This document shows, one piece after another, positions 1 through 64,000 of a DNA stretch of 64,000 nt. The notes under the pieces are model-generated. The model worked only from the letters and a program-made list of their open reading frames with translations, made no database searches and had not been told where the DNA came from. Within the stretch, counting starts at the first letter, position 1, and each line of letters opens with the position of its first letter. Source of the DNA: a virus; the IMG/VR virus record IMGVR_UViG_3300045199_000074. The stretch is one strand, 5' to 3'. A program made the translations under genes and the position numbers.

Positions 1-2
1 AT

Positions 3-440
3 GCGCAAGCTACTACTTTTTATGCTGACGAGACTGCTGTTCTTGACGGCGCTATTTACGCAGACAAGGTGATGAATAAATCTCTCAACCAAAATGTTCG
101 AATTAACACCAGGCTGTATAAATTGATTGATCCACTTTTCTCGTCTGAAGCGCAGGTTGATCTTCTTGTCGACGCAGCTGTTGAAGCAGCATTAACTGAA
201 GCTTCTCTGGTGGGGGAAGAGGATATAGAAATTAATGAGAATGATTTCTCAGAATTTAATTCTGTAGCAGATGAATCCGTTGACACAGCTGTCCGTGCCG
301 AAATTGATAGCGATTTTATGTCAGATGTAGAAGCTGAATTGGTATTATCATCTGCTAATCTGGATGCTGATCCAGTTGCGGTTTCGGCTCCTGTGTTAGT
401 GACACCAGAAAGATCTGGTCTGTTGCCTTCTTTATTTTAA
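3..440 (+). CDS. 3' part of a gene truncated by the window edge, acidic C-terminus, function unknown
   Basis: The frame of ORF 69..440 stays open back to position 3 (AQATTFYADETAVLDGAIYADKVMNK...). No family recognised. Confidence 0.6.
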   Translation, partial: AQATTFYADETAVLDGAIYADKVMNKSLNQNVRINTRLYKLIDPLFSSEAQVDLLVDAAVEAALTEASLVGEEDIEINENDFSEFNSVADESVDTAVRAEIDSDFMSDVEAELVLSSANLDADPVAVSAPVLVTPERSGLLPSLF

Positions 441-479
441 GATTTCGACGAAACACAATATTGCATAGAAGGAAATAAA

Positions 480-3227
480 ATGGAAATTGAACAAAATACC
501 GAAAGCACAGGCGTCCTCGATGTTACTATCGAGAATATGATGAATAGTTCCTATTTGAACTACGCGATGAGCGTCATTGTTAGTCGTGCAGTTCCTGACG
601 TTCGTGATGGTATGAAGCCTGTTCATCGTCGTATCGTACACGCTATGAATGAGGGTGGTTATCACGCCAATCGTTCGTATAATAAATCTGCCAAGATTGT
701 CGGCGATGTCATGGGTAACTATCACCCGCATGGTGATGCTGCAATTTATGAAACAATGGTTCGACTTGCTCAGCCTTGGTCGCAACGTCACCCATTGATC
801 GATGGTCAAGGTAACTTCGGTTCTCGCGACGGTGATGGTGCCGCAGCTATGCGTTATACAGAATCTCGTATGACGCGTTTGGCCCATTTTGCTGTAGCTG
901 ATATCGACAAGGATACCGTTGATTGGCAACCAAATTATGATGGCCGTCAACAGGAGCCAAGGGTTCTTCCTGTCCGCTTCCCTAACCTTCTGGTGAATGG
1001 CCAGGAAGGCATTGCGGTTGCAATGGCGACCAAAATCCCGCCGCACAACCTCGGTGAGACGCTCGATGCATGCCTTATGGTTCTGGACAACCCAAATGCT
1101 ACGCTTGATGAGGTTATGACCGTTTTGCCAGGCCCTGATTTCCCAACTGCTGGTACTATTCAGGGTAGCGGTGGCATCCGTGAAGCATATCGTACTGGTC
1201 GCGGATCAATTCGTATTGCTGGGAAGGCTGAAATCGTTGAACTTAAAAACGGCAAGACTCAAATTATAGTAACTGAGCTTCCTTTTGGATACAGCTCGAA
1301 GTCTTTCCAGGAACGTGTAGCTGAACTCGCTAATAAGAAAGAAATTGAAGGTATCACCGAAATTCGTGATGAGGCCGACCGCGTTTCTCCTCTACGGGTT
1401 GTTATTGATCTTCGTCGAGACGTTGATCCTAATATTATTCTCAACACTCTTAAGAAAAAGACGAGTCTGGTTTCATCGTTTGCTTATAATGCGACTGTTC
1501 TAAACAGTCGTGGCAAGCCTCTTGAAATGCCGCTTATGGATATTCTAAACGAATTTGTAGAATTCCGTCGCGTTGTTGTTAGGCGTCGTACTGAGTTTGA
1601 GCTCAATCAAGCTCGTGATGCACTTCATAAACAGCTCGGTTTGTATGCTGCCGTTTCGAAAATTGATGAAATTGTTACGACAATTAAGACATCATCTGAT
1701 GTAGAAACAGCACGTTCTCGTTTGATGGCAATGGAATTTCCAACTTCTGGAGATTTTGCTCAGCTCCTCCTTGAAGCTGATCCTGATGATCCTGTTGGCG
1801 ATATTTTTACGCTATCGGTCATTCAGGCTGACACTATTCTTGAAATGCGCCTGTCTCGATTGACGGGTATTGCACGCGATGAAGTTGCAACCAAGGTGCG
1901 TGAATTTTCTAATCAGATTCGCGGTTACATCCTCATTCTCAATGATATTTCTGTAATGAATGATGTTATTCGCAATGAATTCGAGGAAGTGCGTACAAAG
2001 TTCTCGTCAGACCGCGTTACGGCAATCAGCCCTCATGATGCCGAAGATATTGATGATGAAGACCTTATCGAACGTCGCGACATCGTTATCACTATCAGCA
2101 GGTCTGGATACGTAAAGACAACTGAATTGTCATCTTATCGCGAGCAGAAGCGTGGCGGTAAAGGTCGCAACGGTATGGAAACCAAGGACGACGATTTCGT
2201 CCAGTCAACCATTATCTGCACGACCAAAACACCACTTGTTTTCTTCACAAGTCGTGGGATCGCTCATTCTTTGAAGGCTTACAAGCTGCCTGAAGGAGCA
2301 CCTTCTGCTAAGGGACGGCCATTGGTCAATTTTGTTCCTCTTCGTGACGGTGAAACAATCTCTGCCGTAATTGCTATGCCAGAAGAAGAGGTTGCACTGG
2401 AAAACAAGAGCCTTGTGTTCGTTACAGATTTTGGAACGATCCGTCGAAATGATGCGAAGGCATTCTGGGGAATTAACAAGGCCGGAAAGATCGCTATCAA
2501 ACTTGAAGATGAACATGGCAATCCTGAAGGTCGCTTGGTCGAGGTTCTTCTCTGTTCTAACGAAGACGATGTTATTGTTGTAACTCGTGACAAGGAGTGT
2601 GTCCGTTTCCCGGTTGATGATGTTCGTGAGGTAAAGAGCCGTAACGGTATCGGGGTTAAAGCTATTACTCTTGCTAACGGTAATGAAGTGATTGCAGCGT
2701 CAATCCTGAAGCATGTTCCAGTTTCAGCTGATGAACGGAAGGCCTATTTGGCTGGTGGACGTACTACAGTTGATGTGATCGACACTGGAGAAAGCTACAC
2801 CGTTGAACTTTCGGACGAGCGCATGGCTGAAATGCGTGACAACGAAGAGTTCCTTCTAACGATCTCTGAAAAGGGCTTTGGTAAACGTTCTTCGGCATAT
2901 GGTTATCGAACAACAGCGCGAGGAGCAAAGGGAATAGCCGCTGCGGTAGTTTCTGCAGCAACTGGTCCGCTTGTTGCTTGTTTCCCAGTTGTTGATGAAG
3001 ATGGCTTGGTTCTCATCACTGATGGTGGGCAGGCGATCAGAACCCGAGTTAAGGACGTTAGGAAAACTCTTCGAACTGCTCGTGGTGTGAAAATGTTCCA
3101 GCTTCCAAATGGTCAACGAATCGTAAGTGTTGCCAAGGTTGGTGCAGACGATATTGATGACGCTGAAATCGTGACGCCACTTACAGATTTAGATGGTGAA
3201 GGCGAAGTTGCAGAAAATGTTGAATAA
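480..3227 (+). CDS. gyrA: DNA gyrase subunit A
   Basis: RAVPDVRDGMKPVHRR, YHPHGD, AAAMRYTE (catalytic Tyr), GyrA-box QKRGGKG, C-terminal beta-pinwheel repeats with an alphaproteobacterial-type insertion; AAGGA RBS. Confidence 0.96.
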   Translation: MEIEQNTESTGVLDVTIENMMNSSYLNYAMSVIVSRAVPDVRDGMKPVHRRIVHAMNEGGYHANRSYNKSAKIVGDVMGNYHPHGDAAIYETMVRLAQPWSQRHPLIDGQGNFGSRDGDGAAAMRYTESRMTRLAHFAVADIDKDTVDWQPNYDGRQQEPRVLPVRFPNLLVNGQEGIAVAMATKIPPHNLGETLDACLMVLDNPNATLDEVMTVLPGPDFPTAGTIQGSGGIREAYRTGRGSIRIAGKAEIVELKNGKTQIIVTELPFGYSSKSFQERVAELANKKEIEGITEIRDEADRVSPLRVVIDLRRDVDPNIILNTLKKKTSLVSSFAYNATVLNSRGKPLEMPLMDILNEFVEFRRVVVRRRTEFELNQARDALHKQLGLYAAVSKIDEIVTTIKTSSDVETARSRLMAMEFPTSGDFAQLLLEADPDDPVGDIFTLSVIQADTILEMRLSRLTGIARDEVATKVREFSNQIRGYILILNDISVMNDVIRNEFEEVRTKFSSDRVTAISPHDAEDIDDEDLIERRDIVITISRSGYVKTTELSSYREQKRGGKGRNGMETKDDDFVQSTIICTTKTPLVFFTSRGIAHSLKAYKLPEGAPSAKGRPLVNFVPLRDGETISAVIAMPEEEVALENKSLVFVTDFGTIRRNDAKAFWGINKAGKIAIKLEDEHGNPEGRLVEVLLCSNEDDVIVVTRDKECVRFPVDDVREVKSRNGIGVKAITLANGNEVIAASILKHVPVSADERKAYLAGGRTTVDVIDTGESYTVELSDERMAEMRDNEEFLLTISEKGFGKRSSAYGYRTTARGAKGIAAAVVSAATGPLVACFPVVDEDGLVLITDGGQAIRTRVKDVRKTLRTARGVKMFQLPNGQRIVSVAKVGADDIDDAEIVTPLTDLDGEGEVAENVE

Positions 3228-3237
3228 ATAAATGATT

Positions 3238-3271
3238 TTTTGGGTGACGAATTAAAAAACGTCACCCAAAA
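3238..3271 (+). terminator. Intrinsic terminator after gyrA
   Basis: ttttgggtgacg / cgtcacccaaaa inverted repeat just after the stop codon. Confidence 0.7.
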
Positions 3272-3313
3272 TAATATTAGGTAATTTCTTTAAATCAGGA
3301 GCGATTAATTAAA

Positions 3314-4549
3314 ATGACCGATCTACGCAATTTGATTATTGGTAAAGGCAGTGAAGCGGCGCTTGCCGTTGACAAGGCAAAAGCAAACGTTGAAGAGGCT
3401 CGCGCTGGCATCGAAGAGGCTAAGCAGCGTTTAGAAGAAGCAAAGTCGCATCTCTCTGATATGAACACTGCTTTTGATAATGTCTTAAGCGAAATGGAAG
3501 CTGCAGGCCTGTCAAAGGGTAAGGCTCGCAGGGCTATCGAAGAAATTAACCAGACGCTCGTTGCTATTGGGGTAATCGCTGGCGAGGATGTGGCTACCGT
3601 AGCGATACCGACTGCGGAGAAACCATCTCGTCGCAAGCGTAAGGAAAAAACTGACGAGACCGAAGAAGATACGAAGTCGACATCTGATGACGCTGAGGCG
3701 TCTGCAGAGACGGCGATGGCAGATACAAGGTTGGAAGTCGTTGAGCAGCCAGTTGTTGTTGAAGTTTCAGATCAGCCATCTGGTGCCGATCTTGAGGTGG
3801 AAGTCGATGAAATCAATGAACTCATCGTTGAATCCACTGTGGATTTTGATGCCAGCCGTGTTGAATTAGTACGATCCATTCTAAAATACGCATTATCTGT
3901 CGCTTATAATGTTGCTTCGAATGAAGGGGCCCAGGTTGATCTGGATTATTTCCGTACCTTTTTGACGGATATCGCTCGTGATCCTGAGCAGGATACGTTT
4001 AAGGGTGATGTGTATAAAGCCTTTGTTAATGTGATTACAGCAGTAGAAAATCAGGAAAGCGAGATAAGTTTTGTTCTCCCACCTGCTGAAGTGGAAACCA
4101 ACAATAATTCTGAAGATTATATTTTTGTTGAGTCGATATTTGGAGGTTCATCTACGGAAATTGTCGAATCTGCAGAAGAAACCGTGGTTGAACCCGTTGA
4201 AGATGAAGTCGGCATCGATGACCTGGAAAAATATTCGGGCGATGATGATGAAATGGTTGATGATTACGAAGACTATCAGATGGACGACGAGTCACATGTT
4301 TCTGATGACGCAACTTTCCCAATTTCAGGAGACAATGAAGTTTCATCGGATGCGGTTTCTGTCATTGATAACATTGACAATATGAATTTCCTTGAAGAGG
4401 TTCAGCCATCTGTGGATATCCAAAAAGACAAATCAGTGGAAAATAAAACCCCTGAAGCTTCTATTAAAAAAGAGGAATCTGAAAAGCCGTCTGAAGAAGC
4501 TCAAAAAGCACGGAAGCCATTCGCTCCACCGCCATTTTTAAAGAGATAA
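3314..4549 (+). CDS. Hypothetical protein, N-terminal coiled coil and very acidic C-terminal half
   Basis: 411-aa ORF with coding-like composition, followed by a terminator. Confidence 0.8.
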   Translation: MTDLRNLIIGKGSEAALAVDKAKANVEEARAGIEEAKQRLEEAKSHLSDMNTAFDNVLSEMEAAGLSKGKARRAIEEINQTLVAIGVIAGEDVATVAIPTAEKPSRRKRKEKTDETEEDTKSTSDDAEASAETAMADTRLEVVEQPVVVEVSDQPSGADLEVEVDEINELIVESTVDFDASRVELVRSILKYALSVAYNVASNEGAQVDLDYFRTFLTDIARDPEQDTFKGDVYKAFVNVITAVENQESEISFVLPPAEVETNNNSEDYIFVESIFGGSSTEIVESAEETVVEPVEDEVGIDDLEKYSGDDDEMVDDYEDYQMDDESHVSDDATFPISGDNEVSSDAVSVIDNIDNMNFLEEVQPSVDIQKDKSVENKTPEASIKKEESEKPSEEAQKARKPFAPPPFLKR

Positions 4550-4568
4550 TATCTTGATATAATGAATA

Positions 4569-4603
4569 AAAGGGCGTTGGATGTAAGAAATCCAGCGCCC
4601 TTT
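4569..4603 (+). terminator. Intrinsic terminator
   Basis: aaagggcgttggat / atccagcgcccttt stem followed by T-rich sequence. Confidence 0.75.
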
Positions 4604-4961
4604 CTGTTTTGCCATATCCCGTGTTTTTTATAAGGAGCTCAATTAGCTGAGCGTCTATGAATTGAACATTATTTGTTTTAATTCCCGTCATGGCGTCGCT
4701 ATTTAAATGACGGTAGCATTTTAAAGTGGGAACGCAACCGTCTTTCCAGTACGCTGATCAATTGGAAAACGGTAAAGACAACAGGAAGGTTGCATAAGAG
4801 TAGGATATCTTCATCGATATCGATATCGATTTTGCAAGGATTACTAACGCTGAAGACCTGAACATCAAAGAAGACGTTTTGTCCGCAGCGCCTGAATATT
4901 AATGCACGTAGATGGTCGTATAAGGTTGGAGCTTTAATTTAATAAATAATATGAATCCTTG

Positions 4962-5564
4962 TTACTTGATGAAATTCTCTCCATTCCAATAATAAACCTT
5001 ACTTACTCCTGTTTCCTCTGCGACACCTGCAACAAATGAAGTCTTTTCTCCCTCACCATGCTTGAAAACAATATCATGTGCATGGAACTCTAACTGTTTA
5101 TACCAAGTGTGACCAATGAGACTGTAAATCTGAAACAGGCATCCGTCTTCGTTGCAGTCTCCTGGCATCCTAGAGGCGATGATAAGATCATTAAATCCAC
5201 GACGTGTTATATATGCTTGAGCTATTTCAATGCCATAACCCATTGGATTTGGCTTGTTGTAGCGATCTTTATAATCTGGTGCTGCCAGCTCGTTATAGAC
5301 CTTATCTAACAACGGACCATTATTAATCCATGTCGGATTTTCATAGCCGTACTTCAGAAAAGTATCGGTTTGGGTGTCAAATTCTATATCGCTTGCACTG
5401 ATATCTCCATCAACGTCAGCAATTCCATCTAAGTCACTATCAACCTTTGAACTGACTTCTTCTTGGTTTGCCGAAGGCAGTTGCAGTTCTTCAGCGAAAA
5501 CTGGCTGCATAAAAAATTGAAATGTTGTTATATATAGTATTGTTGAGATGCGCTTTAGAAACAT
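4962..5564 (-). CDS. Secreted protein with C-x4-C motif (DCNEDGC)
   Basis: Signal peptide (VFA-EE); overlaps the stop of the upstream gene. Confidence 0.75.
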   Translation of the reverse strand: MFLKRISTILYITTFQFFMQPVFAEELQLPSANQEEVSSKVDSDLDGIADVDGDISASDIEFDTQTDTFLKYGYENPTWINNGPLLDKVYNELAAPDYKDRYNKPNPMGYGIEIAQAYITRRGFNDLIIASRMPGDCNEDGCLFQIYSLIGHTWYKQLEFHAHDIVFKHGEGEKTSFVAGVAEETGVSKVYYWNGENFIK

Positions 5565-7030
5565 CCTCTATATAGCCCCCATTCTACGTGGAAATGCACA
5601 TATGTTCCTGCATATTCTTTATATGTAGGAGACAAGACCTGTCTAAATGTCGAACAAGCAAATGCTTTAGCCTGAGTAACAATTGCACCTTCAGCAGTCG
5701 CTGGCTTATGTATTGCACCGAAACTAATTCTTCTTCCGCCAACAATTAATCCTGGTACGTCTACTGCTCTTCCATAGGCGTGTTCAGACATTTTATTTTT
5801 TACGCCCTTTGCAGTCCGCATTTGGCGGCAGGATAGAGACTGTACATCCGTATATCCTGTTACGCCTAATCCTTTTAGCTGTTGACCCCAGTTTTCCATG
5901 GCCACCGCCATGTCACAGGTCATAGTTACCCAACGACCAAATGGAACGGCCGCACCATTTACGGACACTGCATTTTCCACTAAGCAACTTTGGCCACCTG
6001 AGCTGTAATTATATTGACCCAAAACACGGGGATTAACGCCCATTCCCTTGAGTTTTTCAACACAAGCCGGGTCTGACATAGGACCCGTATTTGAATTCTC
6101 AACGCCATCCTGATCCGCAACAAAATCACTGCCGTATGAACAGGCTAGCACGTATGACCAGCTTCCGGTTCCAGGGCCAAAAGTCTGATTTTCGCACTGT
6201 TCTTTATTGGGGCCTTTGTTTGCCTTTTCTGACATTGCCTCAGCGCTTGCGCATTCTGATCTCGTCATCAGATATGGTCGGTAAGTATTGCAAAATCCTT
6301 GCATATTTGACGGCATATTGCTACACGTGATGCCTTCAATCATTGGCATTACGACATCACATGTTTTCTTGCTCATATCTTTTTCAACTGGATTACATCC
6401 AGCAGTGGCGCACATGAATTTTTCGACACATGTTCCGTTCGCGTCGTTTGTTCCAGTGCTTTTGCCAGGAATACACCTATTTCCATTTTCGATGTATTTT
6501 CTAACTTTGTCAGCACCGAGCTGAGCGCCAGCGAGCAAGGATGTTTGATCAATAGTTTTCCCGCATCCACCCATTGTTTGTCCAACCGCATTATTGGCGC
6601 TCCCAAGGTAGCTAATATTTAATTTATTAATTTCGGCGTATATTTTCTCTTGAGCGTCAGTATTATTTAAAAAGTCTTGATTGCTGGAGATTCCGAATTT
6701 ATCTCTAGCTTTTTGTGTCCACTGAAATTTATTATCTTTGTAATTCCCGTCTTTGGCGGCATAGCCTAGATCTTGTAATTTTCCTTCGCCAATCTGATAT
6801 TTTCCAAGAAATCCAGCATAGTTGACTGCTTGATAACCTCCAGAACCAGCACTTTCGATTTTAGCAATTGCTTCCAATGCACCATCATTACCACAGCTAC
6901 TGTTTCCAACTTCCGTTACAGTTTCTTTGCCGCTTGCAGTAGCGGCAAACCCTTCATTGGGATAGGAACCACCTAATAAAAGAGTAAATATAGATGCTAT
7001 TATTACAAAATTATTATTGCACTTTAACAT
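5555..7030 (-). CDS. Secreted lysozyme-like/transglycosylase domain fused to an Extensin-like C-terminal (M15 peptidase-like) domain
   Basis: N-terminal AIAKIES..G.Y.AVN..GFLGKYQI lysozyme-fold motif; C-terminal C..ENAV, MTCDMA, SCR, SEHAYGRAVD, ACSTFRQVLSP, HFHVE. Confidence 0.8.
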   Translation of the reverse strand: MLKCNNNFVIIASIFTLLLGGSYPNEGFAATASGKETVTEVGNSSCGNDGALEAIAKIESAGSGGYQAVNYAGFLGKYQIGEGKLQDLGYAAKDGNYKDNKFQWTQKARDKFGISSNQDFLNNTDAQEKIYAEINKLNISYLGSANNAVGQTMGGCGKTIDQTSLLAGAQLGADKVRKYIENGNRCIPGKSTGTNDANGTCVEKFMCATAGCNPVEKDMSKKTCDVVMPMIEGITCSNMPSNMQGFCNTYRPYLMTRSECASAEAMSEKANKGPNKEQCENQTFGPGTGSWSYVLACSYGSDFVADQDGVENSNTGPMSDPACVEKLKGMGVNPRVLGQYNYSSGGQSCLVENAVSVNGAAVPFGRWVTMTCDMAVAMENWGQQLKGLGVTGYTDVQSLSCRQMRTAKGVKNKMSEHAYGRAVDVPGLIVGGRRISFGAIHKPATAEGAIVTQAKAFACSTFRQVLSPTYKEYAGTYVHFHVEWGLYRGCF

Positions 7031-7039
7031 TTATCCCCC

Positions 7040-7447
7040 TTATTTTTGTATCGGTGTTAGCGTGTCGCAAGCAATGAAAAATTTGCCGTCTTCAGTTATT
7101 TTGTGAAAGTCTGTATTGCTGCACGCATCTACGTTCATTAGCAAACTGTCATCTTTATAAATTCTGACTGGACACGTATTAACACCGCAATGCCCCATGC
7201 TAGATAGCATCGTTATGGTTAAGTCTGTTCCGTTTACGTTTACATCAGCTACCGACACCGAAGGAACAAGCTCTCCAAACTGTTTGACGTCTGGAAGTTC
7301 ATCCCCCCAATATTTGTCAGCCTCTTTTGAATCTATCGGGTAATCTTTGTACTGAAGAGTTATTTCAGACGAGAATGAAAGCGTCGGAGACATTGATGCC
7401 ATCGATGCAGCGATGGTGTATGCTACTAATTTCAACTTGAAATTCAT
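7040..7447 (-). CDS. Small secreted protein with CGVNTC motif
   Basis: Signal peptide; 9 bp upstream of the lysozyme-fusion gene with a GGGG RBS between them. Confidence 0.75.
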   Translation of the reverse strand: MNFKLKLVAYTIAASMASMSPTLSFSSEITLQYKDYPIDSKEADKYWGDELPDVKQFGELVPSVSVADVNVNGTDLTITMLSSMGHCGVNTCPVRIYKDDSLLMNVDACSNTDFHKITEDGKFFIACDTLTPIQK

Positions 7448-7577
7448 GTCGCCGATCCTTTTAAGTGGATGTAAGTCATTGATGATGTAATCATTCTACT
7501 TAAGCTTGCTCAAGTCAAGGTTATTTGGGGTTGAACCTCTCTCGTAACGTGAATATCATATCTGATAATAACGCCAT

Positions 7578-8381
7578 ATGGTTCTAGCAATGCGTAACAT
7601 TAAATTTTTTCAATCTTGCTTGGCAACAGTCGCTTTGATTGCCGTGGCTGGTTGTTCTCCTGTCACGAAAAAGTTGAACACCGCATCATCTCACGTGAAA
7701 ACCTTTAACGGCACTTATAAGGCTCCCAAATCTGTTTCTGTACAGAATGATATCAAAGGCATCCTTGTAGCAGGTGGATTGAATACAGGTAATCCATCCG
7801 CTCCTACTCGTTCCACTAAAGTCGCCGAAATAATGAATTCAACGAAGCCAAGTCAGGCTGTTACGCAGCTAGTTGCAAAACTAGAAGGGTCTTCAAATCC
7901 AAATCCTTTGCCGAATGTTGAGGATAGTAAGCGACTGGAACAAAGGGTTGAGCCTACAACTCTTATTGCAAGCATCCAGGAAAATCAGAATTCTCAATCT
8001 AAGTCGAAAGCCTCTCGTGTAAAAAGAGAGGTATCACCTGCAAAATCTGATGATTCAGTCATGCTCGCACTGAATACAGTCGCCCCTACTCCAGTCACGA
8101 GACCGGACAACTCTATGAATGTCGCTTTTGATGTCGCTCCTTCAAAGCCAACCGCTCAGATACCTTCGATGACAATTACGGCTCAACGAGATGAGACAAC
8201 CACCCGCTATCCGGATATAGGCATTGAAGTTGCATATGCAGAGCCAATAGAAGCTCCTAAACGCAAAACCACCCCGAAGCGTTCACGACCAGCGCGCGCT
8301 GTTTCTAGTCCAGTGGTAAAAGCTCCTGAGCCTGTTGTTCAACAGGCGAGCTTGCAGGTTGCTAAGCCTCGTAGGTTTTAA
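7578..8381 (-). CDS. Putative lipoprotein, Pro/Ser/Thr-rich
   Basis: Lipobox VAGC after a hydrophobic stretch. Confidence 0.75.
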
Positions 8382-8590
8382 GGGCTAATTCTTAAATTGA
8401 CGAGATAGGGTTTTAAGCCCGATCTCCAAGACGTTCCTTCACCTTGTACAATATGCACATTGTTAATCGTCCATCTTAGGTGTAGCTTTAAAGGTTTTTT
8501 CCAACGCCATAAAGTATTTATTGGAATGCAAATTTTTTGAATGAAGTCCAAGTCTACTTTCAACTTTGATTGATGAAAAACTGTATGATA

Positions 8591-9547
8591 TTACTTATTC
8601 TGGCTCTCTAAGGCGAGATAAGTAACATAAGAACCAATTACTTTTTGCACGTATTCACGTGTTTCTTTGAAAGGAATACTTTCAGCCCAATCGACAGGGT
8701 CAACAATTCCACCACGGGGGTCACCGAACCGCCCGATCCATTCATCCGGGCGAGCAGGTCCTGCATTGTAAGCGGCGGCGGCCAGCATTGCATTATTGTA
8801 TTTATTCATCTGGTCAGCCAAATACCGTGAACCAACCACAATGTTATAATCGGCGTTGTTTCTCATCATGTTCGTGTCGATGTTGACGCCAGCTTTCTTG
8901 CCGACGCCTTTGGCAGTTCCATCAAGCACCTGCATCATCCCTCTGGCAGCCTTGTTACTAAGGGCATTTTGATTGAATCTTGATTCTTCACGAATAATGG
9001 CGTGGACGAATTCTTTCCTTACTCGGGTATCATACCAATAGAGCTTCCTGATTGGATAGGACGAAGCCAAATGCTTCACTTGATCGTATCCTATTTTAAA
9101 TTTAATTTCGGAAGCTGATAATTGACCGTAAAAAGTGTTTGGATATGCCACCGCCGCTTTAAATAAGCGATTTGCTTCTTCTGTTCTGCCACTTTTTTTC
9201 AGAGCTCTTCCTAGCCAATAGCCTGCCTTCGCTCGCGCGGCTGAATTTTTTTCATTGCCCTTAACTGATGATGTCGCCATGGCCATTTTAGAAAAATGAG
9301 TAATCGCAACATCAGGTCTATTTAAGTTTCTTAGTGCTATCCATCCCGCAACAAACTCTTTGTCGAATAGGTTTTCACCAGTTGCTTGGGTTCTGGTTAC
9401 GACTGAATAGGCTTGATCGGCCTTGCCTTGTTCAATTAATCGCATAGAGGAATCGCGAACACTATACCAGCTTTGAGCGCTTGCAATTGATGACGATACA
9501 ATAAGAAACAAAACTGTCAGATACAGGCTGATAAACCGTGGCAGCAT
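8591..9547 (-). CDS. Soluble lytic transglycosylase (SLT domain)
   Basis: AIIREESRFN, ARGMMQV, AAYNAGP, ESIPFKETREYVQKV; signal peptide. Confidence 0.92.
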   Translation of the reverse strand: MLPRFISLYLTVLFLIVSSSIASAQSWYSVRDSSMRLIEQGKADQAYSVVTRTQATGENLFDKEFVAGWIALRNLNRPDVAITHFSKMAMATSSVKGNEKNSAARAKAGYWLGRALKKSGRTEEANRLFKAAVAYPNTFYGQLSASEIKFKIGYDQVKHLASSYPIRKLYWYDTRVRKEFVHAIIREESRFNQNALSNKAARGMMQVLDGTAKGVGKKAGVNIDTNMMRNNADYNIVVGSRYLADQMNKYNNAMLAAAAYNAGPARPDEWIGRFGDPRGGIVDPVDWAESIPFKETREYVQKVIGSYVTYLALESQNK

Positions 9548-9612
9548 CGGTGGTAACGTTCTCTTCGTGATTAATTAGTTAATATTGAATGGAAAAAGTT
9601 CGGAGTTCAAGG

Positions 9613-9894
9613 TTAAGTCACCTCAGCATCTTCAATAACTCTAGTGATTATTCCGGTGGCCATGTGAACACATATAAATGTCGCTGCACTTACAACTGCT
9701 TCTGAAGGAAACGACATGAATGGCTTTTCTGGTGAGTTCGCATTAAAAAAATGAATTCCTTTTTCAAAATCAATTATGCAATCTCTTACGATTATGCAGT
9801 CTTCTTCTTTTACGACATCTATATTCGCGGCTATTTCATTAAGCCCAATTAGTGTGAGTCTCATAAATTCCATAATTACAGGAGTCTGCGACAT
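9613..9894 (-). CDS. Hypothetical protein
   Basis: 93-aa ORF overlapping the upstream gene end; GGAG RBS. Confidence 0.6.
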   Translation of the reverse strand: MSQTPVIMEFMRLTLIGLNEIAANIDVVKEEDCIIVRDCIIDFEKGIHFFNANSPEKPFMSFPSEAVVSAATFICVHMATGIITRVIEDAEVT

Positions 9895-10850
9895 GTGAAT
9901 TTCCTATTTCTTGCGCCATTATCGACTTCAATGACATTAGTCTCTAGGAGCCTATCTAATACGATCTTTGCTCCACGAGGTGTGATATCGAGGCGTTCTG
10001 CAAATAGCTTTGCAGTGAATATCGGGAATTCAAATATATATTCGACAGCCGCCTCAATGCTTGATGACGTTCTTGTAGGTGGACACAGAGCTAACAAGGC
10101 TGTTCGTTCTGCATATACGTCTTTGAGTTTTTGTCGTTCTTTTGTGAATCCTGTTCTCATTACGTCCGCCACTTCAACAACCCACTGGTCACTAAACTGA
10201 GATGCATCACGAAAGTTATCGAGATTTGATTTTACAGCATCAGCAAATCCATATGTAGGCCAGTTACATTTAAAGCCTTTCGCCATTATCCACGGCGCGA
10301 GCAAAAGAGCCATTTTTCTTGACGTTCCAAGGAAGCGTCCTGAAGTCCATATAATTCTTATTGTCTCGATAGCTGTCCATGCGTCCAGATTTTCTGTAAG
10401 GAGATTAAATTGTTCAACGACCCACATAGAGTCTTCTTCAATGCTCCACTTTATGTCCGGTCTCATCAGTCTTCCTGTTGAGAGGTCTGAAGTCATGAAG
10501 AGTTCAATTATATCTGATGTAGTTGGTCCGTCGTTTGTCCAATTTTCAACAAGCTGCAAAGCTGAGTAAGCGTCAGCAGTGACACGTGACCCCCTTTCGA
10601 TATTCGTTGCTTCGGGATCACTGATTACGCGGCACATAGATTCCATTCTGGCAACGGCCCCGTCAACGGATGCAATACCCATTGCTTCTCGGCGTCTTGC
10701 ACCAGGGGAGTAGATCGCCGATTTAGTAGATAAATGGCTTCGAGCTTCATCAAGGCGTGTTATCGCCATCGCTGCTTCTATAAAAGCCAGACGTTCATCA
10801 ATTGTTGTCATTTCTTTTTCTGTTTCATCCATCTTGGAATTGTTATTCAA
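9876..10850 (-). CDS. Fic-like helical protein with C-terminal winged HTH (DUF1612/HTH_13-like)
   Basis: C-terminal FPIFTAKLFAERLDITPRGAKIVLDRL...NGARNRKF wHTH; no canonical HPFxDGNGR motif. Confidence 0.55.
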   Translation of the reverse strand: MNNNSKMDETEKEMTTIDERLAFIEAAMAITRLDEARSHLSTKSAIYSPGARRREAMGIASVDGAVARMESMCRVISDPEATNIERGSRVTADAYSALQLVENWTNDGPTTSDIIELFMTSDLSTGRLMRPDIKWSIEEDSMWVVEQFNLLTENLDAWTAIETIRIIWTSGRFLGTSRKMALLLAPWIMAKGFKCNWPTYGFADAVKSNLDNFRDASQFSDQWVVEVADVMRTGFTKERQKLKDVYAERTALLALCPPTRTSSSIEAAVEYIFEFPIFTAKLFAERLDITPRGAKIVLDRLLETNVIEVDNGARNRKFTCRRLL

Positions 10851-11399
10851 ACACGCGGCCTCGTCTAGTGTGCCGCTTGAAACTTGTTCTTTTTTATTAA
10901 TTCCAATTAATGCGTTGGTTTGCTACATGACCCATATCTTTGTAAACATAATTAAGTTGTCCAACCTCCTTATGATGAATTTAAAATGGATTAACTACAA
11001 CTCTCTCTTATGGATTTATGTTATAGGCAACGTAAATAATGAAGCACATGCTGCTTGGTCATCGAACCTTAATATAAGACACCTTATTCCTGACTTCCGA
11101 TAACCTTCCTTATCGGAAGTTGGTAAGTCATTATGATAAATATGGTTTTCCGCCTAGAAATGCAGTTAAATCTCAGTGAAGCAGCGCTCGATTCGACCTC
11201 TCGTTTCATGATTTGCATGACAGAGTTGTGAACTTAAGTGTATTTAAATTCATTAAATTAATGTTGGCGCAGGCAGGGTATTAATTTGTCAACCATTTTG
11301 CATGAATGAAATGGTTGCCACCGCTGAGCGAGCGAATTATCATTTAAATGTGCATGCGAATTTCAGTTTGCACGACGTCAAATTAACAATGAGGAACTA

Positions 11400-11705
11400 A
11401 TGAGCAGTTTGGACGAACGACGTAATTCTTTTGAGAATAAATTTGCCCACGATGAGAGTCTGCGTTTCCGTATCACGGCACGCCGTAACAAGTTGTTGGG
11501 GCTGTGGGCATCTGATAGGTTGGGTAAGTCAGGTGAAGCCGCTGCCGCGTATGCTAGTGAAGTGGTTGCGGCTGACATTGAAGCTCCTGGCGGAGCAGGC
11601 GTTCTTCGTAAGGTCGTTGCCGATCTCGGTGTCACAGAGGACGATGTGCGTGCTCAGATGGAAAATCTGCTTAAAGTTGCAGAAGATCAGATTACTTCTG
11701 AATAA
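11400..11705 (+). CDS. F1Fo-ATPase inhibitor subunit zeta (DUF1476 family)
   Basis: LDERRNSFENKFAHDESLRFRITARRNKLLGLWA...AAAYASEVVAAD...VLRKVVADL matches the alphaproteobacterial zeta signature; GAGG RBS. Confidence 0.9.
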   Translation: MSSLDERRNSFENKFAHDESLRFRITARRNKLLGLWASDRLGKSGEAAAAYASEVVAADIEAPGGAGVLRKVVADLGVTEDDVRAQMENLLKVAEDQITSE

Positions 11706-11729
11706 AAAATGGGCCGTGCGGCCCATTTT
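11706..11729 (+). terminator. Intrinsic (probably bidirectional) terminator
   Basis: aaaatgggcc-gtgc-ggcccatttt between convergent genes. Confidence 0.8.
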
Positions 11730-11763
11730 AATCGGTTCTGATGGGAAATATGACTTCTGGATG

Positions 11764-12375
11764 TTATGGCCTCAGGCTATTATCTGCGGTGATTGTCTCT
11801 CTGAGGCGGAGAGATACTTTCTCGCCTAGGAATGCCTGAAGTTCAGACGAAGTGTCGATGTGGTCGATGACGTATTGAATGGTGTCGACCTTTTCTTCGA
11901 CTTTGATGTGGTCCAAAGCCATGAAGCGTTTGTTCCCGCTGAATATCGTCATTGCGCCCTGGAATGGTGCTATGGCTATTTGATTTTCGCAGACAACTCT
12001 CTCGACCTCGTTGGCGAAATCACCGTCTAGGTGGCTACCTGTCCATGTTAGGTCCATATCGACAGATCTCGTGCCTGCAGTACGCGTCGTTTGGGGAGCG
12101 TCACCATCTGTGACTTGGAGGAGCGTTCCACTGTAATATCCCGTGGCAACGGCATCTCCCTGCTTCAAAGCCGTGTCGATGAAACGAATGACGTCCTCGT
12201 TGTCACGGTAATTCTCGGAAGTCGCCATTAACGCAAAGGCTTCACCTATTCCGACATTCGGATGAAGGAGTGCGTAGTTGTGAAAGCGGCCGGAACCATC
12301 CCACACCTTGAACTTGCCATCTAGATTTTCTGGAAGTTCGGTATTCTCGCAGTCGTCGAAAATGTTAAATTTCAT
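11764..12375 (-). CDS. Hypothetical protein
   Basis: 203-aa ORF with GAGG RBS. Confidence 0.75.
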   Translation of the reverse strand: MKFNIFDDCENTELPENLDGKFKVWDGSGRFHNYALLHPNVGIGEAFALMATSENYRDNEDVIRFIDTALKQGDAVATGYYSGTLLQVTDGDAPQTTRTAGTRSVDMDLTWTGSHLDGDFANEVERVVCENQIAIAPFQGAMTIFSGNKRFMALDHIKVEEKVDTIQYVIDHIDTSSELQAFLGEKVSLRLRETITADNSLRP

Positions 12376-12429
12376 GGCAATATCCTCTTTTTTGTTGCTG
12401 ATTTAGATACCGAACTTCATTGATTTTGA

Positions 12430-13011
12430 TCAGATATTCATCTGCTTAGGAATGTCAATTCCTAAATCTTCGAGCGTCCTACCAATAAATTCCTTGCCTT
12501 CGTGCTTCTGGTAAGAACTGTAATTGTAGTTCGTGAACGGTAGTAATACTCCTGCTTCCTGCAATTCCATACAGAACTTGAAATCGCATGCTTCAGCGTA
12601 AAGACGTTTATCAGGCATAATTGAAGTCACAGGAAGTGAAACGTCGCTGAGCTGTTTTATTACCTCATTTTGATGATTATAAACTACTAAATGAATTTGA
12701 TTGTCATCTTGGTAAACGTGGTGCGTGTTTCTATCTGAATTATATCCATAGAGCAAAGTCTTGGAACCATTATCGATGGCTTCAACGAACTTTGGGCCAC
12801 CATCGTGAAATCTGTTCGAAGTGTTCTGTTCTGCAATTTTCAGATTGCTGAATTCATCTGGGGACATGTTTGCATTCCTCGCCTTTATTTCATTATTCAG
12901 CACTATATTGCATGTAACAATCTGAAAATACTTTTCGGCGTTTTGGCGCTTGCTTGTTTTGAATTTATAATGTTCGCACAAATATTTATTCGGACATCCT
13001 CGTATGCCCAA
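12430..13011 (-). CDS. Hypothetical protein (true start may be the internal MSPDEF)
   Basis: ORF with GAGG upstream of the internal ATG. Confidence 0.65.
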   Translation of the reverse strand: MGIRGCPNKYLCEHYKFKTSKRQNAEKYFQIVTCNIVLNNEIKARNANMSPDEFSNLKIAEQNTSNRFHDGGPKFVEAIDNGSKTLLYGYNSDRNTHHVYQDDNQIHLVVYNHQNEVIKQLSDVSLPVTSIMPDKRLYAEACDFKFCMELQEAGVLLPFTNYNYSSYQKHEGKEFIGRTLEDLGIDIPKQMNI

Positions 13012-14065
13012 TTATGGTTCTACACGAAAAGAAATTACGACGACGCAACCTGAACAAGCGCGTTCGTTGGGTTTTGTGTTGGATCATGGAACCCGAGAAC
13101 GTCTTCGCCGCGTCATTGATGACGGTACTCCACCTAATACGCGTCGTGCTTATGAATCTGATCTTCGCTATTTTTGGTCATGGTGTTCCGCCATCGGTTG
13201 GACAGATGAACCTGTCTATCCTGTTCCTCCTGAGGTCGTCGCACGTTTTGTCGTAGATCACCTTGAAGGTCTTGATGAAGATGTCGATCAAGATATGATT
13301 GATCGAGGTGTCAAGACGAAGCCAGGTAAGCATGCCATGAATACGATTGATCGTCGTGTTTCCGCTTTATCTGCGCTTCACAAGACAAAGGGTTTGCCCA
13401 GTCCGATCATGGACCCGATTGTGTCTCAAGTTCTTTCTAAAGCACGCAAGGCAGCAGCTCGGCGCGGCGAACGGCCAAACAAGAAGAAGGCTGTCATCAA
13501 GAAGACGCTTGATCTCATGCTGGAGACCTGTGAACCAGGAAGTATACTGGATTTGCGAGACGCCGCGTTGTTGCTCTTTGGGTGGTCAAGTGGTGGCCGC
13601 CGTCGTTCCGAGATCGTCGGAGCGGAGATGCTCAACCTTGAAGAGGTCGGCGACTCCTACATCTATCATCTGGGGATTACTAAGACGGAGCAGGAAGGCG
13701 ATGGCGGCACCGTGCCGATTACGGGTCGAGCTGCTGTAGCTCTTCGTGCTTGGTTAAAGGCGGGCAACATTACCAAAGGGCCGATTTTTCGTTCCGTTAG
13801 CCGTTATGGCTACGTTTCAAAGAAACCATTATCGGATCGCGCAGTCGCTTTGATCGTGAAATCTCGCATTAAGGCTGCCGATCTCAATCCAGAAATTTAC
13901 GCTGGCCATAGTCTGCGATCAGGCTTCTTGACTGAAGTTGGTTTGCAAGGAAAAAGTCTGCTAGAGGCAATGGCATTGTCACGACACAAAACGGTTCAGG
14001 TTGCCGCTGGTTATCACCAGTCAGGTGCTGCACTTCATAATGAGACGGCTTCGCTTGCGGGATAA
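13004..14065 (+). CDS. Tyrosine recombinase / site-specific integrase
   Basis: N-terminal SAM-like domain (NTRRAYESDLRYF); catalytic R (RRRSEIV), H-x-x-R (GHSLRSG), H (SRHKT) and Y (AGY). Confidence 0.92.
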   Translation: MPNYGSTRKEITTTQPEQARSLGFVLDHGTRERLRRVIDDGTPPNTRRAYESDLRYFWSWCSAIGWTDEPVYPVPPEVVARFVVDHLEGLDEDVDQDMIDRGVKTKPGKHAMNTIDRRVSALSALHKTKGLPSPIMDPIVSQVLSKARKAAARRGERPNKKKAVIKKTLDLMLETCEPGSILDLRDAALLLFGWSSGGRRRSEIVGAEMLNLEEVGDSYIYHLGITKTEQEGDGGTVPITGRAAVALRAWLKAGNITKGPIFRSVSRYGYVSKKPLSDRAVALIVKSRIKAADLNPEIYAGHSLRSGFLTEVGLQGKSLLEAMALSRHKTVQVAAGYHQSGAALHNETASLAG

Positions 14066-14083
14066 CTAGCGATAGGAGGAGAG

Positions 14084-14464
14084 ATGAAAATTTTTGTGCC
14101 TTTTGATCGTCGTACTGGCGATGTCTACCTCAATGCCATCGGCTCCACAGAGGACGAGGCTATAAAGCCGTTTATTGATGGTTGTTTTGAAAGCATCCGG
14201 CATGATGAGTTAGATTATATTGATTGTGTTGAAGCCGAACTCATCATCGGACGTGATATTCCTTCTGACCTGTTCCCCGTCTCCCTTCCCTTTTTGAAGG
14301 AGACAGGGAAGCCTGAATTGAGCGCCATCGGGTCAAATGTAGATGAGGCCAGAGTGAATCTGAGCTATGCAGGTCTCGATGAAGAGGATTATCTCTTTGA
14401 AGCCGCAGGGATTCGAATGCCGTCGTTCCAAATCGAGCACCAGCCCTCGCCTATCAAGGCCTAA
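14084..14464 (+). CDS. Hypothetical protein
   Basis: AGGAGGAG RBS; 126 aa. Confidence 0.75.
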   Translation: MKIFVPFDRRTGDVYLNAIGSTEDEAIKPFIDGCFESIRHDELDYIDCVEAELIIGRDIPSDLFPVSLPFLKETGKPELSAIGSNVDEARVNLSYAGLDEEDYLFEAAGIRMPSFQIEHQPSPIKA

Positions 14465-14801
14465 AGACGCTCGACGTTATCTCTTGCAGAATCTCTCTAG
14501 AGGCGTTGTCGGCTTGCTGTGATTGGCTACGGGTAACCGGATGTGTGGATGGGAACACTAATCCGCGTTCAGCACGCTTCTTCAGGTATTCCACAAACTC
14601 TTCATTTTGATATTGGGATACCAGGCCGAGACGCTGCAGTTCCCGTTCAAGCTTTTCATATTCGGCCTGATCGTAAGCCGAAATCGAGTCGGCGAGTTTG
14701 AAATCACGGAAGCGATCCATCTTTTCATTGATGTCGAGCGCCATCTCCGACATTAGGCCGACAGGTTCATCACCAAACCCCCAAGTGCATCGGCGGAACA
14801 A
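14454..14801 (-). CDS. Hypothetical protein (start probably the internal MSEMAL)
   Basis: ORF coupled to the upstream gene. Confidence 0.55.
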   Translation of the reverse strand: MFRRCTWGFGDEPVGLMSEMALDINEKMDRFRDFKLADSISAYDQAEYEKLERELQRLGLVSQYQNEEFVEYLKKRAERGLVFPSTHPVTRSQSQQADNASREILQEITSSVFRP

Positions 14802-15328
14802 TGCACTAGTTGCGTTCCGCGCATATGGTCCCTAAATCCAGCCGTTCCCCATTCTGGTTTCACTTCGATTCCAATGCGCCCTTCGATGACCTGAACCAAT
14901 CCGTTGGATTGGAATTGGAAGACATTGTCTTCATCGATTTCATCGTCAGGAGCAAATGCGGTCAATCCAGTGAAGGCCATCACGGCTAGACCTGGTTGCG
15001 AAGGTTCAACATTAGTGCGACGGAAATATTGTTGTAGTGATCCACGCGTCGCAGGCGACTTCCAGATCGGTTGCGTTACTAGATTCGCAATCCCATTTGA
15101 TCTGAAGTCATCTTTTCGCCCCCAAAGGTCAACGACTTCCATCGGCCGCGAGGCAGGCGCAATCACCTCAGGATTTGCTGAATTCTTCTCAAAACCTGTT
15201 ATTGAGATCACAATCTTTTCATCTGGCAACTCGACATCCGATGGGAACTCTGCAAACCCAACGGTAATAACGGTTTTGAATCCGTTCTGAACATGTCCTG
15301 TATCACGATAAACAAGCTGGGTTTTCAT
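14753..15328 (-). CDS. Hypothetical protein
   Basis: 191-aa ORF. Confidence 0.7.
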   Translation of the reverse strand: MKTQLVYRDTGHVQNGFKTVITVGFAEFPSDVELPDEKIVISITGFEKNSANPEVIAPASRPMEVVDLWGRKDDFRSNGIANLVTQPIWKSPATRGSLQQYFRRTNVEPSQPGLAVMAFTGLTAFAPDDEIDEDNVFQFQSNGLVQVIEGRIGIEVKPEWGTAGFRDHMRGTQLVHCSADALGGLVMNLSA

Positions 15329-15401
15329 TTCGATATTCCGCTATTGTTGCTTTAGCATTGATGTGATGGATGCAAGTCGCCACATGATAGTTGCATGCGG
15401 A

Positions 15402-15965
15402 TTATTTTGATTGCCCCGAAACCTCCAAAAGCAATGCCAGATATTTTTCATGACTGCCGTAATACAGATTGATCATCGCATCGAAGAATTTGATGACTTC
15501 TTCGTGCGAAGTCAGGATTTTCTTAGGAAGATGGTAAGTCCATTCTCCATCGTAGTCGAACTCAATCCTTGTTCCCTTGGCCTTATTTAATAAAAGGTAC
15601 GCGAGAACTGTGCGAGTTTTGTCGACGCAACTCGCATGGCCCTCAAATTTCGTGAAAAGCTTTTCCAAGTGTTGATACAAGAAGTCGTACTGCTTAATCA
15701 GGAATGCAATTTCATAATTGTCTCCGAAAACATGCTCGACGATGCCTTCAAGGATGTCGTCGGATTTCATTACGATTGCTTTGTGAAATTTCTCGAAGCG
15801 ATTGTTTCGAAGGTCATCAATTGACGATACAATATATGGGTTTTCCATTATGATCGAAGCCATCTCTGCGCGGTCCTGCACACCCGACACCCTAATCTGT
15901 TCAAAAATCGCAGAAATTTGTTCAAAAACTGCAGATAACTCCGGCTTTAAATTAGTATCTGACAT
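15402..15965 (-). CDS. Hypothetical protein
   Basis: GGAG RBS; 187 aa. Confidence 0.75.
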   Translation of the reverse strand: MSDTNLKPELSAVFEQISAIFEQIRVSGVQDRAEMASIIMENPYIVSSIDDLRNNRFEKFHKAIVMKSDDILEGIVEHVFGDNYEIAFLIKQYDFLYQHLEKLFTKFEGHASCVDKTRTVLAYLLLNKAKGTRIEFDYDGEWTYHLPKKILTSHEEVIKFFDAMINLYYGSHEKYLALLLEVSGQSK

Positions 15966-16065
15966 GATTATTACCTTCTCCTATTTAAACAGATTCAGGT
16001 TTTTATTATCTAACGTCAACCATAAATTATTGACATTTATAGATATAATCTGCTACCTCCTGCGC

Positions 16066-16326
16066 ATGAAAAATCCATTCCGAACGATTTTTATTGACCC
16101 GGACTATCGACGCTCCCCAAAAACTAGCGTTTTTTGTTGCGTCTGTCAGAAAGACATTAAAGGTGCGCCTAAGTTCTATGCCAGGGTCGTAGATGGTTGC
16201 AATTTCGTGCACCCTGAAGATGAGGCCCTCGTCCCTGCAGGTTATGCCGAAGACTACGGAACACTACCAGTAGGCTCCGATTGCGCGAAGAGGATTGGAT
16301 TGGAATGGGTTAAGAAGGCGACGTGA
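16066..16326 (+). CDS. Small zinc-finger-like protein
   Basis: CxxC (FCCVCQK), VHP and GSDC motifs; start taken at MKNPF. Confidence 0.65.
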   Translation: MKNPFRTIFIDPDYRRSPKTSVFCCVCQKDIKGAPKFYARVVDGCNFVHPEDEALVPAGYAEDYGTLPVGSDCAKRIGLEWVKKAT

Positions 16327-16360
16327 TTGTTATGTTGATATTTTGTTCTTATTTATATAT

Positions 16361-16720
16361 CTACAGCTTCAAACTCGGTACTTCTTCATAAAATCCATCT
16401 GTAATTGCGAAATATTCTGGGAATCCTCTGTCGCCTTTACGCAAGTGCAGTGTCACTTCCTTGCCCACGGGGAAATTCGCGGCGTCTTCGGCCCGCATGT
16501 GCTGCATGACCCAGAAACCTGTGCCTTTGGGTTCTGTTGAGAACTCAACCCGTGACAATCTGTTGCCTTTGTTCGTTACAGCATCAGCATAAGAAAATGA
16601 TCGTCCGTCGAGATCGTTGTCGGACTCCACGTAGTTTGCGCAGACATACATGTGAGTACGTGAGATGTCCTCGCCTTCATGAAGTTCAGGACTATCATCA
16701 GATAAGTATAACTTAGGCAT
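16361..16720 (-). CDS. Hypothetical protein
   Basis: AAGGAAG RBS; 119 aa. Confidence 0.7.
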   Translation of the reverse strand: MPKLYLSDDSPELHEGEDISRTHMYVCANYVESDNDLDGRSFSYADAVTNKGNRLSRVEFSTEPKGTGFWVMQHMRAEDAANFPVGKEVTLHLRKGDRGFPEYFAITDGFYEEVPSLKL

Positions 16721-16741
16721 CTTTCTTCCTTAAATTGTTTT

Positions 16742-17401
16742 TCACATAGTGAGCGTGGGTGTTTCACCTTTTACCCAATGTTGTCCCGTTGAAAGTAACT
16801 TACGTATTTCATGAGTATCGTCGTCGTCGGAGAATGAAATAACCATCACTGGTACGTCTGTTTTCATGCGAATTTCGGCTTCATTATCGCCTGTCCCGAA
16901 ATCCATTCTTGCAAGAATGGTCCCTTTCCAATCTACGTCATTTCGATTCACTGTGGCTTCCAAACGAATTTCGTTAGGCTTTTTCTCGTCAAGCCAGAAT
17001 CCACCGTCCACGTATGGATCATCACTAAAGTAAATACCCGTGGTGACTTCTCCTGTTTTCAGGTCGTCTATCCAATCATCGTCCACGCGCATGATGCGAT
17101 ATAGTTTTAGCTGCTCGCCTTTCGGTAGATTGTCGATAACTTCGGAATATCTTTGTTCAAGCCATTTCCAAATTACCGCACGCATTTCTGGATTTTTGGC
17201 AGCTTCTGTCACATCAACATTTTTCAGGTGGTCGGGACAGGTTGGCAACCAAGTCGCACCATCCTGAATATACTCTATAAGCTCCCCAATATCCGAACCA
17301 TGCTCAGGATCGAAGCTACCGTTTTCCATACCTTTGTTGAACCATTCTTCGGTAATTAGTTCTTCGAATGAAGGGATATTGGACATGTTTATCTCCCACA
17401 T
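16742..17401 (-). CDS. Hypothetical protein, possible R-S-E type ADP-ribosyltransferase fold
   Basis: LKLYR...GIYFS...NEAEIR motif order. Confidence 0.45.
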   Translation of the reverse strand: MWEINMSNIPSFEELITEEWFNKGMENGSFDPEHGSDIGELIEYIQDGATWLPTCPDHLKNVDVTEAAKNPEMRAVIWKWLEQRYSEVIDNLPKGEQLKLYRIMRVDDDWIDDLKTGEVTTGIYFSDDPYVDGGFWLDEKKPNEIRLEATVNRNDVDWKGTILARMDFGTGDNEAEIRMKTDVPVMVISFSDDDDTHEIRKLLSTGQHWVKGETPTLTM

Positions 17402-19728
17402 CCGAACTGTGCTTCGTTCGCGTCATCGGCGTCATAGTTGTATCCTTCGACGTGATCTTGCAGACGCTCGGTGTCGACCTCGTACGTGCCGTCGCTATTA
17501 CGTGTGATCGCATCGGCTGCAGCCTCAGGGTCATTCGCCGTAGCGAGAGACATTAAGCGTTCGGCTGGGCGCGGCCCCGGTTCATGATCCATTTTTTGGA
17601 CAATAGACCTTCCACTTTCATAGGCTGAAAGAACGGCCTTTACAGACTCTTTCATGCGCTTGTTTGCTTCGCTGAAGTCGTAGTTGATCATCAGATCGGT
17701 CAAAATGCCTGCATAGGATTCGTTGTGATGACTTTCCAGAACGTGAGCAACCTCATGCATGGCAAGAGCCTGCATGTGTTGACGATCTTTGGCGTCAGTC
17801 ACCGAATAGCGAAGAACACCGTCTTCCTTGATAGGATTGAGAAGAAACTTGTATTCATTGTCCTTCAACGAACACATAGCTTCAATCGACACTGACCTGT
17901 ATCGGTCACCTTGATACTGTTCCTCTGGAACTGAATATATCCAACCAGTTGTCCAACTAAAGCTATCTGTAGAAGGTCGTGTCGTCATCAATGTCTCAAC
18001 AGCAACCGAACATGCCGCAGTCCATGCTGAGAGGAGTGCGCGAGGCACTCTACCTTTTCCCGTCGCAGTGTCCCATTTTCTTGGGTCATTCCTGCGTATG
18101 GCAGCACGTGTTTTCTCATTAGTTGAAACGACGCTGACATAAACATCGTTCATGTCCTTTAATCGCTTCTCGTTCTCCATCCTGGCCTGCTCAAGAGCAA
18201 TCTCAGCACGGTTTCCAAGTGTTTGAATGATCCACTCTTTCAGAGGGGGTGAGGCATACTTCAGAAACAATTCAGAATTCGTTTCGCCTTCATACATTCT
18301 CTTTTCAACAGTCTCTATGAACTGTTCAACATCATTCTTTAGCGGGAAATCGTATGACCAGCGCATTTTAGAAATGATGCTCTCACCCCATTTTGTCTTT
18401 TTGACCAATTCTTCAATGGCATCCTGAGAGACACCTCTTTGTTTTAGGTCTTCAAGAGTGTGAACAGCAGTCGTCTTTACGCGCGTAGAAATCTCTACAG
18501 CCACATTTTCTTCCTCAAACGTAATATCTTCAGAAGTGAGTTTTGACAGACTTGGCACAGACGCGACGAGCATACCTTTGTCGCCCTCGATTTTATAATT
18601 GTCTTTGCTTGCTTTGTCGGCCAACGCTGAGGTGTTATCGATGTTCAGTTCTGAAATGAATGTATTGACCGCTTCATTGAACCCTTCCTTCATACCGTCT
18701 CGGTTTGAGGTAAGTGCTAGTCTCGACAACTTTCGGTCTATCTCTATGATGACCTGTACGGCTGGATTGAGCGATATGGTATACATTGAAGCGCCATCAA
18801 CACGTATGATCGCTTTACCCTTATGGCTAGCCTTGTCGCTATCGCTGATATGTACAGTAGCGAACTCAGTCATTTGGCCGTCCACTTCGGCAACGAGTGT
18901 CCGTTTTACCTGACCTCTTCTAGCCTGAATTTTGCTTTCAGATTCATAATACTCTTCGGGAGTTGTTCCGTTGATAGTGACGGTCGGCTTGATCTGGCTT
19001 TCTGATAGGTAAGTTTTGAGACGCTCATTCATTGTCTCGATAGTGGGTCTGTTCCTGTATCCGCCTGTTGATTGATCCAGATCCACTTCGACACGACAAC
19101 CATTGAAACCTCCAAGAGCTTTCGCTTCTTGTACCATTTGTAAATCACGAAAAAGTCCACCACGACTTACTTCGTAGTTAATTTGGCTTTGAACGTCTCC
19201 GAATGGTTCGGACAAACCTTCGAGAGCCTTGATCAGTTCTGTTTCCGCTTCATCAAGGCTGTAGTTGACATAGTCAGGGCCATTACCCATTACGAAGCGA
19301 TCTTTTGTCAGGATCGAATATCTGTCTTGAGAGAAACAAGTCATTAATCTTGCGCGACCATAGCCGCCGACGCTGGACCCATCATTCTTGGTCGTTTGCC
19401 CAATGGCAAAATAGACTCTGTTGAGGACGTCCTCAGACATTCCGCATCCGTCATCAGTAAATACAACGCGGGTTATCTGTTTGGTTGCATCTCCAATCTT
19501 ATCAAATTCGCCCCTACCGCTTTCCGAACTTAAATCAATGCCGATGTTTTTTGAGCCAGCGTCGACCGAGTTTTGGAAGAACTCCCTCCAGAACGAGAGC
19601 GTCCAGAGTGAGTAGAACGAGTCACGTTCTTTTATGAAAAATTCTTTTGGCGTCGTGACGCGGCTGATTTCCATTCCGTTCTCCATAGCCCTTAAGTCAC
19701 AATCAATTACCGGGCTGTCAAGCTTCAT
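17389..19728 (-). CDS. GHKL (HSP90/MORC-like) ATPase with a C-terminal HExxH zincin motif
   Basis: WREFFQNSVDA, DDGCGM, GGYGRAR Bergerat-fold motifs; MHEVAH near the C-terminus. Confidence 0.8.
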   Translation of the reverse strand: MKLDSPVIDCDLRAMENGMEISRVTTPKEFFIKERDSFYSLWTLSFWREFFQNSVDAGSKNIGIDLSSESGRGEFDKIGDATKQITRVVFTDDGCGMSEDVLNRVYFAIGQTTKNDGSSVGGYGRARLMTCFSQDRYSILTKDRFVMGNGPDYVNYSLDEAETELIKALEGLSEPFGDVQSQINYEVSRGGLFRDLQMVQEAKALGGFNGCRVEVDLDQSTGGYRNRPTIETMNERLKTYLSESQIKPTVTINGTTPEEYYESESKIQARRGQVKRTLVAEVDGQMTEFATVHISDSDKASHKGKAIIRVDGASMYTISLNPAVQVIIEIDRKLSRLALTSNRDGMKEGFNEAVNTFISELNIDNTSALADKASKDNYKIEGDKGMLVASVPSLSKLTSEDITFEEENVAVEISTRVKTTAVHTLEDLKQRGVSQDAIEELVKKTKWGESIISKMRWSYDFPLKNDVEQFIETVEKRMYEGETNSELFLKYASPPLKEWIIQTLGNRAEIALEQARMENEKRLKDMNDVYVSVVSTNEKTRAAIRRNDPRKWDTATGKGRVPRALLSAWTAACSVAVETLMTTRPSTDSFSWTTGWIYSVPEEQYQGDRYRSVSIEAMCSLKDNEYKFLLNPIKEDGVLRYSVTDAKDRQHMQALAMHEVAHVLESHHNESYAGILTDLMINYDFSEANKRMKESVKAVLSAYESGRSIVQKMDHEPGPRPAERLMSLATANDPEAAADAITRNSDGTYEVDTERLQDHVEGYNYDADDANEAQFGCGR

Positions 19729-19800
19729 TCATCCTTCAACTATTTTCCAGATGACTGAAAGGAACAACGTCTCATCACTCTATCAGATTGGCTCTATGTT

Positions 19801-20460
19801 GTGATTGGCGATGATTTTCTATCATACTACCTCATTGTCATGAAGGAATGTAAAATGAAGAATGCTCTGCTGCATGTTGGGGTGTCAATCTTAGTGCCAG
19901 AACACGTGGATGCGAAAAATCCTGATGCAGTCGCCAAACTCATAGAAGCGATTGATGTTAAGCCAGATAGCGAAACTGACCCTGTTGGATGGGTCAAAGA
20001 ATCTATCGCTTTTGGTTATGAAATTATCGGAATATCCGGTGGCGGCAGTTTCAAGCCATCAGGTTTTCTTTCGTTTGATCGCATGCTTCAGAAAGACGTT
20101 GAGGATGGCAAATTGATTGCCAAATGCTCGTATTCGTTGAAACATGTTTTCGTTCGTTCAGACTGCAGAGGCGCTGGTCATGGACGGGCGCTAAGAAATG
20201 CCTTCCTTAACGTTATAGATTTCGACCTTTCAGTAATTCACTTCCGGGGGTTGGCAGAAGGAATTCGGTTCTCGGTAGAGGCAGAATGTATTTCTGAATT
20301 CGGTGCTGACTTTACACGTAAACTCGTTGTTGAATGTGAGAAAATTGCAGAGAGACGCTCCACGCGTCCTGTTGACGGTGAAGTCATGTCCGTGTGTTTC
20401 AGAGATTTTGTTGACTACGGAGATTGGGATTTTGGGCCTGCTGCGGTTGCTCTAGTTTGA
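19801..20460 (+). CDS. GNAT-like protein (start probably around 19840-19855)
   Basis: HVFVRSDCRGAGHGRAL acetyl-CoA motif A. Confidence 0.5.
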   Translation: MIGDDFLSYYLIVMKECKMKNALLHVGVSILVPEHVDAKNPDAVAKLIEAIDVKPDSETDPVGWVKESIAFGYEIIGISGGGSFKPSGFLSFDRMLQKDVEDGKLIAKCSYSLKHVFVRSDCRGAGHGRALRNAFLNVIDFDLSVIHFRGLAEGIRFSVEAECISEFGADFTRKLVVECEKIAERRSTRPVDGEVMSVCFRDFVDYGDWDFGPAAVALV

Positions 20461-20499
20461 TGTGGTTTTGCTTCATCTAATTATTAATGCAAAACCACA
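20461..20499. terminator. Hairpin between convergent genes
   Basis: tgtggttttgc / gcaaaaccaca inverted repeat. Confidence 0.65.
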
Positions 20500-20510
20500 A
20501 TAGCATGAGC

Positions 20511-21317
20511 TTACATCGCGATTTTTTCGGTTTCTTCTTCGTTCTCATAAAGTTCAGGGCATCTGATTGAACCGCCGATTTCAGATATTTCGAAGTTATG
20601 AAATTCTGGTTCTACACCGAGAACTGGATCTAGACGGTACATCCAATTATTCATTTTTGCTTCATCTCCGAATTTTATGAAGCCCATCTGATCTTCCCAG
20701 TAGCGGAATTTAGCCAAATGACGCCGAAATGATAATTTTTGCAGGTCCTCTTTAGCACCCTCATCACCTTTTAAAGCGTTGACTACATCATGAGGGAACG
20801 GGTTTGTGATAACCACAAAGGCAGTTTTCAGGATGTGATCGTCGATGAATTTATTTAACAATGGGGCGCATTTTTTAAGAGAACCAGGCGTACTGCTAAG
20901 ATGCTCAAAAACGGCGAAGTTAACGTTGTTGTCAAGTTCTGATGAATCCCATCCCGATAGATATGCCATTCCGATTTCACACGTATGATTACCTGGTGCG
21001 TCCATATCCCAGAAGAAATTATCGTCCCTTTGAGGGCTGACAGATTTGAACTCTAAAAAATCCGCTGCTAAAATTTTTTGTCCATTCTGGAAAACAGCGC
21101 AATCAATTCGGCGCTTTTGAAGTTTTTTTGTTTCGTAATCAAGATTGGTGAACGAACCGTATTTCCAATGGAGTGACAGGGTGCCATTTAAGGAAGTAAT
21201 TGGCTTTGTTTGTGTTTCACTCGCGAGATTGCTAGAAAAAATACCTTCTCGTAATCTGTTTGTTTCTTTAGCTATTTTAATTCTGTTGCTGAGCGATTTT
21301 GCGAGAGTTGGATCCAT
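20511..21317 (-). CDS. Hypothetical protein
   Basis: GGAG RBS; 268 aa. Confidence 0.75.
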   Translation of the reverse strand: MDPTLAKSLSNRIKIAKETNRLREGIFSSNLASETQTKPITSLNGTLSLHWKYGSFTNLDYETKKLQKRRIDCAVFQNGQKILAADFLEFKSVSPQRDDNFFWDMDAPGNHTCEIGMAYLSGWDSSELDNNVNFAVFEHLSSTPGSLKKCAPLLNKFIDDHILKTAFVVITNPFPHDVVNALKGDEGAKEDLQKLSFRRHLAKFRYWEDQMGFIKFGDEAKMNNWMYRLDPVLGVEPEFHNFEISEIGGSIRCPELYENEEETEKIAM

Positions 21318-21533
21318 TTTTTCTCCTTTAGTTTTATAAAGAATTATTCGAGCAAAAGCATTTGTCTACGGTTTTATGAGTATTACTCGGACTAGTTTCT
21401 GACACGTTGAGTCATCCGCCTTAGCTAATGCGATTCACGGCGGACTATCCTGACGATTAAGAGTGCGCGGACCATCATCAAAAAACATTTCGCTGATTAT
21501 AACGGAAATCTTTTCCGTTGCGAATGGGAGGGT

Positions 21534-22541
21534 TCACAACGAAAATACACCCAACGCATCTTTTACCTCTGAGAGCGTTTGTGCCGCTACATCACGTGCC
21601 TCCTTTGAACCCTGACGAATAATGTCTTTGAAGTCGATATCATTGACTGCGCGCTGGTCGCGAATGGGCATCATGATCCGTTCAAGGGATGTAATTAGTT
21701 CCTTCTTGATCGTGACGTCACCCAATCCACCCGCCCGATATCGTTTCTTCAGGTCTTCTACTTTCTCCTGGTCCATTTCGAAGGCGTCAAGGTACGAGAA
21801 CACTACGTTGCCCTCGACTTGGCCAGGATCACTGACGAGGAGATGATTGGGGTCGGTATACATCGCCATGACCTTGTCTTTTACCTCCTTCTGGCTGTCA
21901 TGCAGAAAGATGGCGTTACCAAGTGACTTGCTCGCTTTCGCTTTACCGTCAATTCCTGGAAGGCGAGTGACCTTGGACAGAAGGCTTTTCGGTGTCGGGA
22001 GAATTTCCCTGTTGCCTGCCCGGTTGATCTTCCTGGCAACTTCCTGAGCTAGCTCGATCATAGGTAGTTGATCATCTCCAACAGGGATGCAAGTGGCCTT
22101 GAATGCTGTAATGTCGGCGGCTTGCGATACTGGATAGCACAAGAAACCAGAAGGAATATCACGCTCAAAGTCTCGCATTTTAAGTTCATCGCGGATGGTC
22201 GGGTTTCGTTCCAGACGGGACACCGTAATGAAGTTCATATAGAGCATTGTCAACTCCGCGAGTTCTGGCACGGCTGATTGCAGGAATATGGTTGTCCTGC
22301 TGGGATCGAGGCCGATTGCAAGATAGTCCGAGACCACCTGCGGAATGGCGTCCCTGATCTTGGCCGTATTCTCGGCATTGTCAGTGTAGGCCTGCATATC
22401 GGCAATCATAACGAAGCTACGATATCCTTCATCCTGAAGACGAAGTCGTTGCTGCAACGATCCTGCGTAATGGCCGAGATGAAGAGGTCCAGTCGGACGG
22501 TCGCCAGTGAGTGCGATTGGGGCGATATTAATTGTAGACAT
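21534..22541 (-). CDS. trpS: Tryptophanyl-tRNA synthetase (TrpRS II-like)
   Basis: TGDRPTGPLHLGHY (HIGH), ADMQAYTD, YPVSQAADI, VPVG.DQ-type IPVGDDQLP, KASKSLGN (KMSKS variant). Confidence 0.96.
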   Translation of the reverse strand: MSTINIAPIALTGDRPTGPLHLGHYAGSLQQRLRLQDEGYRSFVMIADMQAYTDNAENTAKIRDAIPQVVSDYLAIGLDPSRTTIFLQSAVPELAELTMLYMNFITVSRLERNPTIRDELKMRDFERDIPSGFLCYPVSQAADITAFKATCIPVGDDQLPMIELAQEVARKINRAGNREILPTPKSLLSKVTRLPGIDGKAKASKSLGNAIFLHDSQKEVKDKVMAMYTDPNHLLVSDPGQVEGNVVFSYLDAFEMDQEKVEDLKKRYRAGGLGDVTIKKELITSLERIMMPIRDQRAVNDIDFKDIIRQGSKEARDVAAQTLSEVKDALGVFSL

Positions 22542-22669
22542 TGGATTATCCTTTTTAATTGTTTAGGATCGTCCGATGTGAAGAAATCCGAATTCGGATA
22601 CCATTCCTTACGGAACGATCCTATTCGTCGACATGTTTAAAGATTAAATGTGCATACGTTTAGGGTCGC

Positions 22670-22738
22670 TCAATTGACTGAGCGCCACCAATTCATCGTT
22701 GCAGTCGAAGCTGCTCTGGTTTTTTCTAATTTGCACAT
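22670..22738 (-). promoter_or_regulatory. Trp leader peptide ORF upstream of trpS (MCKLEKTRAASTATMNWWRSVN*)
   Basis: Tandem TGG TGG codons; alternative ATG at 22696; hairpin cgctca/tgagcg over the stop; structured spacer to trpS. Confidence 0.7.
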
Positions 22739-22778
22739 AAATCACTTATGCCTATTTAATCAGGAAAATGCAAGTGCA

Positions 22779-23243
22779 TTATTCTAGTAAATTATGCCCG
22801 CTGTTTTGAATTTTTTCCGCAATCTCACTTCCTGTCACTGTGAGTGCGTAGGTTGTAATTGATCTAGGGCCTGAAACTCGATCACGTTCTTCCCTTTTCA
22901 CTCGAATTTTATTGATGAGGCCATCCGCGTATAACGACGACAAGTGTGGATAAATCGTTCCTTCTTTTAATCCAGTAGTCTCAGCAATTTTATTCGATGA
23001 CATTGGCTTATGATGAGACAGAAGGGTCAATAATAGCCTGCGTTGTGCTTTTGGCCGCTCAATTGTTTTCGATCCCGCTGCATCTGGCCTGGGTACTCCC
23101 CTCCTTGATGGGCCAGAAACAAAATCAAAACCATGTTTGTTTGCCATGGATTGCAATGAGGCAATTGCCGCAGTGATCTCACTAATGTCGCTCATCGAGA
23201 GCAGATCGAAATCAATTCGCCCTTTGAAATATATCGAAGCCAT
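22779..23243 (-). CDS. Winged-helix DNA-binding protein
   Basis: MSSNKIAETTGLKEGTIYPHLSSLYADGLI...YALT.TG wHTH. Confidence 0.75.
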   Translation of the reverse strand: MASIYFKGRIDFDLLSMSDISEITAAIASLQSMANKHGFDFVSGPSRRGVPRPDAAGSKTIERPKAQRRLLLTLLSHHKPMSSNKIAETTGLKEGTIYPHLSSLYADGLINKIRVKREERDRVSGPRSITTYALTVTGSEIAEKIQNSGHNLLE

Positions 23244-23349
23244 AACCGCTCTCCTTTGCAGGAAGGGCTAAATTATTCAGATGCTGGCGTCAATACAATT
23301 CTTATATAACCTATTGATTCTACTAGATTCTTCGACTCTTTTACTGATT

Positions 23350-23643
23350 TCACCTAAGTCCGAGAAAGAACGATGCATCTGAATAATCTGGTCTTGATGA
23401 CTCCCATTCCCGCCTTAATGCTATCTTTCCATCGGCTTCATGGTCACGGCACACAGCAGCTTTCTTACGACCAGATCCGCTAACAGCAGGAGCAATTTCA
23501 ACTATGCGATCAATTCCATCTACTCGGCAGCATGGGCATCTCATCCGTCCGTGTTTTCGGAGGAAACCATCCCCGACCGGAGTAAACAGCACCTCTTCTG
23601 GGTCTGCAATCGATAAAATTCCGGGCATATCAACCATCTTCAT
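23350..23643 (-). CDS. Hypothetical protein with Cys/His motifs
   Basis: RCPCCR...VCRDH. Confidence 0.55.
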   Translation of the reverse strand: MKMVDMPGILSIADPEEVLFTPVGDGFLRKHGRMRCPCCRVDGIDRIVEIAPAVSGSGRKKAAVCRDHEADGKIALRREWESSRPDYSDASFFLGLR

Positions 23644-23731
23644 TTTCCTATAATGGATTATTTATAGAATAGTTGATAATTCTGGCTTATTACAAATCTT
23701 GCCCGTGAATTTATAGGCAATTAGCGCATGC

Positions 23732-24148
23732 ATGCCAAAGAATTATGGGCTTTGCGGATTTTCGGGTTGGAGGGACCAAAGGTACACACCTTTCATAATC
23801 CTGATTTATCGGTTGCTAGACAAGGGTACATCGTTTATTAAAAACGGACTATCCGGTTGTTTGAAGTTTTTGAACATGGGCCGTCCGCTTGCACAGTTTC
23901 GTGGTTCTTGGGTTTCTCGCGAGGATAAAAAGCTTATGAATTGGTCGAAGCCACTTCTCATTGAAGCCCTCCGAAACATGCCGAGCATTTGCCCTCCGCG
24001 CGTGACCCGGCAGTCGAAGGATTACCTGCGTGGGATCGTAGAGCATGCTCTCTGGGGAAACGATTTCAACAGATCGAATGATGACCCTGTCCGCCTCGCC
24101 ATGCAGCGGGCTATGAAAGATGCTCGTGACGAGTTAGCCCGCCGATAA
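23732..24148 (+). CDS. Hypothetical protein (start uncertain)
   Basis: 138-aa ORF in a locally higher-GC patch. Confidence 0.4.
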   Translation: MPKNYGLCGFSGWRDQRYTPFIILIYRLLDKGTSFIKNGLSGCLKFLNMGRPLAQFRGSWVSREDKKLMNWSKPLLIEALRNMPSICPPRVTRQSKDYLRGIVEHALWGNDFNRSNDDPVRLAMQRAMKDARDELARR

Positions 24149-24196
24149 ATCCCCAACCGTTAACGCCTGTGTCGTATAGGTGCCCTCAACTGATGG

Positions 24197-24412
24197 GTGA
24201 GCATGGCTGATATTCTGGGTATTAAGGGTTTGCTCGTGGACATCGATAAGACTGTCGAGGCGGACATCAACATAACCATTCGATTTAAGCGGAAGTCGAA
24301 TGGGATGACGGCTTGTCCTCGTTGCCGAAACACCTTCATCCGACCAAATGGCTCGCGTCTGGTGACATATCGCGTCTGGGCTCGCGCAGTCGACGCCATA
24401 ATTCTTGGCTAA
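24197..24412 (+). pseudogene. ISL3-like transposase N-terminal zinc-finger remnant
   Basis: ILGIKGL...ACPRC...NGSRLVTYR resembles an ISL3 N-terminus; truncated at 71 aa. Confidence 0.5.
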
Positions 24413-24607
24413 ATGGTACTTTGTTATTTTCCCTATCCAAGGCATTGTTTCTAAATAAGGAAATTTTGTCCTCTGCACTATTAAACTCTTCAGAAGAAGG
24501 AGTAGTGTTTTTGCTCTGACCAAGAAATGTCTTGTTCTGCAACGTCTCCCATCTTTTCTATCAGTAAAGATATCGTATCTGCCAGAATATATCGCTGCCA
24601 CAGTTCT

Positions 24608-24862
24608 TTACTCATCAATCTGGAGTCTGATTTCGGTTGATGAACTTACAGATGTTTCATTCATAATGACGAACATTGCAAATGTACACTTAATAGCTTG
24701 CCTTAATACTGATGGCAGGAGTTCCCCTAAATGAAAGTGTTGCCCCTTATACTGTAAAAAAAGATGGCCACCCTGAATAAGAGCGGCCTCTGGTATTTCT
24801 TGTCCGACATCACAAACGACTGTAAGACGTCCGCCTTCTGTTACAACAACATCACATGCCAC
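24608..24862 (-). CDS. Hypothetical protein
   Basis: GGGG RBS, GTG start, directly downstream of rpsU. Confidence 0.65.
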   Translation of the reverse strand: MACDVVVTEGGRLTVVCDVGQEIPEAALIQGGHLFLQYKGQHFHLGELLPSVLRQAIKCTFAMFVIMNETSVSSSTEIRLQIDE

Positions 24863-24876
24863 GTCGGTACCCCTAT

Positions 24877-25083
24877 TTAGCGGCGAAGGTCCGCTTCATC
24901 CTGCTTGCGACGTTCACGCTGATATCGTCTGACCGCCTCGTTCTTTTCGCGACGTCTCTTTTCCGAAGGTGATTCATAGTACTCACGCTTCCGCAGTTCA
25001 CGGAAAATTCCTTCTGTCTGCATCTTACGCTTAAGAACTCTGATTGCCTTTTCGATCTGATTGTCGCGAACCTTAACTTCCAC
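24877..25083 (-). CDS. rpsU: 30S ribosomal protein bS21
   Basis: [45 protein letters not shown] signature. Confidence 0.93.
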
Positions 25084-25300
25084 TTTATATACCTTTTAAA
25101 ATTAACGGATTTTGGATGATACGTATAATTTACTCATCGGCGCAATAGATCGTCGTATCAAAACCCTGAAATTTTTATTTATCTTCAGGGTATTAATTAA
25201 ATTAGACGATATAAGGAAGCCACCTGCCAAAACAGTTGACATCTTATATCGTCTAAAACAGAATTAATCATAATAATGTATAGTTTTTAAGCCGTTCAAT

Positions 25301-26446
25301 TTGATGAGAGCTGATTTGACAGAAATTATGATGCCAATTGATGGCCGTTCGAATAAAACCAATCGTCGTGATGCGGGTCGTTCACTGGTGGCTTGGCTCT
25401 CTATTTTCAACTATCCGAAAACTTCAATTCCCAAATTGAAATCCTTATTCTGCAATGCATTGGATAACATTGAGTTTGATGCTGATCCTGATCTTTCATC
25501 ACTTTTTCGAAATCAGGAATTCATGGCGCTGCTTCATGCAGAAAATGATCGTATTACATATGCCCAACGTCTCATCTCTGTGCTAAAGGATATTGCAGAA
25601 GATTCTTTGGAGTTGCGATTGCAGGAACAGACATTTTCTTTCACTGAAATTAATCCTGGTCTTGGCGCGTTTGGTCTTGCTTCAATCAACATTGGCGGAG
25701 TCCCTCACGGCTCTAATCTGGTGTCGCCTATGGCACGCCCGACTTTCAGAGAAAATCGTGGTTCCGACAGCTTGGTTGAGACCAATAGCTTTGTTGATTT
25801 GTGTTTGGTGAACTTACCTTTTTCGGTCTTCTTGAACGGTGGTAAAACAGACCCTGCTTTGACACGTATTGTCGATGCTGCCTCAAACTTTCGTAATCGG
25901 TCCAAATGCACGATCTTCCGTGTTGATTGGACAATTGGGCAAAGATTGGGTTTAAATCCATCATCATATACTGACCTAATCGCAAATTACTTTCGCGATT
26001 TCGAGGTACATTCTATGGTCATGGATGTTGAATGGTTCGTTCCGATGGAGGGGTATGAGCTTTTTATCGCTGTCTCTCAATCATTCAATTCTCCTGTTCG
26101 TCCGGTTGTCGCTGAAATCATTCCGAAGCTTGCATCGTCTTTTGTTGAAAAGACTAAAACAACCGAAACTGTATTCGTAAAAAACTCCATCAATTCTCGC
26201 AAATTTCCAAGGCAACATGCTTCTCGCATTGATTGTGACTACTGGCATGATCCTTCAGCTGCCCTTGTTAAAACGGATCATGGCCATAGAATGTTGACGG
26301 TGAATGAAGTCAAAAAACTATTGGGGATCGATCCTGAATTTAAGGTTCCTACTCATGATGAGACATCATATCATCTTCTTGGGGATTCTGTTGTCGTGCC
26401 TGTTGCAGAGCGCGCAATTCTTGGCGTTCTTCGTGCTTTGAGATAG
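25301..26446 (+). CDS. Degenerate C5-cytosine methyltransferase-like protein (catalytic PC replaced by PF)
   Basis: Motif I-like NPGLGAFGL; motif IV-like VDLCLVNLPFSVF; motif IX/X-like RMLTVNEVKKLLG...LLGDSVVVPVA. Confidence 0.6.
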   Translation: MMRADLTEIMMPIDGRSNKTNRRDAGRSLVAWLSIFNYPKTSIPKLKSLFCNALDNIEFDADPDLSSLFRNQEFMALLHAENDRITYAQRLISVLKDIAEDSLELRLQEQTFSFTEINPGLGAFGLASINIGGVPHGSNLVSPMARPTFRENRGSDSLVETNSFVDLCLVNLPFSVFLNGGKTDPALTRIVDAASNFRNRSKCTIFRVDWTIGQRLGLNPSSYTDLIANYFRDFEVHSMVMDVEWFVPMEGYELFIAVSQSFNSPVRPVVAEIIPKLASSFVEKTKTTETVFVKNSINSRKFPRQHASRIDCDYWHDPSAALVKTDHGHRMLTVNEVKKLLGIDPEFKVPTHDETSYHLLGDSVVVPVAERAILGVLRALR

Positions 26447-26448
26447 GT

Positions 26449-27570
26449 TTGGCAATGCATTCTATAATAAGTTTCTTCACTGGCGCTGGGTTTCTTGATC
26501 TCGGGTTCGAGCATGCCGGGTTTCGTGTCGATATGGTCAACGAGTATGCTTCTGAATTTTTGGATGGCTATATGCATTCAAGAGAACATCTCGGTTCGCC
26601 GCGTCCGCGTTATGGTCATCACCTGGGTAGTATTGAAGAATTTATTTCAGGTGATCACCTTTCTGTTCTCGAAGCCGTGGTTAAAGATATTCGCCGAACT
26701 GGAAGAAAAGTTGGCTTTGTCGGTGGCCCGCCCTGCCCTGATTTTTCGATTGGCGGTAAGAACGCTGGATCGGAAGGAGATCATGGTCGCCTAACATCGA
26801 TTTATTTTGACCTCATCTGCAAGATCAAGCCTGACTTCTTTGTTTTCGAAAACGTTGAGGGACTCTGGCGAACCAAGGTTCATAGGCAGTTTTACGACGA
26901 GCAAAAAGCGATTGTTTCCGAATTCGGGTTCACCTTATATGATCGCTTGACCAGCGCGGTTGCATATGGTGTCGGTCAGGATCGAAAGCGAATTTTTTTG
27001 ATCGGCGTTCTCAATGGAAGTGAAAATCTTAAATTTCCGTTTGAAGCTTCAATGTCGCATTCTGAAGATGTGTTGGATTTGAATTGGCCAACAACCAAGG
27101 AATTTTGTCATGGGGATTTTGTTGATTTTCCTGACGGCAGAAACCTTCCACGTGATCTCACAGTGCAACACTGGTTTGATCGAAACGATGTAGAAAACCA
27201 TCCTAATGGTGATATGTGGTTCAACCCACAATCGGATAAGTTTCACACTGTTGCGGAAGGCGATGTTAAGAAAAAGTCTTTTAAAAGGTTACATCGTTGG
27301 CGATATAGTCCAACGGCAGCTTACGGGAATAATGAGGTTCATCTTCATCCCAACGAACCACGTCGTATCTCAGTTGCTGAAGCCCTAGCAATTCAATCTC
27401 TTCCTGCCGATTATCAGCTTCCGGAAGATATGACGCTTAGCGCCTGTTTCAAGACGATTGGTAACGGAGTTCCATATCTTGCAGCGCTAGGGCTGGCGAA
27501 AAGTCTGGACATACATTTGCGTGCTGAAGATGCGTCCATCGATAGCCAGCATCTGTTAGCGGCCGAGTGA
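26449..27570 (+). CDS. DNA (cytosine-5)-methyltransferase
   Basis: SFFTGAGFLDLG (I), GGPPCPDFS (IV), FENVEG (VI), QDRKRIF (VIII), RRISVAE (IX), IGNGVP (X). Confidence 0.95.
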   Translation: MAMHSIISFFTGAGFLDLGFEHAGFRVDMVNEYASEFLDGYMHSREHLGSPRPRYGHHLGSIEEFISGDHLSVLEAVVKDIRRTGRKVGFVGGPPCPDFSIGGKNAGSEGDHGRLTSIYFDLICKIKPDFFVFENVEGLWRTKVHRQFYDEQKAIVSEFGFTLYDRLTSAVAYGVGQDRKRIFLIGVLNGSENLKFPFEASMSHSEDVLDLNWPTTKEFCHGDFVDFPDGRNLPRDLTVQHWFDRNDVENHPNGDMWFNPQSDKFHTVAEGDVKKKSFKRLHRWRYSPTAAYGNNEVHLHPNEPRRISVAEALAIQSLPADYQLPEDMTLSACFKTIGNGVPYLAALGLAKSLDIHLRAEDASIDSQHLLAAE

Positions 27571-27576
27571 GATTTT

Positions 27577-28113
27577 TCAGGTATCTGCCTTACTTTTTCT
27601 GAATGAAGCCAAGTGTACCAAGTTGTCTGCCTTTGTTATGAATGGCTTCATTGGTGGACCTGGTATTTGCTTGGCAATATGAGCCAGTTCACCCATCCAG
27701 AACAACACATCCTCTTGATTGCTTGTAACGCTTAATGTCGATTGAACTGATGTCATGGCGCGATTGAATGCACTGGATCTTCGAATGAGATCGAGTGTCG
27801 TTGAATATGACGTCGCTGAGCTTGCATGGAGAGCATCATGGAGTGCAAATCTCCTGATCTCTGTATCAATCGCCATGGCACGTATCATTTCCCATGTATT
27901 GGCATCTACGCCAATCTGTTGCCATGCAGCGAGCTTGTTGCTCCTTGAAATTGCTTTGCCAGTCCACGCGAATGATATCGCCAGATCGAGGCTGTTAATG
28001 CTGATGTCTTCTACAATTTGTTTGGTCACAGCAATACGGCGAAACTCCAGTGCTGCTTCGCACGGGTGGCCATCTTCAGTTAATTCAAGGTTGGTTATCT
28101 TTGAATGAAACAT
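27577..28113 (-). CDS. Hypothetical protein
   Basis: 178-aa ORF. Confidence 0.65.
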   Translation of the reverse strand: MFHSKITNLELTEDGHPCEAALEFRRIAVTKQIVEDISINSLDLAISFAWTGKAISRSNKLAAWQQIGVDANTWEMIRAMAIDTEIRRFALHDALHASSATSYSTTLDLIRRSSAFNRAMTSVQSTLSVTSNQEDVLFWMGELAHIAKQIPGPPMKPFITKADNLVHLASFRKSKADT

Positions 28114-28198
28114 GTATTTCTCATGAATTTACAAAATACATGTTCACTGCCAATGGCATGCTTATCAAGCGCCGGTGAAAAGACCAGCGGGTTCTGTT

Positions 28199-28828
28199 CT
28201 AATTACGTTCTCTAATATTTTTGTAAGGGATGCGGAATATATGCTTCGGCATCGGAGTGTTTATTTTTATATTATGAACAACTACCGTTGTGTCTCGTCC
28301 GGATTCGTCCAGAAGTGTCCACTGCCTTAATTCTCCGGAATTCCCATCCAAGAGGATTTCTATCGTGGAATTCCCGAATGATTTCTGATCCGCCATTTTA
28401 ATGGATATCAGTCCATCTCTCTCTACGTAATATTTTATTATCCCACTGTTCTTTTCAATCTTATCTCCGAGCAACAGGTTCAGAGGCGTTTTTGATAGCG
28501 GATACAGGTTCCATGTTTTTAGGCGTTTGTTTTCAACCGCAACAGATTTTCCATCAGCAATAATATTCAGCCCGCTATTCTGTCGGTAGTCAAAACGAGC
28601 CATTCCAGGGCGTAGGAATGAAAATGTTCCTTCTGACGGATTTCCTTTGGAATCAAACTGAACAAAATCACCCGACATTGAACGGATGTTGATAAATCTA
28701 TCTAAAACTTCTGCAACAGCAGTTGATTCTGAGAAAGCTGCGGATGGCATTGCCGCCGTTAAAACTGACGATGCTATCATCGATAAAATAATTCGACGGT
28801 TTAATACCATTAAATCGCTTTGCCCCAC
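28199..28828 (-). CDS. lolA: Outer-membrane lipoprotein carrier protein LolA-like
   Basis: MSGDFVQF...GTFSFLRPGMARFDY...IIADGKSV...YPLSKTPLNLLL...LRQWTLLD, alphaproteobacterial LolA pattern. Confidence 0.85.
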   Translation of the reverse strand: MGQSDLMVLNRRIILSMIASSVLTAAMPSAAFSESTAVAEVLDRFINIRSMSGDFVQFDSKGNPSEGTFSFLRPGMARFDYRQNSGLNIIADGKSVAVENKRLKTWNLYPLSKTPLNLLLGDKIEKNSGIIKYYVERDGLISIKMADQKSFGNSTIEILLDGNSGELRQWTLLDESGRDTTVVVHNIKINTPMPKHIFRIPYKNIRERN

Positions 28829-29412
28829 TGTCTTACGCGGCCAGTATCCATGTGCGTAAACGTGCTATAAACACCAAGTCCGCCGATATTTAGTGATTTT
28901 ACATACCGAGAAACAACTGGTACAGGCACTCCTGGTATGGAAAAATCAACGGCCCTTGCATATAGGTGCTGGCTGTTTACAGCAGGAGATTCTGAAGTTG
29001 CTCTACCTTTGTTTCTGGAAATCGAATTCGATCTCAACATTTGGTTCGTTGCATTGCTTCTGAAACCAGAGTTGATGGATATCGGCGAAGAAACATTGAA
29101 TTTACGTTGAATTACGTATAAAGCTGCGTAAATCTTTCTGTCGCAATTAACGACTTGTTTCTGTCGCCAGTCGCGCATCATCCAATCGCATACCAGGAGC
29201 CCTGATTTATTCCACTGAGATCCAGAAAATAGTTCAACAGAATAGGTTTCTCCTGTATGAGGATTAAATAATCGTAGAGGAACCATTGGCTCAGCCATTG
29301 CTGAATCTGGTAACATTAATGATGAAAGCGGACATATCGCGGCCGTTGCGCCAAGTGTGGCTGCCATTTTTATGAATGAACGCTTGGTCAGGTCTATTTC
29401 TTCGTGTTTCAA
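28810..29412 (-). CDS. YcbK/DUF882 peptidase M15 family protein, Tat-exported
   Basis: TKRSFIK Tat signal; FNPHTGE, DWR, SGFRS, SQHLYARAVD, FTHMDTGRVRQW. Confidence 0.88.
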   Translation of the reverse strand: MKHEEIDLTKRSFIKMAATLGATAAICPLSSLMLPDSAMAEPMVPLRLFNPHTGETYSVELFSGSQWNKSGLLVCDWMMRDWRQKQVVNCDRKIYAALYVIQRKFNVSSPISINSGFRSNATNQMLRSNSISRNKGRATSESPAVNSQHLYARAVDFSIPGVPVPVVSRYVKSLNIGGLGVYSTFTHMDTGRVRQWGKAI

Positions 29413-29478
29413 AACGTCGAATTTCCTAGAAATGGTTGCAGTGTTTAATTCAAGGTAGCATGATGGATGAGAAAATAA

Positions 29479-30084
29479 ATGGTTTCAAGGACGCAGCCCG
29501 TGCAAAATAATATTTTTGAGGTAGACCATCCTTATATTCCTCCAGCTAAATTCCGTTCATTGCTCGGAAAAATAGTCTGGAACACATTTGCATGCGATGA
29601 ATTGTCTGGTTGGAAAAATGGCGAAATAATTCGCCCTTTGCCAGACGACAGTGATGTGCCTTTGCTTTATGATTTTCCTACAACACATCAATCGATTTTA
29701 CCTGGTGATTGGGTTATCTCACTGATTTCGGCGATTGATCAGGCATTGCCTCCGGTTGAGCTTTTACTCGATTGTCTTGAAATCGATAGTCTCACAATTC
29801 GTCCTTATGCCCCAGCGTTCCGAATACCTGCATCACCGTCTACTGAGGCTTCCGCTCATTGTCTGATTGTGTCTCGTATTTTGATAGCTTGTCGTGAAGA
29901 ATTAATCCCGCCCTCGTTCATGACAATGGAACATATTGTCAATTGTCTCGAAACTGTTAGTAATCTCGCTGTTATGTTGGGCGGGGAAGAAGCTTTTCTG
30001 CAAGCAATGGCATTGATACAAGACATAGATACTTTTGCTATTACCAATCAAGAAATATTTGAGGATTTAGTTGATGTGCAATAA
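29479..30084 (+). CDS. Hypothetical protein
   Basis: 201-aa ORF overlapping the next start. Confidence 0.65.
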   Translation: MVSRTQPVQNNIFEVDHPYIPPAKFRSLLGKIVWNTFACDELSGWKNGEIIRPLPDDSDVPLLYDFPTTHQSILPGDWVISLISAIDQALPPVELLLDCLEIDSLTIRPYAPAFRIPASPSTEASAHCLIVSRILIACREELIPPSFMTMEHIVNCLETVSNLAVMLGGEEAFLQAMALIQDIDTFAITNQEIFEDLVDVQ

Positions 30085-31111
30085 ATACAGACGTTCCTTT
30101 TTAATTGGCGCTGCTGCATGCTTACTAACTTCGACCTCACTTGCGCAAGATGCTGAAAACTCACCTTTGATTATTAGAGAGCATATTCCAGGTGTCGACC
30201 CGAGATATGCCAGGTATGCAACTCAAGGTCCATTCGTTTTTTCGGCTTCACCAACGACGGTGAAAGGTCGTGGATTTGATTACATGGTCTTCTTTCCACG
30301 TAACCATCCAAATCCCCGTTTGATTGTTTTTAGTCATGGGGCTGTGGCTGAGCCGCTTGCTTACCGTGATCTTCTTTGGCACTGGGCTAGCCATGGTTTT
30401 GTCGTTGTCGCCCCGCTTCATCGTGATTCAATTATTGAAAATGGTCCGTCATTGAGGAAAACGTCGGTAAACAGCTATTCTGAATGGAACATCTCAGCAT
30501 TGCTGGAAGATCCTGTTGCATGGCAAGAGAGAGCAGAAGCGTGTGTTAGTGTTCTTGATGACGTAAAACTTGTCGAAGATGCTATCGGTCAAACTGTTAA
30601 TGTTGAACGTCCTATTATTGTGGGTCACGGCTACGGTGCTTATGTAGCCCAGATGTTGCTTGGTGCTTCCGTGAGAGATGGTGATAATAAGCGCCGTACT
30701 TTTACTGAACCTCGTTTTTTTGCGGGCATACTGATGTCACCGCAGGGTCCAGGAGTTATGGGTTTAGATGAAAATTCCTGGGCAGATATAAATGCACCCT
30801 TGCTCTATTTGTTAGCAGAGCGGGAGGATGATTTTACAGGGCAGCCTTATACCGAGAAGGCGAAATCCTACAAATTATCCAAACCTGGATATAAGCATAT
30901 TGGGTTGCTCAAAAACGGTAGTGCTAATTCATTTTCTGGACAGGTCGCCAGATCCAATCCTACTGAGAAAAAATTATTCGAAGTCTTAAAGGCATTCTCG
31001 ACTGCTTTTCTGCTCGCATATGGTGATTACGAGAAACAGGCATTCCAGGATATGACGACTAATTTCTTTGAAAGGATGTCACTTGGTGTTGTCGATGAGG
31101 GCAGGAGATGA
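30071..31111 (+). CDS. Exported alpha/beta-hydrolase-fold protein with Gly at the nucleophile position
   Basis: IVFSHG...WASHGFVVVAPLH; nucleophile elbow GHGYG instead of GHSxG. Confidence 0.8.
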   Translation: MMCNKYRRSFLIGAAACLLTSTSLAQDAENSPLIIREHIPGVDPRYARYATQGPFVFSASPTTVKGRGFDYMVFFPRNHPNPRLIVFSHGAVAEPLAYRDLLWHWASHGFVVVAPLHRDSIIENGPSLRKTSVNSYSEWNISALLEDPVAWQERAEACVSVLDDVKLVEDAIGQTVNVERPIIVGHGYGAYVAQMLLGASVRDGDNKRRTFTEPRFFAGILMSPQGPGVMGLDENSWADINAPLLYLLAEREDDFTGQPYTEKAKSYKLSKPGYKHIGLLKNGSANSFSGQVARSNPTEKKLFEVLKAFSTAFLLAYGDYEKQAFQDMTTNFFERMSLGVVDEGRR

Positions 31112-31148
31112 CAGTGATGATCGGATTTCGAAACTCTAAACCTGAAAG

Positions 31149-31223
31149 TGGATGCCGGGGCGCGACTCGAACGCGCATTATGTAACTTCAAAGGCTCATG
31201 TCCTACCATTAGACGACCCGGCA
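31149..31223 (-). tRNA. tRNA-Gln(TTG), atypical (U discriminator, bulged anticodon stem)
   Basis: U1-A72 acceptor tgccggg/cccggca, loop ctTTGaa, T-loop ttcgagt, encoded CCA. Confidence 0.7.
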
Positions 31224-31258
31224 AGGTTTTAGTCGTCTAATGGTGATTAGACAACTGC

Positions 31259-31498
31259 TTATGCGACGTTTTGTTGTTGTCGCGCAGCTGTGATTAATTC
31301 GTTGTGTTTTCTAATATAGCGCATAAGCATCATGCCTTTTTCTTCTGCCTCAAACGTGGCGTCGCCCATATCAGAAAACGGCACAGGGAATTCAAAGCCA
31401 AGAGCAGTTTTATACCAAAGATTATCTGCTCGCGCGCAAACTAATTTGCACGGGCCTGCAGTAATGTGTTCTTTGATATTGATTGGCATATTGCTCAT
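31259..31498 (-). CDS. Conserved phage-type hypothetical protein inside the tRNA operon
   Basis: NLWYKTALGFEFPVPFSDMGDATFEAEEK...MRYIRKH; GAGG RBS. Confidence 0.75.
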   Translation of the reverse strand: MSNMPINIKEHITAGPCKLVCARADNLWYKTALGFEFPVPFSDMGDATFEAEEKGMMLMRYIRKHNELITAARQQQNVA

Positions 31499-31523
31499 TT
31501 GGTTGGTCCTCTATGTTTATTTC

Positions 31524-31611
31524 TGGCGGAACCGAGAAGATTCGAACTTCTGAGACCTTTCGGCCTGCTCGCTTTCCAAGCGAGTGCATTAGACCACTCT
31601 GCCACGGTTCC
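31524..31611 (-). tRNA. tRNA-Ser(GGA)
   Basis: Class II cloverleaf, ctcgc-ttGGAaa-gcgag, CCA. Confidence 0.95.
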
Positions 31612-31637
31612 GTATTCATTGCATTTTTTTTAAAACA

Positions 31638-31712
31638 TGGCTGGGACGGGAGGATTCGAACCTCCGAATGTCGGTACCAAAAACCGATGCCTTACCGCTT
31701 GGCGACGTCCCA
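31638..31712 (-). tRNA. tRNA-Gln(TTG)
   Basis: tgggacg/cgtccca acceptor, loop ttTTGgt, CCA. Confidence 0.95.
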
Positions 31713-31729
31713 GTATATTTTTTAAATTC

Positions 31730-31803
31730 TGGCTGGGCATCCTGGATTCGAACCAAGACTAACGGATTCAGAGTCCGCTGTTCTACCTTTAAACTAATCC
31801 CCA
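31730..31803 (-). tRNA. tRNA-Gln(CTG)
   Basis: gcgga-ctCTGaa-tccgt, T-loop ttcgaat, CCA. Confidence 0.93.
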
Positions 31804-31809
31804 GTATTC

Positions 31810-31899
31810 TGGCGGAAAGAGAGAGATTTGAACTCTCGAAGCCTTTCGGCTTGCTCGCTTTCGAGGCGAGTGCATTCAACCTGGCTCTGCCATCTTTCC
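31810..31899 (-). tRNA. tRNA-Ser(CGA)
   Basis: ctcgc-ctCGAaa-gcgag, long variable arm, CCA. Confidence 0.93.
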
Positions 31900-31934
31900 A
31901 ATTATTTGGCTATTATAGCCATTATCTCCTATAA

Positions 31935-32138
31935 TTATTGCAGCGCTTTAAATACTGCTTCTTGCACTACGTGACGACTTACTGCACCGTTAAGCTTCTT
32001 CATCGTCTGACCGACGAACCATCCGCGTAAGGCAGATCGTTCTTTTGCTTGCTGAGCCTTGTTATTATGGGTTTTTACTAGGGCCATGACAGTTGCTTCT
32101 ACGACATCAGCCGGAGCATTTAATTCATGTACTGTCAT
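31935..32138 (-). CDS. Stand-alone GatB/YqeY C-terminal (tail) domain-like protein
   Basis: GGGAGA RBS; LRGWFVGQTMKKLNGAVSRHVVQEAV resembles the GatB tail G(F/W)FVGQVMK motif. Confidence 0.65.
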   Translation of the reverse strand: MTVHELNAPADVVEATVMALVKTHNNKAQQAKERSALRGWFVGQTMKKLNGAVSRHVVQEAVFKALQ

Positions 32139-32173
32139 GGCCCATCTCCCATAAATAAACAAACTCAATATAT

Positions 32174-32263
32174 TGGCGGAAAGGGTGGGATTCGAACCCA
32201 CGGTACGGTTTCCCGCACGCTGGTTTTCAAGACCAGAGCCATCAACCACTCGGCCACCTTTCC
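32174..32263 (-). tRNA. tRNA-Ser(TGA)
   Basis: ctggt-ctTGAaa-accag, long variable arm, CCA. Confidence 0.95.
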
Positions 32264-32305
32264 GTATTATTTTTGAACTCCCTACGGATAGGAAATTCGA
32301 ATTCG

Positions 32306-32397
32306 TGGCGGAAACAGGGAGATTCGAACTCCCGAGGGCATTTTACCTCCCTGACGGTTTAGCAAACCGCTGCTTTAAGCCTCTCAGCCATGTTTCC
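32306..32397 (-). tRNA. tRNA-Ser(GCT)
   Basis: gcggt-ttGCTaa-accgt, long variable arm, CCA. Confidence 0.95.
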
Positions 32398-32403
32398 ACA
32401 CAT

Positions 32404-32430
32404 AAAAAACCCGCCTTTTAGGCGGGTTCT
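32404..32430 (-). terminator. Attenuator terminator upstream of the Ser/Gln tRNA operon
   Basis: agaacccgcc-taaaa-ggcgggtttttt ending 6 nt before tRNA-Ser(GCT). Confidence 0.9.
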
Positions 32431-32455
32431 GAAACCTTTTGATCTGATATGGAGG

Positions 32456-32548
32456 TCAGATATTTAGGTCAGTCACCGCGCACATCAACGCATTCGAGCT
32501 TGATGAACTCGATTGTCTTGATTGCTGTTGGGATGACTGAATAAACAT
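32456..32548 (-). CDS. Ser/Gln leader peptide MFIQSSQQQSRQSSSSSSNALMCAVTDLNI*
   Basis: GGAGA RBS 6 nt upstream; 14 of codons 4-18 are Ser (9) or Gln (5). Confidence 0.85.
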   Translation of the reverse strand: MFIQSSQQQSRQSSSSSSNALMCAVTDLNI

Positions 32549-32572
32549 TTTTAATCTCCGTGATCTTCATTT

Positions 32573-32601
32573 AAGATGAAGTATGTATTTACCAATGTCA
32601 A
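32573..32601 (-). promoter_or_regulatory. Sigma70-like promoter of the Ser/Gln operon
   Basis: TTGACA-N17-CATCTT. Confidence 0.6.
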
Positions 32602-32619
32602 CGGGTATTTTTATATTTT

Positions 32620-33492
32620 TTACATTTTTATTTCCGGACTGTTGGCGTCGATCTCAACATCGCTGGATGCAGTATTATTTATGAGATGTGGTTTCGTTAG
32701 AATTGCTGCATTAAAAATGGCTAATCCTCCGACTGATCGATCATAAACGCCATCGATTCCTCTCTTTCGGGCCTGCAGATCGAAATCGTCTCTACCGATG
32801 ATAGACACTAGCCCGCTTTCTATCCATTTTTGATTGTCCTTATGATTTCTCAAGTCGAGTATCAAGGCCCCTTCTTTGATTGTGGTGACGATAACGGCTC
32901 CACCATTTTCGTCATCTGAAAATTCCGCATAGTTTGAGATTGCCAGTTCCACATCGTCAGCCACATAAAATGCGCGTCCAAAATAGCCTGTTCCAATAGA
33001 TGGTTTGATACCGTAATTCAGGATGTCTTCCGCATTTTCATTCGATGTCCCGTGATAAACTTCCCTACACGACCATCCAATTGCTCCTGAAGGAACTCCG
33101 TCATTCGGGCTGAGGGAGGCCAGCAAGATTGCTTGTTTGACGACATCAACATCGTCCCAAGTGAGATTTCCGCCGATGGAAGGTCCGCTGTCACTTGTAA
33201 GTTTTGGGAACTTATCCAATACATGTGGTAATAGCTGCATTGTGTGTGGATCAACGTAAGTGCCATGCGGCCCGTCTATTTTTACCTCGACGGTTTCGTA
33301 ATCCTCCAATGTATCCAGTTTTCGTTTTGGGCTACATTGATATCCGTACTTGTCGGCCTGGATCGATAATGACCATCCGTGATCCCACTTAATGGATGGG
33401 AATAAACGGCCGTCTTCTTCGGTTCTTTTAGTCATAAGCTCAAACTCGTAGTTTTCATGCTTCAAAATATGGAATAGTAATGAAACAATCAA
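32620..33492 (-). CDS. Two-domain hypothetical protein with a C-terminal PARP/ART-like (H-Y) domain
   Basis: VYHGTS...GYFGRAFYVADD...A..Y motif. Confidence 0.55.
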   Translation of the reverse strand: MIVSLLFHILKHENYEFELMTKRTEEDGRLFPSIKWDHGWSLSIQADKYGYQCSPKRKLDTLEDYETVEVKIDGPHGTYVDPHTMQLLPHVLDKFPKLTSDSGPSIGGNLTWDDVDVVKQAILLASLSPNDGVPSGAIGWSCREVYHGTSNENAEDILNYGIKPSIGTGYFGRAFYVADDVELAISNYAEFSDDENGGAVIVTTIKEGALILDLRNHKDNQKWIESGLVSIIGRDDFDLQARKRGIDGVYDRSVGGLAIFNAAILTKPHLINNTASSDVEIDANSPEIKM

Positions 33493-33525
33493 TCAGCATT
33501 AGTTGGTTCGATTTGGTCAGTTCGA

Positions 33526-33861
33526 ATGCGACCACAGAAAGAGAGTTTTATAAAAATGACGACTGGAAGATCTAAACTTGCTGCCGAAATTAAAGATTTC
33601 ATTGAAAAGCACGCAAACATTTCACCAAATTACGACCCTGAACACGATGATCCAGAAGATAGATTTACTGGACCTGATGCGTCTTTGATGAACCAGGCTG
33701 CCTTGGCATTAGAAGAAGACCTTGAATTCACTTATGTGCATTCTGACTGGGGGTCCGGTTGCTACTCTCCATATGGTGATAAGCAGGCGCGTGCTTGGCA
33801 CGATGACCTTAAACAGCGCGCCAATGACCTTCGGCTATCTCCTAAGCCTTCACTGCGCTAA
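33526..33861 (+). CDS. Hypothetical protein
   Basis: 111-aa ORF. Confidence 0.65.
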   Translation: MRPQKESFIKMTTGRSKLAAEIKDFIEKHANISPNYDPEHDDPEDRFTGPDASLMNQAALALEEDLEFTYVHSDWGSGCYSPYGDKQARAWHDDLKQRANDLRLSPKPSLR

Positions 33862-34785
33862 CTTATTTGCGGTATCCAGCACATAGGACGCCGCAGTATT
33901 AAAATTGGAGAACGTTTTGAAGGCTGTGTAATCCTTAGGAGGGACACCGAGCTTAGGAGACGAGTCCCCTCCATTTTGAGGGCCGTAGAGCCACAACCAG
34001 AGATTGGCATCGGTAATCGAACCTTGAGGATTGGTTCGTCCGCCACCATTACCACCAGCGCCCATCGAACAATTCTGTCCGTCAGGTATGCGTGCATCAC
34101 GTTGTATTCGCTCTATATCGATTGAGCTATTCTGCTTTATGATTGGATAGCATCCATATTCTCTTCTCAGTCTGTCTGATGTTTCTTCTTTCCAAAGGTC
34201 CATTAGAATGCGCTCTCCGGTGCCAGCGGCCCAATATGCGGATGCCTTTCCTGTCATTGAGGCTATTTGTCTGGAAGACGAGCGCACGCGACCTGGCAGG
34301 AATTTGTAATCACCGCCCATGAGTGAAAGTCCAAGAGTAGCAAATGCTACAGCTCTATTCTCTTCCTGATCTGATAATGCAGTGTCAAGACAATGAGCAG
34401 CATGATATAGAAGAAGCCAGCTTGCAGTTTCGGCGCTCGACGGCAAGTCATAAATAGTCGGCAATGGGGAGCCATAAGAATCTGCAATGAAATTTGGATC
34501 TATATTTGAGATGGGAGGCAGCAGCGCGCATACGCGTCGCGTTCCTTTTCCGTCGAAATCATATTCGATAATATGCGACATACCCATTAATTCAGTGTTA
34601 GACGTCATAAAGCGAACATGTTCACTGCACCAATTTTGTTTTGTTTTTTCACATAAAATTGCGGCGGTTCTAGCCCAGAATTCTGCTGGATCGTCACGAC
34701 GTTCGAGAATGGCAATCTGAACACCTGATACACTTTCCAATGCTGTAATAAAAGCGAAGGCGGCTGTTGGTAAATCTATTGCCAT
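33850..34785 (-). CDS. Hypothetical protein with a degenerate zincin-like motif (YHAAHC)
   Basis: GGAG RBS; 311 aa. Confidence 0.7.
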   Translation of the reverse strand: MAIDLPTAAFAFITALESVSGVQIAILERRDDPAEFWARTAAILCEKTKQNWCSEHVRFMTSNTELMGMSHIIEYDFDGKGTRRVCALLPPISNIDPNFIADSYGSPLPTIYDLPSSAETASWLLLYHAAHCLDTALSDQEENRAVAFATLGLSLMGGDYKFLPGRVRSSSRQIASMTGKASAYWAAGTGERILMDLWKEETSDRLRREYGCYPIIKQNSSIDIERIQRDARIPDGQNCSMGAGGNGGGRTNPQGSITDANLWLWLYGPQNGGDSSPKLGVPPKDYTAFKTFSNFNTAASYVLDTANKLAQ

Positions 34786-34923
34786 CGAAAAACTCCAATA
34801 TTTTGTCTAATGATAGTGGCGTTATATGCTCGAAACCAACACTTTTATTGCCGAATGAGGGAAAGGCTTTTTTGTTACGTGATTTTATTTTTAAAAATAA
34901 TAATAAAAAAGTGAAAAATCGTA

Positions 34924-34952
34924 TTGACAGTTTCTTCGACCTAATGCATTTA
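34924..34952 (+). promoter_or_regulatory. Sigma70-like promoter of the Leu/Pro/His/Tyr operon
   Basis: TTGACA-N17-CATTTA. Confidence 0.6.
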
Positions 34953-34996
34953 TGGATAACACGACGAATTCACGTCGCCAATTTGAGGATAGTGAA

Positions 34997-35164
34997 ATGA
35001 CAACATCGGCACATACAGTACAGGGAAAGGTTGCGGCAGTTTCTGCTCGCGTCGCCCTGTCTCGTGCCTTGTCGGCACTACCTCATCTCCCACATTTGTT
35101 ACCACTCCCGTATTTGGGATGTGGTCAGCGGGCTGTATTGGCGACTGAAGGATACGCAAATTAA
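34997..35164 (+). CDS. Leu/Pro/His/Tyr leader peptide (55 aa; control run LPHLPHLLPLPYL at 35078-35116)
   Basis: GAGGA RBS 7 nt upstream of the ATG at 34997; 13 consecutive Leu/Pro/His/Tyr codons. Confidence 0.85.
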   Translation: MTTSAHTVQGKVAAVSARVALSRALSALPHLPHLLPLPYLGCGQRAVLATEGYAN

Positions 35165-35183
35165 GTAATCCTTCAATCCAACC

Positions 35184-35230
35184 AAGAAGAAACCCTCGCT
35201 GGCCACAAGCTACCGAGGGTTTCTTCTTTT
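35184..35230 (+). terminator. Attenuator terminator upstream of tRNA cluster 2
   Basis: Perfect 15-bp stem aagaagaaaccctcg / cgagggtttcttctt followed by tt. Confidence 0.9.
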
Positions 35231-35370
35231 GTGCGTCTGTATTTCCTCGTTAGAGGGTTCTGTTTATAACAGAATGATCTTTGAAATTGTGAGCAAGAAC
35301 AGTGCAAGCTGGCTTTGGATGTTGTGGCCGTCACCGCGATATTCTTTGGTGAGCTAGTTTGCGAAGAATT

Positions 35371-35454
35371 GGAGGGTTGCCCGAGAGGCCGAACGGGACG
35401 GACTGTAAATCCGTTGAGAAATCCGCGTTGGTTCGAATCCAACACCCTTCACCA
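35371..35454 (+). tRNA. tRNA-Tyr(GTA)
   Basis: acgga-ctGTAaa-tccgt, CCA. Confidence 0.95.
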
Positions 35455-35461
35455 ATTAAAT

Positions 35462-35544
35462 GTGGCAGTGGCGGAATAGGTAGACGCGGTGGATTCAAAA
35501 TCCATTGGGAAACCGTGAGAGTTCGAGTCTCTCCTGCCGCACCA
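35462..35544 (+). tRNA. tRNA-Leu(CAA)
   Basis: gtgga-ttCAAaa-tccat, CCA. Confidence 0.95.
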
Positions 35545-35622
35545 AAATGAATGTATCCGTCTGGGTTTAGAGTATTTAAATATTCAACCCAGACGGAGAA
35601 GAGAAAATGTAATCCGATCTTT

Positions 35623-35699
35623 CGGAGTGTAGCGCAGTCTGGTAGCGCACCTGCCTTGGGAGCAGGGGGTCGCAGGTTCGAATCCTGCCGTTCCGACCA
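35623..35699 (+). tRNA. tRNA-Pro(TGG)
   Basis: cctgc-ctTGGga-gcagg, C1 start, CCA. Confidence 0.95.
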
Positions 35700-35729
35700 T
35701 CGGATTACATTTTCTCTTCGGAGAAATAT

Positions 35730-35812
35730 GCGGTTATGGCGAAATTGGTAGACGCACCAGATTTAGGTTCTGGCGGGAAACCGTGGGGGTTCGAGTCCCT
35801 CTAACCGTACCA
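35730..35812 (+). tRNA. tRNA-Leu(TAG)
   Basis: ccaga-ttTAGgt-tctgg, CCA. Confidence 0.95.
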
Positions 35813-35828
35813 TCTTTTAATACTAATT

Positions 35829-36049
35829 GGGGATGCTCGCCTGGATTCGGTGTGGGCAGTTGCAAAAAACGTAGAACGCGACCGGGGTAAAACCCGGTCT
35901 TCGAAATATCTCAAGCACACGAGTTGTGGATGCACCGAAATAGCCAGAGAGGGCCGAGTAGGGAAGCGCGTTTCTCAAGCATTGAGGTAGCCTGTGGTAA
36001 TGCTCAGGTCCGAAGACAATCGCCGGTTCGAACCCGGTCATCTCCACCA
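35829..36049 (+). ncRNA. Short one-piece tmRNA-like RNA (221 nt)
   Basis: GGGGATG/CATCTCC acceptor with G3-U70, A discriminator and CCA; ctGGATTCG near the 5' end; T arm ccgg-ttcgaac-ccgg; long irregular helix 2. Confidence 0.7.
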
Positions 36050-36054
36050 TTTTC

Positions 36055-36146
36055 GGGGGACGCCAATAAGGATGGGCGGTTCTGTCACTCGGTTGTAACC
36101 CGAGTCCCTATGCGGCAAGCAGTTCAAATCTAGCCGTCCCCCACCA
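36055..36146 (+). ncRNA. Non-canonical tRNA-like RNA A (8-bp acceptor, GTA loop)
   Basis: gggggacg/cgtccccc + ACCA; actcgg-ttGTAac-ccgagt; T-loop ttcaaat. Confidence 0.65.
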
Positions 36147-36154
36147 TTTCGCAC

Positions 36155-36244
36155 GGGGAGTGCGTTAAGAAGGGTATGACAACCCTGGCAGGCCGTACAC
36201 CTGTCCCCTAGTGGCTACGGTAAAAATCCGTCCACTCCCCACCA
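36155..36244 (+). ncRNA. Non-canonical tRNA-like RNA B (8-bp acceptor, GTA loop, degenerate T-loop)
   Basis: ggggagtg/cactcccc + ACCA; gcagg-ccGTAca-cctgt; acgg-taaaaat-ccgt. Confidence 0.65.
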
Positions 36245-36310
36245 AATTTAAACTAACGGGCCGAGACCTGCTGCCTTAAGTGGCGCTGCTCGGCCCGTGA
36301 ACGAAGAATT

Positions 36311-36387
36311 CGGAGTATAGCGCAGCCTGGTAGCGCGATGGTTTTGGGAACCATAGGTCGCAGGTTCGAAGCCTGCTACTCCGACCA
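36311..36387 (+). tRNA. tRNA-Pro(TGG), second copy
   Basis: atggt-ttTGGga-accat, CCA. Confidence 0.93.
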
Positions 36388-36394
36388 ACTAAAT

Positions 36395-36498
36395 GGCAGG
36401 GCCCTGACGTATCCTAGGTAACATTCGTCGGAGTCGGCGTACTAATCAAAGATTACGGATTGATCATCCGCTGAGATCAAGTGCCTGTCCTGCCACCA
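36395..36498 (+). ncRNA. Unknown structured RNA with an 8-bp terminal stem and 3' ACCA
   Basis: ggcagggc/gtcctgcc + ACCA; internal hairpins; no T-loop or D-loop consensus. Confidence 0.5.
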
Positions 36499-36541
36499 GT
36501 TTCGGGCTATTCCTTAGAAAGATTAGCTAGTCATTAAACGT

Positions 36542-36616
36542 GCCGTAGTAGCTCAATGGTTAGAGCGCTGGATTGTGGCTCCAGAGACGGTGGTTCGACT
36601 CCACCCTTCGGTTCCA
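36542..36616 (+). tRNA. tRNA-His(GTG)
   Basis: ctgga-ttGTGgc-tccag, CCA; no encoded G-1; U at the discriminator. Confidence 0.9.
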
Positions 36617-36657
36617 ATACATATGAGTATCCGCTATAGATAAATCAGCGGAAATGT

Positions 36658-36741
36658 GCGGCTGTGGTGGAATGGCAGACACGCAGCGTTGAGGTCGCTG
36701 TGGGGTAACCCGTGGAAGTTCGAATCTTCTCAGCCGCACCA
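36658..36741 (+). tRNA. tRNA-Leu(GAG)
   Basis: cagcg-ttGAGgt-cgctg, CCA. Confidence 0.95.
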
Positions 36742-36784
36742 AGAAACAACAAAACACTATATATCATGTTCCTATTATTAGTTT

Positions 36785-36868
36785 GTGGGCTTGGCGAAAT
36801 TGGTAGACGCGCCGGACTTAAAATGCGGTTCTTAATGAGTACGAGTTCGATCCTCGTAGCCCACACCA
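36785..36868 (+). tRNA. tRNA-Leu(TAA)
   Basis: Loop ctTAAaa, class II, CCA; one anticodon-stem mismatch. Confidence 0.9.
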
Positions 36869-36885
36869 CTATTAACCCTTCAAAT

Positions 36886-36980
36886 GCGGCCGTGGCGGAA
36901 TTTAGTATACGCGCTGGGTTCAGGTCCCAGTGGAGAGCTTGCAACTCTCTGTGCAGGTGCAAGTCCTGCCGTCCGCACCA
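36886..36980 (+). tRNA. tRNA-Leu(CAG), atypical T-loop (tgcaagt)
   Basis: ctggg-ttCAGgt-cccag, long variable arm, CCA. Confidence 0.88.
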
Positions 36981-37020
36981 GATTTTAAACTGTTCTTGTT
37001 TTCATAATTTCATGCTGATG

Positions 37021-37110
37021 TAAAGGCCGCCTTGGTTTGTCCCCCTATGCCTTGGTATGGGCATTTCGTTGCGTTTGATTTGTCTCATCCTTAAAACCGA
37101 GAGAATCTAG
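37021..37110. repeat. Diverged repeat, copy 1 (copy 2 at 56880-56958)
   Basis: Shared gccgcct..tttgtccc..gccttg.tat.ggcatt.cgttgcgtttgattt.tct and gagaatcta. Confidence 0.8.
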
Positions 37111-37143
37111 GCGAGAAACCAAGGTGAACTTTCACATTTTCAA

Positions 37144-37458
37144 ATGATTTTATATTTCTCAACCACGGGCAATCGCGGCATTTTAAAACATTTAACTGAA
37201 CGAGTTATCAAAAGGGAAACATTGAGCGTCGAGCAACTTCGCCAATTGAAGGACATCGAGATACAATTAACAGAATGGATCGAGATTGAGAAAGAATATG
37301 GTCATGGAGCTTCATTGAATTTGCTAAACACGGAAGAAATTGAAAAGCTGGTCTCTATTGAGGGGGAAAAACCGTATTTTAAAGATTATATAAAAAATGC
37401 TGAACGCTACAGGGCTATTATGGGTGATAGCTGGCTTTGGCTTGCAAATGGTAAGTAA
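37144..37458 (+). CDS. Hypothetical protein
   Basis: 104-aa ORF. Confidence 0.6.
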   Translation: MILYFSTTGNRGILKHLTERVIKRETLSVEQLRQLKDIEIQLTEWIEIEKEYGHGASLNLLNTEEIEKLVSIEGEKPYFKDYIKNAERYRAIMGDSWLWLANGK

Positions 37459-37525
37459 ATGTAATTTTATTGATTTTGGCAGCATTATAGCTTAATTTTG
37501 ATGTTATAAATAAACTGTCATTAGT

Positions 37526-37723
37526 ATGATATCAGCACTTTTAAACGAGACTATTGATCCTGCTACGGCACAACTTCTTGACGTTATATCGCAAGATATG
37601 GATAAAAATCCTGATACTTCGGCGATTGTCATCCCAAAATCCTTGATTGAACGAGCTGTAATTTTAACGACTGGCATAGCTGTTGATCTCGATGATGAGA
37701 TCATAGGAGACGTTTCAATTTGA
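37526..37723 (+). CDS. PrlF/SohA antitoxin C-terminal-domain-like small protein
   Basis: DPATAQLLDVISQDM...GIAVDLDDEIIGDVSI resembles the PrlF toxin-binding tail; no AbrB domain. Confidence 0.55.
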   Translation: MISALLNETIDPATAQLLDVISQDMDKNPDTSAIVIPKSLIERAVILTTGIAVDLDDEIIGDVSI

Positions 37724-37783
37724 TAATTGCAGGTAATGAAAGCATATTATTTTTCTGACAACAAATTCAACTCGGAGCCATTT

Positions 37784-38071
37784 ATGTCTGATATTAGCAA
37801 ATCTCTCTATGAACGTCTGATTGATGCAGGCTGTGAAACCGAAAGCTGGCAGAGCGATCTGTATGTTCGTAATACAGAAACTGCGTCACAAATTATTCAC
37901 GCCTTTGAAGCCGAAGGTGGTATCAGCAACAAGCGTAATTTCACAAGTGACCGCGACGGTCAGAGTTGGATTGAACTTCCTTTCAGCTTTAAACCATATT
38001 GGGACGCAAAAAGCCGTGAGGAATTAGCGTCAGATATCGCGGAAGATACCCCTACTACACCAAGAATGTAA
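37784..38071 (+). CDS. Hypothetical protein (phage/plasmid-type)
   Basis: GGAG RBS before MSDISK; SDLYV...DG..WIELPF..P.W. Confidence 0.75.
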   Translation: MSDISKSLYERLIDAGCETESWQSDLYVRNTETASQIIHAFEAEGGISNKRNFTSDRDGQSWIELPFSFKPYWDAKSREELASDIAEDTPTTPRM

Positions 38072-38082
38072 TGGTTCTTATG

Positions 38083-38128
38083 AACGTCAAAAGGTCGCCA
38101 AGACAAAAATTGGCGACCTTTTGACGTT
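38083..38128. terminator. Bidirectional terminator
   Basis: Perfect stem aacgtcaaaaggtcgcca / tggcgaccttttgacgtt between convergent genes. Confidence 0.85.
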
Positions 38129-38143
38129 GAACAATTGGTTGTC

Positions 38144-39430
38144 TTATTTGGCCAGTCGTTTTACCAGCGGAGCAATGGTCAGTCCCTGCACGATGATCGA
38201 GAAAACAACGACCACATAGGTTACCGTCAGAATCGTGCTTTTGTACTCATTCTCAGGCAGAGACAGCGCCAAAGCTACAGAAATACCTCCGCGCACTCCG
38301 CCCCACGTCATAATCCTCGCAGCGCCGTCAGAGAATTTGTGGCCTGCGGCCCGAAGAGCCGTCACTGGAGTGATTACCGAAACAAACCGAGCGAACAGGA
38401 CGAGAGGGATACAAAGGAGAGACACAACGATGTGACTTTCTTCGAACCGCAGAACGAGAACCTCAAGACCAATAAGAAGAAAGAGAACCGAGTTCAGAAT
38501 TTCGTCCACCATGGACCAAAACGGGAACAAATGAGTTTTGGTTGCTTCTGACATCGCATTGTTTGCGCCCCAGTTGCCCATGATCAGGCCAGGGATGACC
38601 ACAGCAATAGGTCCTGAAAAGTGGAGCTTTACTGCAAGACCGTAGGTGCCAAGTACAATGGCAAGCGTAATCAATGTCTCAAGTGCTGCGTCATCAACCT
38701 TTTTGATGAACCAAAGACCGCCTACACCAATTGCGATACCCAAGAAAATTGCGCCGAAGACTTCGATACTAAATACTTTAAAGACTTCAAGGTAATTCAT
38801 TGTACCAGCTGGATCGACAAGCTGATGATTGGCCGTGGGCATTACGCCCGATGATGCTAAGGCTACGGTCAGAAGCACTGTAAATGCGACAACGCCAACA
38901 CCGTCGTTAAACAGGCTTTCTCCAGCAATTTTTGCTTCAAGACTTTCAGGAACCTTGACTGTCTTCAAAACCGAAAGAACTGCCACCGGATCTGTTGGCG
39001 AGATCAAAGCGCCAAACACGAGTGCCCAAGTGAATGGGATGCCGAAACCAGCCATATGCGACAGCGCCCAAAGACCACCGCCAACAACAACGGTTGAGAT
39101 AAGGACGCCTACAGATGCCATAAGAATAATTGGAAGCCGCTGACTCTTGAGGGAACGAACATCTACGTGCAACGCTGCCGCGAACAGGAGAAAAGCCAAC
39201 ATTCCGTTCATAACGGTGTCGAAAAAGTCGATGTTGGAGATCAGATGATTGAGGTCATCTGTCAACGTGAAACCTGGGATAAAATAGGATGCTGTCAACA
39301 GGCACAAAGAGCTAAAAAGCCCCATTAGCAGAAGGCCAATGGCGTGTGGCAGACCTAGAAAAACGTGATTAACCCATCCTAATACGGCAGAGATAACCAC
39401 AAGCATTCCTGCAATTTCAATAATTGTCAT
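38144..39430 (-). CDS. CPA1-family Na+/H+ antiporter (NhaP/YjcE-like)
   Basis: About 12 TM segments; FGALISPTDPVAV, GESLFNDGVG, WGGVRGGISVALALSLP. Confidence 0.93.
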   Translation of the reverse strand: MTIIEIAGMLVVISAVLGWVNHVFLGLPHAIGLLLMGLFSSLCLLTASYFIPGFTLTDDLNHLISNIDFFDTVMNGMLAFLLFAAALHVDVRSLKSQRLPIILMASVGVLISTVVVGGGLWALSHMAGFGIPFTWALVFGALISPTDPVAVLSVLKTVKVPESLEAKIAGESLFNDGVGVVAFTVLLTVALASSGVMPTANHQLVDPAGTMNYLEVFKVFSIEVFGAIFLGIAIGVGGLWFIKKVDDAALETLITLAIVLGTYGLAVKLHFSGPIAVVIPGLIMGNWGANNAMSEATKTHLFPFWSMVDEILNSVLFLLIGLEVLVLRFEESHIVVSLLCIPLVLFARFVSVITPVTALRAAGHKFSDGAARIMTWGGVRGGISVALALSLPENEYKSTILTVTYVVVVFSIIVQGLTIAPLVKRLAK

Positions 39431-39488
39431 CTAATTTCCTTTTATCTATGGGGAGCTTTTAAATTTCCAAAGGAATAATGTCAATTAT

Positions 39489-40448
39489 TTATTGAGGCGA
39501 ATTCTTATTATTTTGATTAAACATTCTTTTTGTAATTATATTTCTTACGGCTTCGCCAAATGCTGTTTCCGGTGTTTGTTTCTTAGAGGAGAGGACCATT
39601 TCTGTCCATTTTGAAACGGTCACCATATCCTCAACTCGCATGGATGTGTTCTGTAATTCGAATCTATTGACAAAATCTACCCATTTTCGAGATTGCGGTC
39701 CCAAATATGCTAACGGGATGCGCTTATTGTTGTGATAAATTCTCAATGAAGGCGCTATATCGCTATTTTTTTCCTTGGCCGCTTCTTGTTCTTTATCGAT
39801 GGTTCTTCTGAGGTCTTCGGCAATTTTCATAGCTGCATTGCTATCAAGGCGATTGGTTTCGAGTATTTTTTTTGCAACGACCACGCATTCATTGATAAAT
39901 CCACTTATTATGGCGGCCTCTTCCGGTGTCGCTTCTTGAAAATCCTTGCCAAAAATTTCAGCGGAGTTATTCGTATTCCAAACCTTATCTCTTTTCCAAT
40001 CGAGGATTCCCTGGCAATTAGGAATTTCCGACCATTTCCAGATAGGTGAATATGCCTGTTGAATAGCACGATTAATATCATTAATTGGCAGTATAATTTG
40101 ACCTGCCATATTTAACTGGTTGTGCCATCGCGATGGCACAACTTTCTGGCTGTTTGCTGGTCCTTTTGGCAATCCATCACAAGATATAATGTTATTGCTC
40201 AGGTTGACTAAGTCATCACGGCTCCAGCTTATTGCTGGTTTTCCTAAAACGTCCGGCGCGAATGAACGAAGCTTGCTTAAAATGTAATCTGGATCAGAAT
40301 TCGCAATTATGGTGCAAATATCGTCGTTCTTTGCTGCAAGCGCATGGCTTGATGAAATTAGCATTGCCGCTAGTATGAATTTGGCTTTTGCTCTCATCTG
40401 ACGCATCCTATTTTTATAAGATTTTATAGAATTGCGTGATCGGCGCAA
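39489..40448 (-). CDS. Secreted hypothetical protein
   Basis: Signal peptide MRAKAKFILAAMLISSSHALA. Confidence 0.7.
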   Translation of the reverse strand: MRRSRNSIKSYKNRMRQMRAKAKFILAAMLISSSHALAAKNDDICTIIANSDPDYILSKLRSFAPDVLGKPAISWSRDDLVNLSNNIISCDGLPKGPANSQKVVPSRWHNQLNMAGQIILPINDINRAIQQAYSPIWKWSEIPNCQGILDWKRDKVWNTNNSAEIFGKDFQEATPEEAAIISGFINECVVVAKKILETNRLDSNAAMKIAEDLRRTIDKEQEAAKEKNSDIAPSLRIYHNNKRIPLAYLGPQSRKWVDFVNRFELQNTSMRVEDMVTVSKWTEMVLSSKKQTPETAFGEAVRNIITKRMFNQNNKNSPQ

Positions 40449-41296
40449 TGTCTGGAGTGAAAATGCAAAACCATGCTCTTAAAGTCGTTGATGCTGTTCG
40501 GGCGATGAAGCTAGTCCATCGGAATGGGAAAACCATTTCTGAGCTTGATCTGAAGCCTTTGGCAATGGCTCTGGAAGGCGTTCGTAAAGCAATTGAAGAA
40601 TTTGATACAAACACAGGCTACACAGCGGGAGAGTTTCAAATGAAGCATCGCCCTGAATTCGCGGTTCCGTTGCAAATGGCCGATGATGGCTATATCGACG
40701 ATATCCGTGAACACAGCCCGTCTCTGGAAATGAAGCTGGAAATTCAAGCTGAATTGGAAGAAAAGGTTGAAGATGCCCTTGAAGAAAAAACAATCGAAGA
40801 TATTAAAAAGTCCATCAATTTAGAGCCTGAGGACGCCATTGAAATTTCCGAGCCTATTGTCGCTGCGGCAGTACTTTCTCATATGATGGCGAAACCTGGT
40901 ATGAATAAAGCTCGCCGCAAGAAACTGTCTCAGGTCGGGAACGGTGTTTTCTATGACGGCGACCAATACATCAATGAGCTTCGTCTGGCTGTTAATTCGA
41001 TCAACGATAAACTTACCTATGCTGTTAGGAAAGTAGGCTGGAATCCACGTCTTCGCCGTTTAGCTGAAGCATTGCGAAACACTCAGGAGAATTTCTCGCT
41101 CGAAATGAAGGGTGGTCAGAGTTTTGTAAGAATCCCATCTGATCGATGGGCTGTGCTGTCTAAAGCGATTGCTGAAAGCGCTCTTAACCAGGATTTGTCC
41201 GTGTACCTTCCCAAAAGAGTGCCCAAAAATTCTATGGATCAAAGATTCAATACAAAAAATGCACCAAGGCCTCCATTATCAATGTTCGACGATTAA
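40436..41296 (+). CDS. Hypothetical protein
   Basis: 286-aa ORF. Confidence 0.75.
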   Translation: MIGAMSGVKMQNHALKVVDAVRAMKLVHRNGKTISELDLKPLAMALEGVRKAIEEFDTNTGYTAGEFQMKHRPEFAVPLQMADDGYIDDIREHSPSLEMKLEIQAELEEKVEDALEEKTIEDIKKSINLEPEDAIEISEPIVAAAVLSHMMAKPGMNKARRKKLSQVGNGVFYDGDQYINELRLAVNSINDKLTYAVRKVGWNPRLRRLAEALRNTQENFSLEMKGGQSFVRIPSDRWAVLSKAIAESALNQDLSVYLPKRVPKNSMDQRFNTKNAPRPPLSMFDD

Positions 41297-41312
41297 TCGG
41301 TGCAATACCATT

Positions 41313-41984
41313 CTAGAAGAATGCTATACACCCCTGCCCTCTTTTTGAGGCCTCTTTGCAGACCTGATCAGCAAGTTCGTCCGGAACTTTCAGAATGGAC
41401 ATGACTGTTATGTTGTCGACATTATCAAATGTTGGCGTCATTTTTTTTAAAATAGAGCCGTCTTTTTGCATGATTTTCCAATGGCCTAAAACGTCTACCA
41501 TCGGTAGATTTTTATAAACACCCAGTGTTAGATTAACAAATCCGCTTTCTCCTTTTTCATTCGCATTATTATTTGTAAATCTGCCATCGCTACCGCTGAT
41601 TATTGATTTCGTATTTTCTTCATCTGAAAATAGTCTGGCTATATTTTCTGGATACCTTTCGCCAGTTTTACCATTTGTAATCGCAGCTAAAGCTGTAAGA
41701 AGCTCATCATCGTATTCTATGGCATTAGCTTCTTCAGGTGTTGATGTTAATCTGGAACTGCTTTTTTCCAGAAAAATGCACATAGCTTTCGGGAATTTAT
41801 CTGCGATTAGTTTTCTCTGATCGTATGTTTCTGTCTCAGAAACCTCATTTTTTTGGTAAACAATTCTACCGTTTTGTGTGCATGACACTTTAATGTGCTT
41901 TTCCTCGCCTGCATTTACAGGATGAACAGGCAAAGAAAAGCTAAATATTGTACCGATCATAACGGATAGAATGATATTCCTCAC
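41313..41984 (-). CDS. Secreted hypothetical protein
   Basis: Signal peptide; Cys pairs at both ends. Confidence 0.7.
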   Translation of the reverse strand: MRNIILSVMIGTIFSFSLPVHPVNAGEEKHIKVSCTQNGRIVYQKNEVSETETYDQRKLIADKFPKAMCIFLEKSSSRLTSTPEEANAIEYDDELLTALAAITNGKTGERYPENIARLFSDEENTKSIISGSDGRFTNNNANEKGESGFVNLTLGVYKNLPMVDVLGHWKIMQKDGSILKKMTPTFDNVDNITVMSILKVPDELADQVCKEASKRGQGCIAFF

Positions 41985-41996
41985 TATAGATACCCG

Positions 41997-44267
41997 CTAA
42001 TTTATGAATTCAAGAACAGGTTTTTTGTCTACTATATTTAGTGCTAGTTGCTGCCCTCTCTTGGGCAATGCGTCGAGTATTGTGTCTTCGATTAATTTCT
42101 TAAACGCTATTTCAACTGCCTTCGCGGTTCCGACATCTTCCTTTGCGACGCGTGCCAGTTCGTGAGAGACATCACCTTCAATTGTTATCTTTACATCTTT
42201 TTTGCTCAGCCGCTTAACCAATTCAGATATGAGCTTGCTGGCAACTGTTTCGAGCGCAACTTCAGGCATTGGTTTAAACTCTACAGCTACATCTGCAGCG
42301 TCTAACAGTGAACTTGGAACACCATCGGGACGTTCATTGTATTCCTCATTCTTATTAGCTCCAAATCCGATTGTTTTTCGCACGTTTTCATAAGCAATGG
42401 ACATGATGACCGTTGTACCTGTAAAGGAAACGTTATTCCCCATTGAATCTGTGATAATGCCGTTCTCTATTGCCTGAAGAATGATGCTTGTAACATTTGG
42501 GTGTGCAAGATCCATTCTGTCTAGAAAAATTACACTTGATGGATTTCGTCTAACCGCCTCTGTTAACTGCCCTCCTTCCCCATAACCAATATATCCTGGA
42601 GGAGCTCCGATAAGGCGCGAAGTCGAGTGTGACTCCACAAATTCAGACATATCGATACGGATCATCTTGGTGTTCAAGATATTTGCCACCTGCCGTGCTG
42701 CGTATCGTTTGCCAGATGATTCAGGACCATACAGTAGGATTGCGGTTTTAGCTCGATCTTCCCGATTTAAGCCAGAATTCGAACGAGCCAGCGCTCTTGC
42801 AATGTGAGAGCATGCTTCTGTTTGTCCTAGAATGCTTTTATTCAAATCTTCAAGAACGGTTGCGCCGAAATTTTCCGTAACGGCAAGTTTGATGCCCGAC
42901 ATCCTCTGTACAACTTTATAGAAGTCTGCATCTTCAACGGTATTACGGCCTGAAGCTGCAGCGGACGCTCCTGCTTCATCAATGACGTCGATAGCCTTAT
43001 CGGGCAGTTGCTTATCAACAATGAAAGATTTCGACAGCTCTACGGCAAGTCTTGACGCATTCTCACAATACGTCAGGTTGTGAAATTTTGCATAAGTAGG
43101 GATGACCTTATCTATGATCATGATGGCGTGATCAACATCTGGTTCAGCAATAGAAATAGGTTGGAACCGACGAGCCATTGCTGGATTTCGACCAAAATAC
43201 TTCAAGTACTCACCATGGGTTGTCGCGCCAATTACTCGGATACGACCGCTCGACAATGCTGGCTTAAGCAGTTCTGCTGCATCAGAGGCTCCAAGTGTAC
43301 CTCCGACAAGGGCGTGAATTTCGTCAACGAACAAAATCAGATTAGAATTTGCTTCCAGAGTTTCAACGAGATTGGTTATACGCTGTTCAAAATCACCACG
43401 CTGTCTGGTCCCTGCGATAAATCTGGCAATATCTAATGCGATAATTTCAGCACTTCTGAGTAGATACGGAACCTCTCCTTCAATAATTCTTACAGCAAGA
43501 GCTTCAACGACAGCGGTCTTTCCCACGCCTGGTTCACCAAGCAGAATTGGATTATTCTTCTTTCTGCGTGAAATGACCTCGGTCATTCTGTCAATTTCTT
43601 GATCTCGACCAAAGACAGGATCAATCATTTTCTTATGAGCCAAGCTGGTTAGATTGGTGCAGAATTCAACTTCCTTGAAGATGCGACTATCTTCCATTTT
43701 TGCGATATTCGAAGGTTTGACTTCTACGTTATACGAAGGTGGAAAAGCCCCTTCATAATTTTGTCCGGGTTGTGAATTGTTGGCCAATCCAGTGGGGCCG
43801 AATACGAAGCTCATACGTGCGCAATTACGGATCGTTTCCATATTCTGTGTAAGGCATAGTTCAATAGCAGAAACCGCATAATATTCACGAGCTGGTGTTG
43901 GGGGAACATTCCAAATCTCATTCAACAGGTCGAGATTGGTGACCTCTTGCCTGGGTTTTCTTATGAATGCTTGAGAAACAGCTTTAAAAAGGTTCTGCGA
44001 GAGAGAAATTCCCTCTTTGCCAACTTCTTCAGGGTAACTTCTCGCATCGAGATGTTTTTCGATATAAAAACGTAAAGTTGTTAAGTCTATGCCTTTTTCT
44101 TGCATTGCAAGAGCAACGATCTTGTCATCAAGCATTGCATTCAATACTAATACGAGATCAATTTGAGCCGCACCACGCCATTCAGCTTCAGTTTTAGCTC
44201 TTTCAAATGCGCTTTTTAGTTCGGGAGTGAACTGAGAAACGTCTTTATAGACTTCAGGACTATCCAT
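41997..44267 (-). CDS. ClpA/ClpB-like Hsp100 ATPase with degenerate NBD2
   Basis: Clp-N domain; GRDQE, GEPGVGKT, LFVDEIH, GATT; NBD2 GPESSGKR and FLDRMD; SRLIGAPPGYIGY. Confidence 0.9.
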   Translation of the reverse strand: MDSPEVYKDVSQFTPELKSAFERAKTEAEWRGAAQIDLVLVLNAMLDDKIVALAMQEKGIDLTTLRFYIEKHLDARSYPEEVGKEGISLSQNLFKAVSQAFIRKPRQEVTNLDLLNEIWNVPPTPAREYYAVSAIELCLTQNMETIRNCARMSFVFGPTGLANNSQPGQNYEGAFPPSYNVEVKPSNIAKMEDSRIFKEVEFCTNLTSLAHKKMIDPVFGRDQEIDRMTEVISRRKKNNPILLGEPGVGKTAVVEALAVRIIEGEVPYLLRSAEIIALDIARFIAGTRQRGDFEQRITNLVETLEANSNLILFVDEIHALVGGTLGASDAAELLKPALSSGRIRVIGATTHGEYLKYFGRNPAMARRFQPISIAEPDVDHAIMIIDKVIPTYAKFHNLTYCENASRLAVELSKSFIVDKQLPDKAIDVIDEAGASAAASGRNTVEDADFYKVVQRMSGIKLAVTENFGATVLEDLNKSILGQTEACSHIARALARSNSGLNREDRAKTAILLYGPESSGKRYAARQVANILNTKMIRIDMSEFVESHSTSRLIGAPPGYIGYGEGGQLTEAVRRNPSSVIFLDRMDLAHPNVTSIILQAIENGIITDSMGNNVSFTGTTVIMSIAYENVRKTIGFGANKNEEYNERPDGVPSSLLDAADVAVEFKPMPEVALETVASKLISELVKRLSKKDVKITIEGDVSHELARVAKEDVGTAKAVEIAFKKLIEDTILDALPKRGQQLALNIVDKKPVLEFIN

Positions 44268-44337
44268 TAAAATACCCTTTTATACAGACACTAAAAGGGT
44301 ATTTTTGATTTATTCATTGGTCAACATTTTTTTACGA

Positions 44338-44637
44338 TTAATCATCGCTCTTTGACAGATCATTGACGGTTGTCGGCTGTTTTGAATTTAATCCAAAATC
44401 TGCCATCTTTTTATCTTTTTCAGTAGTCTCGGCGGCTATTGCTGCATCTCGCTCCTTTGCTCGATTTTCAACAATATTTTTAAACCCCTCATGTCCGAAT
44501 TCCTGAACTATTTTCAAGAGGCTTTCACCAGGTCTGTCGCTTGTTATATCTTCGCGGCCAAGTTCGTGTATTTCCTTTGGATCAAGTAATCCAGCAAAGG
44601 CTTCATCTATCATCATATTGTTCACTGCTTTTCCCAT
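44338..44637 (-). CDS. Hypothetical protein
   Basis: 99-aa ORF overlapping the upstream stop. Confidence 0.6.
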   Translation of the reverse strand: MGKAVNNMMIDEAFAGLLDPKEIHELGREDITSDRPGESLLKIVQEFGHEGFKNIVENRAKERDAAIAAETTEKDKKMADFGLNSKQPTTVNDLSKSDD

Positions 44638-45815
44638 TCTTTTAATTCCTTTTCTTTTATGGCGGTGTTGGTAATTTGTTTAAAACGATTAATCGCTGAG
44701 CCAAATCCGTCTTGAAGACTTATGTTTGTGACAATGGCTATGTGTTTTGCACGAAGCAAGCGCTCATCGAAGTTTTTTTCAATTTCCACTAAAATCACTT
44801 GATTGGTGGACTTTAGAATATCGAGACTCGAACTTTTTACATCGTCTACAAACCCATATTGGACGCCGTTCTGCGAAAAAGTCACATGTTTATCGCTGAC
44901 TTGAACAAACACGCGACTATCTGGATCAAGGCCTACATAGGGCACCGCAACAAAAATCTTGCTATCTGAAGCAACAATTACGTCTGCATGATCAATTTCT
45001 GCTGCCTGAACTGGTTGTCGTTCTTTAGCCTCAATTCTTTCATTAATATCTTTTGCCACCGATTGTTTTCTGGCTGCAGCGACATCCTGCCTGATTTTCT
45101 TCGCTCCGTAGTTTCGGGTCCTGTTTGATTTAAGGAAACTGTTTTTGTTGATTTCCTGATCTATAGACCGAAAGACCGTTTCTTTCAGTTTTTGTCCGGA
45201 AAAGCGCTTTGTAAGCCCTGTTGGATCAGCGTCCTTTAGTGCTTCAATGGTTGTTGCAATTCGTTGCTCATTTGAAGGAAGGTATCGCCAAATGGCTCCC
45301 CAACCGATGTCCGGCAGTGGTTTGTCAACGAGTATAAGTTGGAAATCTCCCCCGAATTTACGTGCGTTGGCTTTAGTCCAGTATTTTTCTCGCATTTTCC
45401 AAATATGTTCTGGAATACCGTTCAAATTAGACGAAGCTGACCAACCCCATTTGACGACTGATTTATTCGATTCCCATGTCTTCAGATACTCATCATTTCC
45501 ATGATTGAAAGTTGCCAATATTGCATCGTGAACGAAATGAAATTTTATTGATAAATTTATGTCAGGCGCGATAATTCCGTTTGAACTTCTTCCTAGCAAT
45601 TTTCTAACGTCAGAGCATGCTTTAGCAAAAACGTCGTCTGGTAGATCGTTTATCCCCATTCTATCGTTATCAAGGTACTCAACAGCTCTCTTTGCAACCA
45701 TCGTTCCATACATCTTTCCAAGTTGGCGTAAAGACGTGGCTCGATAGTCGTCAAGCCATGCTGACAACTCGATAATGCTGCTGAGTTTTAGTCTGTAGCC
45801 TTTGGCTGATGTCAT
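44622..45815 (-). CDS. Hypothetical protein
   Basis: GGAG RBS; 397 aa. Confidence 0.75.
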   Translation of the reverse strand: MTSAKGYRLKLSSIIELSAWLDDYRATSLRQLGKMYGTMVAKRAVEYLDNDRMGINDLPDDVFAKACSDVRKLLGRSSNGIIAPDINLSIKFHFVHDAILATFNHGNDEYLKTWESNKSVVKWGWSASSNLNGIPEHIWKMREKYWTKANARKFGGDFQLILVDKPLPDIGWGAIWRYLPSNEQRIATTIEALKDADPTGLTKRFSGQKLKETVFRSIDQEINKNSFLKSNRTRNYGAKKIRQDVAAARKQSVAKDINERIEAKERQPVQAAEIDHADVIVASDSKIFVAVPYVGLDPDSRVFVQVSDKHVTFSQNGVQYGFVDDVKSSSLDILKSTNQVILVEIEKNFDERLLRAKHIAIVTNISLQDGFGSAINRFKQITNTAIKEKELKEWEKQ

Positions 45816-45848
45816 TTCAGAATTTAACTCCTCACTACCAGTAAAGCC

Positions 45849-46583
45849 TTGGACTATGTATCAACGCAAGCAACGATTGCACTAGCGCTAAATGCTTGGC
45901 ACAATTATGCAATAGCCTCTGGAAAATCGAGTATGCATCGAGCTTCTTCACCTTCAAACTTTTCTTCTCATTTACAAATTGCTCGGCAAATAGTTGCCGG
46001 TGCCATTGATAGTGACAACATTGCAGACATATTATCTTCCTTTGATCAATTTGGGGATAACGATGCATCGCACGAAAATTTAACGGCTGCACGAAATCTT
46101 TTAAAGCTACATTCACCTATTGTTTCTGATATGCATTATGATGAGATGGCTCAGACTGCTCTTCCGACACGTTTTTCGATGACAGTTGATGTATCTTCGA
46201 CTTCTTGTGTAGCCGTTTTTAATTTGCATGAGAAAATTCAATCAATCAGACAGGACATATCATTAGCACTTGATACTGATAATCTTTGGGGCTGTAGCAT
46301 TTCCAATCAAGTGAGGAACAGGCTTCAGATAGCAAAGGACCGACCTAATTTAGCGGATCATCTATACAGATCGGCTACGGACCATTTCGTTTCTGATATC
46401 TTAAATTTGCTTGATGATATTCCAGGGATGATGACTGTAGGGCGATACGGTCGTATATGGACATCTAGTTTTTCTGAAGATGATGAGGCCGAGGTAATTA
46501 CCTGGATTTCGGCGGCTGGATTAACTCAATTTGTTAATTTGTTTATTTTTCTTCCTTCTGAGAGATGTATGCACCATGAATAA
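45849..46583 (+). CDS. Hypothetical protein
   Basis: 244-aa ORF. Confidence 0.7.
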   Translation: MDYVSTQATIALALNAWHNYAIASGKSSMHRASSPSNFSSHLQIARQIVAGAIDSDNIADILSSFDQFGDNDASHENLTAARNLLKLHSPIVSDMHYDEMAQTALPTRFSMTVDVSSTSCVAVFNLHEKIQSIRQDISLALDTDNLWGCSISNQVRNRLQIAKDRPNLADHLYRSATDHFVSDILNLLDDIPGMMTVGRYGRIWTSSFSEDDEAEVITWISAAGLTQFVNLFIFLPSERCMHHE

Positions 46584-47379
46584 AACCCGTGTTGCCGTTG
46601 TATTGTCACCTGAACAAATGAAATCCATTACAGGCTTTGAAGGAGTTTATGGAGCTTGTTTAATTGATGATGAATTAGCACAATCTTTCATCTTTATGAG
46701 CAAGGATGAATTGATGTCTGCGATTGAGGAATATGACGTCTGCCCAAGCGGCTATAGTGATCGAGTAGGACTACTTGAAGTTGATACAGAGCTTGAAGCG
46801 ATTGCTCAAATTGCGGATTTTGCTCTAACAAAGTTACCCCAATTATCCGATATCAATAGTATCAATAAGCAGGTGATCGATTATATTGATTATGGCCCTC
46901 GCTATTATAGAGGAATTCGACTTCGTCAAACTCCTTTTGGTATAGATATGATGGTTGGTGTTGAACTCGCAGCAAATCTCGGCTTAAAGGAAGGAGATAA
47001 GGTGTCTCTCAAGGCCTCTCCTTGCTCTCTATTCTTTGCAATCCAAAAGTCTGATGTTGGACCAGAATTGACCAGACCTATGGACGAGCCTGAACATTTT
47101 GTGATTGACAGAGTTTTTTCAAACATTCCCTTATTTGTTGAGTTAAACGAGACGGATTGGCATTTGGTACCATATCATCTCGTCAATGACTGTATTCTTA
47201 TTTCCACAAAGCTTGATAAAGCGCCAGCTCAAGATATTGGGAAGCGACCTTCTTCCGATTATAGTGGTAATGATGCGCCTTTTGATGGGTCTGTTGTTTC
47301 TAAATTGAATATTCGTTTCAACCTCTTTGCGATCTTCGTTGTGATAAGTATCATTTTGGCATTTTTCCGTATTTTTTAA
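46576..47379 (+). CDS. Hypothetical protein with a C-terminal membrane anchor
   Basis: C-terminal FNLFAIFVVISIILAFFRIF. Confidence 0.7.
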   Translation: MNKTRVAVVLSPEQMKSITGFEGVYGACLIDDELAQSFIFMSKDELMSAIEEYDVCPSGYSDRVGLLEVDTELEAIAQIADFALTKLPQLSDINSINKQVIDYIDYGPRYYRGIRLRQTPFGIDMMVGVELAANLGLKEGDKVSLKASPCSLFFAIQKSDVGPELTRPMDEPEHFVIDRVFSNIPLFVELNETDWHLVPYHLVNDCILISTKLDKAPAQDIGKRPSSDYSGNDAPFDGSVVSKLNIRFNLFAIFVVISIILAFFRIF

Positions 47380-47448
47380 TCCTTTTTGTGTCTTGCCTTT
47401 ATTCTTAATAGTCTGAAGGAGACGTCATTAATAAATAGAGTGAATTGT

Positions 47449-50400
47449 ATGTCCAAATGGTTTGATCTATCCCCATACGATATGAAACTGCAGCTTGCTG
47501 TTTTGCCTACGACACAGGTCTTACTTCTGGAGAATGTTCCTGATCAGTATGTTGATGCGGTGCGTCGTCTTGGGTTTCAAAAAAGGCCTAATGGAAACAA
47601 TTGGATTAAGCCAAATGCTACTCAGCTAAATCCCAATGAATTTAAACGCGAATTTCCAAAACTTTTAATTCGCGAACATGACAAATCTGAGTACCTAATA
47701 CGTGTTGAACCGCCAAAACGCAATGACGGTACTGATGCAAAATCATCTATGCTGCATGATACTGAAGCGAATTCATTTGTTCTTCTTGGATACAATAGAC
47801 AAGGACAGCGTATTGTAGAGGAATTTGGTGAACGCATTTTCATTGATGCTAGGGGCAACCGAATTAAAGAAAGTAGCCAAGCGATAAGTAATCCAGGCAT
47901 GTTTCTTCGGGCAAATGACGACGTGTCATTCACAATGTGCGCTGAATCTTTTTTAGAAACTGCCTTGAAAACGCATGGCTCCGACCAGTTTATCAGTATC
48001 GAGAAATTCATGACGACTATCGGAGTGATGCCTTCTCGGAAGAGCCATTTCATTAGTGCTATAAATGAGGCCGCCATACGACTTGTTGGTCGTAAAGGCA
48101 TAAAAACTCTTCAAGACCGTTTGTCTGTTTCTATCGGCATTACGCGTGCTCTTGAAAAATACGATCTTGGTCAGAAAGTAAAATTTGATCAGGTTGTTAT
48201 GGGTAGACGACTTTTGGGTCTGGATAGAGACTTGCTTGGTCATTCCATCTACGTGACTGGCGGTCGCTCGGATTTATTTGACCAGTTTAAACCTAAAGCA
48301 GTCCGCAACGCAGAAACTATATCCGATGCTGATTTTGTTCTGTCAATTGCAGACGATGAACAATCTGCATTTATTGATTTGCAGGAACGTAAGCCAGGTT
48401 CAATGACGGTCACCTTCGTTCCTACTGCTGATCTGGAATCCGCATCAAATGTTCTTGTAAATTTTGCAAAGCATGGGCCAATTGAATCAGCTGCATTGGT
48501 TGATCTCGGTCAGTCCAGCAAATTTTTGGCCGTTACGTCATTAATTGGAGACCCTGCTCAGGTTCCCGAAATCAGTGTTATTAATGATGAAGTGTCTTTT
48601 TGGTCATGGGCTTCACTAACTGTTTCTGATCGCGCTCGTGCGATGGAGAATGTTCGATCAGGGCTTTCGACTGCAGCAAATCTGACATCTGCTTCAATGG
48701 CTCAAAATTCCCATCAAGTCCCGTATAAGTCGGCCTCGAAAACTAGCGAACCAATTACCATGGTTCCTAAGGAATTAGATGAGGCTACTCGCTCGGCCTT
48801 AAACCGTCTCGTTGAAAGTTTTGAAGACGTTGATAGTCGCGTAGCTATTGAATGCGGTATTCCTCGTGAGGAATTAGGCGAGCGCCTTTCACCGGAACAG
48901 GTTGATGGTGTTGGGTTGGCCATTCATGCGGAAGAAAGGGGGCGTGCCTTTCTTTTTGCTGACAACACTGGCGTTGGAAAAGGTCGCGCTCTGATGGCGC
49001 TGGTCAAGCGTGCTGTTTTGCAGGGGCGTAAAGTTCTCGTCTTGACTGAAAAAGCTATGAATTTGTCCGACTTGATGCGCGATCTTAAGCACATAAACGC
49101 TCTTGGTGACGTAATGCCAGTCGTTATGAACCAAGATGCCACTCTTATCGATGAATCATCAGGAAAGCCCTTTGATCTTGGTGACCGTTCTATTCTGGAG
49201 AAGGCAATAGAGGAAAAGACATGGCCGGATAGTATTCCTGTGGTTTTTGCAACCTATAGCCAATTCAACCAGTCTCCAGACATTTCTCCTCGATCAGCTT
49301 GGCTTAGGGAGGTTGTTGACGCTGATACTCTTGTTGTCGGCGATGAAATTCACGTAGCTGCGAGTGGTAGTTCGAACACATCAGAAAATATAGCACATGC
49401 AATCGAAGCATCGGGGCCACCGGTTCTTGCGTCGGCTACTTTTGCTGGCGATGCAAGGGCGATGGCGTTCTTTGAGAGATTGTTTCCTTACGGAATGAGT
49501 GGAGCTGAAATTGCTGCAATGATGCGAAAAGGCGGTGAGCAGTTTATGGAGGTTGTCTCAGCGATGCTCGTTACGGATGGTGTCATGATCCGACGCGAGA
49601 AGGATATGTCCAAACTTGCAATCAGCCAGCATCTCGACAGCGAACGAGTTGAGAGAAATAGAGAGCATATGGATGCTTTAGCATCCGTTATCGGAGAGAT
49701 GGCGGTTCTCTCTGGTGAAATGGATCGTGTCGTAAATGCACGTAATAATGACAGTGGTGGCATTCTAAAGGGCATACAACTTAAAAGAATGGGATTTGGA
49801 TCACCGCTTTACACAATGACTCGTCTGTTTTCAGCTGCTCTTCTTGCCGAGTATGCCGCTGAAAGAGCTGTCACTGCACTTCAAAACGGAGAAAAGCCAA
49901 TTGTCCTGGTAGAAAATACCATACAGGGTATCCTTAAGGATGCTGAGATCGATGGCGGCGATGCTCCTGATTTCAAAGACGTTATGAGGCGTATTCTCGC
50001 GCAACTTACCAAGATGTCTTTTACAAATGATGATGGCGATACGAACCGTGTAGATGCTGCAGAAGGCAATGAAAACATGCAGGTTACGCTTCTCCGTATC
50101 AATCAGATGATAGACCAGCTTCCGGACTTACCAGCTTCTGCAATTGACGTCGTGAAGAGTAAAATTCGTGACGCTGGATACTCGTGTGGAGAAATTACGG
50201 GCCGCGTTTTGGAAGTAATTGATGGCAAAGTTGTCTCCCGTAAGGATAGGAACATTACCAAAACAAAAAATGCATTCAACGCGGGTGAGATTGATGCTCT
50301 TATTATTAATTCTGCAGGTAGCACGGGCATAGATCTTCATGCGTCACGACGGTTCAAGGATCAGCGCCGACGCGTGATGATCGAGCTGCAGGGGCCAGCG

Positions 50401-52095
50401 TATGTTTTGAAGCAAATTCAGGCATATGGCCGTGTTAGTCGATACGACGAAGTTGTGCCTTCTCGCGTTGAAGTTTTATCGACTGGTTTGCCTGTCGAAG
50501 TCCGTCTTTCTGCAATGAGAAATCAAAAGCTGCGTCGTCTTTCGGCAAACGTAACTTCAAATCGCGACAGCATTTTCCTTACCAAGAATATCCCTGATCT
50601 TATCAATTCCGTTGGTGATCAGGTTGTGTCTAAATATGCTGAAATGCGACCTGATTTGGTAAAAAAACTTTGTCTTTCCTACGCTGAAGATGACGGTACT
50701 GTAAAGGTGCCTGGAAAGAGCGATGAAGTACAAAGTGAAAGCAGTCAGGATAATGACCGTTCCGCTAACGAGTTTATGGCACGTTTAGCTCTCCTTCCTA
50801 CTGACTACCAAGAAAAGGTTCTATCGGAATTAACTGCAGAATATGAATTACATATTGCAGAACTTGAAGCGCGTGGAGAAAATCCTCTTCGTCCGAAAGA
50901 ATTGGAAGGCATGGTTCATATTCGTGACGCACGTCTTTTTGAAGGGAATGAAAATTCTGCATCGATTACTGCTTTCGATGGTCCTATGCACATTCGGGAT
51001 GTCGTTATCGAAAGAGTAGCTGAATCTATTCGTTCTGAAGCTCTTATGGCAGCTGTTGAAGCTGGAACAGAGATCTATGGTAAAGTTGAGCAGGCAGCGA
51101 TCAACATTACTGAAAACCCTGAGGTTTATCTCGAAATCTATATGCCTAAGAACATCAGAACCGTTCAGGAAGCGTTGGATAAAAATAATCAGAAGCTAAT
51201 GCAAATCAAGCGTGATATGGAGATCACGGCTGAAGCATTGCGAACACTCATCCCTGGACGAGAAATTGAGCTTACACATGGCCTTGATTCTGAAAAAATA
51301 AAGGCGATTGTAACATCGGTTTCAGCACCATATGCCGGATATCATCATCTTCGCAGTCAGTATAGGGTTTCAATCGCTATACCAGGAAACACGCACATAA
51401 ATTCAGTTCGATTGAGTACACTTTTACAAGATATGCAGGTTGCAACCTTCGAGAAGAACGGCAGTGTTAAGTTTAATGTATTTGATGGATTAACAGGGGC
51501 TGATTACGAAAAAATTCTCGAAAATTTCGAAAGTGCATCTGCAAAAAAACTAACTCCTGCACGTATTCTTTCGACAAACATTTTCCGTGCTGTCCGTTTG
51601 GCAGCCAAGTATAATCTTGGTCAGATGATCTCTTATGTGGATTCCGAAGGTAATCGTCATCGAGGAGTCATGGTGAAAAAGAACTTCGAATCTCATTTGG
51701 AAAAATTGCCTGTGAGACTTGATGGTATGGATCAGGCTTACAATGCGCTGGTCGATAAACGCGTGGAAGTGACAAATTCAGCAACTACAGCTAGAAATTC
51801 AATTAAAATATCTCCATTTGGGAATGAAACCTGGAACCTTTCGATACCTTCTCCCCGGAATAACCGATCTGGGCGTAAGTGGCCTTCTGAAGAATTCAAG
51901 GAATTGTTCGAACGTGGCGAAATTACTGAAAATATTAATTCTATGATCGCGATCAATAGCACAAATGAGTTGCGAGATGCATTGGAAATTTTGGTAAATA
52001 GTGGCCTCAATACGTTCTATGTTGATAGTAAATACCGCAAGGATTTTGTTGAGGAAAATATGTATCAGGAAAGCACTGTGGAGATGATAGCATGA
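47449..52095 (+). CDS. Strawberry-notch-like SF2 helicase/ATPase
   Basis: LSPEQVDGV, FADNTGVGKGR (Walker A), GDEIH, SATFA, GEITGR, INSAGSTGIDLHA, QAYGRVSR. Confidence 0.88.
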   Translation: MSKWFDLSPYDMKLQLAVLPTTQVLLLENVPDQYVDAVRRLGFQKRPNGNNWIKPNATQLNPNEFKREFPKLLIREHDKSEYLIRVEPPKRNDGTDAKSSMLHDTEANSFVLLGYNRQGQRIVEEFGERIFIDARGNRIKESSQAISNPGMFLRANDDVSFTMCAESFLETALKTHGSDQFISIEKFMTTIGVMPSRKSHFISAINEAAIRLVGRKGIKTLQDRLSVSIGITRALEKYDLGQKVKFDQVVMGRRLLGLDRDLLGHSIYVTGGRSDLFDQFKPKAVRNAETISDADFVLSIADDEQSAFIDLQERKPGSMTVTFVPTADLESASNVLVNFAKHGPIESAALVDLGQSSKFLAVTSLIGDPAQVPEISVINDEVSFWSWASLTVSDRARAMENVRSGLSTAANLTSASMAQNSHQVPYKSASKTSEPITMVPKELDEATRSALNRLVESFEDVDSRVAIECGIPREELGERLSPEQVDGVGLAIHAEERGRAFLFADNTGVGKGRALMALVKRAVLQGRKVLVLTEKAMNLSDLMRDLKHINALGDVMPVVMNQDATLIDESSGKPFDLGDRSILEKAIEEKTWPDSIPVVFATYSQFNQSPDISPRSAWLREVVDADTLVVGDEIHVAASGSSNTSENIAHAIEASGPPVLASATFAGDARAMAFFERLFPYGMSGAEIAAMMRKGGEQFMEVVSAMLVTDGVMIRREKDMSKLAISQHLDSERVERNREHMDALASVIGEMAVLSGEMDRVVNARNNDSGGILKGIQLKRMGFGSPLYTMTRLFSAALLAEYAAERAVTALQNGEKPIVLVENTIQGILKDAEIDGGDAPDFKDVMRRILAQLTKMSFTNDDGDTNRVDAAEGNENMQVTLLRINQMIDQLPDLPASAIDVVKSKIRDAGYSCGEITGRVLEVIDGKVVSRKDRNITKTKNAFNAGEIDALIINSAGSTGIDLHASRRFKDQRRRVMIELQGPAYVLKQIQAYGRVSRYDEVVPSRVEVLSTGLPVEVRLSAMRNQKLRRLSANVTSNRDSIFLTKNIPDLINSVGDQVVSKYAEMRPDLVKKLCLSYAEDDGTVKVPGKSDEVQSESSQDNDRSANEFMARLALLPTDYQEKVLSELTAEYELHIAELEARGENPLRPKELEGMVHIRDARLFEGNENSASITAFDGPMHIRDVVIERVAESIRSEALMAAVEAGTEIYGKVEQAAINITENPEVYLEIYMPKNIRTVQEALDKNNQKLMQIKRDMEITAEALRTLIPGREIELTHGLDSEKIKAIVTSVSAPYAGYHHLRSQYRVSIAIPGNTHINSVRLSTLLQDMQVATFEKNGSVKFNVFDGLTGADYEKILENFESASAKKLTPARILSTNIFRAVRLAAKYNLGQMISYVDSEGNRHRGVMVKKNFESHLEKLPVRLDGMDQAYNALVDKRVEVTNSATTARNSIKISPFGNETWNLSIPSPRNNRSGRKWPSEEFKELFERGEITENINSMIAINSTNELRDALEILVNSGLNTFYVDSKYRKDFVEENMYQESTVEMIA

Positions 52096-53858
52096 CAACA
52101 TTGGAAACTCTGGGGCTTCAGGTGACTCCAATATCTTCGACGGAAGGGAAAGGATATGCGCTATCTTATCGAGACAATGTTCAGATGTCGTTGTGTGTTA
52201 TTGTAGGAAACGGCGATGGAAAGATTTCATACTCGTCCATTAGAACCTTCGATACCTTTAGCCGAGATGATGCTATAGCGCTTCTCACCGATAATCCTAC
52301 AGATACTCGCGCTCATGCACCCTGGGCCTTTGCAATGATTGGTGGCGACCGTATGGAAGATTTGATGGATCAATTAAATTTGCCATATGCGGACAGAGAC
52401 AATGTCCGAAACGAACTTATAGAATTGATTGGCATTGAGAAATCTCGTGTGGATGGCTTTGACATTCGAGCTGTTGAGGCTATTTCCAAAAGCTATCAGC
52501 AGACCAAATCGTCATACGAATTTTATTCTGGCGACAATGATCGGTCACATATCCGGAGACAAGCTGCAGCCAGTTATCCCCTGTTGGCTGATTTATTATC
52601 GTCGAATCTAAACGCAAAAATGGCGGTTGATCTTAAAAAGCCCATTGCAGACACCGTGGTGAACTTGCTTTCCAAGATTGTTGATACTTCTATCACAAAG
52701 CCAATTCTCAAGCGCCTTGCTTCAGCTGACGCGTTGCCTAATGGGGTGAAGCTTTCTTCGGTCGTGCGCTTAATGTCACTGGTGCCTCCTGATTGGATTC
52801 CTTCTACAGGTTCAGAATGGAATTCTTTCTGTCATGTTGCCGGAGGTGTTTTTGAAGATATTGCAGCAACTGATCAATCGGTTGGGCCGATGGTTAAGTC
52901 CGCACAAGGTAAATGGGTAGAGTTTAGCCAGCGTGTGATTAAAAAGGCCTGTATAGAAGAGGTAAATCTTGACGATGACTTTCGTCTTGTCATGCGTAGC
53001 ACGTCGGATATGTTAGAAGATTTCAAGAATTTTGTAGTTCTTCCTTTATCTTCATATGGAGGTGATAGTGATAGTGTTATGGTAACACCCGAAATGGCAA
53101 TTACTTCGCGTATGTCAGCGTTTGAGATGCTTTTGGCAGGTAAATCTCTCACCGATATAGCTGATCAGCAGCGTCGCTTTCATCTCGGACGAAACGGCAT
53201 TTTGAGCGGTACTGCGCAAGTCGAACTAGAAAACAGGGAAGCATTACGGCGTTCGATTGATACAGATACCTGGCCTGGATTAAGTGACCCTGTCCAAGCC
53301 CCAAATGGCCTTTGGCTTATTCCACTTCGTAGTACGAATGAACTGAAAGATGAAGGCGCTGCAATGGGGCATTGTGTAGGTGGCTACACTCAGGTTGCTC
53401 AATCTTGTCAATCATTTATCGTATCCGTTCGATCTCTTGATGAAAACAATGCCGTCACAAAACGTCATTCAACAATAGAATTCAATTCACTTAGTCCTTC
53501 AAATGACGTGCTTAGTGTTAAACAGAACATGGCTTACGGAAATACCAACCCCAGCCCAATAGCAAAAGACGCTACTGCCTGGTATATGTCCGCAGTCCTT
53601 TCTGGACAGGTTAAATTGAACCGAAAACTTATCAGTGCTTTTCTTGATGAAATCCCGGTTCCTGATGACGCCGTAGAGAGACTTTGTGGTTATGACTGGA
53701 AAGACCGTGGCATATTAAACGAAGCCGTCATGCCATGGTTTCCATTCGTTAATAAGAAATATCAGAAAATGAATCTGGACGGCTTATTGGACTGCGAGGA
53801 AGTCGCAACAATTTCAGAAATGATTTCTCCAGATCCATTGGCATTTCAATTCCGATGA
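52092..53858 (+). CDS. PcfJ-domain protein
   Basis: C-terminal LIPLRSTNELKDEGAAMGHCVGGY...IVSVRS...STIEF; ATGA overlap with the helicase gene. Confidence 0.75.
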   Translation: MTTLETLGLQVTPISSTEGKGYALSYRDNVQMSLCVIVGNGDGKISYSSIRTFDTFSRDDAIALLTDNPTDTRAHAPWAFAMIGGDRMEDLMDQLNLPYADRDNVRNELIELIGIEKSRVDGFDIRAVEAISKSYQQTKSSYEFYSGDNDRSHIRRQAAASYPLLADLLSSNLNAKMAVDLKKPIADTVVNLLSKIVDTSITKPILKRLASADALPNGVKLSSVVRLMSLVPPDWIPSTGSEWNSFCHVAGGVFEDIAATDQSVGPMVKSAQGKWVEFSQRVIKKACIEEVNLDDDFRLVMRSTSDMLEDFKNFVVLPLSSYGGDSDSVMVTPEMAITSRMSAFEMLLAGKSLTDIADQQRRFHLGRNGILSGTAQVELENREALRRSIDTDTWPGLSDPVQAPNGLWLIPLRSTNELKDEGAAMGHCVGGYTQVAQSCQSFIVSVRSLDENNAVTKRHSTIEFNSLSPSNDVLSVKQNMAYGNTNPSPIAKDATAWYMSAVLSGQVKLNRKLISAFLDEIPVPDDAVERLCGYDWKDRGILNEAVMPWFPFVNKKYQKMNLDGLLDCEEVATISEMISPDPLAFQFR

Positions 53859-53880
53859 ATTATACGCATTAGAAGATAAT

Positions 53881-54657
53881 TTATCGATACCAAATAGGCT
53901 TAAATCTATTTGAACGTGGCGTTATCAGATTCGATTTTTCATGACTTATTTTGTCTAGAACCCTTCGGAAAATGCCTTTATTTAACGGGCGTGATAATTT
54001 TTGTTTGGTCGCGCCATCAACCATTTCACCATGTAAACCTCCCTTGGTTTTTTCAAGAAGCATCACTGCGAGCAGAAATGGGATTTCGGCAGTAGCATCG
54101 CGATAGCTGCGTTCTTTTGCGAATGGGTCGCTGTCCGTTAAAATATTAATTTCGTCCCCAAAACCTGACGGCATAGTAACATTTATGTATTTCATAATAC
54201 GGCTCAGGCTTTCGGCATTGGTCGGCTTTTTGCGGGTTCTCGCAATTTTGGCCGCTACTGCCAACGTTTCAGTATCAAACAGCGAAACTGCAAACGCATG
54301 TCGAGCATTTATGCCATCTTCTGTCCATCCAGTCACAACGAGCATCAGATGCTCGTCAAATTCATGGGGAACGACAAGGCAACCTGTTTTCACATTTTCA
54401 TTGCCTCCGTGTCCCGACCTGGTTTCAAGACCCCACTCATACCATACTGGCGATGTGGGGCGCTCGATGAAATGAAGACCACATTCTATGGCATATGGAT
54501 CGTCATTAAGAAGACGTCTAATGGTAGTCGCTGCCTCGATTTCTATTATATTTTTTTTTGCATCGTTTATAAGGCCTGCGATTTGCATATGTTCATCAGA
54601 ACCAAAATTTTTCATGCTGCTTTTATATAGCATCTCGGCTAGCGAATTATTCGACAA
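53881..54657 (-). CDS. Hypothetical protein
   Basis: 258-aa ORF coupled to the upstream gene. Confidence 0.7.
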   Translation of the reverse strand: MSNNSLAEMLYKSSMKNFGSDEHMQIAGLINDAKKNIIEIEAATTIRRLLNDDPYAIECGLHFIERPTSPVWYEWGLETRSGHGGNENVKTGCLVVPHEFDEHLMLVVTGWTEDGINARHAFAVSLFDTETLAVAAKIARTRKKPTNAESLSRIMKYINVTMPSGFGDEINILTDSDPFAKERSYRDATAEIPFLLAVMLLEKTKGGLHGEMVDGATKQKLSRPLNKGIFRRVLDKISHEKSNLITPRSNRFKPIWYR

Positions 54658-54659
54658 TA

Positions 54660-54878
54660 TTAATACCTTTTTACGCGACGAGGCAGTTCATCTAGTTCCT
54701 GGCATATTACACATCGAGTGCAATTAGGCATAGCGTTGCGTCGTTTTTCTGGAATCTCATTACCACATTCGATGCAATAAATATCTTCAGGTTCAAATTT
54801 CAATTCACGTTTAATAGTTAGAATACCCTTTTGAATACGTGCAAATTCAATGTCACTCGCGCGATCTGCATCATCCAT
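54660..54878 (-). CDS. TraR/DksA C4-type zinc-finger protein
   Basis: MDDADRA (DxxDxA) and CIECG..IP..RR.AMP.C.RCV.CQ; GGAG RBS. Confidence 0.9.
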   Translation of the reverse strand: MDDADRASDIEFARIQKGILTIKRELKFEPEDIYCIECGNEIPEKRRNAMPNCTRCVICQELDELPRRVKRY

Positions 54879-55161
54879 ATTTATTCTCCAAAATCCTATC
54901 TTAATTTGTTTAATTCCAACGCTTGGATGGGCTGGAACTTATGTCTTAAATAAAGGTTGGTCAATTAAAAAATACATATTAATTGTGAATTTGAAAAATT
55001 GTCGCACTCAGAGAATAATTATCTGGCATTAATTCAGGTATTTATATATGCGATTTATTAATTAAATGCCCGTATTTATGTCTTTGCAACGGTGACAACC
55101 AAAATTGACAACGTTTGCTATGCGCTTCACAATAAATAATAAGCTATTAAATAGGTGATTT

Positions 55162-55410
55162 ATGCGCGCGGTCATAATTGCATTTTCGTTGTCTTCTATT
55201 GTCCTTAGTGGGTGTGGATTTTCAAACCACAAGCAAAATCATTTAGGATTGGTTGTAGCCCCTCATGGTGTCAGTGTAGACAGTGCAAAGTCATCCAATC
55301 CCGCACCTATCGCATTAACGTCAGGTACGTCATGGAAGCGATCTTGGTCTAAAAAGCAGGCAGAAACAAAAAGTATCGATAAAGATGCTCCATATAATTC
55401 CTTGGACTGA
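55162..55410 (+). CDS. Small putative lipoprotein
   Basis: Lipobox LSGC; AGGTG RBS. Confidence 0.7.
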   Translation: MRAVIIAFSLSSIVLSGCGFSNHKQNHLGLVVAPHGVSVDSAKSSNPAPIALTSGTSWKRSWSKKQAETKSIDKDAPYNSLD

Positions 55411-55491
55411 AATTATGTAGACTTCAATGGTGGATGACTTATGCAGCCACTTCCTTCATGGTGGGCTAACCCATTCCTTGGAATATGATTT

Positions 55492-56106
55492 ATGGCTGAG
55501 ATGTCTACCGATTTTATTTTCACTGCACCATTTCGCTTCAACTGGGCGGCCGTTAAGGACCTGAACAAAATTATTGTTCACCCCGACCCATCAGAAGACG
55601 ACTTGTTCAACGCTAACTTTTCTCCAGATCATCTGGAGGCACTTGGATATAACATTCCAGAAGATGATCACAGTGCCTACCTTTTTTCCGTCTCCGCTTT
55701 TAAAGAAGCAGTGAAATACTCCGAATGGAAACACATCTTCGAACCGGAACTCCCTGTATTCTGGCCGTGTGTTCCGATGAAGGATAATCAAGCAACGGCT
55801 AATGCAATCTATGAAGCCGGATTAAATTGTGTTTTGATATCTGGAAACATCGATGACGTAACGAGCATATCTGGTTTTGCATTAACAGCCGGTGGAACCG
55901 ATCTTTCTGATCATCTTGCTGCAGCATATTTGTGTAGTGGAAATATACCTCCGGTAACTGTTACACAGAGAGCTATGGCTCTTAACAGGCCGATAAAAAT
56001 GGAAGATGAACTAAAAATAGCGGCTGATACGACTGGTAAATTTCTGAATTTAACAGTCGACCGTTTAAATGAAGCTTTACGTGTCAATAAAGGTCCTCGT
56101 CTTTAA
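55492..56106 (+). CDS. Hypothetical protein
   Basis: 204-aa ORF. Confidence 0.7.
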   Translation: MAEMSTDFIFTAPFRFNWAAVKDLNKIIVHPDPSEDDLFNANFSPDHLEALGYNIPEDDHSAYLFSVSAFKEAVKYSEWKHIFEPELPVFWPCVPMKDNQATANAIYEAGLNCVLISGNIDDVTSISGFALTAGGTDLSDHLAAAYLCSGNIPPVTVTQRAMALNRPIKMEDELKIAADTTGKFLNLTVDRLNEALRVNKGPRL

Positions 56107-56111
56107 TCGGG

Positions 56112-56139
56112 TTGACTATTTCTTTTAAAACTATATAAA
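56112..56139 (+). promoter_or_regulatory. Sigma70-like promoter upstream of Arg/Phe leader 1
   Basis: TTGACT-N16-TATAAA. Confidence 0.55.
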
Positions 56140-56163
56140 TTTGTGTCTGTAAAAGGGAATAAT

Positions 56164-56250
56164 ATGTCTGTTTATTTGATCAATCGTCGGCGATTTAGTG
56201 TTGTTGGACATCCGGTGGGATGGCTTCCAAAGCGCTTGCGCATGACATGA
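56164..56250 (+). CDS. Arg/Phe leader peptide 1 MSVYLINRRRFSVVGHPVGWLPKRLRMT*
   Basis: AAGGGA RBS; CGT CGG CGA TTT run and later CGC x2; followed by a terminator. Confidence 0.7.
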   Translation: MSVYLINRRRFSVVGHPVGWLPKRLRMT

Positions 56251-56273
56251 TCTAGACAGATCACTGTTTAAGC

Positions 56274-56319
56274 AAAGGCTGGGGCTTCTGCCGGAAGGTG
56301 TGAGGCCTCAGCCTTTTTT
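56274..56319 (+). terminator. Terminator after Arg/Phe leader 1
   Basis: 15-bp stem aaaggctggggcttc / gaggcctcagccttt followed by ttt. Confidence 0.85.
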
Positions 56320-56343
56320 ATTGTCTGAAACTTGGAGAATGAT

Positions 56344-56454
56344 ATGCGACGACGACGGCGATTAAAGGTTCGATTTATAACCCAACATGCTGACTTTATT
56401 AACTTGGGATACCGTTTCCTGAGGCGATATTTTACACCTGTTGTTTATTCCTAA
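56344..56454 (+). CDS. Arg/Phe-rich leader-like ORF 2 MRRRRRLKVRFITQHADFINLGYRFLRRYFTPVVYS*
   Basis: GGAG RBS 6 nt upstream; CGA CGA CGA CGG CGA; 9 Arg and 4 Phe in 36 aa. Confidence 0.7.
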   Translation: MRRRRRLKVRFITQHADFINLGYRFLRRYFTPVVYS

Positions 56455-56490
56455 CTTATTGAAATAATTCACGTTTTTGTATTTTTATAG

Positions 56491-56518
56491 TTGACGCCGT
56501 TATTTCTTTGTGTAATAT
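56491..56518 (+). promoter_or_regulatory. Possible internal promoter directly upstream of tRNA-Phe
   Basis: TTGACG-N16-TAATAT. Confidence 0.45.
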
Positions 56519-56551
56519 TTAAATCATCGAAAGAACGAAAGAGCTTTCTTA

Positions 56552-56627
56552 GCCATTGTAGCTCAGTTGGTAGAGCACCGCACTGAAGATGCGGGTGTCG
56601 GCGGTTCGAATCCGCCCGATGGCACCA
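56552..56627 (+). tRNA. tRNA-Phe(GAA)
   Basis: ccgca-ctGAAga-tgcgg, 76 nt, CCA. Confidence 0.96.
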
Positions 56628-56679
56628 GATCTTTCCTTTTGGTTTTTGGACGTTTCCAAGGCGTCCTTAAATTAAGATT

Positions 56680-56757
56680 GCGTTTGTAGCTCAGCCGGAA
56701 AAGAGCGTCGGTCTACGAAACCGAAGGTCACAGGTTCGAATCCTGTCAAACGCACCA
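56680..56757 (+). tRNA. tRNA-Arg(ACG)
   Basis: tcggt-ctACGaa-accga, CCA. Confidence 0.96.
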
Positions 56758-56760
56758 TTT

Positions 56761-56837
56761 GCGACTGTAGCTCAATGGACAGAGCATCTCGCTCCGAACG
56801 GGAAGGTAGGTGAGTTCGAATCTCCTCAGTCGCACCA
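56761..56837 (+). tRNA. tRNA-Arg(CCG)
   Basis: tctcg-ctCCGaa-cggga, CCA. Confidence 0.95.
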
Positions 56838-56842
56838 TCATC

Positions 56843-57025
56843 TCAGCTGGGCAGTGCTTCTTTTAAAAATCCGTGAGTATAAACGCCGCCTCGTTTGTCC
56901 CTCCGCGCCTTGATATCGGCATTCCGTTGCGTTTGATTTATCTTAATCAGAGAATCTACCAAGAATTCGAATGAAGCACAAAGCTCGTGTCCCTCCGATC
57001 GACTTTCACGGTTATGTGTTTTCAA
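56843..57025 (-). CDS. Small hypothetical protein containing repeat copy 2 (56880-56958)
   Basis: 60-aa ORF; a disrupted paralog lies at about 37000-37130. Confidence 0.45.
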   Translation of the reverse strand: MKTHNRESRSEGHELCASFEFLVDSLIKINQTQRNADIKARRDKRGGVYTHGFLKEALPS

Positions 57026-57172
57026 TGACTAAGTGCATCCGCACTTCTTATCAGCCTTGCAGGATTAGCGATGTTATCTTGATGACAACGTCTTGCTAGA
57101 TTTTCTACATATCGGAAACATAATGACAATGGGCAATCTAATCGCTATTTTGGGATATGAATCGGAAAGGTA

Positions 57173-58327
57173 TTGGGTGGGAGTATGTTTCGTATTATTA
57201 TTGCGGCAGTATTTGCGCTTTGCTCAGCGACCTTCTCATATGCGAAATCTGAACGTTCGAAAGATGGTCTGGAATATTTGGGCCTAAGCAGAGTCCCGGA
57301 GACGGGAGAAATCAAGGAAATCTTCCTAGAGTCCTCTGAACCCACCAGTGAAAAAAACGCATTTTTTATCACTTACCGGAATTATTCATCATCAACCGCA
57401 ATTCAAAACTTGTCGGCAGTTGTATATTGCGATGACAAAAACCCGAGGATTGTCACTGAACTTGCTTCAGGGACAATAAAGCCCGATTTAACTCAAAGTC
57501 AGGATGCTGATACACGGATGTATGATCGTGTATGCGGTAAATCCACTTACAAGCGGTGGCCTGCTCCTTCTCAGACTTTGCAGAATGGCCCCGTGCAACT
57601 ATGGGGCGTTGATAATAATGTTAGACGTGTAGCACTAGATTCAAAAAGCAACGTCACAAACCTATTCAAGATTGAAAACCTTGAAGCATTCAAAAATTAT
57701 CTATTCTTTTGTAATAACGATTACCCCTCAATGGTGCTAATAAATGAAAACAATCGAGTGATGGGTTACGAAGAAATTTCCCGGTTAGCCAATTCAAAGA
57801 ACGATGTTGAATTTAAACGAGGTAGGGTTATTTCAACAACTATCTCAAAGGTGTGTCCGAACGTCACTTCGTTAAGCGATTTCGTGTTGAGCAAGGACGA
57901 ATTCTTTAGCGTCATTCAAAAAGATCCCGATGGATCACAGCCGCCAGTGTCGTTTCCAAATGCACTGTATGGGAATTCCGATGGAACACCCCAAGGGACT
58001 GTTCGCTCGGTGTATGGGCAATATCTGCTCGCGAAGGTGACTTGCGAAAATGATGCAGAAGGTGAATATCGTCTAGATGAGTTGCGCGGTCGGATGACCG
58101 AATTTGACAAATGGGTCAATTCTCAGGGGCTTGATGGAGCCCGTCTCTGGAAGGAAGCCGCCGCCGCTTCTGAAAAGAACATTTTTCATCTGGGTGCCAG
58201 AATGAACAGCATGCTTCCCGATGAGTTGCAGGCAGCTAGCAACTGTAGAAGCGTCGTCAATTTGGCGATGTCCGCAGTGAACGACGTTTTGCGTGGATCA
58301 GGCGGGAGCGTGGAGAAGGATTTCTAA
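57173..58327 (+). CDS. Secreted multidomain hypothetical protein
   Basis: Signal peptide MFRIIIAAVFALCSATFSYA. Confidence 0.75.
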   Translation: MGGSMFRIIIAAVFALCSATFSYAKSERSKDGLEYLGLSRVPETGEIKEIFLESSEPTSEKNAFFITYRNYSSSTAIQNLSAVVYCDDKNPRIVTELASGTIKPDLTQSQDADTRMYDRVCGKSTYKRWPAPSQTLQNGPVQLWGVDNNVRRVALDSKSNVTNLFKIENLEAFKNYLFFCNNDYPSMVLINENNRVMGYEEISRLANSKNDVEFKRGRVISTTISKVCPNVTSLSDFVLSKDEFFSVIQKDPDGSQPPVSFPNALYGNSDGTPQGTVRSVYGQYLLAKVTCENDAEGEYRLDELRGRMTEFDKWVNSQGLDGARLWKEAAAASEKNIFHLGARMNSMLPDELQAASNCRSVVNLAMSAVNDVLRGSGGSVEKDF

Positions 58328-58360
58328 GCGCAATATCACGTCGGTCATCCGTGAAGCGGA

Positions 58361-59371
58361 TTGTGGGGGAACATGAACAGGCACATTATTTTTGTAATCG
58401 CAGGCGCTCTGCTCGCCAGCTCGTCGAGTATGAGCGTAGCAAAGGAATGGTGGCAGGATACTTTCATAAAAGAGGGCAGCGGAACCTGCGAGGCTAACGA
58501 TAGCATTCGAACTTTCACGGCCAAGGAACTCAATGGATGGGAAATGTTCTGTAGAATTACGAAGCAGCAGAAAATCAATAATATTGATGCCGTAATTCTT
58601 GATTATGAGTGCGGCGGCAATGACATGGACCCAGAGGTCACGACGCCGCGTGAACTGATCGTAAAAGAGCGAGATGGAATCCGCATTTACCCGTCGATTC
58701 CAGAAGGCGGGAAGTTTCAGGCCTGTAGCACCAGAAAAAACGGTGATGCCCAGACAACAGGTAATGACTCCGAAAACGCACCGGTAAAGAAGCGTGAAGA
58801 GCGTCTTGCGATCACCAACAATTGGTATCACCTAGAGGGTCAAGACCCTGAAGGGTTTAAAATTTTCCGGAAATATACTGTCGATACCAGTGCCAAAATC
58901 CCTAATCGCAATCTTCTAATGTTACGATGCTCTAAGACGAATGCCTCTTCATATCTGACAGTTTTCGTTCCGTATCGGTTCGATCTTCCCGCTTTATACG
59001 GTCAGCAGAAGATTGCAAAAAAGCGATTCATGTTCGTGGTTACCGATGCCAACGGCATATCACATACATTCAATATGTATGGCGAAGTGGACCAGAACCA
59101 GATTTATTTTGATTACAGTGAAGACGATCAGGGAAACTTCGACAAACTTCTAAACGCGAGCATCGCCATATTGTATCTGCAGGATCAGAACGTGCCTATG
59201 CAATGGGTCGAGTTGGGTGACACTAAAGCATGGCCGTCCATTGCAGACAGTAACGTGAAAATGGATTTTGATACGTGGACAAAGGATATCTTGGATAGGG
59301 TTGGCAAAACGACAGCTTTAACGAATGCTGAGTTTCAAAAAGCTTGTCCAGAAGTCAGTTTGTCCAATTAA
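58361..59371 (+). CDS. Secreted hypothetical protein
   Basis: Signal peptide after MNRH. Confidence 0.75.
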   Translation: MWGNMNRHIIFVIAGALLASSSSMSVAKEWWQDTFIKEGSGTCEANDSIRTFTAKELNGWEMFCRITKQQKINNIDAVILDYECGGNDMDPEVTTPRELIVKERDGIRIYPSIPEGGKFQACSTRKNGDAQTTGNDSENAPVKKREERLAITNNWYHLEGQDPEGFKIFRKYTVDTSAKIPNRNLLMLRCSKTNASSYLTVFVPYRFDLPALYGQQKIAKKRFMFVVTDANGISHTFNMYGEVDQNQIYFDYSEDDQGNFDKLLNASIAILYLQDQNVPMQWVELGDTKAWPSIADSNVKMDFDTWTKDILDRVGKTTALTNAEFQKACPEVSLSN

Positions 59372-60036
59372 TTCGGCTGAATTGCCGTCTCATCTCCCGG
59401 CCAACTACTTGAATTGATCTGACGGTCGACTCGATACATCTGGAGTTCGCCGTCCAGGTGCTGTTTCAGCAACTCCTTGGCATCGGGAACCGAGTTCGAG
59501 GGGTCGATCCAAGCTTCATAGACGTCGGGACGTAGGATGACTGGCATCCTAGTGTGGATAGATGAGATCGGCTTGACTGGTAGAGCGGTCAAAATGGTGC
59601 AAGAGCTGATGCCAAGAGGTTCATTCGTCGCCCAGAGCCCTGCAAACGAGAACGGTCTAGGCTCTGGCAGATGGATATGCCAAGGGTCGCGACCGCCATC
59701 TTTTGCATTCTTTGTCCATTCATAAAAGCCGTCTGCCGGGATCAGGCACCTTTTCGATTTGAAGGCTTCACGAAACATGGGTTTCTTGTCGGCTTCCTCG
59801 CTCTTGGCATTAAACGTCGAAAAATTCCCGAGCTCCTTGGCCCAAAACGGAACGAGGCCCCACCTGCCCTCTCTCAGTTTCATGCCGTCATCTGAATGTG
59901 TGACGAACAGGACATCCTGGGTTGGACAGATATTGTATCGAGGCTGGGTATTGCGTGCCTGATGAGCAGTCAGTGTCAGATTATAGAGACGATTAATCTC
60001 GGACCAGGGCAGGTAAAGAGTATATCGACCGCACAT
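59368..60036 (-). CDS. SOS response-associated peptidase (SRAP/YedK family)
   Basis: N-terminal MCGRY, RYNICPTQ, WGLVPFW, FNAKSE, RCLIPADGFYEW, IHTRMPVIL. Confidence 0.95.
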   Translation of the reverse strand: MCGRYTLYLPWSEINRLYNLTLTAHQARNTQPRYNICPTQDVLFVTHSDDGMKLREGRWGLVPFWAKELGNFSTFNAKSEEADKKPMFREAFKSKRCLIPADGFYEWTKNAKDGGRDPWHIHLPEPRPFSFAGLWATNEPLGISSCTILTALPVKPISSIHTRMPVILRPDVYEAWIDPSNSVPDAKELLKQHLDGELQMYRVDRQINSSSWPGDETAIQPN

Positions 60037-60141
60037 TAGTTTCGATCCCTTAATATCGAGTTCTGCAATCATACCGTGTCGGAAAGTGTTGAAAATATTG
60101 TTAGCTAAGATAAATTCCAACGCGGGTTTGGAGTTAGAATC

Positions 60142-60471
60142 ATGAAATTTGCTTCCGCAATCGGACTTATGCTGTTCGCGACTATAGCGACATCTGCACT
60201 GGCGCAATCTTTACCACGTTATGATCCCGCAATGTATTGCAAAGGCGTGTCGGACTTCAGCGGCGGATCATCCGTCGTTTACAAAGGATGTATTGAGCTG
60301 GAGCAGAACTCTTACAATGAGCTGAAACCCAAATGGGCTGCTCTCTCGTCAAAGACACGAAATCACTGTGAGGAAGTTGCTCGATACAGTGATGGCTCTT
60401 ATGTCATCCTGAAGGGCTGTGTCGACATGGAAGCTGATGCGGACGCATCCACACCAGAATTCAAGTTTTGA
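60142..60471 (+). CDS. Small secreted Cys-containing protein
   Basis: Signal peptide ending ALA-QS. Confidence 0.75.
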   Translation: MKFASAIGLMLFATIATSALAQSLPRYDPAMYCKGVSDFSGGSSVVYKGCIELEQNSYNELKPKWAALSSKTRNHCEEVARYSDGSYVILKGCVDMEADADASTPEFKF

Positions 60472-61091
60472 AAGAGCGCGATATGAAAATGATCAGTTTC
60501 GCCATTACGATATCGGCCGCAACGCTTGTTTCTGGATCAGCGCAAGCTGAGGAACATCTCTGGGTCAAAGTCGAAGCTGTCGAGCGCAAAACCTGTCCGA
60601 GCGTTAAGTGTGGAACAGTCGGAAACCTGTCCTTCCGTGAATCGGTGAAAGTCTTGGAAACACGAAATGGATGGGGCCGCGTAACCCATTTTTATGATGC
60701 CTCGTGCTCAGGCGGCAAATCCCAGTATGTGGATTCAGGGCGAGCGGTATGTGACAAATCCAATGGGATTGTTGGCGGCAAGTTTGCCGAATGGGTCAAA
60801 ATGGATGGCTTATCAAAAGACAGACCACCTAAGCCCGAAGCAGGTAGTTCAGCTATTGAACAGGCGTTGAAGGATTCCGACAGATACGAAGAACACAGGG
60901 ACCGTTTCATCACGGTAGCTGAAGAATTAATAGCCTCAGGCCAATGCACGCTGCAAGACTTTATTGATGAGGGTGGCTGGATGCGCTCGACACAAAAAAG
61001 CAGAGGTGTCGGTATTTACTTTACCTATTGCAACGGAGGCGCGAAACGAGTCTATCTCGACGTGAACACGGGTAAGGTTTCCACGAACTAA
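60468..61091 (+). CDS. Secreted protein with an SH3-like domain
   Basis: RKTCPSVKCGTVGNL...VKVLE..NGWGRV; signal peptide. Confidence 0.7.
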   Translation: MKERDMKMISFAITISAATLVSGSAQAEEHLWVKVEAVERKTCPSVKCGTVGNLSFRESVKVLETRNGWGRVTHFYDASCSGGKSQYVDSGRAVCDKSNGIVGGKFAEWVKMDGLSKDRPPKPEAGSSAIEQALKDSDRYEEHRDRFITVAEELIASGQCTLQDFIDEGGWMRSTQKSRGVGIYFTYCNGGAKRVYLDVNTGKVSTN

Positions 61092-61150
61092 TCGGCGTGT
61101 GCTGCTGAACGCGCTTTAGCAAATACAAGCTGGACTATTTTAGGTGGCAA

Positions 61151-61528
61151 ATGCTGAATAAAAAGCTGAAACTTTTAAGCCAATTAAAAACGGATATAAT
61201 CGAACTGCGAGAGCGCATTCAGAAACTTGAAGGCGAGATCGCGGTCGAGATGTGTCCGATTAAGATTGAGGATGCTATTACAATCAATGATGACGGCAAA
61301 ATCTATCGTGGTATCGTGAAAGAAGTAGGTACCCTCTATTCACCGTACGATCTAGTTAACCCAACAGTAGATAACGTGCCAACTTGGCGGGTTCGGGGAG
61401 TGCGAATAAATAAGGGAAGTGGGGAACCTGGCAAGCGAAACTTTGAACTGCTGGGAAATCGCGCAGAACTTTTAAACGGCGTCTGGGTTATTAAAGTCAA
61501 TTTGCCAGAATTTTTTTTCAATACATAA
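61151..61528 (+). CDS. Hypothetical protein
   Basis: AGGTGG RBS; 125 aa. Confidence 0.7.
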   Translation: MLNKKLKLLSQLKTDIIELRERIQKLEGEIAVEMCPIKIEDAITINDDGKIYRGIVKEVGTLYSPYDLVNPTVDNVPTWRVRGVRINKGSGEPGKRNFELLGNRAELLNGVWVIKVNLPEFFFNT

Positions 61529-61551
61529 ACTGAAGTTTTTAAATACAAAGC

Positions 61552-61573
61552 GTGCGGGAAATAAATCCCGCAC
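61552..61573. terminator. Hairpin between convergent genes
   Basis: gtgcggga / tcccgcac. Confidence 0.6.
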
Positions 61574-61575
61574 CT

Positions 61576-61932
61576 TTACCAAATACTGGTCAAATCGCCG
61601 CGACGATGAACGATTGAATAGGACTTGCAGCCCTTTCGATTAAAGAAGACGGCTCTGTCGTCTTTCCCCGTGTAAACAATGACATGGTCGGCTTTCAGAA
61701 GAGAGTCGTTATCTGTTTTGCATGACTTAGCACCGCACCACATTTTCGAGTATGCTTGAACAAATTCCAGCACATCGCGATTGTTGTCCCCTTCGTAATC
61801 CTCAACATAACCCAATTTCATCATGTTGTCGGAAACTTGGCTCATAGTTCGACAACTCGCGTTTGCATAGCTTGTGACGGCAATCATCGAAATTGCGGTC
61901 GAAATCACCAGTTTTTTCATATTGGCCCCCAA
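61576..61932 (-). CDS. Small secreted protein
   Basis: Signal peptide MKKLVISTAISMIAVTSYANA. Confidence 0.7.
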   Translation of the reverse strand: MGANMKKLVISTAISMIAVTSYANASCRTMSQVSDNMMKLGYVEDYEGDNNRDVLEFVQAYSKMWCGAKSCKTDNDSLLKADHVIVYTGKDDRAVFFNRKGCKSYSIVHRRGDLTSIW

Positions 61933-62087
61933 TTGCCATTGAACCTAATAACGCAATCATCACGCGTGGTCGGACATAACTTTGAATCTGAAATTTTTGC
62001 AATCCAAATTCTACTGGAACCGCTATGACACTTGACCGCACTAAATTACCTAATTACCTGTCAAAGACCGAAATTTGCTTAGGACAT

Positions 62088-63365
62088 TCAAACCGAGACG
62101 ACCGGGAGTTCAGATAGTCTAGTTGTATAACGGGGAGACCTCATTGTAGCCTTCTCTTCGAAATCACCTTTGAACCCTTCTGAACCAAGCAATAGCGTCT
62201 TTTTTCCCCAACGGTCATTCACCGCATCGAGCGCAGTCATCAACCGTGCATCCCTCGGGCGCTCGACCTCAAAAAGCATCGCAGGCGCTTTCTCGGCCGC
62301 GATCAGATCATCAATCATGACGCCCGCTTTCGTGTAAGCATATCCGTTACCTGACGGATCGCCTTTCCAGCCCTTACGCACACAAAGCAGCGCTGCTTGC
62401 ACGAGGTCGAACGTGTCATTGCTCATTGGTTTAAGGTGGACGGTTCTCGATACCGAGTGGCGCGGAGCGGTTGGTGAAAACAGGCTGGTGTGAAAGAAGA
62501 CGGTTACCTGCCCAGCGACGAGACCATGGTGTCTCAGTTTCTCGGCCGCACGAGTAGCATGAGCGGTCACCGCCTGCGCGACAGCGTCGAGAGACGTCAT
62601 GGGCGATCCAGACGATCTGGTGACAGCCATTCCCTTCCGTTGCGGTGCCACTTCTTCGAGTTCAAGGCAACTAACACCTTGCAGTTCGGCAACGAGACGT
62701 TCCAGAACAACAGTGCCGATCTTTCGTGCCTGTGGCATCGGCATATCGCGGAGTTGGGTAGCCGTACTGATCCGGATAGCTTTCAGTTTGGCCTCGGTTC
62801 GGCTTCCCACGCCCCAGACTTCTCCGACATCAATGCGATCCATGCACCAGGTTCGAACTTGTTCATCCATGAAATCGCAGACACCACCAAAAATCGGATT
62901 CTTCTTGGCGGCGAAGTTGGCCAGCTTTGCTAGCGTCTTCGTTGGCGCAATTCCGACACATGTTGGAATGCCTGTGACCTCGCGGACGGCCATACGCATC
63001 TCAGTTGACTGTCTGACAGGATCATTAAAGCCATCTAGGTCGACGAACGTTTCATCGACACTGTAATTCTCTATCACAGGCGAGAAACCGCCAATGGTTT
63101 CGACAACACGGCGGCTCATATCGCCATAAAGACTATAATTGGACGAAAGTGTGCGAATTCCGTGTTGCTTTACAAGATCGCGAATTTGGAACAGCGGGAC
63201 GCCCATCTTTATGCCAAGCGACTTCGCTTCTTCGGATCTTGCAACAGCGCATCCATCATTATTGGAAAGCACGATCACAGGGACGCCGACGAGCCGTTGA
63301 TCGAAAACGCGTTCACAACTTACGTAGAAATTATTGCAATCAATCAACGCTATACGTGAGGTCAT
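62088..63365 (-). CDS. umuC: Y-family DNA polymerase V subunit UmuC
   Basis: [50 protein letters not shown]. Confidence 0.96.
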
Positions 63366-63796
63366 TCAACTGCATACCTTCTGACGACACCCGCTACTAC
63401 ACCCCATATTTCGGTGCTTTCAGTGACTAGGATCGGGGTAAAGTCCCTGCCTTTCGATTTCGGATCGAGCCAGTATCGACCGTCTCTTTTTGCCAACTTC
63501 TTTACGGTCACGTTGCCATCTACGACTGCCAGTACGATTCTGCCGACACGCTTTTTCCCTGCTCTGTCAACGGCAATCAGATCTCCATCATGAATACCTT
63601 CGTCCATCAGGCTTTCACCAGAGACCCGCCACCAGAAGGTCGCTGACGGGTGACGGACGACCCATGCGATTGGATCGATCTCGTCCTCTTCGTGGTCGGC
63701 AGTCGGCGACGGAAAACCAGCTGGCACACGAATTGACGCCAACGGAAGCAATCGCTGCACGTAAGAAACCGAAACTGGCGACAAGGTAGTCATCAT
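63362..63796 (-). CDS. umuD: UmuD-like S24 peptidase
   Basis: VPAGFPSP (A-G cleavage site), VSGESL (catalytic Ser), GI..GD, TVKKL (catalytic Lys), WGVV; overlaps the umuC start. Confidence 0.92.
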
Positions 63797-64000
63797 TCGC
63801 CGCCTTTTGCCGCTGCGTAGGAGTTCTTTGAAGGCTTTTGGGGGTCGGCGACGTCTAACGAACTGCCTTTGATGGCTGCAAACCAAGCGATTTCTACGGC
63901 TCTGGCCGCCTCACGCGGAGATGGTTCAAACCCTGTCAGCGCTCCGATGCCTTCACGTCGGATTTGTTCTCCAGCGGCTGTCAGCGCCCACGACCATCCG

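Follow-up and report, generated by a model that had tools for sequence, protein, structure and literature searches.

The stretch of DNA analysed (the window, 64 kb) contains 19 tRNA genes in three clusters as identified with ARAGORN and Rfam, the same as in the earlier list, and a trpS gene (21534-22541) that is also preceded by a leader ORF (Table 1). The element encodes its own gyrase, TrpRS and S21. As the sequence-only reading had claimed, all three tRNA clusters are seen on direct reading to lie behind a promoter, a Shine-Dalgarno sequence, a short ORF and a strong intrinsic terminator. The four leader ORFs and the trpS leader, at the positions first proposed for them, have been confirmed by direct reading and by computation. 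Every leader ORF has a GGAG-type Shine-Dalgarno sequence situated 6-9 nt before the ATG and a TTGAC-type promoter upstream.

Table 1. Positions of the trpS leader and of the elements of the three tRNA units in the 64-kb window
Feature	Position	Strand	Basis or conservation
Leader ORF ending Trp-Trp-Arg-Ser, upstream of trpS	22670-22738	-	
Ser/Gln promoter: TTGACA, 17 nt, CATCTT, AT-rich tract upstream	32573-32601	-	Direct reading; arrangement kept in relatives
Ser/Gln leader ORF, 30 codons	32456-32548	-	ORF conserved in 18 distinct sequences (alignment)
Hairpin within Ser codon run	32494-32512	-	RNAalifold consensus
Ser/Gln attenuator region 2 (GCGCGG core), pairs with terminator 5' arm	32474-32483	-	Folds
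Ser/Gln intrinsic terminator, 11-bp stem and T run	32404-32430	-	Folds
Ser/Gln tRNA cluster: Ser-GCT, Ser-TGA, Ser-CGA, Gln-CTG, Gln-TTG, Ser-GGA, Gln-TTG	31149-32397	-	ARAGORN, Rfam
Leu/Pro/His/Tyr promoter: TTGACA, 17 nt, CATTTA, very AT-rich tract upstream	34924-34952	+	
Leu/Pro/His/Tyr leader ORF, 55 codons	34997-35164	+	12 distinct homologues in alignment
Leu-unit regions 1 and 2: control codons ACCACTCCC paired with GGGATGTGGT	35101-35132	+	MFE fold
Leu-unit intrinsic terminator	35185-35230	+	Folds
Leu-unit region 3: part of terminator 5' arm and loop; with region 2 forms the antiterminator	35195-35204	+	
Leu-unit tRNA cluster: Tyr, Leu-CAA, Pro, Leu-TAG, Pro, His, Leu-GAG, Leu-TAA, Leu-CAG	35371-36980	+	ARAGORN, Rfam
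Phe/Arg promoter P1: TTGACT, 17 nt, TATAAA	56112-56140	+	
Phe/Arg leader 1, 28 codons	56164-56250	+	Conserved in four elements
Terminator of Phe/Arg leader 1	56274-56319	+	
Phe/Arg second ORF, five Arg codons first (CGA x4, CGG)	56344-56454	+	
Promoter P2: AT-rich UP-like tract ATTGAAATAATT ... TTGACG, 16-17 nt, TAATAT; directly before tRNA-Phe	56458-56525	+	
Phe/Arg tRNA cluster: Phe-GAA, Arg-ACG, Arg-CCG	56552-56837	+	ARAGORN, Rfam

The bearer of these genes is a large mobile element of rhizobia-like bacteria with its own clustered tRNA genes, read here as a non-phage element or as a region of a megaplasmid, and its seven units make up a complete tRNA set. A scan of viral contigs by marker-protein alignment revealed no relative and nine of the ten unknown proteins have no match in PHROGs; a phage origin of the element is therefore not supported. 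Megablast of positions 30000-38000 against plasmid and phage collections gave matches of tRNA size only.

The same design has been identified in Mesorhizobium sp. SP-1A, Pararhizobium sp. BT-229, a 1.3-Mb plasmid of Rhizobium leguminosarum and Agrobacterium rubi, and on about 25 metagenomic contigs. Seven clusters grouped by amino acid, each with its own matched leader, are present in Mesorhizobium sp. SP-1A, Pararhizobium sp. BT-229 and R. leguminosarum pRlX5. The leaders that the sequence-only reading had expected at further clusters are thus found, before Trp/Thr/Cys/Arg-AGA, Glu/Asp, Lys and Asn/Val/Gly/Ala/Met/Ile/Thr clusters. The seven clusters hold 2-16 tRNA genes each and are distributed along more than 100 kb. 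An L-array is defined as one block of no fewer than 20 tRNA genes, with at least 2 per kb (PMC4758250), and the division of the tRNAs among seven spread-out clusters sets the element apart from such tRNA array units. The megaplasmid of Methylorubrum extorquens AM1 encodes a homologue of the marker protein, but has 6 tRNAs and no such arrays, and the gyrB neighbourhood of Sulfitobacter has no tRNAs.

The leader ORFs are kept among elements that share about 50% protein identity, and the ORF, its frame, the Shine-Dalgarno sequence and the position of the stop codon are conserved across 44-66% GC. The ORF is retained in 18 Ser-type, 12 Leu-type and 10 Trp-type sequences, which come from related loci and are not to be counted as independent events. 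Conservation, with compensatory changes, extends to the alternative terminator and antiterminator pairings. The Trp-Trp pair noticed earlier before trpS is also genuine, the WWRS end and the stop codon being conserved in three relatives. No leader has been seen upstream of the S21 gene of the element. Rfam families of Trp, His, Leu, Thr and Phe leaders gave no match at gathering score in the whole window, and T-box also gave none at that score, the 19 tRNAs being all that was reported.

Codons 4-18 of the Ser/Gln leader are nearly all Ser or Gln codons (TCA, TCC, TCG, AGT/AGC, CAA and CAG). The hairpin within the Ser run shows compensatory changes from AU to CG in 5 sequences and from CG to UA in 2. 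If the 3' arm is left out of the fold, region 2 pairs with the terminator 5' arm in 17 of 17 Ser-type sequences, and the pairing has lineage-specific extensions of up to 12 bp. The Ser-type antiterminator and the upper part of the Leu-type 1:2 stem have been judged by per-sequence folds, the MAFFT columns being too shifted for counting. The distance from stop codon to terminator is a constant 24-34 nt in the Ser type. The terminator in the window ends 6 nt before tRNA-Ser(GCT); this gap is 6-10 nt in Ser/Gln units, about 15-25 nt where the spacer has insertions.

The control run of the Leu/Pro/His/Tyr leader comprises codons 28-40 (35078-35116). Region 2 extends as GGTCAGCGGG and is overlapped by the 1:2 stem, the lower part of which has an AT to GC change in 7 relatives. 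The Leu-type antiterminator of 10 bp is 100% paired in 12 of 12 sequences, as against 22-52% for slid controls, and has compensatory changes at 2 pairs; some of these changes fall in terminator-loop bases, which are free of the constraint of the terminator itself. A conserved TTTGACAT motif is present in the spacer 3' of the Leu-type terminator.

In the Phe/Arg unit the control codons of leader 1, CGT CGG CGA TTT (56185-56196), require all three tRNA species of the cluster. The 5' arm of its terminator has an alternative partner at positions 56209-56228, and folding without the 3' arm pairs 17 of the 19 bases of this 5' arm. Conservation of the second ORF is limited to its start and no terminator follows it. 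Folds of all other leader types, beyond Leu and Ser, also predict an alternative pairing of the terminator 5' arm. The leader RNAs fold much more strongly than shuffled sequences (z of -5.9 and -8.9). Full-length minimum-energy folds keep the terminator, and placing a ribosome on the control codons during folding gives the antiterminator.

The codon run of each leader in the window does fit its own cluster, as had been claimed, with at least one cognate codon for every anticodon. The probability of such runs, which the sequence-only reading had proposed to compute by shuffling, has been obtained by a tile scan that takes, over all reading frames, the stop-free window of 12 codons richest in cognate codons and counts these, with 700-nt tiles from both strands of the window as background. 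The Ser/Gln and Leu/Pro/His/Tyr leaders score 11 of 12 each (P at its floor of 0.008), a score reached solely by tiles holding one or other of these leaders, which are thus unique maxima in the 64 kb. The Arg/Phe score of 7 (P 0.03) is driven by the second ORF. The runs in Phe/Arg leader 1 and the Lys leaders are short (2-4 codons) and singly not significant, the two or three cognate codons of the Lys leaders being not above background.

Among all 5040 permutations of leaders over clusters, the true assignment is the single best in each of the three complete elements. Coverage of the anticodons of the own cluster is 100% in 21 of 24 cases; the Glu/Asp cluster of Pararhizobium contains a tRNA-Asn, and its leader has no Asn codon. 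The expected co-variation of leader codons with anticodons is also observed at the level of isoacceptors. Leaders before Thr-CGT/TGT use ACR codons (36 ACR versus 9 ACY in a hand tally over 10 elements) and those before Thr-GGT use ACC; AGA/AGG codons precede Arg-TCT, and CGN codons precede Arg-ACG/CCG. His codons are missing from two leader variants that precede clusters with no tRNA-His; with the nine other distinct leaders, the codons and the tRNA are both present. AGG occurs in the leader of only one Lys cluster, the one that also carries Arg-CCT. The host tRNA genes of the same genome have no such codon runs, and some of them have terminators upstream.

What has been observed of these units is their anatomy and its conservation, the match between codons and anticodons, and alternative helices that show covariation. 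The ORF conservation, the matched leaders at other clusters, the codon co-variation and the conserved alternative helices support the earlier attenuation reading, and we consider it likely that the units are ribosome-mediated (leader-peptide) transcription attenuators placed before tRNA gene clusters. Leader translation, the direction of the switch and its physiological trigger are inferred as follows. The promoter would give rise to a short translated ORF, the control run of which has at least one codon for each downstream tRNA species. With all of these codons decoded fast, the ribosome would cross region 2 and arrive at the stop codon, the terminator (3:4) would form and the polymerase would halt before the tRNAs. 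When any cognate charged tRNA is scarce, the ribosome would stall in the control run and leave region 2 free to pair with the terminator 5' arm as the 2:3 antiterminator, and transcription would proceed into the tRNA genes. Since the products are the molecules sensed, an autogenous negative feedback on decoding capacity would result, with one loop per amino-acid group. Each tRNA set is probably made only while it is in short supply at the ribosomes, a state that anticodon nucleases, a codon mismatch in a new host or amino-acid starvation may bring about. Attenuators of this kind read charged tRNA, so amino-acid starvation would open them too, which makes no obvious sense for tRNA genes. Four ant metatranscriptomes, which consist of assembled contigs only and are mute on termination, have flat cover over this DNA.

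The sequence-only reading had named promoters downstream of the terminators as evidence against attenuation, and this is partly true here. In the Ser/Gln and Leu/Pro/His/Tyr units the attenuator is the only visible gate, whereas Arg/Phe has in addition the promoter-like element P2. Strong conserved promoters downstream of the attenuator are found in four of the seven cluster types, three of them outside the window, and the attenuator there would therefore only add to a basal supply, as for Phe/Arg with P2.

Such promoters could also suggest that each leader with its terminator is a self-contained small gene for a trans-acting sRNA or peptide, and that the tRNAs are made constitutively from promoters of their own. 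In four elements, all 13 of the Phe/Arg, Glu/Asp, Lys and large clusters have a P2-type promoter with its AT-rich tract placed between the attenuator and the tRNAs, even where the GC content is 60%, the TTTGACAT motif could be read in the same way, and the trans-acting attenuator products rnTrpL and peTrpL of Sinorhizobium provide a precedent (PMC6614838, PMC7298713). Against this, a promoter would not fit between terminator and first tRNA either in the Ser/Gln units or in those of the Trp type, where the distance is about 20-30 nt, and the TTTGACAT motif, in spacers read by eye, has no -10 partner at 16-18 nt. A role in trans also gives no reason for the exact match of each leader's list to the anticodons of the adjacent cluster, and we regard this explanation as improbable.

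Somewhat less probable still is the same RNA switch with an opposite or different logic, in which read-through needs efficient leader translation, either to keep Rho off or to let the terminating ribosome melt the terminator, so that tRNA synthesis is positively coupled to translation capacity. The second ORFs, which have five Arg codons or Asp/Glu runs right after the start and lack a terminator, could point to an action of Rho. The stop codon is too distant from the terminator for melting by a terminating ribosome, and its position, within region 2 or beyond it, is that known from trp-type attenuators; the folds described above, with and without a ribosome on the control codons, also argue against this logic. 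That the codon runs are chance or compositional by-products beside ordinary terminators of upstream genes, as the short Lys and Phe/Arg leader-1 runs and the terminators before some host tRNA genes might suggest, has practically no likelihood, being already contradicted by the conservation and permutation results, by the unique maxima and by the lack of such runs at host tRNA genes.

If leader-peptide attenuation does operate here, the ribosome itself gauges the supply of each isoacceptor and orders replacements, which would amount to a general principle of tRNA homeostasis by attenuation and to a codon-resolved autogenous control of decoding capacity. A plausible use would be to keep the element's genes translatable in a foreign host or when defence toxins cleave tRNAs, and the units would offer a directly testable way to learn how phages and mobile elements deal with host tRNA pools that do not suit them or with defences aimed at tRNA. 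The leaders could serve as compact natural sensors of single-tRNA supply, usable as reporters, and the seven-unit set with its Thr and Arg isoacceptor splits as a natural experiment on rate-limiting codons. On balance we favour, with some reserve, the reading that these large mobile elements or accessory replicons of Hyphomicrobiales form a family equipped with a complete decoding kit that regulates itself, in which seven tRNA operons are each held back by a translated list of their own anticodons.

Transcription of bacterial tRNA genes is generally described as being under growth-rate control and the stringent response, and we know of no description of an isoacceptor-specific feedback on it. 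Our literature search found no description of leader-peptide control of tRNA genes; papers of the 1980s on E. coli pheU/pheV may mention leader-like sequences upstream of a tRNA-Phe gene. The proposed application of classical ribosome-mediated attenuation to tRNA genes themselves is, as far as we have found, unpublished.

The leader-peptide attenuators known from enterobacteria include the multivalent thrL and ilvL (ilvGMEDA), trpL, hisL, leuL and pheL, and pheM before pheST. The tRNA units resemble these in the promoter, the short ORF, the run of regulatory codons, the mutually exclusive 1:2, 2:3 and 3:4 helices and the intrinsic terminator, and like thrL and ilvL one leader senses several amino acids. 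A precedent for the translation apparatus as a target is pheM, which acts on a synthetase. The classical targets are genes of amino-acid biosynthesis, transport and synthetases, a class represented in this element by the trpS leader alone. The genes regulated in the tRNA units are tRNA genes and not enzymes, the product is the sensed molecule, and the control run covers every downstream isoacceptor at the level of the codon and not of the amino acid. T-boxes, which control synthetase and amino-acid genes mostly in Firmicutes, bind uncharged tRNA directly. The likeness is that they, too, use a codon-like specifier to sense one particular tRNA's state and that they switch between terminator and antiterminator; they need no translation, unlike the mechanism proposed here, which requires translation of the leader.

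In Sinorhizobium meliloti, trpL controls trpE(G), and its products rnTrpL and peTrpL act in trans (PMC6614838, PMC7298713). It is likewise an alphaproteobacterial ribosome-dependent attenuator, and the trpS leader of the element ends in Trp-Trp-Arg like trpL-type peptides. The trn operon of Anabaena sp. PCC 7120 is a long tRNA array on a megaplasmid that is normally silent and is induced when translation is impaired (PMC8421152). Its control is exerted on the promoter, by way of direct repeats and a repressor, TrcR, and its descriptions make no mention of a leader, attenuation or a terminator (PMC8421152, PMC10272220). In both systems an accessory replicon bears a supernumerary tRNA set that was acquired horizontally. 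Anabaena has one operon that responds to a global signal, whereas the present element has seven separately gated units with codon-specific sensing.

The window contains 19 tRNA genes predicted by ARAGORN in three clusters, and all 19 are also called by Rfam, which gives no other matches in the whole window. Upstream of each cluster, direct reading of the sequence reveals a promoter of the TTGAC type, a ribosome-binding site of the GGAG type, a short ORF and a strong hairpin followed by a T run, in agreement, coordinates included, with the sequence-only reading. The Ser/Gln leader uses the codons TCA, TCC, TCG, AGT, AGC, CAA and CAG. Compared with shuffled sequences, the fold z is -5.9 for the Ser/Gln leader RNA and -8.9 for that of the leader preceding the Leu/Pro/His/Tyr cluster (Leu type), the terminator being intact in both minimum-energy folds.

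Features of the tRNA units and associated genes in the window
Feature	Position	Strand	Source	Remarks
trpS leader to trpS	22541-22670	-		
Ser/Gln tRNA cluster	31149-32397	-	ARAGORN, Rfam	
Ser/Gln leader	32456-32548	-		Ser or Gln at 14 of codons 4-18; single Arg breaks the run
311-residue protein	33850-34785			between the two central clusters
Leu-type leader	34997-35164	+		13-codon Leu/Pro/His/Tyr run at 35078-35116
Tyr/Leu/Pro/His tRNA cluster	35371-36980	+	ARAGORN, Rfam	
Phe/Arg leader 1	56164-56250	+		contains CGT CGG CGA TTT
Second ORF, Phe/Arg unit	56344-56454	+		starts with five Arg codons
P2, Phe/Arg unit	56458-56525			promoter between attenuator and first tRNA
Phe/Arg tRNA cluster	56552-56837	+	ARAGORN, Rfam	

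With ARAGORN set to a permissive threshold, additional non-canonical tRNA genes resembling Tyr(GTA) are identified at about 35951-36045 and 36157-36244, as had been noted from the sequence earlier, and such extra tRNAs inside or before Leu-type clusters are also detected in the upstream spacers of four loci from relatives (L029, L030, L032, L036). A small ORF between two Ser tRNAs (31935-32249, minus strand) has a weak GatB/YqeY-domain match on record and a counterpart in the related locus L001 (12618-12851).

The chance occurrence of the codon runs was assessed by the maximum number of codons readable by the tRNAs of a cluster in any 12-codon window free of stop codons, over all frames, with all 700-nt tiles on both strands of the whole window as background. 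The regions upstream of the Ser/Gln and Leu-type clusters score 11 each, a value equalled only by tiles containing the leaders themselves, and the Phe/Arg upstream region scores 7 (P ~0.03). Scores of a leader against the codons of another cluster are ordinary.

The 311-residue protein has homologues in Rhizobium, Sinorhizobium, Agrobacterium, Neorhizobium and many metagenomes, and its alignment was used to retrieve the loci of relatives. These include Mesorhizobium sp. SP-1A (89% identity), Pararhizobium sp. BT-229 (51%), the plasmid pRlX5 of R. leguminosarum TP16 (49%) and 21 metagenomic contigs, and they always have the Leu/Pro/His/Tyr cluster on one side and the Ser/Gln cluster on the other. 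The three named strains are apparently isolates in culture. The leaders are kept as ORFs with ribosome-binding sites in 18 distinct Ser-type and 12 distinct Leu-type sequences, counts that exceed the number of independent events since the loci share descent.

Scanned for tRNAs over the entire record, each of the three complete relatives has seven clusters with identical amino-acid grouping, namely Ser/Gln, Leu/Pro/His/Tyr, Phe/Arg(CGN), Trp/Thr(ACR)/Cys/Arg(AGA), Lys, Glu/Asp and a large cluster of Asn/Val/Gly/Ala/Met/Ile/Thr(ACY). A short ORF and a terminator are situated upstream of every cluster, as had been predicted for the other clusters of the replicon, and the content of the ORF tracks the cluster. 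Leaders of the Trp group are rich in Trp, Thr, Cys and Arg, those of the large cluster in Ala, Ile, Asn, Thr, Val, Met and Gly, and the Glu/Asp leaders contain GAA, GAA, GAG, GAC and GAT. Codon-matched leaders are real and present across the whole family of elements. Far from the main element, pRlX5 also carries a separate pair of Gln-TTG tRNAs (820346-820497) with an upstream short ORF containing Gln-Arg-Gln-Gln and with no clear terminator before the pair.

Among the 5040 possible assignments of the seven leaders to the seven clusters, the true assignment alone attains the observed best-window count, in each of the three complete elements. With anticodon coverage as the score it stands alone in two elements, and in Pararhizobium two of the 5040 assignments reach the score. 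In 21 of 24 cases, each anticodon of the cluster is matched by one or more cognate codons in its own leader. The Lys leaders are the weak case, with two or three Lys codons around a conserved AAA/AAG-CGA-AAA. In Mesorhizobium sp. SP-1A the host tRNA genes occur singly or in pairs, and no cognate codon runs were seen upstream of them.

The correspondence extends to isoacceptors, as Thr and Arg tRNAs are divided between clusters and the leader codons track this division. Seven further elements, one of them from Agrobacterium rubi, were retrieved using the element gyrB as neighbouring marker, and in all of them a Trp/Thr/Cys/Arg leader precedes Trp-CCA, Thr-CGT, Thr-TGT, Cys-GCA and Arg-TCT. Counted by hand over ten elements, the Thr codons in such leaders come to 36 ACR versus 9 ACY, and the Arg codons of their control runs (the leader codons cognate to the downstream tRNAs) are mostly AGA/AGG, with CGA also in two leaders. 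Leaders upstream of the Thr-GGT cluster use ACC as the only Thr codon and the Arg codons of Phe/Arg leaders are CGN. The Leu-type variants L025-27 and L029 precede clusters that lack tRNA-His even at the permissive ARAGORN threshold, and these leaders have no His codon; both are present in the nine other distinct Leu-type sequences. The Lys cluster of pRlX5 also contains Arg-CCT, and among Lys leaders AGG is unique to its leader. The Glu/Asp cluster of Pararhizobium, which has a tRNA-Asn behind a leader with no Asn codon, is a counter-example to the co-variation that the sequence-only reading had proposed to look for.

In the Leu type, GGTCAGCGGG (35123-35132), just past the control run, is complementary to 35195-35204, which forms part of the terminator 5' arm and loop. 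On an alignment of the 12 distinct Leu-type leaders all 120 cells of this 10-bp helix are paired, with changes on both sides at two pairs (three sequences with AU to GC, one with GC to AU), and shifting the partner by 1-3 columns reduces pairing to 22-52%. Several of the covarying bases are loop bases of the terminator, which the terminator structure itself leaves unconstrained. The control codons at 35101-35109 pair in turn with 35116-35125, overlapping the same element (region 2), and the lower stem has AT to GC changes in seven relatives. In the Ser type a hairpin within the Ser run shows compensatory changes even where Ser codons are lost. A GCGCGG element past the run pairs with the terminator 5' arm in every sequence when folded with the 3' arm withheld, the helix being extended in a lineage-specific way to 12 bp at most. 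The distance from the stop codon to the terminator downstream is constant at 24-34 nt. Folds of the remaining five leader types give alternative pairing of the same kind. The modelled switch is one of trp-type logic: a ribosome stalled at the control codons would leave region 2 free to form the antiterminator and permit read-through, and one at the stop codon would cover region 2 so that the terminator forms.

The sequence-only reading had named promoters past the terminators as evidence that would count against it, and the outcome is divided. Four cluster types (Phe/Arg, Glu/Asp, Lys and large) have after the terminator a putative promoter, P2, directly 5' of the first tRNA, with a 45-nt AT-rich tract upstream and conserved in 13 of 13 cases, elements of 60% G+C included. 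These clusters therefore appear to have a supply that bypasses the attenuator, whose contribution here is limited to additional read-through transcripts or an action on a second ORF. Such an ORF, opening with a run of charged-residue codons, lies between terminator and P2 in the Phe/Arg, Glu/Asp and large types and not in Lys. No such promoter is found in the other three types: in the Ser/Gln and Trp-type units none fits because the terminator abuts the first tRNA, and the Leu-type spacer of 130-400 nt has a conserved TTTGACAT motif with no -10 element.

A conserved (C)TTTGA(C/A)AT(C/T)G motif is located downstream of Leu-type terminators (window 35270-35300; spacers of L003, L014, L029, L032) and also downstream of P2 in the large cluster (L008, L011, L016). 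No -10 element is recognisable with it at either place. Another motif of the type GACGACGAC(G)G recurs past terminators and beside start codons: in the second ORFs of the window (56344-56454) and of L007, L008, L012, L016 and L017, and just before the leader ATG in L013, L019 and L073. As its frame differs, giving Arg-Arg-Arg in Phe/Arg units and Asp-Asp-Asp in large-cluster and Glu/Asp units, it may work at the RNA or DNA level and not as codons.

The trpS of the element belongs to the Pfam family tRNA-synt_1b, and the reported Trp-Trp leader is indeed there, the upstream ORF ending in Trp-Trp-Arg-Ser-Val-Asn. The stretch between leader and trpS has a conserved GGACCGTTCC...GGTCC structure, also found in L042-L044. 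Since no clear T-run terminator is present in this stretch or in those loci, the leader may work through translation or in some other way.

The genes of the window code for GyrA, an integrase, a lytic transglycosylase, TrpRS, two cytosine methylases, a PARP-like protein, a ClpB-like ATPase, a Strawberry-notch-type helicase, a PcfJ-like protein, UmuC, an SRAP peptidase and ribosomal protein S21. It has 44% G+C and sits within a 1.0-Mb metagenomic contig; the marker protein is identical in 217 blocks of the collection, and ant metatranscriptomes contain the same DNA. Plasmid and phage collections hold no close matches to this DNA, a scan of viral contigs found no relatives and the window proteins have almost no matches in PHROGs; we therefore treat the element as a probable large non-phage mobile element or accessory-replicon region. 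The related element of Mesorhizobium sp. SP-1A has 51% G+C compared with 64.5% at a chromosomal locus, and the Pararhizobium and Rhizobium elements have about 61%. The family has its own gyrB and gyrA (L005, L009, L019, L068-L074; window 480-3227), this gyrB lacking the insert domain found in host GyrB, with pentapeptide-repeat, bactofilin, thioredoxin, T5orf172 and cytosine-methylase genes as neighbours. In every case the Trp-type tRNA unit either lies divergent from gyrB or has one gene between itself and gyrB.

Leader-peptide attenuation of the tRNA operons is the best-supported reading of these sequences and, in our judgement, quite probably correct. Neither full-text literature searches nor an attenuator survey (PMC2965389) yielded a report of leader-peptide control of tRNA genes, consistent with the earlier statement that none was known. 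In function, the closest analogue is the inducible tRNA array of Anabaena, in which control is at the promoter, through TrcR and direct repeats, and not at a leader (PMC8421152, PMC10272220). The trpS leader fits the class of the enterobacterial multivalent attenuators and pheM-pheST. The leaders of the tRNA clusters probably share the known mechanism of that class and differ from it in having tRNA genes as the target, a checklist at the level of isoacceptors and a proposed closed feedback loop.

What the first reader, a model, noticed from the sequence alone, without database searches (positions are those of the whole stretch)
31149..32601. Ser/Gln attenuator: leader uses every codon class served by the downstream tRNAs
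Seen: codons 4-18 are CAG TCA TCC CAA CAG CAA TCA AGA CAA TCG AGT TCA TCA AGC TCG, so TCA, TCC, TCG, AGY, CAA and CAG are all present and each has a cognate tRNA downstream. The terminator (32404-32430) ends 6 nt before tRNA-Ser(GCT). On the minus strand, a 1:2 hairpin catcaagc/gcgttgatg (32483-32505) overlaps the Ser run. A candidate antiterminator pairs gcgg-tga-ctga-cct (32479-32466) with agg-tt-tcag-aac-ccgc (32437-32422), which takes the left arm of the terminator. Inference: stalling at Ser/Gln codons frees segment 2 and allows read-through.
Basis: partly seen in the sequence, partly recalled or inferred. Interest (0 to 1): 0.9.

Follow-up and report, generated by a model that had tools for sequence, protein, structure and literature searches.

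The report
Leader-peptide attenuator gating Ser/Gln tRNAs
A 30-codon mini-gene made almost entirely of serine and glutamine codons, followed by a switchable transcription stop, sits directly in front of seven spare Ser/Gln tRNA genes, so this accessory element probably makes those tRNAs only when ribosomes read Ser/Gln codons slowly, a control I could not find published for tRNA genes.

Summary
On the minus strand there is a promoter (TTGACA-N17-CATCTT), a GGAG ribosome-binding site and a 30-codon ORF (32548..32456). Fourteen of its codons 4-18 are Ser or Gln. A strong intrinsic terminator follows, and its T-run ends 6 nt before tRNA-Ser(GCU), the first of seven Ser/Gln tRNAs. No other 15-codon stretch in the window reaches even 10 Ser/Gln.

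The same cassette precedes all 19 related Ser/Gln arrays I fetched, from Mesorhizobium, Pararhizobium, Rhizobium, Sinorhizobium, Agrobacterium, Neorhizobium and metagenomes, at 44-67% GC. A GCGG motif after the run is kept in three different reading frames and pairs with the terminator's 5' arm. The most divergent member has changed both partners together.

Folding with a ribosome footprint gives the classical logic. A stall early or mid-run frees GCGG and the antiterminator forms. With no ribosome, or a ribosome at the stop codon, the terminator forms.

Neighbouring arrays (Leu/Pro/His/Tyr, Trp/Thr/Cys/Arg and others) carry leaders matched to their own tRNAs. The mechanism is a known kind, leader-peptide attenuation, applied to tRNA genes. 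I found no publication of this, but this scan has noted the same class before on other DNA, mostly phages. Nothing is shown experimentally.

The parts
32573..32601 (-). Promoter: -35 TTGACA (32601..32596), 17-nt spacer, -10-like CATCTT (32578..32573), with an AT-rich stretch upstream
   Evidence: Read. TTGAC lies 50-59 nt before the ATG, with a CATATC/CATCTT-type hexamer after N17, in all 19 related loci.
32556..32559 (-). Shine-Dalgarno GGAG, 7 nt before the ATG
   Evidence: GGAG or AGGA is present at 5-9 nt spacing in 17 of 19 relatives.
32456..32548 (-). Leader ORF, 30 codons plus TGA (MFIQSSQQQSRQSSSSSSNALMCAVTDLNI)
   Evidence: Homologous 26-37 codon ORFs precede all 19 Ser/Gln arrays.
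32495..32539 (-). Regulatory run, codons 4-18: 9 Ser, 5 Gln and 1 Arg, using TCA, TCC, TCG, AGT, AGC, CAA and CAG
   Evidence: It is the only place in the window with 10 or more Ser/Gln in 15 codons. All six isoacceptor classes of the array are used in 19 of 19 leaders.
32532..32540 (-). Segment 1 (UCAGUCAUC, codons 3-6). In ribosome-free RNA it pairs with segment 2.
   Evidence: Minimum-energy folds. In 17 of 19 relatives the GCGG segment pairs with the 5' part of the ORF with P of 0.5 or more, and in 14 of them its MFE partners lie in codons 4-9 at the start of the run.
32494..32512 (-). Conserved 7-bp hairpin inside the Ser codons (TCGAGTT / CATCA / AGCTCGA). It caps the 1:2 helix and is a possible pause hairpin.
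   Evidence: It is one of the two helices RNAalifold recovers. One pair varies C-G (9), U-G (5), U-A (5), and one pair shows A-U to C-G. The U-A form costs a Ser-to-Asn change in the peptide.
32466..32479 (-). Segment 2 (GCGG-UGA-CUGA-CCU), the 5' strand of the antiterminator
   Evidence: GCGG follows the run in 18 of 19 leaders, in reading frames 0, 1 and 2. It pairs with 32437-32422 in footprint-masked folds.
32422..32437 (-). Segment 3 (AGG-UU-UCAG-AAC-CCGC), the 3' strand of the antiterminator, overlapping the 5' arm of the terminator
   Evidence: With a ribosome stalled mid-run, the terminator 5' core is paired before the 3' arm exists with P = 0.97, against 0.32 in shuffles.
32404..32430 (-). 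Intrinsic terminator: AGAACCCGCC / loop / GGCGGGUUUU plus U-run, ending 6 nt before the first tRNA
   Evidence: -16.7 kcal/mol. It is nearly invariant in relatives. The gap from T-run end to tRNA is 3-21 nt in 19 loci, which leaves no room for a separate promoter.
31149..32397 (-). Controlled array: tRNA-Ser(GCU), Ser(UGA), [67-aa ORF], Ser(CGA), Gln(CUG), Gln(UUG), Ser(GGA), [79-aa ORF], Gln(UUG)
   Evidence: ARAGORN and Rfam tRNA, 49-62 bits.
31935..32138 (-). 67-aa ORF inside the array: a stand-alone GatB/YqeY C-terminal (tRNA-binding) domain
   Evidence: Pfam PF02637 at 1.6e-6 and NCBIfam GatB C-terminus at 6.9e-8. The same ORF is present in L022.
31259..31498 (-). 79-aa ORF inside the array, of unknown function
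   Evidence: phrog_20427 at 8.9e-22. Homologs occur in jumbo phages such as XacN1 and RsoM2USA. ORFs of 75-80 aa sit at this position in relatives.

Best explanation
This is a ribosome-mediated (leader-peptide) transcription attenuator that gates an accessory Ser/Gln tRNA operon.

Shown from sequence:
- A promoter, a ribosome-binding site and a 30-codon ORF with a run of 14 Ser/Gln in 15 codons.
- An intrinsic terminator abutting the first tRNA.
- Two mutually exclusive pairings of the terminator's 5' arm.

Inferred mechanism:
- RNA polymerase starts near 32566 and a ribosome loads on the nascent leader.
- If Ser- and Gln-tRNAs are plentiful, the ribosome runs to the stop codon at 32458-32456. 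There it covers the GCGG segment (32479-32466), or, after release, that segment re-pairs with codons 3-6. The terminator forms and transcription ends at about 32404.
- If any of the six decoding species (Ser GCU, UGA, CGA, GGA; Gln CUG, UUG) is scarce, the ribosome stalls in the early or middle run. Segment 1 is then occupied, GCGG...CCU pairs with AGG...CCGC and takes the terminator's 5' arm, and polymerase reads into the seven tRNAs and two small ORFs. RNase P then frees the tRNAs.

Because the products relieve the stall, this forms a negative-feedback loop on tRNA supply. It is one of several such units on a large accessory element that carries a second tRNA set. The physiological trigger (tRNA depletion or damage, codon-usage mismatch, or amino-acid starvation) is not determined.
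For: Anatomy.

Uniqueness of the run in the window.

Conservation: 19 of 19 Ser/Gln arrays in relatives have the promoter, RBS, Ser/Gln leader and terminator, with only 3-21 nt to the first tRNA. These relatives have a 311-aa neighbouring protein only 46-89% identical and local GC of 44-67%.

RNA-level constraint:
- GCGG is kept in 18 of 19 leaders in three reading frames, coding CAV, LRG, ACG or RAR.
- L029 has a different terminator arm (GAAGGCCCGC) and a matching different segment 2 (GCCUUCGG, 8 bp).
- The hairpin inside the run is kept by compensatory changes.

Switch logic:
- In free RNA, GCGG pairs with the 5' part of the ORF in 17 of 19, with MFE partners in the early run codons in 14, and never with the terminator arm.
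- With a footprint on the early or middle run, the terminator 5' core is paired (mean 0.93 against 0.61 in dinucleotide shuffles, higher in 19 of 19).
- With a ribosome at the stop codon the value is lower in most sequences.

Specificity:
- The adjacent Leu/Pro/His/Tyr arrays have L/P/H/Y leaders. Best-12 own-residue scores are 11.8 against 3.0 for Ser/Gln, and the reverse holds for the Ser/Gln leaders.
- In Mesorhizobium SP-1A, a Trp-Thr-Thr-Cys-Arg array has the leader MRNTRTTWTCWRT, and an Asn/Val/Gly/Ala/Met/Ile/Thr array has the leader AIAINTINVTANMAGG.
- On a Bosea plasmid, Ser tRNAs are grouped with Tyr, Arg and Leu, and the leader reads RLSSSSLSLSSLSYS with no Gln.

Spare set: the host of L001 has 92 tRNAs, about half of them in the element.
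Against: - There is no experimental evidence. The only RNA libraries holding this DNA are kept as contigs, which cannot show 3' ends or read-through.
- The antiterminator is an interrupted helix (4+4+3 bp in the window) and much weaker than the terminator, so it must win kinetically.
- In 3 of 19 sequences (L023, L034, L040) the terminator arm is predicted to be paired whatever the ribosome position.
- Simple footprint masks predict little antitermination for stalls at the last 4-5 Ser codons.
- The 19 sequences are related, so the Wilcoxon p of 4e-6 overstates independence.
- Coverage of all six codon classes is expected by chance in 23-65% of single leaders.
- If the stall is caused by amino-acid starvation rather than tRNA shortage, making more tRNA would be futile.
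Confidence: 0.78

Rival explanations
1. Same attenuator hardware, but the signal is Ser or Gln availability (charging) or general translation stress, not the supply of the tRNAs themselves. The array would then be a stress-induced back-up rather than a homeostat.
For: Classical attenuators sense charged tRNA and cannot tell low tRNA from low amino acid (established knowledge of trp and his attenuation). A long tRNA operon in Anabaena is silent and is induced by translational stress (PMC8421152, abstract).
Against: Each array has a leader written in exactly its own amino acids, and all isoacceptor classes are used in 19 of 19 leaders. A general stress sensor would not need that. More tRNA does not help amino-acid starvation. 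The sequence alone cannot decide between the two.
Confidence: 0.15
2. The ORF is an independent small-protein gene with its own terminator. The tRNAs would be made by leaky read-through or an unrecognised promoter, and there is no regulated switch.
For: The N-terminal MF and the Ser/Gln core of the peptide are conserved. The terminator is strong in every locus.
Against: Only 3-21 nt separate the U-run from the tRNA. The C-terminal half of the peptide is not conserved, while the GCGG nucleotides in it are, in three frames. Peptide changes (Ser to Asn) are accepted to keep an RNA hairpin. Other arrays have leaders of different, array-matched composition.
Confidence: 0.05
3. It is a chance low-complexity ORF next to the terminator of the upstream PARP-like gene.
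For: The terminator could also serve the gene at 33492..32620.
Against: The run is unique in the window. A promoter lies between that gene and the ORF. The cassette is conserved in 19 of 19 loci, including loci where the upstream gene differs.
Confidence: 0.01

Closest known systems
Multivalent leader-peptide attenuators of enterobacterial amino-acid operons (thrL: Thr/Ile; ilvL of ilvGMEDA: Ile/Leu/Val), and trpL, hisL, leuL, pheL
   Same: Promoter, RBS and a short ORF with a run of regulatory codons for more than one amino acid, followed by segments 1:2, 2:3 and 3:4 and an intrinsic terminator. The position of the ribosome chooses the fold. (Named from established knowledge; general logic as in PMC1183508.)
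   Different: The genes behind the terminator are tRNAs, not biosynthetic enzymes. The product therefore acts directly on the sensor, and the quantity held constant would be decoding capacity. There is no sequence relationship: no Rfam leader family matches.
pheM leader attenuator of pheST (phenylalanyl-tRNA synthetase), E. coli
   Same: Leader-peptide attenuation applied to a gene of the translation apparatus rather than to biosynthesis (from memory of the classical literature; not re-read here).
   Different: It controls a synthetase, not tRNAs, and senses a single amino acid. I also checked E. coli pheV itself: its promoter sits directly before the tRNA with no leader ORF.
Sinorhizobium meliloti trpL attenuator (rnTrpL / peTrpL)
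   Same: A ribosome-dependent attenuator in Rhizobiales, the lineage that includes the named isolate carriers. Its terminated leader RNA and its peptide have functions in trans (PMC6614838, PMC7298713; abstracts).
   Different: It controls trpE(G) and uses Trp codons. Whether the Ser/Gln leader RNA of about 160 nt acts in trans is unknown.
T-box riboswitches
   Same: A transcription attenuator that reads the state of a specific tRNA and controls genes of the translation apparatus.
   Different: The T-box binds uncharged tRNA directly, without translation. Here there is a translated ORF and no T-box or specifier motif, and no Rfam T-box hit in the window.
Long tRNA arrays induced by translational stress in cyanobacteria (PMC8421152), and tRNA array units of mycobacteria and phages (PMC4758250, PMC5966550, PMC12803027)
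   Same: Accessory, clustered, horizontally moving tRNA sets that duplicate the host set. They are proposed as back-up or anti-defence.
   Different: The cyanobacterial paper contains none of the words leader, attenuator, terminator or uORF, so its control is of another kind. The Ser/Gln array has 7 genes, below the 20-gene definition of an array unit.

Membership tests
Ribosome-mediated leader-peptide transcription attenuators | Short ORF with its own RBS directly downstream of the promoter, in the 5' leader of the operon | tested here: met
   TTGACA-N17-CATCTT, GGAG 7 nt before the ATG, and a 30-codon ORF. Conserved in 19 of 19 loci.
Ribosome-mediated leader-peptide transcription attenuators | Cluster of regulatory codons cognate to what the operon supplies | tested here: met
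   14 of 15 codons are Ser/Gln before a Ser/Gln tRNA array. Unique in the window. Other arrays carry other, matched leaders.
Ribosome-mediated leader-peptide transcription attenuators | Intrinsic terminator between the leader ORF and the first structural gene | tested here: met
   Stem of 10-11 bp plus U6, -16.7 kcal/mol, 6 nt before the tRNA. Energies of -15 to -20 kcal/mol in all 19.
Ribosome-mediated leader-peptide transcription attenuators | Antiterminator mutually exclusive with the terminator, and an anti-antiterminator (1:2) that overlaps the regulatory codons | tested here: met
   Footprint-masked folds, shuffle control, 1:2 partner analysis, frame-independent GCGG and the co-changed pair in L029. 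These are predictions only, and the result is not clean in 3 of 19.
Ribosome-mediated leader-peptide transcription attenuators | Read-through rises when the cognate charged tRNA is limiting | not testable with these tools
   The RNA runs are held only as contigs.
Ribosome-mediated leader-peptide transcription attenuators | Controls amino-acid biosynthesis, transport or synthetase genes (the scope of all described members) | tested here: not met
   The controlled genes are seven tRNAs and two small ORFs. I therefore file this as a new variant, not an ordinary member.
Rfam leader families (His, Leu, Thr, Trp, Phe leaders) and T-box | Match to the covariance model at its gathering score | tested here: not met
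   The Rfam 15 scan of the whole window returned only the 19 tRNAs.
tRNA array unit (sensu PMC4758250) | At least 20 tRNA genes at 2 or more per kb | tested here: not met
   7 tRNAs in 1.25 kb here, and 19 in three arrays over 26 kb of the window. The whole element in Mesorhizobium SP-1A has about 46 in seven arrays over about 130 kb. The definition is taken from the abstract shown.

The most novel reading that the evidence does not exclude
The element carries a complete, modular 'tRNA homeostat'. Its second tRNA set is split into operons, and each is gated by a leader that samples every isoacceptor it contains. Loss of any one tRNA species would then switch on exactly the operon that replaces it. 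The loss could come from anticodon nucleases of toxins, from phage or defence systems, or from a mismatch between element and host codon usage. The same design recurs in phage tRNA arrays noted elsewhere in this scan, which would make it a widespread, undescribed way of regulating tRNA genes by decoding demand.
Probability: 0.4. Interest if true: 0.9.

Novelty: new variant of a known kind. Interest (0 to 1): 0.8.

Why it matters
Bacterial tRNA genes are usually thought to be controlled globally, by growth rate and the stringent response, and not species by species. A leader that reads its own operon's codons would be a direct feedback on decoding capacity for named isoacceptors.

It would explain how mobile elements and phages can carry large tRNA sets without paying for constant expression. 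It would also suggest that such sets are inducible spares against tRNA depletion.

The cassette is small, self-contained and present in cultivable rhizobia. The idea is therefore testable with reporters, Term-seq or a defined translation system. The leaders could also serve as codon-specific or tRNA-specific biosensors.

Tried and rejected
- Prior art from memory: I recalled an attenuator-like leader before E. coli pheU/pheV. The two NAR papers could not be opened by DOI. The MG1655 sequence shows the pheV promoter directly before the tRNA with no leader ORF, so I dropped this.
- Literature: seven full-text searches found no report of leader-peptide attenuation of tRNA genes. The Anabaena tRNA-operon paper has no such terms.
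- Expression: the DNA comes from ant metagenomes. Six RNA libraries hold it, but only as contigs, so no 3' end, strand or level can be read.
- No whole genome is held for the window.
- Megablast of the locus against plasmids and phages hit only tRNA-Ser.
- BLASTN of the leader across 401 genomes of the order gave only chance terminator hits besides G001.
- The 311-aa neighbour was found in 1 of 401 species representatives of the family, so the element is strain-level accessory.
- The 79-aa ORF found nothing in viral contigs.
- The M. extorquens AM1 megaplasmid and Bosea pANAM02 have the 311-aa homolog but no tRNAs within 9 kb of it. The AM1 three-tRNA cluster has a plain promoter and no leader.
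- RNAalifold on the whole alignment recovers only the inner hairpin and the terminator. The long-range helices are not alignable column by column, so I analysed them per sequence.
- 'All codon classes present' is not significant for one sequence.
Full report
**1. What is in the sequence**

Read on the minus strand, the region holds the following parts in order:
- An AT-rich stretch.
- TTGACA (32601..32596), a 17-nt spacer, and CATCTT (32578..32573).
- GGAG (32559..32556), then ATG at 32548.
- A 30-codon ORF ending in TGA at 32458-32456. The peptide is MFIQSSQQQSRQSSSSSSNALMCAVTDLNI.
- A terminator at 32430..32404, with a stem of 10-11 bp (-16.7 kcal/mol) and six U.
- Six nucleotides later, tRNA-Ser(GCU) at 32397.

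ARAGORN and Rfam agree on seven tRNAs between 32397 and 31149. They are Ser GCU, UGA, CGA and GGA, and Gln CUG, UUG and UUG.

They comprise 9 Ser (TCA x4, TCC, TCG x2, AGT, AGC), 5 Gln (CAA x3, CAG x2) and one AGA.

Among 67,567 stop-free 15-codon windows in all six frames of the 64 kb, this is the only place with 10 or more Ser/Gln. It has 14, and the next best elsewhere has 9.

**2. Where the DNA comes from**

No genome is held for the window. The DNA occurs in ant metagenomes. The window is about 44% GC and carries gyrA, trpS, a ClpA-like ATPase, a strawberry-notch helicase, PcfJ and C5 methylases.

It also carries two further tRNA arrays: Tyr/Leu/Pro/His at 35371-36980 and Phe/Arg at 56552-56837.

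The 311-aa protein between the first two arrays (33850-34785) has about 80 homolog clusters. They come from Rhizobium, Sinorhizobium, Agrobacterium, Neorhizobium and metagenomes. It also occurs in Mesorhizobium sp. SP-1A and Pararhizobium sp. BT-229, and on megaplasmids of R. leguminosarum, M. extorquens AM1 and Bosea.

It was found in only 1 of 401 species representatives of the family. This is therefore a strain-level accessory element.

In Mesorhizobium SP-1A the genome has 92 tRNA hits. About half lie in seven arrays within about 130 kb of one contig, and the rest are dispersed. The arrays are thus a second, spare tRNA set.

**3. Comparative test of the cassette**

I fetched the surroundings of the 311-aa gene from 21 loci. 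Nineteen of them contain a Ser/Gln array.

All nineteen have, in the same order:
- TTGAC 50-59 nt before an ATG.
- A -10-like hexamer after N17.
- A GGAG or AGGA ribosome-binding site in 17 of the 19 (the other two have only a weak or distant match).
- An ORF of 26-37 codons whose core is QQQ(Q)S(S)QSSSSSS.
- A terminator of -15 to -20 kcal/mol.
- Only 3-21 nt from the U-run to the first tRNA.

The loci range from 44 to 67% GC, and the neighbouring protein is as little as 46% identical. There is no room for a separate promoter between terminator and tRNA. Read-through is therefore the only evident way to transcribe the array.

**4. Evidence that the RNA, not the peptide, is constrained downstream of the run**

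The C-terminal halves of the peptides differ: NALMCAVTDLNI, IAMLRGIDGVAV, IAGACGIDTVV, MVRARVITETGI. Yet the nucleotides GCGG(G) occur 4-15 nt after the run in 18 of 19 leaders, in reading frames 0, 1 and 2. GCGG(G) is complementary to (C)CCGC in the terminator's 5' arm.

The one exception is L029, the most divergent leader. Its terminator arm is different (GAAGGCCCGC), and its post-run segment is GCCUUCGG, which gives 8 perfect pairs with CCGAAGGC of that arm. The two partners have changed together.

Inside the run, the Ser codons TCG AGY TCN TCN AGC TCG form a 7-bp hairpin that RNAalifold recovers. One pair varies C-G (9), U-G (5), U-A (5). The U-A form is obtained by changing a Ser codon AGC to Asn AAC. 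Another pair shows A-U to C-G.

**5. Switch logic**

The free leader folds far better than shuffles (-56.8 kcal/mol, z = -5.9). In ribosome-free full-length RNA, the GCGG segment pairs with the 5' part of the ORF in 17 of 19 sequences (P of 0.5 or more). In 14 of these its MFE partners lie in codons 4-9, the start of the run. It never pairs with the terminator arm, and the terminator forms.

In the window, segment 1 is UCAGUCAUC (32540-32532).

I then imposed a 28-nt unpaired footprint at every A-site position. I folded only the RNA that exists before the terminator's 3' arm is made. The results were:
- With the ribosome on the early or middle run, the terminator's 5' core is paired with P of 0.7-1.0.
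- With the ribosome at the stop codon, or with no ribosome, the value falls to 0.05-0.5 in most sequences.

In a control, the region upstream of the arm was dinucleotide-shuffled. This gave a mean of 0.61 against 0.93 observed, with the observed value higher in 19 of 19. The sequences are related, so this is not 19 independent trials.

Exceptions are L023, L034 and L040, where the arm is predicted to be paired in all states.

Stalls on the last 4-5 Ser codons are not predicted to antiterminate with this simple mask. This is partly because the model lets segment 1 re-pair behind the ribosome.

**6. Specificity: leaders follow their arrays**

In the same loci, every Leu/Pro/His/Tyr array has its own leader and terminator. 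Examples are ..ALPHLPHLLPLPYLG.. in the window (34997-35164), ALYHLPLYLLPPH, YHPSPLYPLPLPY and AHLPLPLHLLPLPY.

Best-12-codon scores are:

| Leader type | Ser/Gln score | L/P/H/Y score |
|---|---|---|
| Ser/Gln leaders | 11.6 | 1.5 |
| L/P/H/Y leaders | 3.0 | 11.8 |

Elsewhere in the Mesorhizobium element:
- A Trp-Thr-Thr-Cys-Arg array follows MRNTRTTWTCWRTYRG.
- An Asn/Val/Gly/Ala/Met/Ile/Thr array follows ..VRAIAINTINVTANMAGG..
- Glu-Asp-Glu follows MPEGDDDSDEREREE.
- Phe-Arg follows MRRRRRKKARFRSKMFDF.
- A Lys-Lys pair has no obvious leader.

On Bosea plasmid pANAM02 the Ser tRNAs are grouped with Tyr, Arg and Leu instead of Gln. The leader there reads ..RLSSSSLSLSSLSYS.., with no Gln, and is followed by a terminator. 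Composition of leader and array therefore co-vary across independent units. This is the strongest argument that the match is functional.

**7. What is weaker than it looks**

All six isoacceptor classes are represented in the run of all 19 leaders. For a single leader, however, this is expected by chance with P of 0.23-0.65 (0.59 for the window), given the number of Ser and Gln codons and local codon usage.

The antiterminator is an interrupted helix, weaker than the terminator, and must act kinetically.

Nothing is known about expression. RNA libraries from ants hold the stretch, but only as contigs, which cannot show ends or levels.

**8. Mechanism and rivals**

The best explanation is classical ribosome-mediated attenuation with several regulatory codon types, applied to a tRNA operon. 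Slow decoding of Ser or Gln codons lets polymerase pass into the tRNAs that decode them. Fast decoding terminates transcription at about 32404.

Shown by sequence and comparison: the parts and their conservation. Inferred: the order of events and the trigger.

The main rival keeps the hardware but makes the signal amino-acid or general translation stress. Sequence cannot separate the two. The array-specific leaders argue against a generic stress sensor.

A free-standing peptide gene and chance are both very unlikely.

**9. Comparison with what is known**

The cassette works like the multivalent attenuators of thr and ilvGMEDA, and like trpL of S. meliloti (PMC6614838). It meets every structural criterion of that class that I could test.

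It differs in what it controls. It matches no Rfam leader family or T-box.

E. coli pheV, which I remembered as having an attenuator-like leader, has none.

The cyanobacterial stress-induced tRNA operon (PMC8421152) is described without any leader or attenuator.

Seven searches of the held literature found no description of leader-peptide attenuation of tRNA genes. Much of the subscription literature is not held, so this is 'not found', not 'absent'.

**10. Earlier notes of this scan**

An identical stretch was noted in another genome.

Follow-up agents have reported the same class before several phage tRNA arrays and one bacterial spare array. These are unchecked AI notes and not independent evidence. 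They do mean that this is a recurrence within the scan rather than a first sighting.

**Verdict**

The finding is a new variant of a known kind. Interest is 0.8, pending a simple experimental test.

Noticed in passing
window 31935-32138 (-): A 67-aa ORF inside the Ser/Gln tRNA operon is a stand-alone C-terminal GatB/YqeY domain, the tRNA-binding tail of Glu-tRNA(Gln) amidotransferase (Pfam 1.6e-6, NCBIfam 6.9e-8). It would be co-regulated with tRNA-Gln. The same ORF is in L022.
   Followed up: partly
window 31259-31498 (-); L052 (Xanthomonas phage XacN1): The 79-aa ORF in the array belongs to phrog_20427 (8.9e-22). It has homologs in jumbo phages (XacN1, RsoM2USA, CBB, GAP32, Serratia BF and others). 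In XacN1 it lies four genes before an ORF annotated as glutamyl-tRNA amidotransferase, so the two small array ORFs also travel together in a phage.
   Followed up: partly
window 34997-35164 (+), terminator about 35184-35233: A second attenuator-like leader (..ALPHLPHLLPLPYLG..) sits before the Tyr/Leu/Pro/His array. The segment GGTCAGCGGG is conserved in relatives and is complementary to the terminator arm. An L/P/H/Y-rich leader ORF was found upstream of every related Leu/Pro/His/Tyr array examined.
   Followed up: partly
window 56164-56250 and 56344-56454 (+); promoter-like 56491-56518: Two Arg/Phe-rich small ORFs (..NRRRF.. with a terminator, then MRRRRRLKVRF..) lie before the Phe/Arg array. 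A good TTGACG-N16-TAATAT promoter lies between them and tRNA-Phe, so this unit may be wired differently. The Mesorhizobium copy has MRRRRRKKARFRSKMFDF.
   Followed up: partly
window 35813-36310 (+): About 500 nt between tRNA-Leu(UAG) and tRNA-Pro hold several structured stretches ending in CCACCA-like tails. Neither ARAGORN nor Rfam calls them.
   Followed up: no
L037 7831-8393: In one relative, ARAGORN calls a tRNA with anticodon UUA (which reads the UAA stop) at the third position of the Ser/Gln array, where the window has tRNA-Ser(CGA). It may be a suppressor or a decayed tRNA.
   Followed up: no
G001 contig 2, 935-1066 kb (L047-L051): The Mesorhizobium SP-1A element carries about 46 tRNAs in seven arrays, doubling the host set of about 46. 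Most arrays have a codon-matched leader, but the Lys-Lys pair has none.
   Followed up: partly
L045 (Bosea pANAM02 98.6-100 kb): An Ala-Asn-Ile-Met array has the leader MRANAAVNMTAAVAINAA plus a terminator 325 nt upstream. A TTGACG promoter sits directly before the tRNAs, the same two-tier layout as the window's Phe/Arg unit.
   Followed up: no
window 21534-22541 (-): The element encodes its own tryptophan-tRNA ligase (TIGR00233, 2.7e-74). Relatives carry S21, LpxC and HisRS-like fragments near the arrays, so the island collects translation-related genes.
   Followed up: no

What the first reader, a model, noticed from the sequence alone, without database searches (positions are those of the whole stretch)
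34924..35230. Leu/Pro/His/Tyr attenuator with clear 1:2, 2:3 and 3:4 pairings
Seen: 13 consecutive codons CTA CCT CAT CTC CCA CAT TTG TTA CCA CTC CCG TAT TTG (35078-35116), plus CTG (35057) and TTG (35069) upstream, cover all five Leu isoacceptors, Pro, His and Tyr encoded downstream. Hairpin 1:2 is accactccc/gggatgtggt (35101-35125). Antiterminator 2:3 is a contiguous 12-bp helix gtggtcagcggg (35121-35132) with ctcgctggccac plus the preceding c (35195-35206), which invades the terminator's left arm and loop. Terminator 3:4 is a perfect 15-bp stem. An inner hairpin tgaaggat/atccttca spans the stop codon. This is the strongest structural case in the window.
Basis: partly seen in the sequence, partly recalled or inferred. 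Interest (0 to 1): 0.9.

Follow-up and report, generated by a model that had tools for sequence, protein, structure and literature searches.

The report
Leader-peptide attenuator gating a tRNA operon
A 55-codon "test" gene written in Leu, Pro, His and Tyr codons, wired to a switchable transcription stop, sits in front of nine tRNA genes for exactly those amino acids, so this mobile element probably makes these tRNAs only when ribosomes read those codons slowly; I found no paper describing such control of tRNA genes.

Summary
The leader ORF (34997-35164) carries the window's only 13-of-13 Leu/Pro/His/Tyr codon run. Behind it lie three mutually exclusive helices (1:2, 2:3, 3:4), a strong intrinsic terminator, and a Tyr-Leu-Pro-Leu-Pro-His-Leu-Leu-Leu tRNA operon.

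I found 12 distinct versions in related elements, including Mesorhizobium sp. SP-1A and the Rhizobium leguminosarum plasmid pRlX5.
- All keep the ORF, the codon run and all three helices.
- Compensatory changes support the helices. Bases in the terminator loop change together with region 2, which only the antiterminator explains.
- Sister tRNA operons of the same elements carry their own matched leaders: Ser/Gln, Phe/Arg(CGN) and Trp/Thr/Cys/Arg(AGR).
- The match holds at codon and isoacceptor level, which points to sensing of tRNA supply.

A boxA-like motif follows the terminator.

My reading is a classical ribosome-mediated attenuator applied to tRNA genes, in a non-phage element that in SP-1A carries tRNA genes for all 20 amino acids on top of the host's. 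No expression data could test it.

This scan has noted the same design before on other DNA, mostly phage tRNA operons, and on a near-identical stretch in another genome. I found no published description.

The parts
34924..34952 (+). Promoter: -35 TTGACA (34924-34929), 17-nt spacer, -10-like CATTTA (34947-34952), behind an A/T-rich upstream tract
   Evidence: The sequence is. TTGACA is invariant in the close relatives. The same TTGACA-17-CAT... layout precedes the Ser/Gln leader. The E. coli-type scan did not list it, so the promoter is inferred.
34962..34977 (+). 5' stem-loop CGACG/CGTCG near the predicted transcript start
   Evidence: Read. The arms are invariant in 7 close relatives. Its role, possibly 5' end protection, is inferred.
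34986..35164 (+). Shine-Dalgarno GAGGA (34986-34990) and the leader ORF 34997-35164 (55 codons, P0001)
   Evidence: ATG plus SD and a length of 50-55 codons are kept in 12 distinct homologs.
35078..35116 (+). Regulatory codon run: 13 consecutive Leu/Pro/His/Tyr codons
   Evidence: It is the unique 13/13 hit in the window. 12-13 of 15 codons are L/P/H/Y in every homolog.
35096..35110 (+). Region 1, the left arm of hairpin 1:2 (core 35101-35109)
   Evidence: The change A35104 to G is compensated by T35122 to C.
35116..35132 (+). Region 2, which pairs with region 1 or with region 3
35146..35175 (+). Hairpin with the stop codon (35162-35164) in its loop, nested inside the 2:3 helix
   Evidence: On the CM alignment, 6 of its 8 pairs show double changes.
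35184..35231 (+). Intrinsic terminator (3:4): 15-bp stem 35184-35198/35214-35228, inner helix 35200-35203/35209-35212, U-rich tail. Region 3 is 35195-35206.
   Evidence: Relatives carry a compensated one-base deletion in both arms.
35244..35275 (+). Two small hairpins after the terminator (35244-35257 and 35257-35275); the second would be boxB-like if the boxA reading is right
   Evidence: CCTC/GAGG changes to CCCC/GGGG in relatives. Comparable hairpins are seen in L019 and L025. Their function is unknown.
35276..35287 (+). boxA-like motif GATCTTTGAAAT, a candidate NusB/NusE loading site
   Evidence: It aligns in all 10 sequences compared, seven of them distinct lineages. It matches 9-11 of 12 bases of the rrn-leader motif TGTTCTTTGACAA of Mesorhizobium sp. 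SP-1A, which lies about 240 nt before the 16S gene. It is also found before that element's 13-tRNA cluster.
35371..36980 (+). Regulated tRNA operon: Tyr, Leu-CAA, Pro, Leu-TAG, Pro, His, Leu-GAG, Leu-TAA, Leu-CAG
37035..37085 (+). Operon-end element with a terminator-like hairpin (37044-37061), shared with the Phe/Arg operon (56893-56943)
   Evidence: Metatranscriptome contigs end at 37030-37071 in two runs.

Best explanation
This is a ribosome-mediated (leader-peptide) transcription attenuator that gates a tRNA operon.

**Proposed mechanism**
1. Transcription starts at the TTGACA promoter (34924), and a ribosome translates the 55-codon leader.
2. If Leu, Pro, His and Tyr codons are decoded quickly, the ribosome clears region 1. 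Hairpin 1:2 then forms and locks up region 2, and the 15-bp terminator (3:4) stops RNA polymerase at about 35229-35232.
3. If the ribosome stalls on the run, with its A site between about 35093 and 35111, it covers region 1.
4. Region 2 (35121-35132) is then free to pair with 35195-35206 as soon as that stretch is made. This blocks the terminator's upper stem.
5. Polymerase reads on past a boxA-like site, which probably makes it Rho-resistant, into the nine tRNA genes.

**Logic of the circuit**
- Those tRNAs decode the very codons of the sensor, so the circuit is a negative feedback on tRNA supply.
- In the SP-1A element, tRNA clusters sit across about 130 kb and cover all 20 amino acids on top of the host's dispersed tRNAs. 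At least five of its seven clusters have a matched leader.

**Shown here:** the sequence features, the alternative helices with covariation, codon-tRNA matching across operons and elements, and fold geometry.

**Inferred:** translation of the leader, kinetic competition between the helices, the sensed signal, and the boxA function.
For: **Sequence and context**
- The codon run is unique in the window.
- Twelve distinct homologous leaders came from Logan, JGI and ENA contigs, Mesorhizobium sp. SP-1A and R. leguminosarum pRlX5. The synteny Ser/Gln operon, 311-aa gene, leader, Tyr/Leu/Pro/His operon is kept.
- The ORF, SD, length and run are conserved, while the N-terminal half varies and largely avoids L/P/H/Y.

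**Covariation**
- U-A changes to C-G at 35122/35205.
- AG changes to GA in region 2 together with CT to TC in the terminator loop of L020.
- G-U changes to G-C at two further pairs.
- The same base, 35122, also covaries with 35104 in hairpin 1:2.
- The terminator-state alignment has 13 pairs with double changes, and 0 of 500 shuffles reach it.

**Folding**
- With region 1 masked and the RNA cut before arm 4, 2:3 forms in all 12 sequences.
- As free RNA, four sequences (L003, L026, L017, L020) keep the full 1:2 hairpin with no more than 3 region 2:3 pairs.

**Parallel leaders**
- Ser/Gln leaders occur in 11 loci.
- Trp/Thr/Cys/Arg leaders use AGA/AGG and ACG/ACA, matching Arg-TCT and Thr-CGT/TGT. 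Phe/Arg leaders use mostly CGN codons (13 CGN to 1 AGR in the window), matching Arg-ACG/CCG.
- This split appears both in SP-1A and in pRlX5.

**Promoters**
- No sigma-70-like promoter lies between the terminator and tRNA-Tyr.
Against: - There is no expression, 3'-end or ribosome data. The metatranscriptome runs exist only as contigs, may hold DNA, and show a contig running through the terminator.
- At full length the terminator is always the MFE, so antitermination must be kinetic.
- In the window-type sequence, 2:3 is also thermodynamically favoured over the lower 1:2 stem in free truncated RNA. Basal read-through may therefore be high.
- A 55-codon leader is long for this class, and the role of its first 27 codons is unexplained.
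- L019 keeps Tyr codons in its leader, but no tRNA-Tyr was found there.
- Short sister clusters (Phe/Arg, Lys, Glu/Asp) have a promoter-like site between leader and tRNAs, and the Lys cluster has no matched leader. The design is therefore not universal within the element.
- The homologs are few and partly close relatives, so the statistics are modest.
Confidence: 0.8

Rival explanations
1. The RNA switch and its translation are real, but the input is not codon-specific tRNA supply. It could instead be a nascent-peptide arrest on the conserved ...LPLPY-G-x-G-Q/R-R motif, proline- or EF-P-dependent slowing, or general translation stress.
For: - The C-terminal core LPLPY...G.G(Q/R)R is the best-conserved part of the peptide across divergent elements.
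- The run is proline-rich, and L007 has a PP pair.
- Another supernumerary tRNA array, the Anabaena trn operon, responds to general translational stress (PMC8421152, PMC10272220).
Against: - The conserved peptide core coincides with regions 1 and 2, and changes there follow RNA pairing rather than the peptide. Examples are Cys to Ser with compensation, and a codon deletion in L017 that keeps the hairpin.
- Sister operons have quite different leaders, each matched to its own tRNAs down to the isoacceptor. A generic stress sensor would not need that.
- A general slowdown would leave region 1 free and favour termination.
Confidence: 0.1
2. The ORF encodes a small functional protein with its own terminator, and the tRNA operon is transcribed independently from a promoter downstream. 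The codon match would then be a by-product of peptide composition.
For: - The ORF is long for a leader (55 codons) and was called as a 53-70 aa gene in public assemblies.
- Some sister clusters do have promoter-like sites directly before their tRNAs.
- The boxA-like motif contains TTGAAA/TTGACA, which could be read as a -35 box.
Against: - There are no Pfam hits.
- The N-terminal half is poorly conserved.
- No conserved -10 follows the TTGAMA motif, and none was found by the scan.
- Covariation between the terminator loop and region 2 has no explanation under this model.
- The same amino-acid matching recurs in at least four other operons.
Confidence: 0.07
3. This is a chance assemblage of a proline- and leucine-rich ORF and a terminator.
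For: None beyond the small number of sequences.
Against. The arrangement is conserved across elements whose neighbouring protein is only 49-59% identical.
Confidence: 0.02

Closest known systems
Multivalent leader-peptide attenuators of enterobacterial amino-acid operons (ilvGMEDA, ilvBN, thr; also trp, his, leu, pheA). From established knowledge; the theory is treated in PMC1183508.
   Same: A translated leader with a run of regulatory codons for several amino acids, mutually exclusive 1:2, 2:3 and 3:4 helices, and an intrinsic terminator before the regulated genes.
   Different: - The regulated genes are tRNA genes, not biosynthetic enzymes.
- The regulated products themselves decode the sensor codons.
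- The leader is 50-55 codons long, with the run at codons 28-40.
- A boxA-like site follows the terminator.
- The sequence is not related: the Rfam His_leader model scores 25 bits against a threshold of 49.
pheST (pheM leader) attenuator of E. coli (established knowledge)
   Same: A leader-peptide attenuator controlling a gene of the translation apparatus and responding to the availability of charged tRNA.
   Different: It controls a synthetase operon, uses a single amino acid, and is chromosomal.
T-box riboswitches
   Same: The logic is the same: tRNA status feeds back on genes that supply charged tRNA, through a terminator/antiterminator choice.
   Different: A T-box binds uncharged tRNA directly, without translation. 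No T-box match was found here. The sensor here is a translating ribosome.
Anabaena sp. PCC 7120 trn operon, a long tRNA array on a megaplasmid (PMC8421152, PMC10272220)
   Same: A supernumerary tRNA array on an accessory replicon, kept off under standard conditions and induced when translation is impaired.
   Different: It is controlled by the repressor TrcR. The first paper mentions no leader, attenuator or terminator. It is one long array, not several amino-acid-sorted operons.
Codon-matched leader attenuators before phage tRNA operons, noted earlier by this scan (e1-4038560, e1-4045671, e1-5341151, e1-5328230; unpublished AI notes)
   Same: The same design principle: promoter, mini-ORF written in the codons of the downstream tRNAs, then a terminator.
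   Different: - Those are in phages (phiCbK-like and giant phages). This one is in a non-phage element of Hyphomicrobiales: there were no PHROG hits, and it lies on a 1.3-Mb plasmid in R. leguminosarum.
- I did not test those notes.

Membership tests
Ribosome-mediated (leader-peptide) transcription attenuators | Short translated leader ORF with a start codon and ribosome-binding site | tested here: met
   ATG 34997 with GAGGA upstream. ATG plus SD is kept in 12 homologs, and the ORF is 50-55 codons. Translation itself is not shown.
Ribosome-mediated (leader-peptide) transcription attenuators | Cluster of regulatory codons for the sensed amino acid(s) | tested here: met
   13/13 L/P/H/Y codons, unique in the window. 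12-13 of 15 in all homologs.
Ribosome-mediated (leader-peptide) transcription attenuators | Intrinsic terminator between the leader and the regulated genes | tested here: met
   A 15-bp stem plus U-tract at 35184-35231. It is present in all homologs with different stem sequences.
Ribosome-mediated (leader-peptide) transcription attenuators | Mutually exclusive 1:2, 2:3 and 3:4 pairings supported by covariation | tested here: met
   Base 35122 covaries with both 35104 and 35205, and the terminator loop covaries with region 2.
Ribosome-mediated (leader-peptide) transcription attenuators | A ribosome stalled on the regulatory codons masks region 1 and frees region 2 | tested here: met
   Masked, truncated folds give 2:3 in 12 of 12 sequences. 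On geometry, only codons from about 35093 to 35111 qualify.
Ribosome-mediated (leader-peptide) transcription attenuators | Regulated genes are amino-acid biosynthesis or aminoacyl-tRNA synthetase genes | tested here: not met
   The downstream genes are nine tRNA genes. This is the point of novelty.
Ribosome-mediated (leader-peptide) transcription attenuators | Read-through responds to the supply of charged cognate tRNA | not testable with these tools
   Only contig-level metatranscriptome data are available.
Rfam His_leader (RF00514) | Score at or above the family's gathering threshold | tested here: not met
   25.3 bits against a threshold of 49, E = 0.4.
T-box riboswitch | Match to the T-box covariance model (specifier loop, T-box motif) | tested here: not met
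   No T-box hit in 34000-38000 at E <= 1.
rrn-type boxA / Nus-factor antitermination site | boxA consensus sequence in the leader of a long untranslated operon, after a hairpin | tested here: inconclusive
   The motif at 35276-35287 aligns in all relatives compared. It matches 9-11 of 12 bases of the SP-1A rrn-leader motif. The low-GC variants are more degenerate.
rrn-type boxA / Nus-factor antitermination site | Binding of NusB/NusE and resistance to Rho | not testable with these tools
   The role of boxA is taken from PMC4807359.

The most novel reading that the evidence does not exclude
A family of Hyphomicrobiales mobile elements carries a second tRNA set that, in the SP-1A element, covers all 20 amino acids. 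The set is split into amino-acid-sorted operons, and most of them are gated by their own isoacceptor-specific ribosomal sensor. The element would then switch on exactly the tRNAs that have become limiting. Limitation could arise after transfer into a host with a different codon usage, or when host tRNAs are destroyed by anticodon nucleases from defence systems or competitors. That would make it an on-demand, self-limiting tRNA repair kit, and the first known natural feedback control of individual bacterial tRNA species.
Probability: 0.35. Interest if true: 0.9.

Novelty: new variant of a known kind. Interest (0 to 1): 0.8.

Why it matters
**Gap it addresses**
- Bacterial tRNA genes are thought to be controlled globally, through growth rate and the stringent response at promoters.
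- To my knowledge, no mechanism is known that measures the supply of individual tRNA species and feeds it back on their genes.

**What this locus shows**
- The textbook attenuator is used for exactly that purpose.
- It comes with a clear three-helix switch, compensatory changes, and codon-level matching that separates Arg-CGN from Arg-AGR operons.

**What it makes testable**
- It offers an experimental system in culturable rhizobia: R. leguminosarum TP16 and Mesorhizobium sp. SP-1A.
- It gives a rationale for how large accessory tRNA arrays are kept silent yet useful.
- It provides natural, modular, codon-specific sensors of decoding capacity that could serve as reporters.
- Placing a boxA-like site after the terminator suggests how polymerase that has read through the attenuator could complete a long untranslated operon.

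Tried and rejected
- **Rfam:** 34000-38000 gave only tRNAs, a sub-threshold His_leader match (25 bits) and a sub-threshold tmRNA match.
- **blastn against plasmids and phages:** only the tRNA genes hit. No leader homolog was found.
- **IMG/VR scan with the leader peptide:** nothing.
- **Order-level genome search:** 1 of 401 genomes, which was SP-1A itself.
- **Read laying on four metatranscriptome runs:** contigs only, with flat depth and possible DNA, so there is no verdict on termination.
- **Repeat of the conserved block after the terminator:** searching the window for the 23-nt stretch 35280-35302, which starts inside the boxA-like motif, gave no second copy at up to 3 mismatches. The weak matches in SP-1A were not significant.
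- **Reading that motif as a -35 box of a second promoter:** rejected, because no conserved -10 follows it.
- **Homologs of the 311-aa neighbour in M. extorquens AM1, two Bosea plasmids and the S. meliloti contig:** the AM1 and Bosea loci carry no tRNA genes, and the S. meliloti contig has only a Ser/Gln cluster about 2 kb downstream. None has a Leu/Pro/His/Tyr operon or its leader.
- **PHROG scan of ten island proteins:** no hits, so a phage origin is not supported.
- **Equilibrium folding of the full leader with a ribosome mask:** always keeps the terminator. Only truncated, co-transcriptional folds show the switch.
- **MAFFT columns:** these misregister the terminator arms of divergent sequences. 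A covariance-model alignment was used instead.
- **Literature:** seven of my eight library searches looked for attenuators of tRNA operons, and none found a paper describing one.

Full report
**Observation**

The region was read directly.
- An ORF starts at ATG 34997, seven bases after GAGGA (34986-34990), and ends at TAA 35162-35164. It is 55 codons long and stored as P0001.
- Codons 28-40 (35078-35116) are thirteen consecutive Leu, Pro, His or Tyr codons. CTG at 35057 and TTG at 35069 are in frame.
- ARAGORN and Rfam find nine tRNA genes from 35371 to 36980: Tyr-GTA, Leu-CAA, Pro-TGG, Leu-TAG, Pro-TGG, His-GTG, Leu-GAG, Leu-TAA and Leu-CAG.
- Among all stop-free 13-codon windows in six frames of the 64 kb, the 13/13 L/P/H/Y window at 35078 is unique. 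The next best windows overlap it.

- Hairpin 1:2 is 35101-35109 with 35116-35125. The MFE extends it to 35096-35131.
- Helix 2:3 is 35121-35132 with 35195-35206, 12 bp with two G-U pairs.
- The terminator is a perfect 15-bp stem, 35184-35198 with 35214-35228, with a U-rich tail.
- The hairpin 35146-35153/35168-35175 carries the stop codon in its loop.
- The fold of 35060-35235 is -69.8 kcal/mol, z = -6.6.
- A contiguous complement of 13 bp between the stretch after region 1 and the terminator's left arm and loop was reached by 2 of 5000 shuffles.

**Context**

- The window holds gyrA, then an integrase and an island. The island carries trpS, DNA methyltransferases, a ClpB-like ATPase, a Strawberry-notch helicase, PcfJ and UmuC.
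- Ten island proteins have no PHROG match.
- The DNA comes from ant metagenomes.
- No whole genome is held for the window.

**Relatives**

- The leader peptide has four relatives among 5.8 billion proteins. One hit was found in 185,579 species genomes, Mesorhizobium sp. SP-1A. Two were found in JGI metagenomes.
- The divergently transcribed 311-aa neighbour (33850-34785) has 80 homologs at 40-89% identity, several of them in Rhizobium, Sinorhizobium, Agrobacterium and Neorhizobium.
- In the loci fetched, the order Ser/Gln operon, 311-aa gene, leader, Tyr/Leu/Pro/His operon is kept. This holds even where the neighbour protein is only 49-59% identical, for example on the R. leguminosarum plasmid pRlX5.
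- Twelve distinct leaders result. Each has ATG plus SD and 50-55 codons. In each, 12-13 of the 15 codons ending one past Tyr are L/P/H/Y, with few such codons elsewhere. L026 has none outside the run, and L017 has one.
- In GC-rich pRlX5 the six Leu codons of the run are CTG, CTC, TTG, CTA, CTT and CTG. That is five different codons, which argues that codon diversity itself is selected.

**Structure**

- Every homolog folds into a 1:2 hairpin plus a strong terminator. The stem sequences differ between homologs.
- On a MAFFT alignment, the 2:3 helix has 87.9% of cells paired against 28-54% when the partner is slid. Three pairs have changes on both sides, against none in the slid controls.
- The informative cases are these:
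  - 35122/35205 is U-A in the window type and C-G in the others.
  - L020 has AG to GA in region 2 together with CT to TC in the terminator loop.
  - Two G-U pairs become G-C or A-U in the GC-rich elements.
- Conservation and covariation of a terminator loop are not expected unless that loop pairs elsewhere.
- Base 35122 also covaries with 35104 in hairpin 1:2. That is the signature of a segment with two alternative partners.
- A covariance model of the terminator state re-aligned all 12 sequences. It gave 80.1% of cells paired against 45-55% slid, 13 pairs with double changes, and no shuffle out of 500 reaching the observed values.
- Close relatives carry a one-base deletion in both terminator arms.

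**Mechanism**

- At full length the terminator is always the MFE, even with a ribosome mask. The switch must therefore be kinetic, as in classical attenuators.
- I cut the RNA just before arm 4 and masked everything up to 12 nt beyond an A site on the first codon of the conserved P/S-L-P-Y. The MFE then contains the long-range 2:3 helix in all 12 sequences (9-16 pairs).
- In four sequences (L003, L026, L017, L020), free RNA keeps the full 1:2 hairpin.
- In the window type, 2:3 also wins thermodynamically over the lower 1:2 stem. The basal state may therefore leak.
- Geometry limits the effective codons to about 35093-35111: CAT, TTG, TTA, CCA, CTC, CCG and TAT.
- The first codons of the run, and the upstream CTG and TTG, cannot uncover region 2. 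The claim that all five Leu isoacceptors are sensed is too strong.

**Parallel operons**

- The Ser/Gln operon has a leader rich in Gln and Ser (ORF 32456-32548, minus strand). A terminator follows six bases before tRNA-Ser. The leader is conserved in all 11 loci examined.
- SP-1A has 92 tRNA matches. About half lie in seven clusters across about 130 kb of one contig, and together they cover all 20 amino acids.
- Its Trp/Thr/Cys/Arg-TCT cluster is preceded by a leader whose run is 10/10 W/T/C/R, followed by a terminator. The Arg codons in the run are AGA and AGG, and the Thr codons are mainly ACG and ACA. These match the isoacceptors of that cluster.
- The Phe/Arg-ACG/CCG leaders use mostly CGN codons, 13 CGN to 1 AGR in the window.
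- The same split is seen in pRlX5.
- Matching at the level of codon families is what a sensor of tRNA supply predicts, rather than a sensor of amino acids.
- Exceptions exist. No Lys-rich leader was found. The largest cluster is unclear. The short Phe/Arg, Lys and Glu/Asp clusters have a promoter-like site directly before their tRNAs (window 56491-56518).

**After the terminator**

- Two small hairpins follow. The first covaries.
- Then comes a 12-nt motif, GATCTTTGAAAT at 35276-35287, that aligns in all 10 sequences compared.
- It matches 9-11 of 12 bases of a motif found about 240 nt before the 16S gene of SP-1A, TGTTCTTTGACAA.
- That motif resembles the rrn boxA that loads NusB/NusE and protects long untranslated transcripts from Rho. 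The role is taken from PMC4807359; the E. coli consensus is from my own knowledge.
- The same motif precedes the 13-tRNA cluster of SP-1A. I did not see it before the three short clusters.
- I read it as a boxA placed downstream of the attenuator, so that only polymerases that passed the checkpoint are modified. My confidence in this is about 0.6.

**Known families**

- The locus works like the multivalent attenuators of ilv and thr and like the pheST leader.
- It is not a sequence member of any Rfam leader family.
- It fails one defining feature of the class: the regulated genes are tRNA genes.
- The Anabaena trn array is the nearest functional analogue. It is repressor-controlled, and the paper on it mentions no leader or attenuator.
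- Seven of my eight library searches looked for an attenuator of tRNA operons, and none found a paper describing one. The library does not hold most subscription journals, so absence is not proof.
- Earlier notes of this scan describe the same design before phage tRNA operons, and on a near-identical stretch of another genome. These are unchecked AI notes and I give them no weight as evidence.

**Limits**

- No raw RNA reads were available. Contigs of four metatranscriptome runs span the leader and terminator, and in two runs they end near the operon's 3' element. This neither shows nor excludes termination.
- The homolog set is small, and seven of the twelve are close relatives.
- The role of the long N-terminal part of the leader, and of the hairpin over the stop codon, is unexplained.

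**Verdict**

My confidence is about 0.8 that this is a functional leader-peptide attenuator of a tRNA operon. It is a new variant of a known kind and is of high interest.

Noticed in passing
window 32404-32548 (minus strand): A Ser/Gln leader ORF (32456-32548) has a run of Gln and Ser codons. A terminator (32404-32430) follows, six bases before tRNA-Ser-GCT. The leader is conserved in all 11 related loci examined.
   Followed up: yes
window 56164-56518: Two Arg/Phe-rich ORFs (56164-56250 and from 56344) use almost only CGN Arg codons and sit before tRNA-Phe, Arg-ACG and Arg-CCG. A promoter-like TTGACG-16-TAATAT (56491-56518) lies between them and the tRNAs. The same promoter-like motif precedes the Lys and Glu/Asp clusters of SP-1A.
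   Followed up: partly
L029-L033 (Mesorhizobium sp. SP-1A, contig 2, 935-1066 kb): The related element carries about 46 tRNA genes in seven amino-acid-sorted clusters covering all 20 amino acids, on top of the host's dispersed set. Its Trp/Thr/Cys/Arg-TCT cluster has a matched leader (L030 1094-1168) that uses AGA/AGG for Arg.
   Followed up: partly
window 35598-35618 and 35699-35719: A perfect 21-bp inverted repeat flanks tRNA-Pro (35623-35699). It would extend the acceptor stem into a long duplex and may be a processing site, for example for RNase III.
   Followed up: no
window 37035-37085 and 56893-56943: A 51-nt element, 84% identical between the two copies, closes both the Leu/Pro/His/Tyr operon and the Phe/Arg operon. 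It contains a terminator-like hairpin. Metatranscriptome contigs end at 37030-37071 in two runs.
   Followed up: partly
window 33850-34785 (minus strand): A 311-aa protein without Pfam or PHROG hits lies between the two attenuated tRNA operons. It keeps that position in distant elements. Homologs at about 35% identity in the M. extorquens AM1 megaplasmid and in Bosea plasmids lack the tRNA genes.
   Followed up: partly
L019 7049-7135: ARAGORN calls a tRNA with anticodon TTA (it would read the stop codon UAA) inside the Ser/Gln operon of one related element. It sits where other elements have tRNA-Ser-CGA.
   Followed up: no
window 35829-36049: There is a weak tmRNA-like Rfam match (21 bits, threshold 47) inside the tRNA operon. 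The stretch 35813-36310 holds no tRNA called by ARAGORN.
   Followed up: no
window 32620-33492 (minus strand): A 290-aa protein has a marginal PARP catalytic-domain match (27.1 bits, cut-off 26.7). It lies directly upstream of the Ser/Gln leader.
   Followed up: no
L037 11798-12299 (R. leguminosarum pRlX5): ARAGORN finds a permuted tmRNA gene with a tag ending in RLAA on the 1.3-Mb plasmid, about 31 kb from its Trp/Thr/Cys/Arg tRNA cluster.
   Followed up: no
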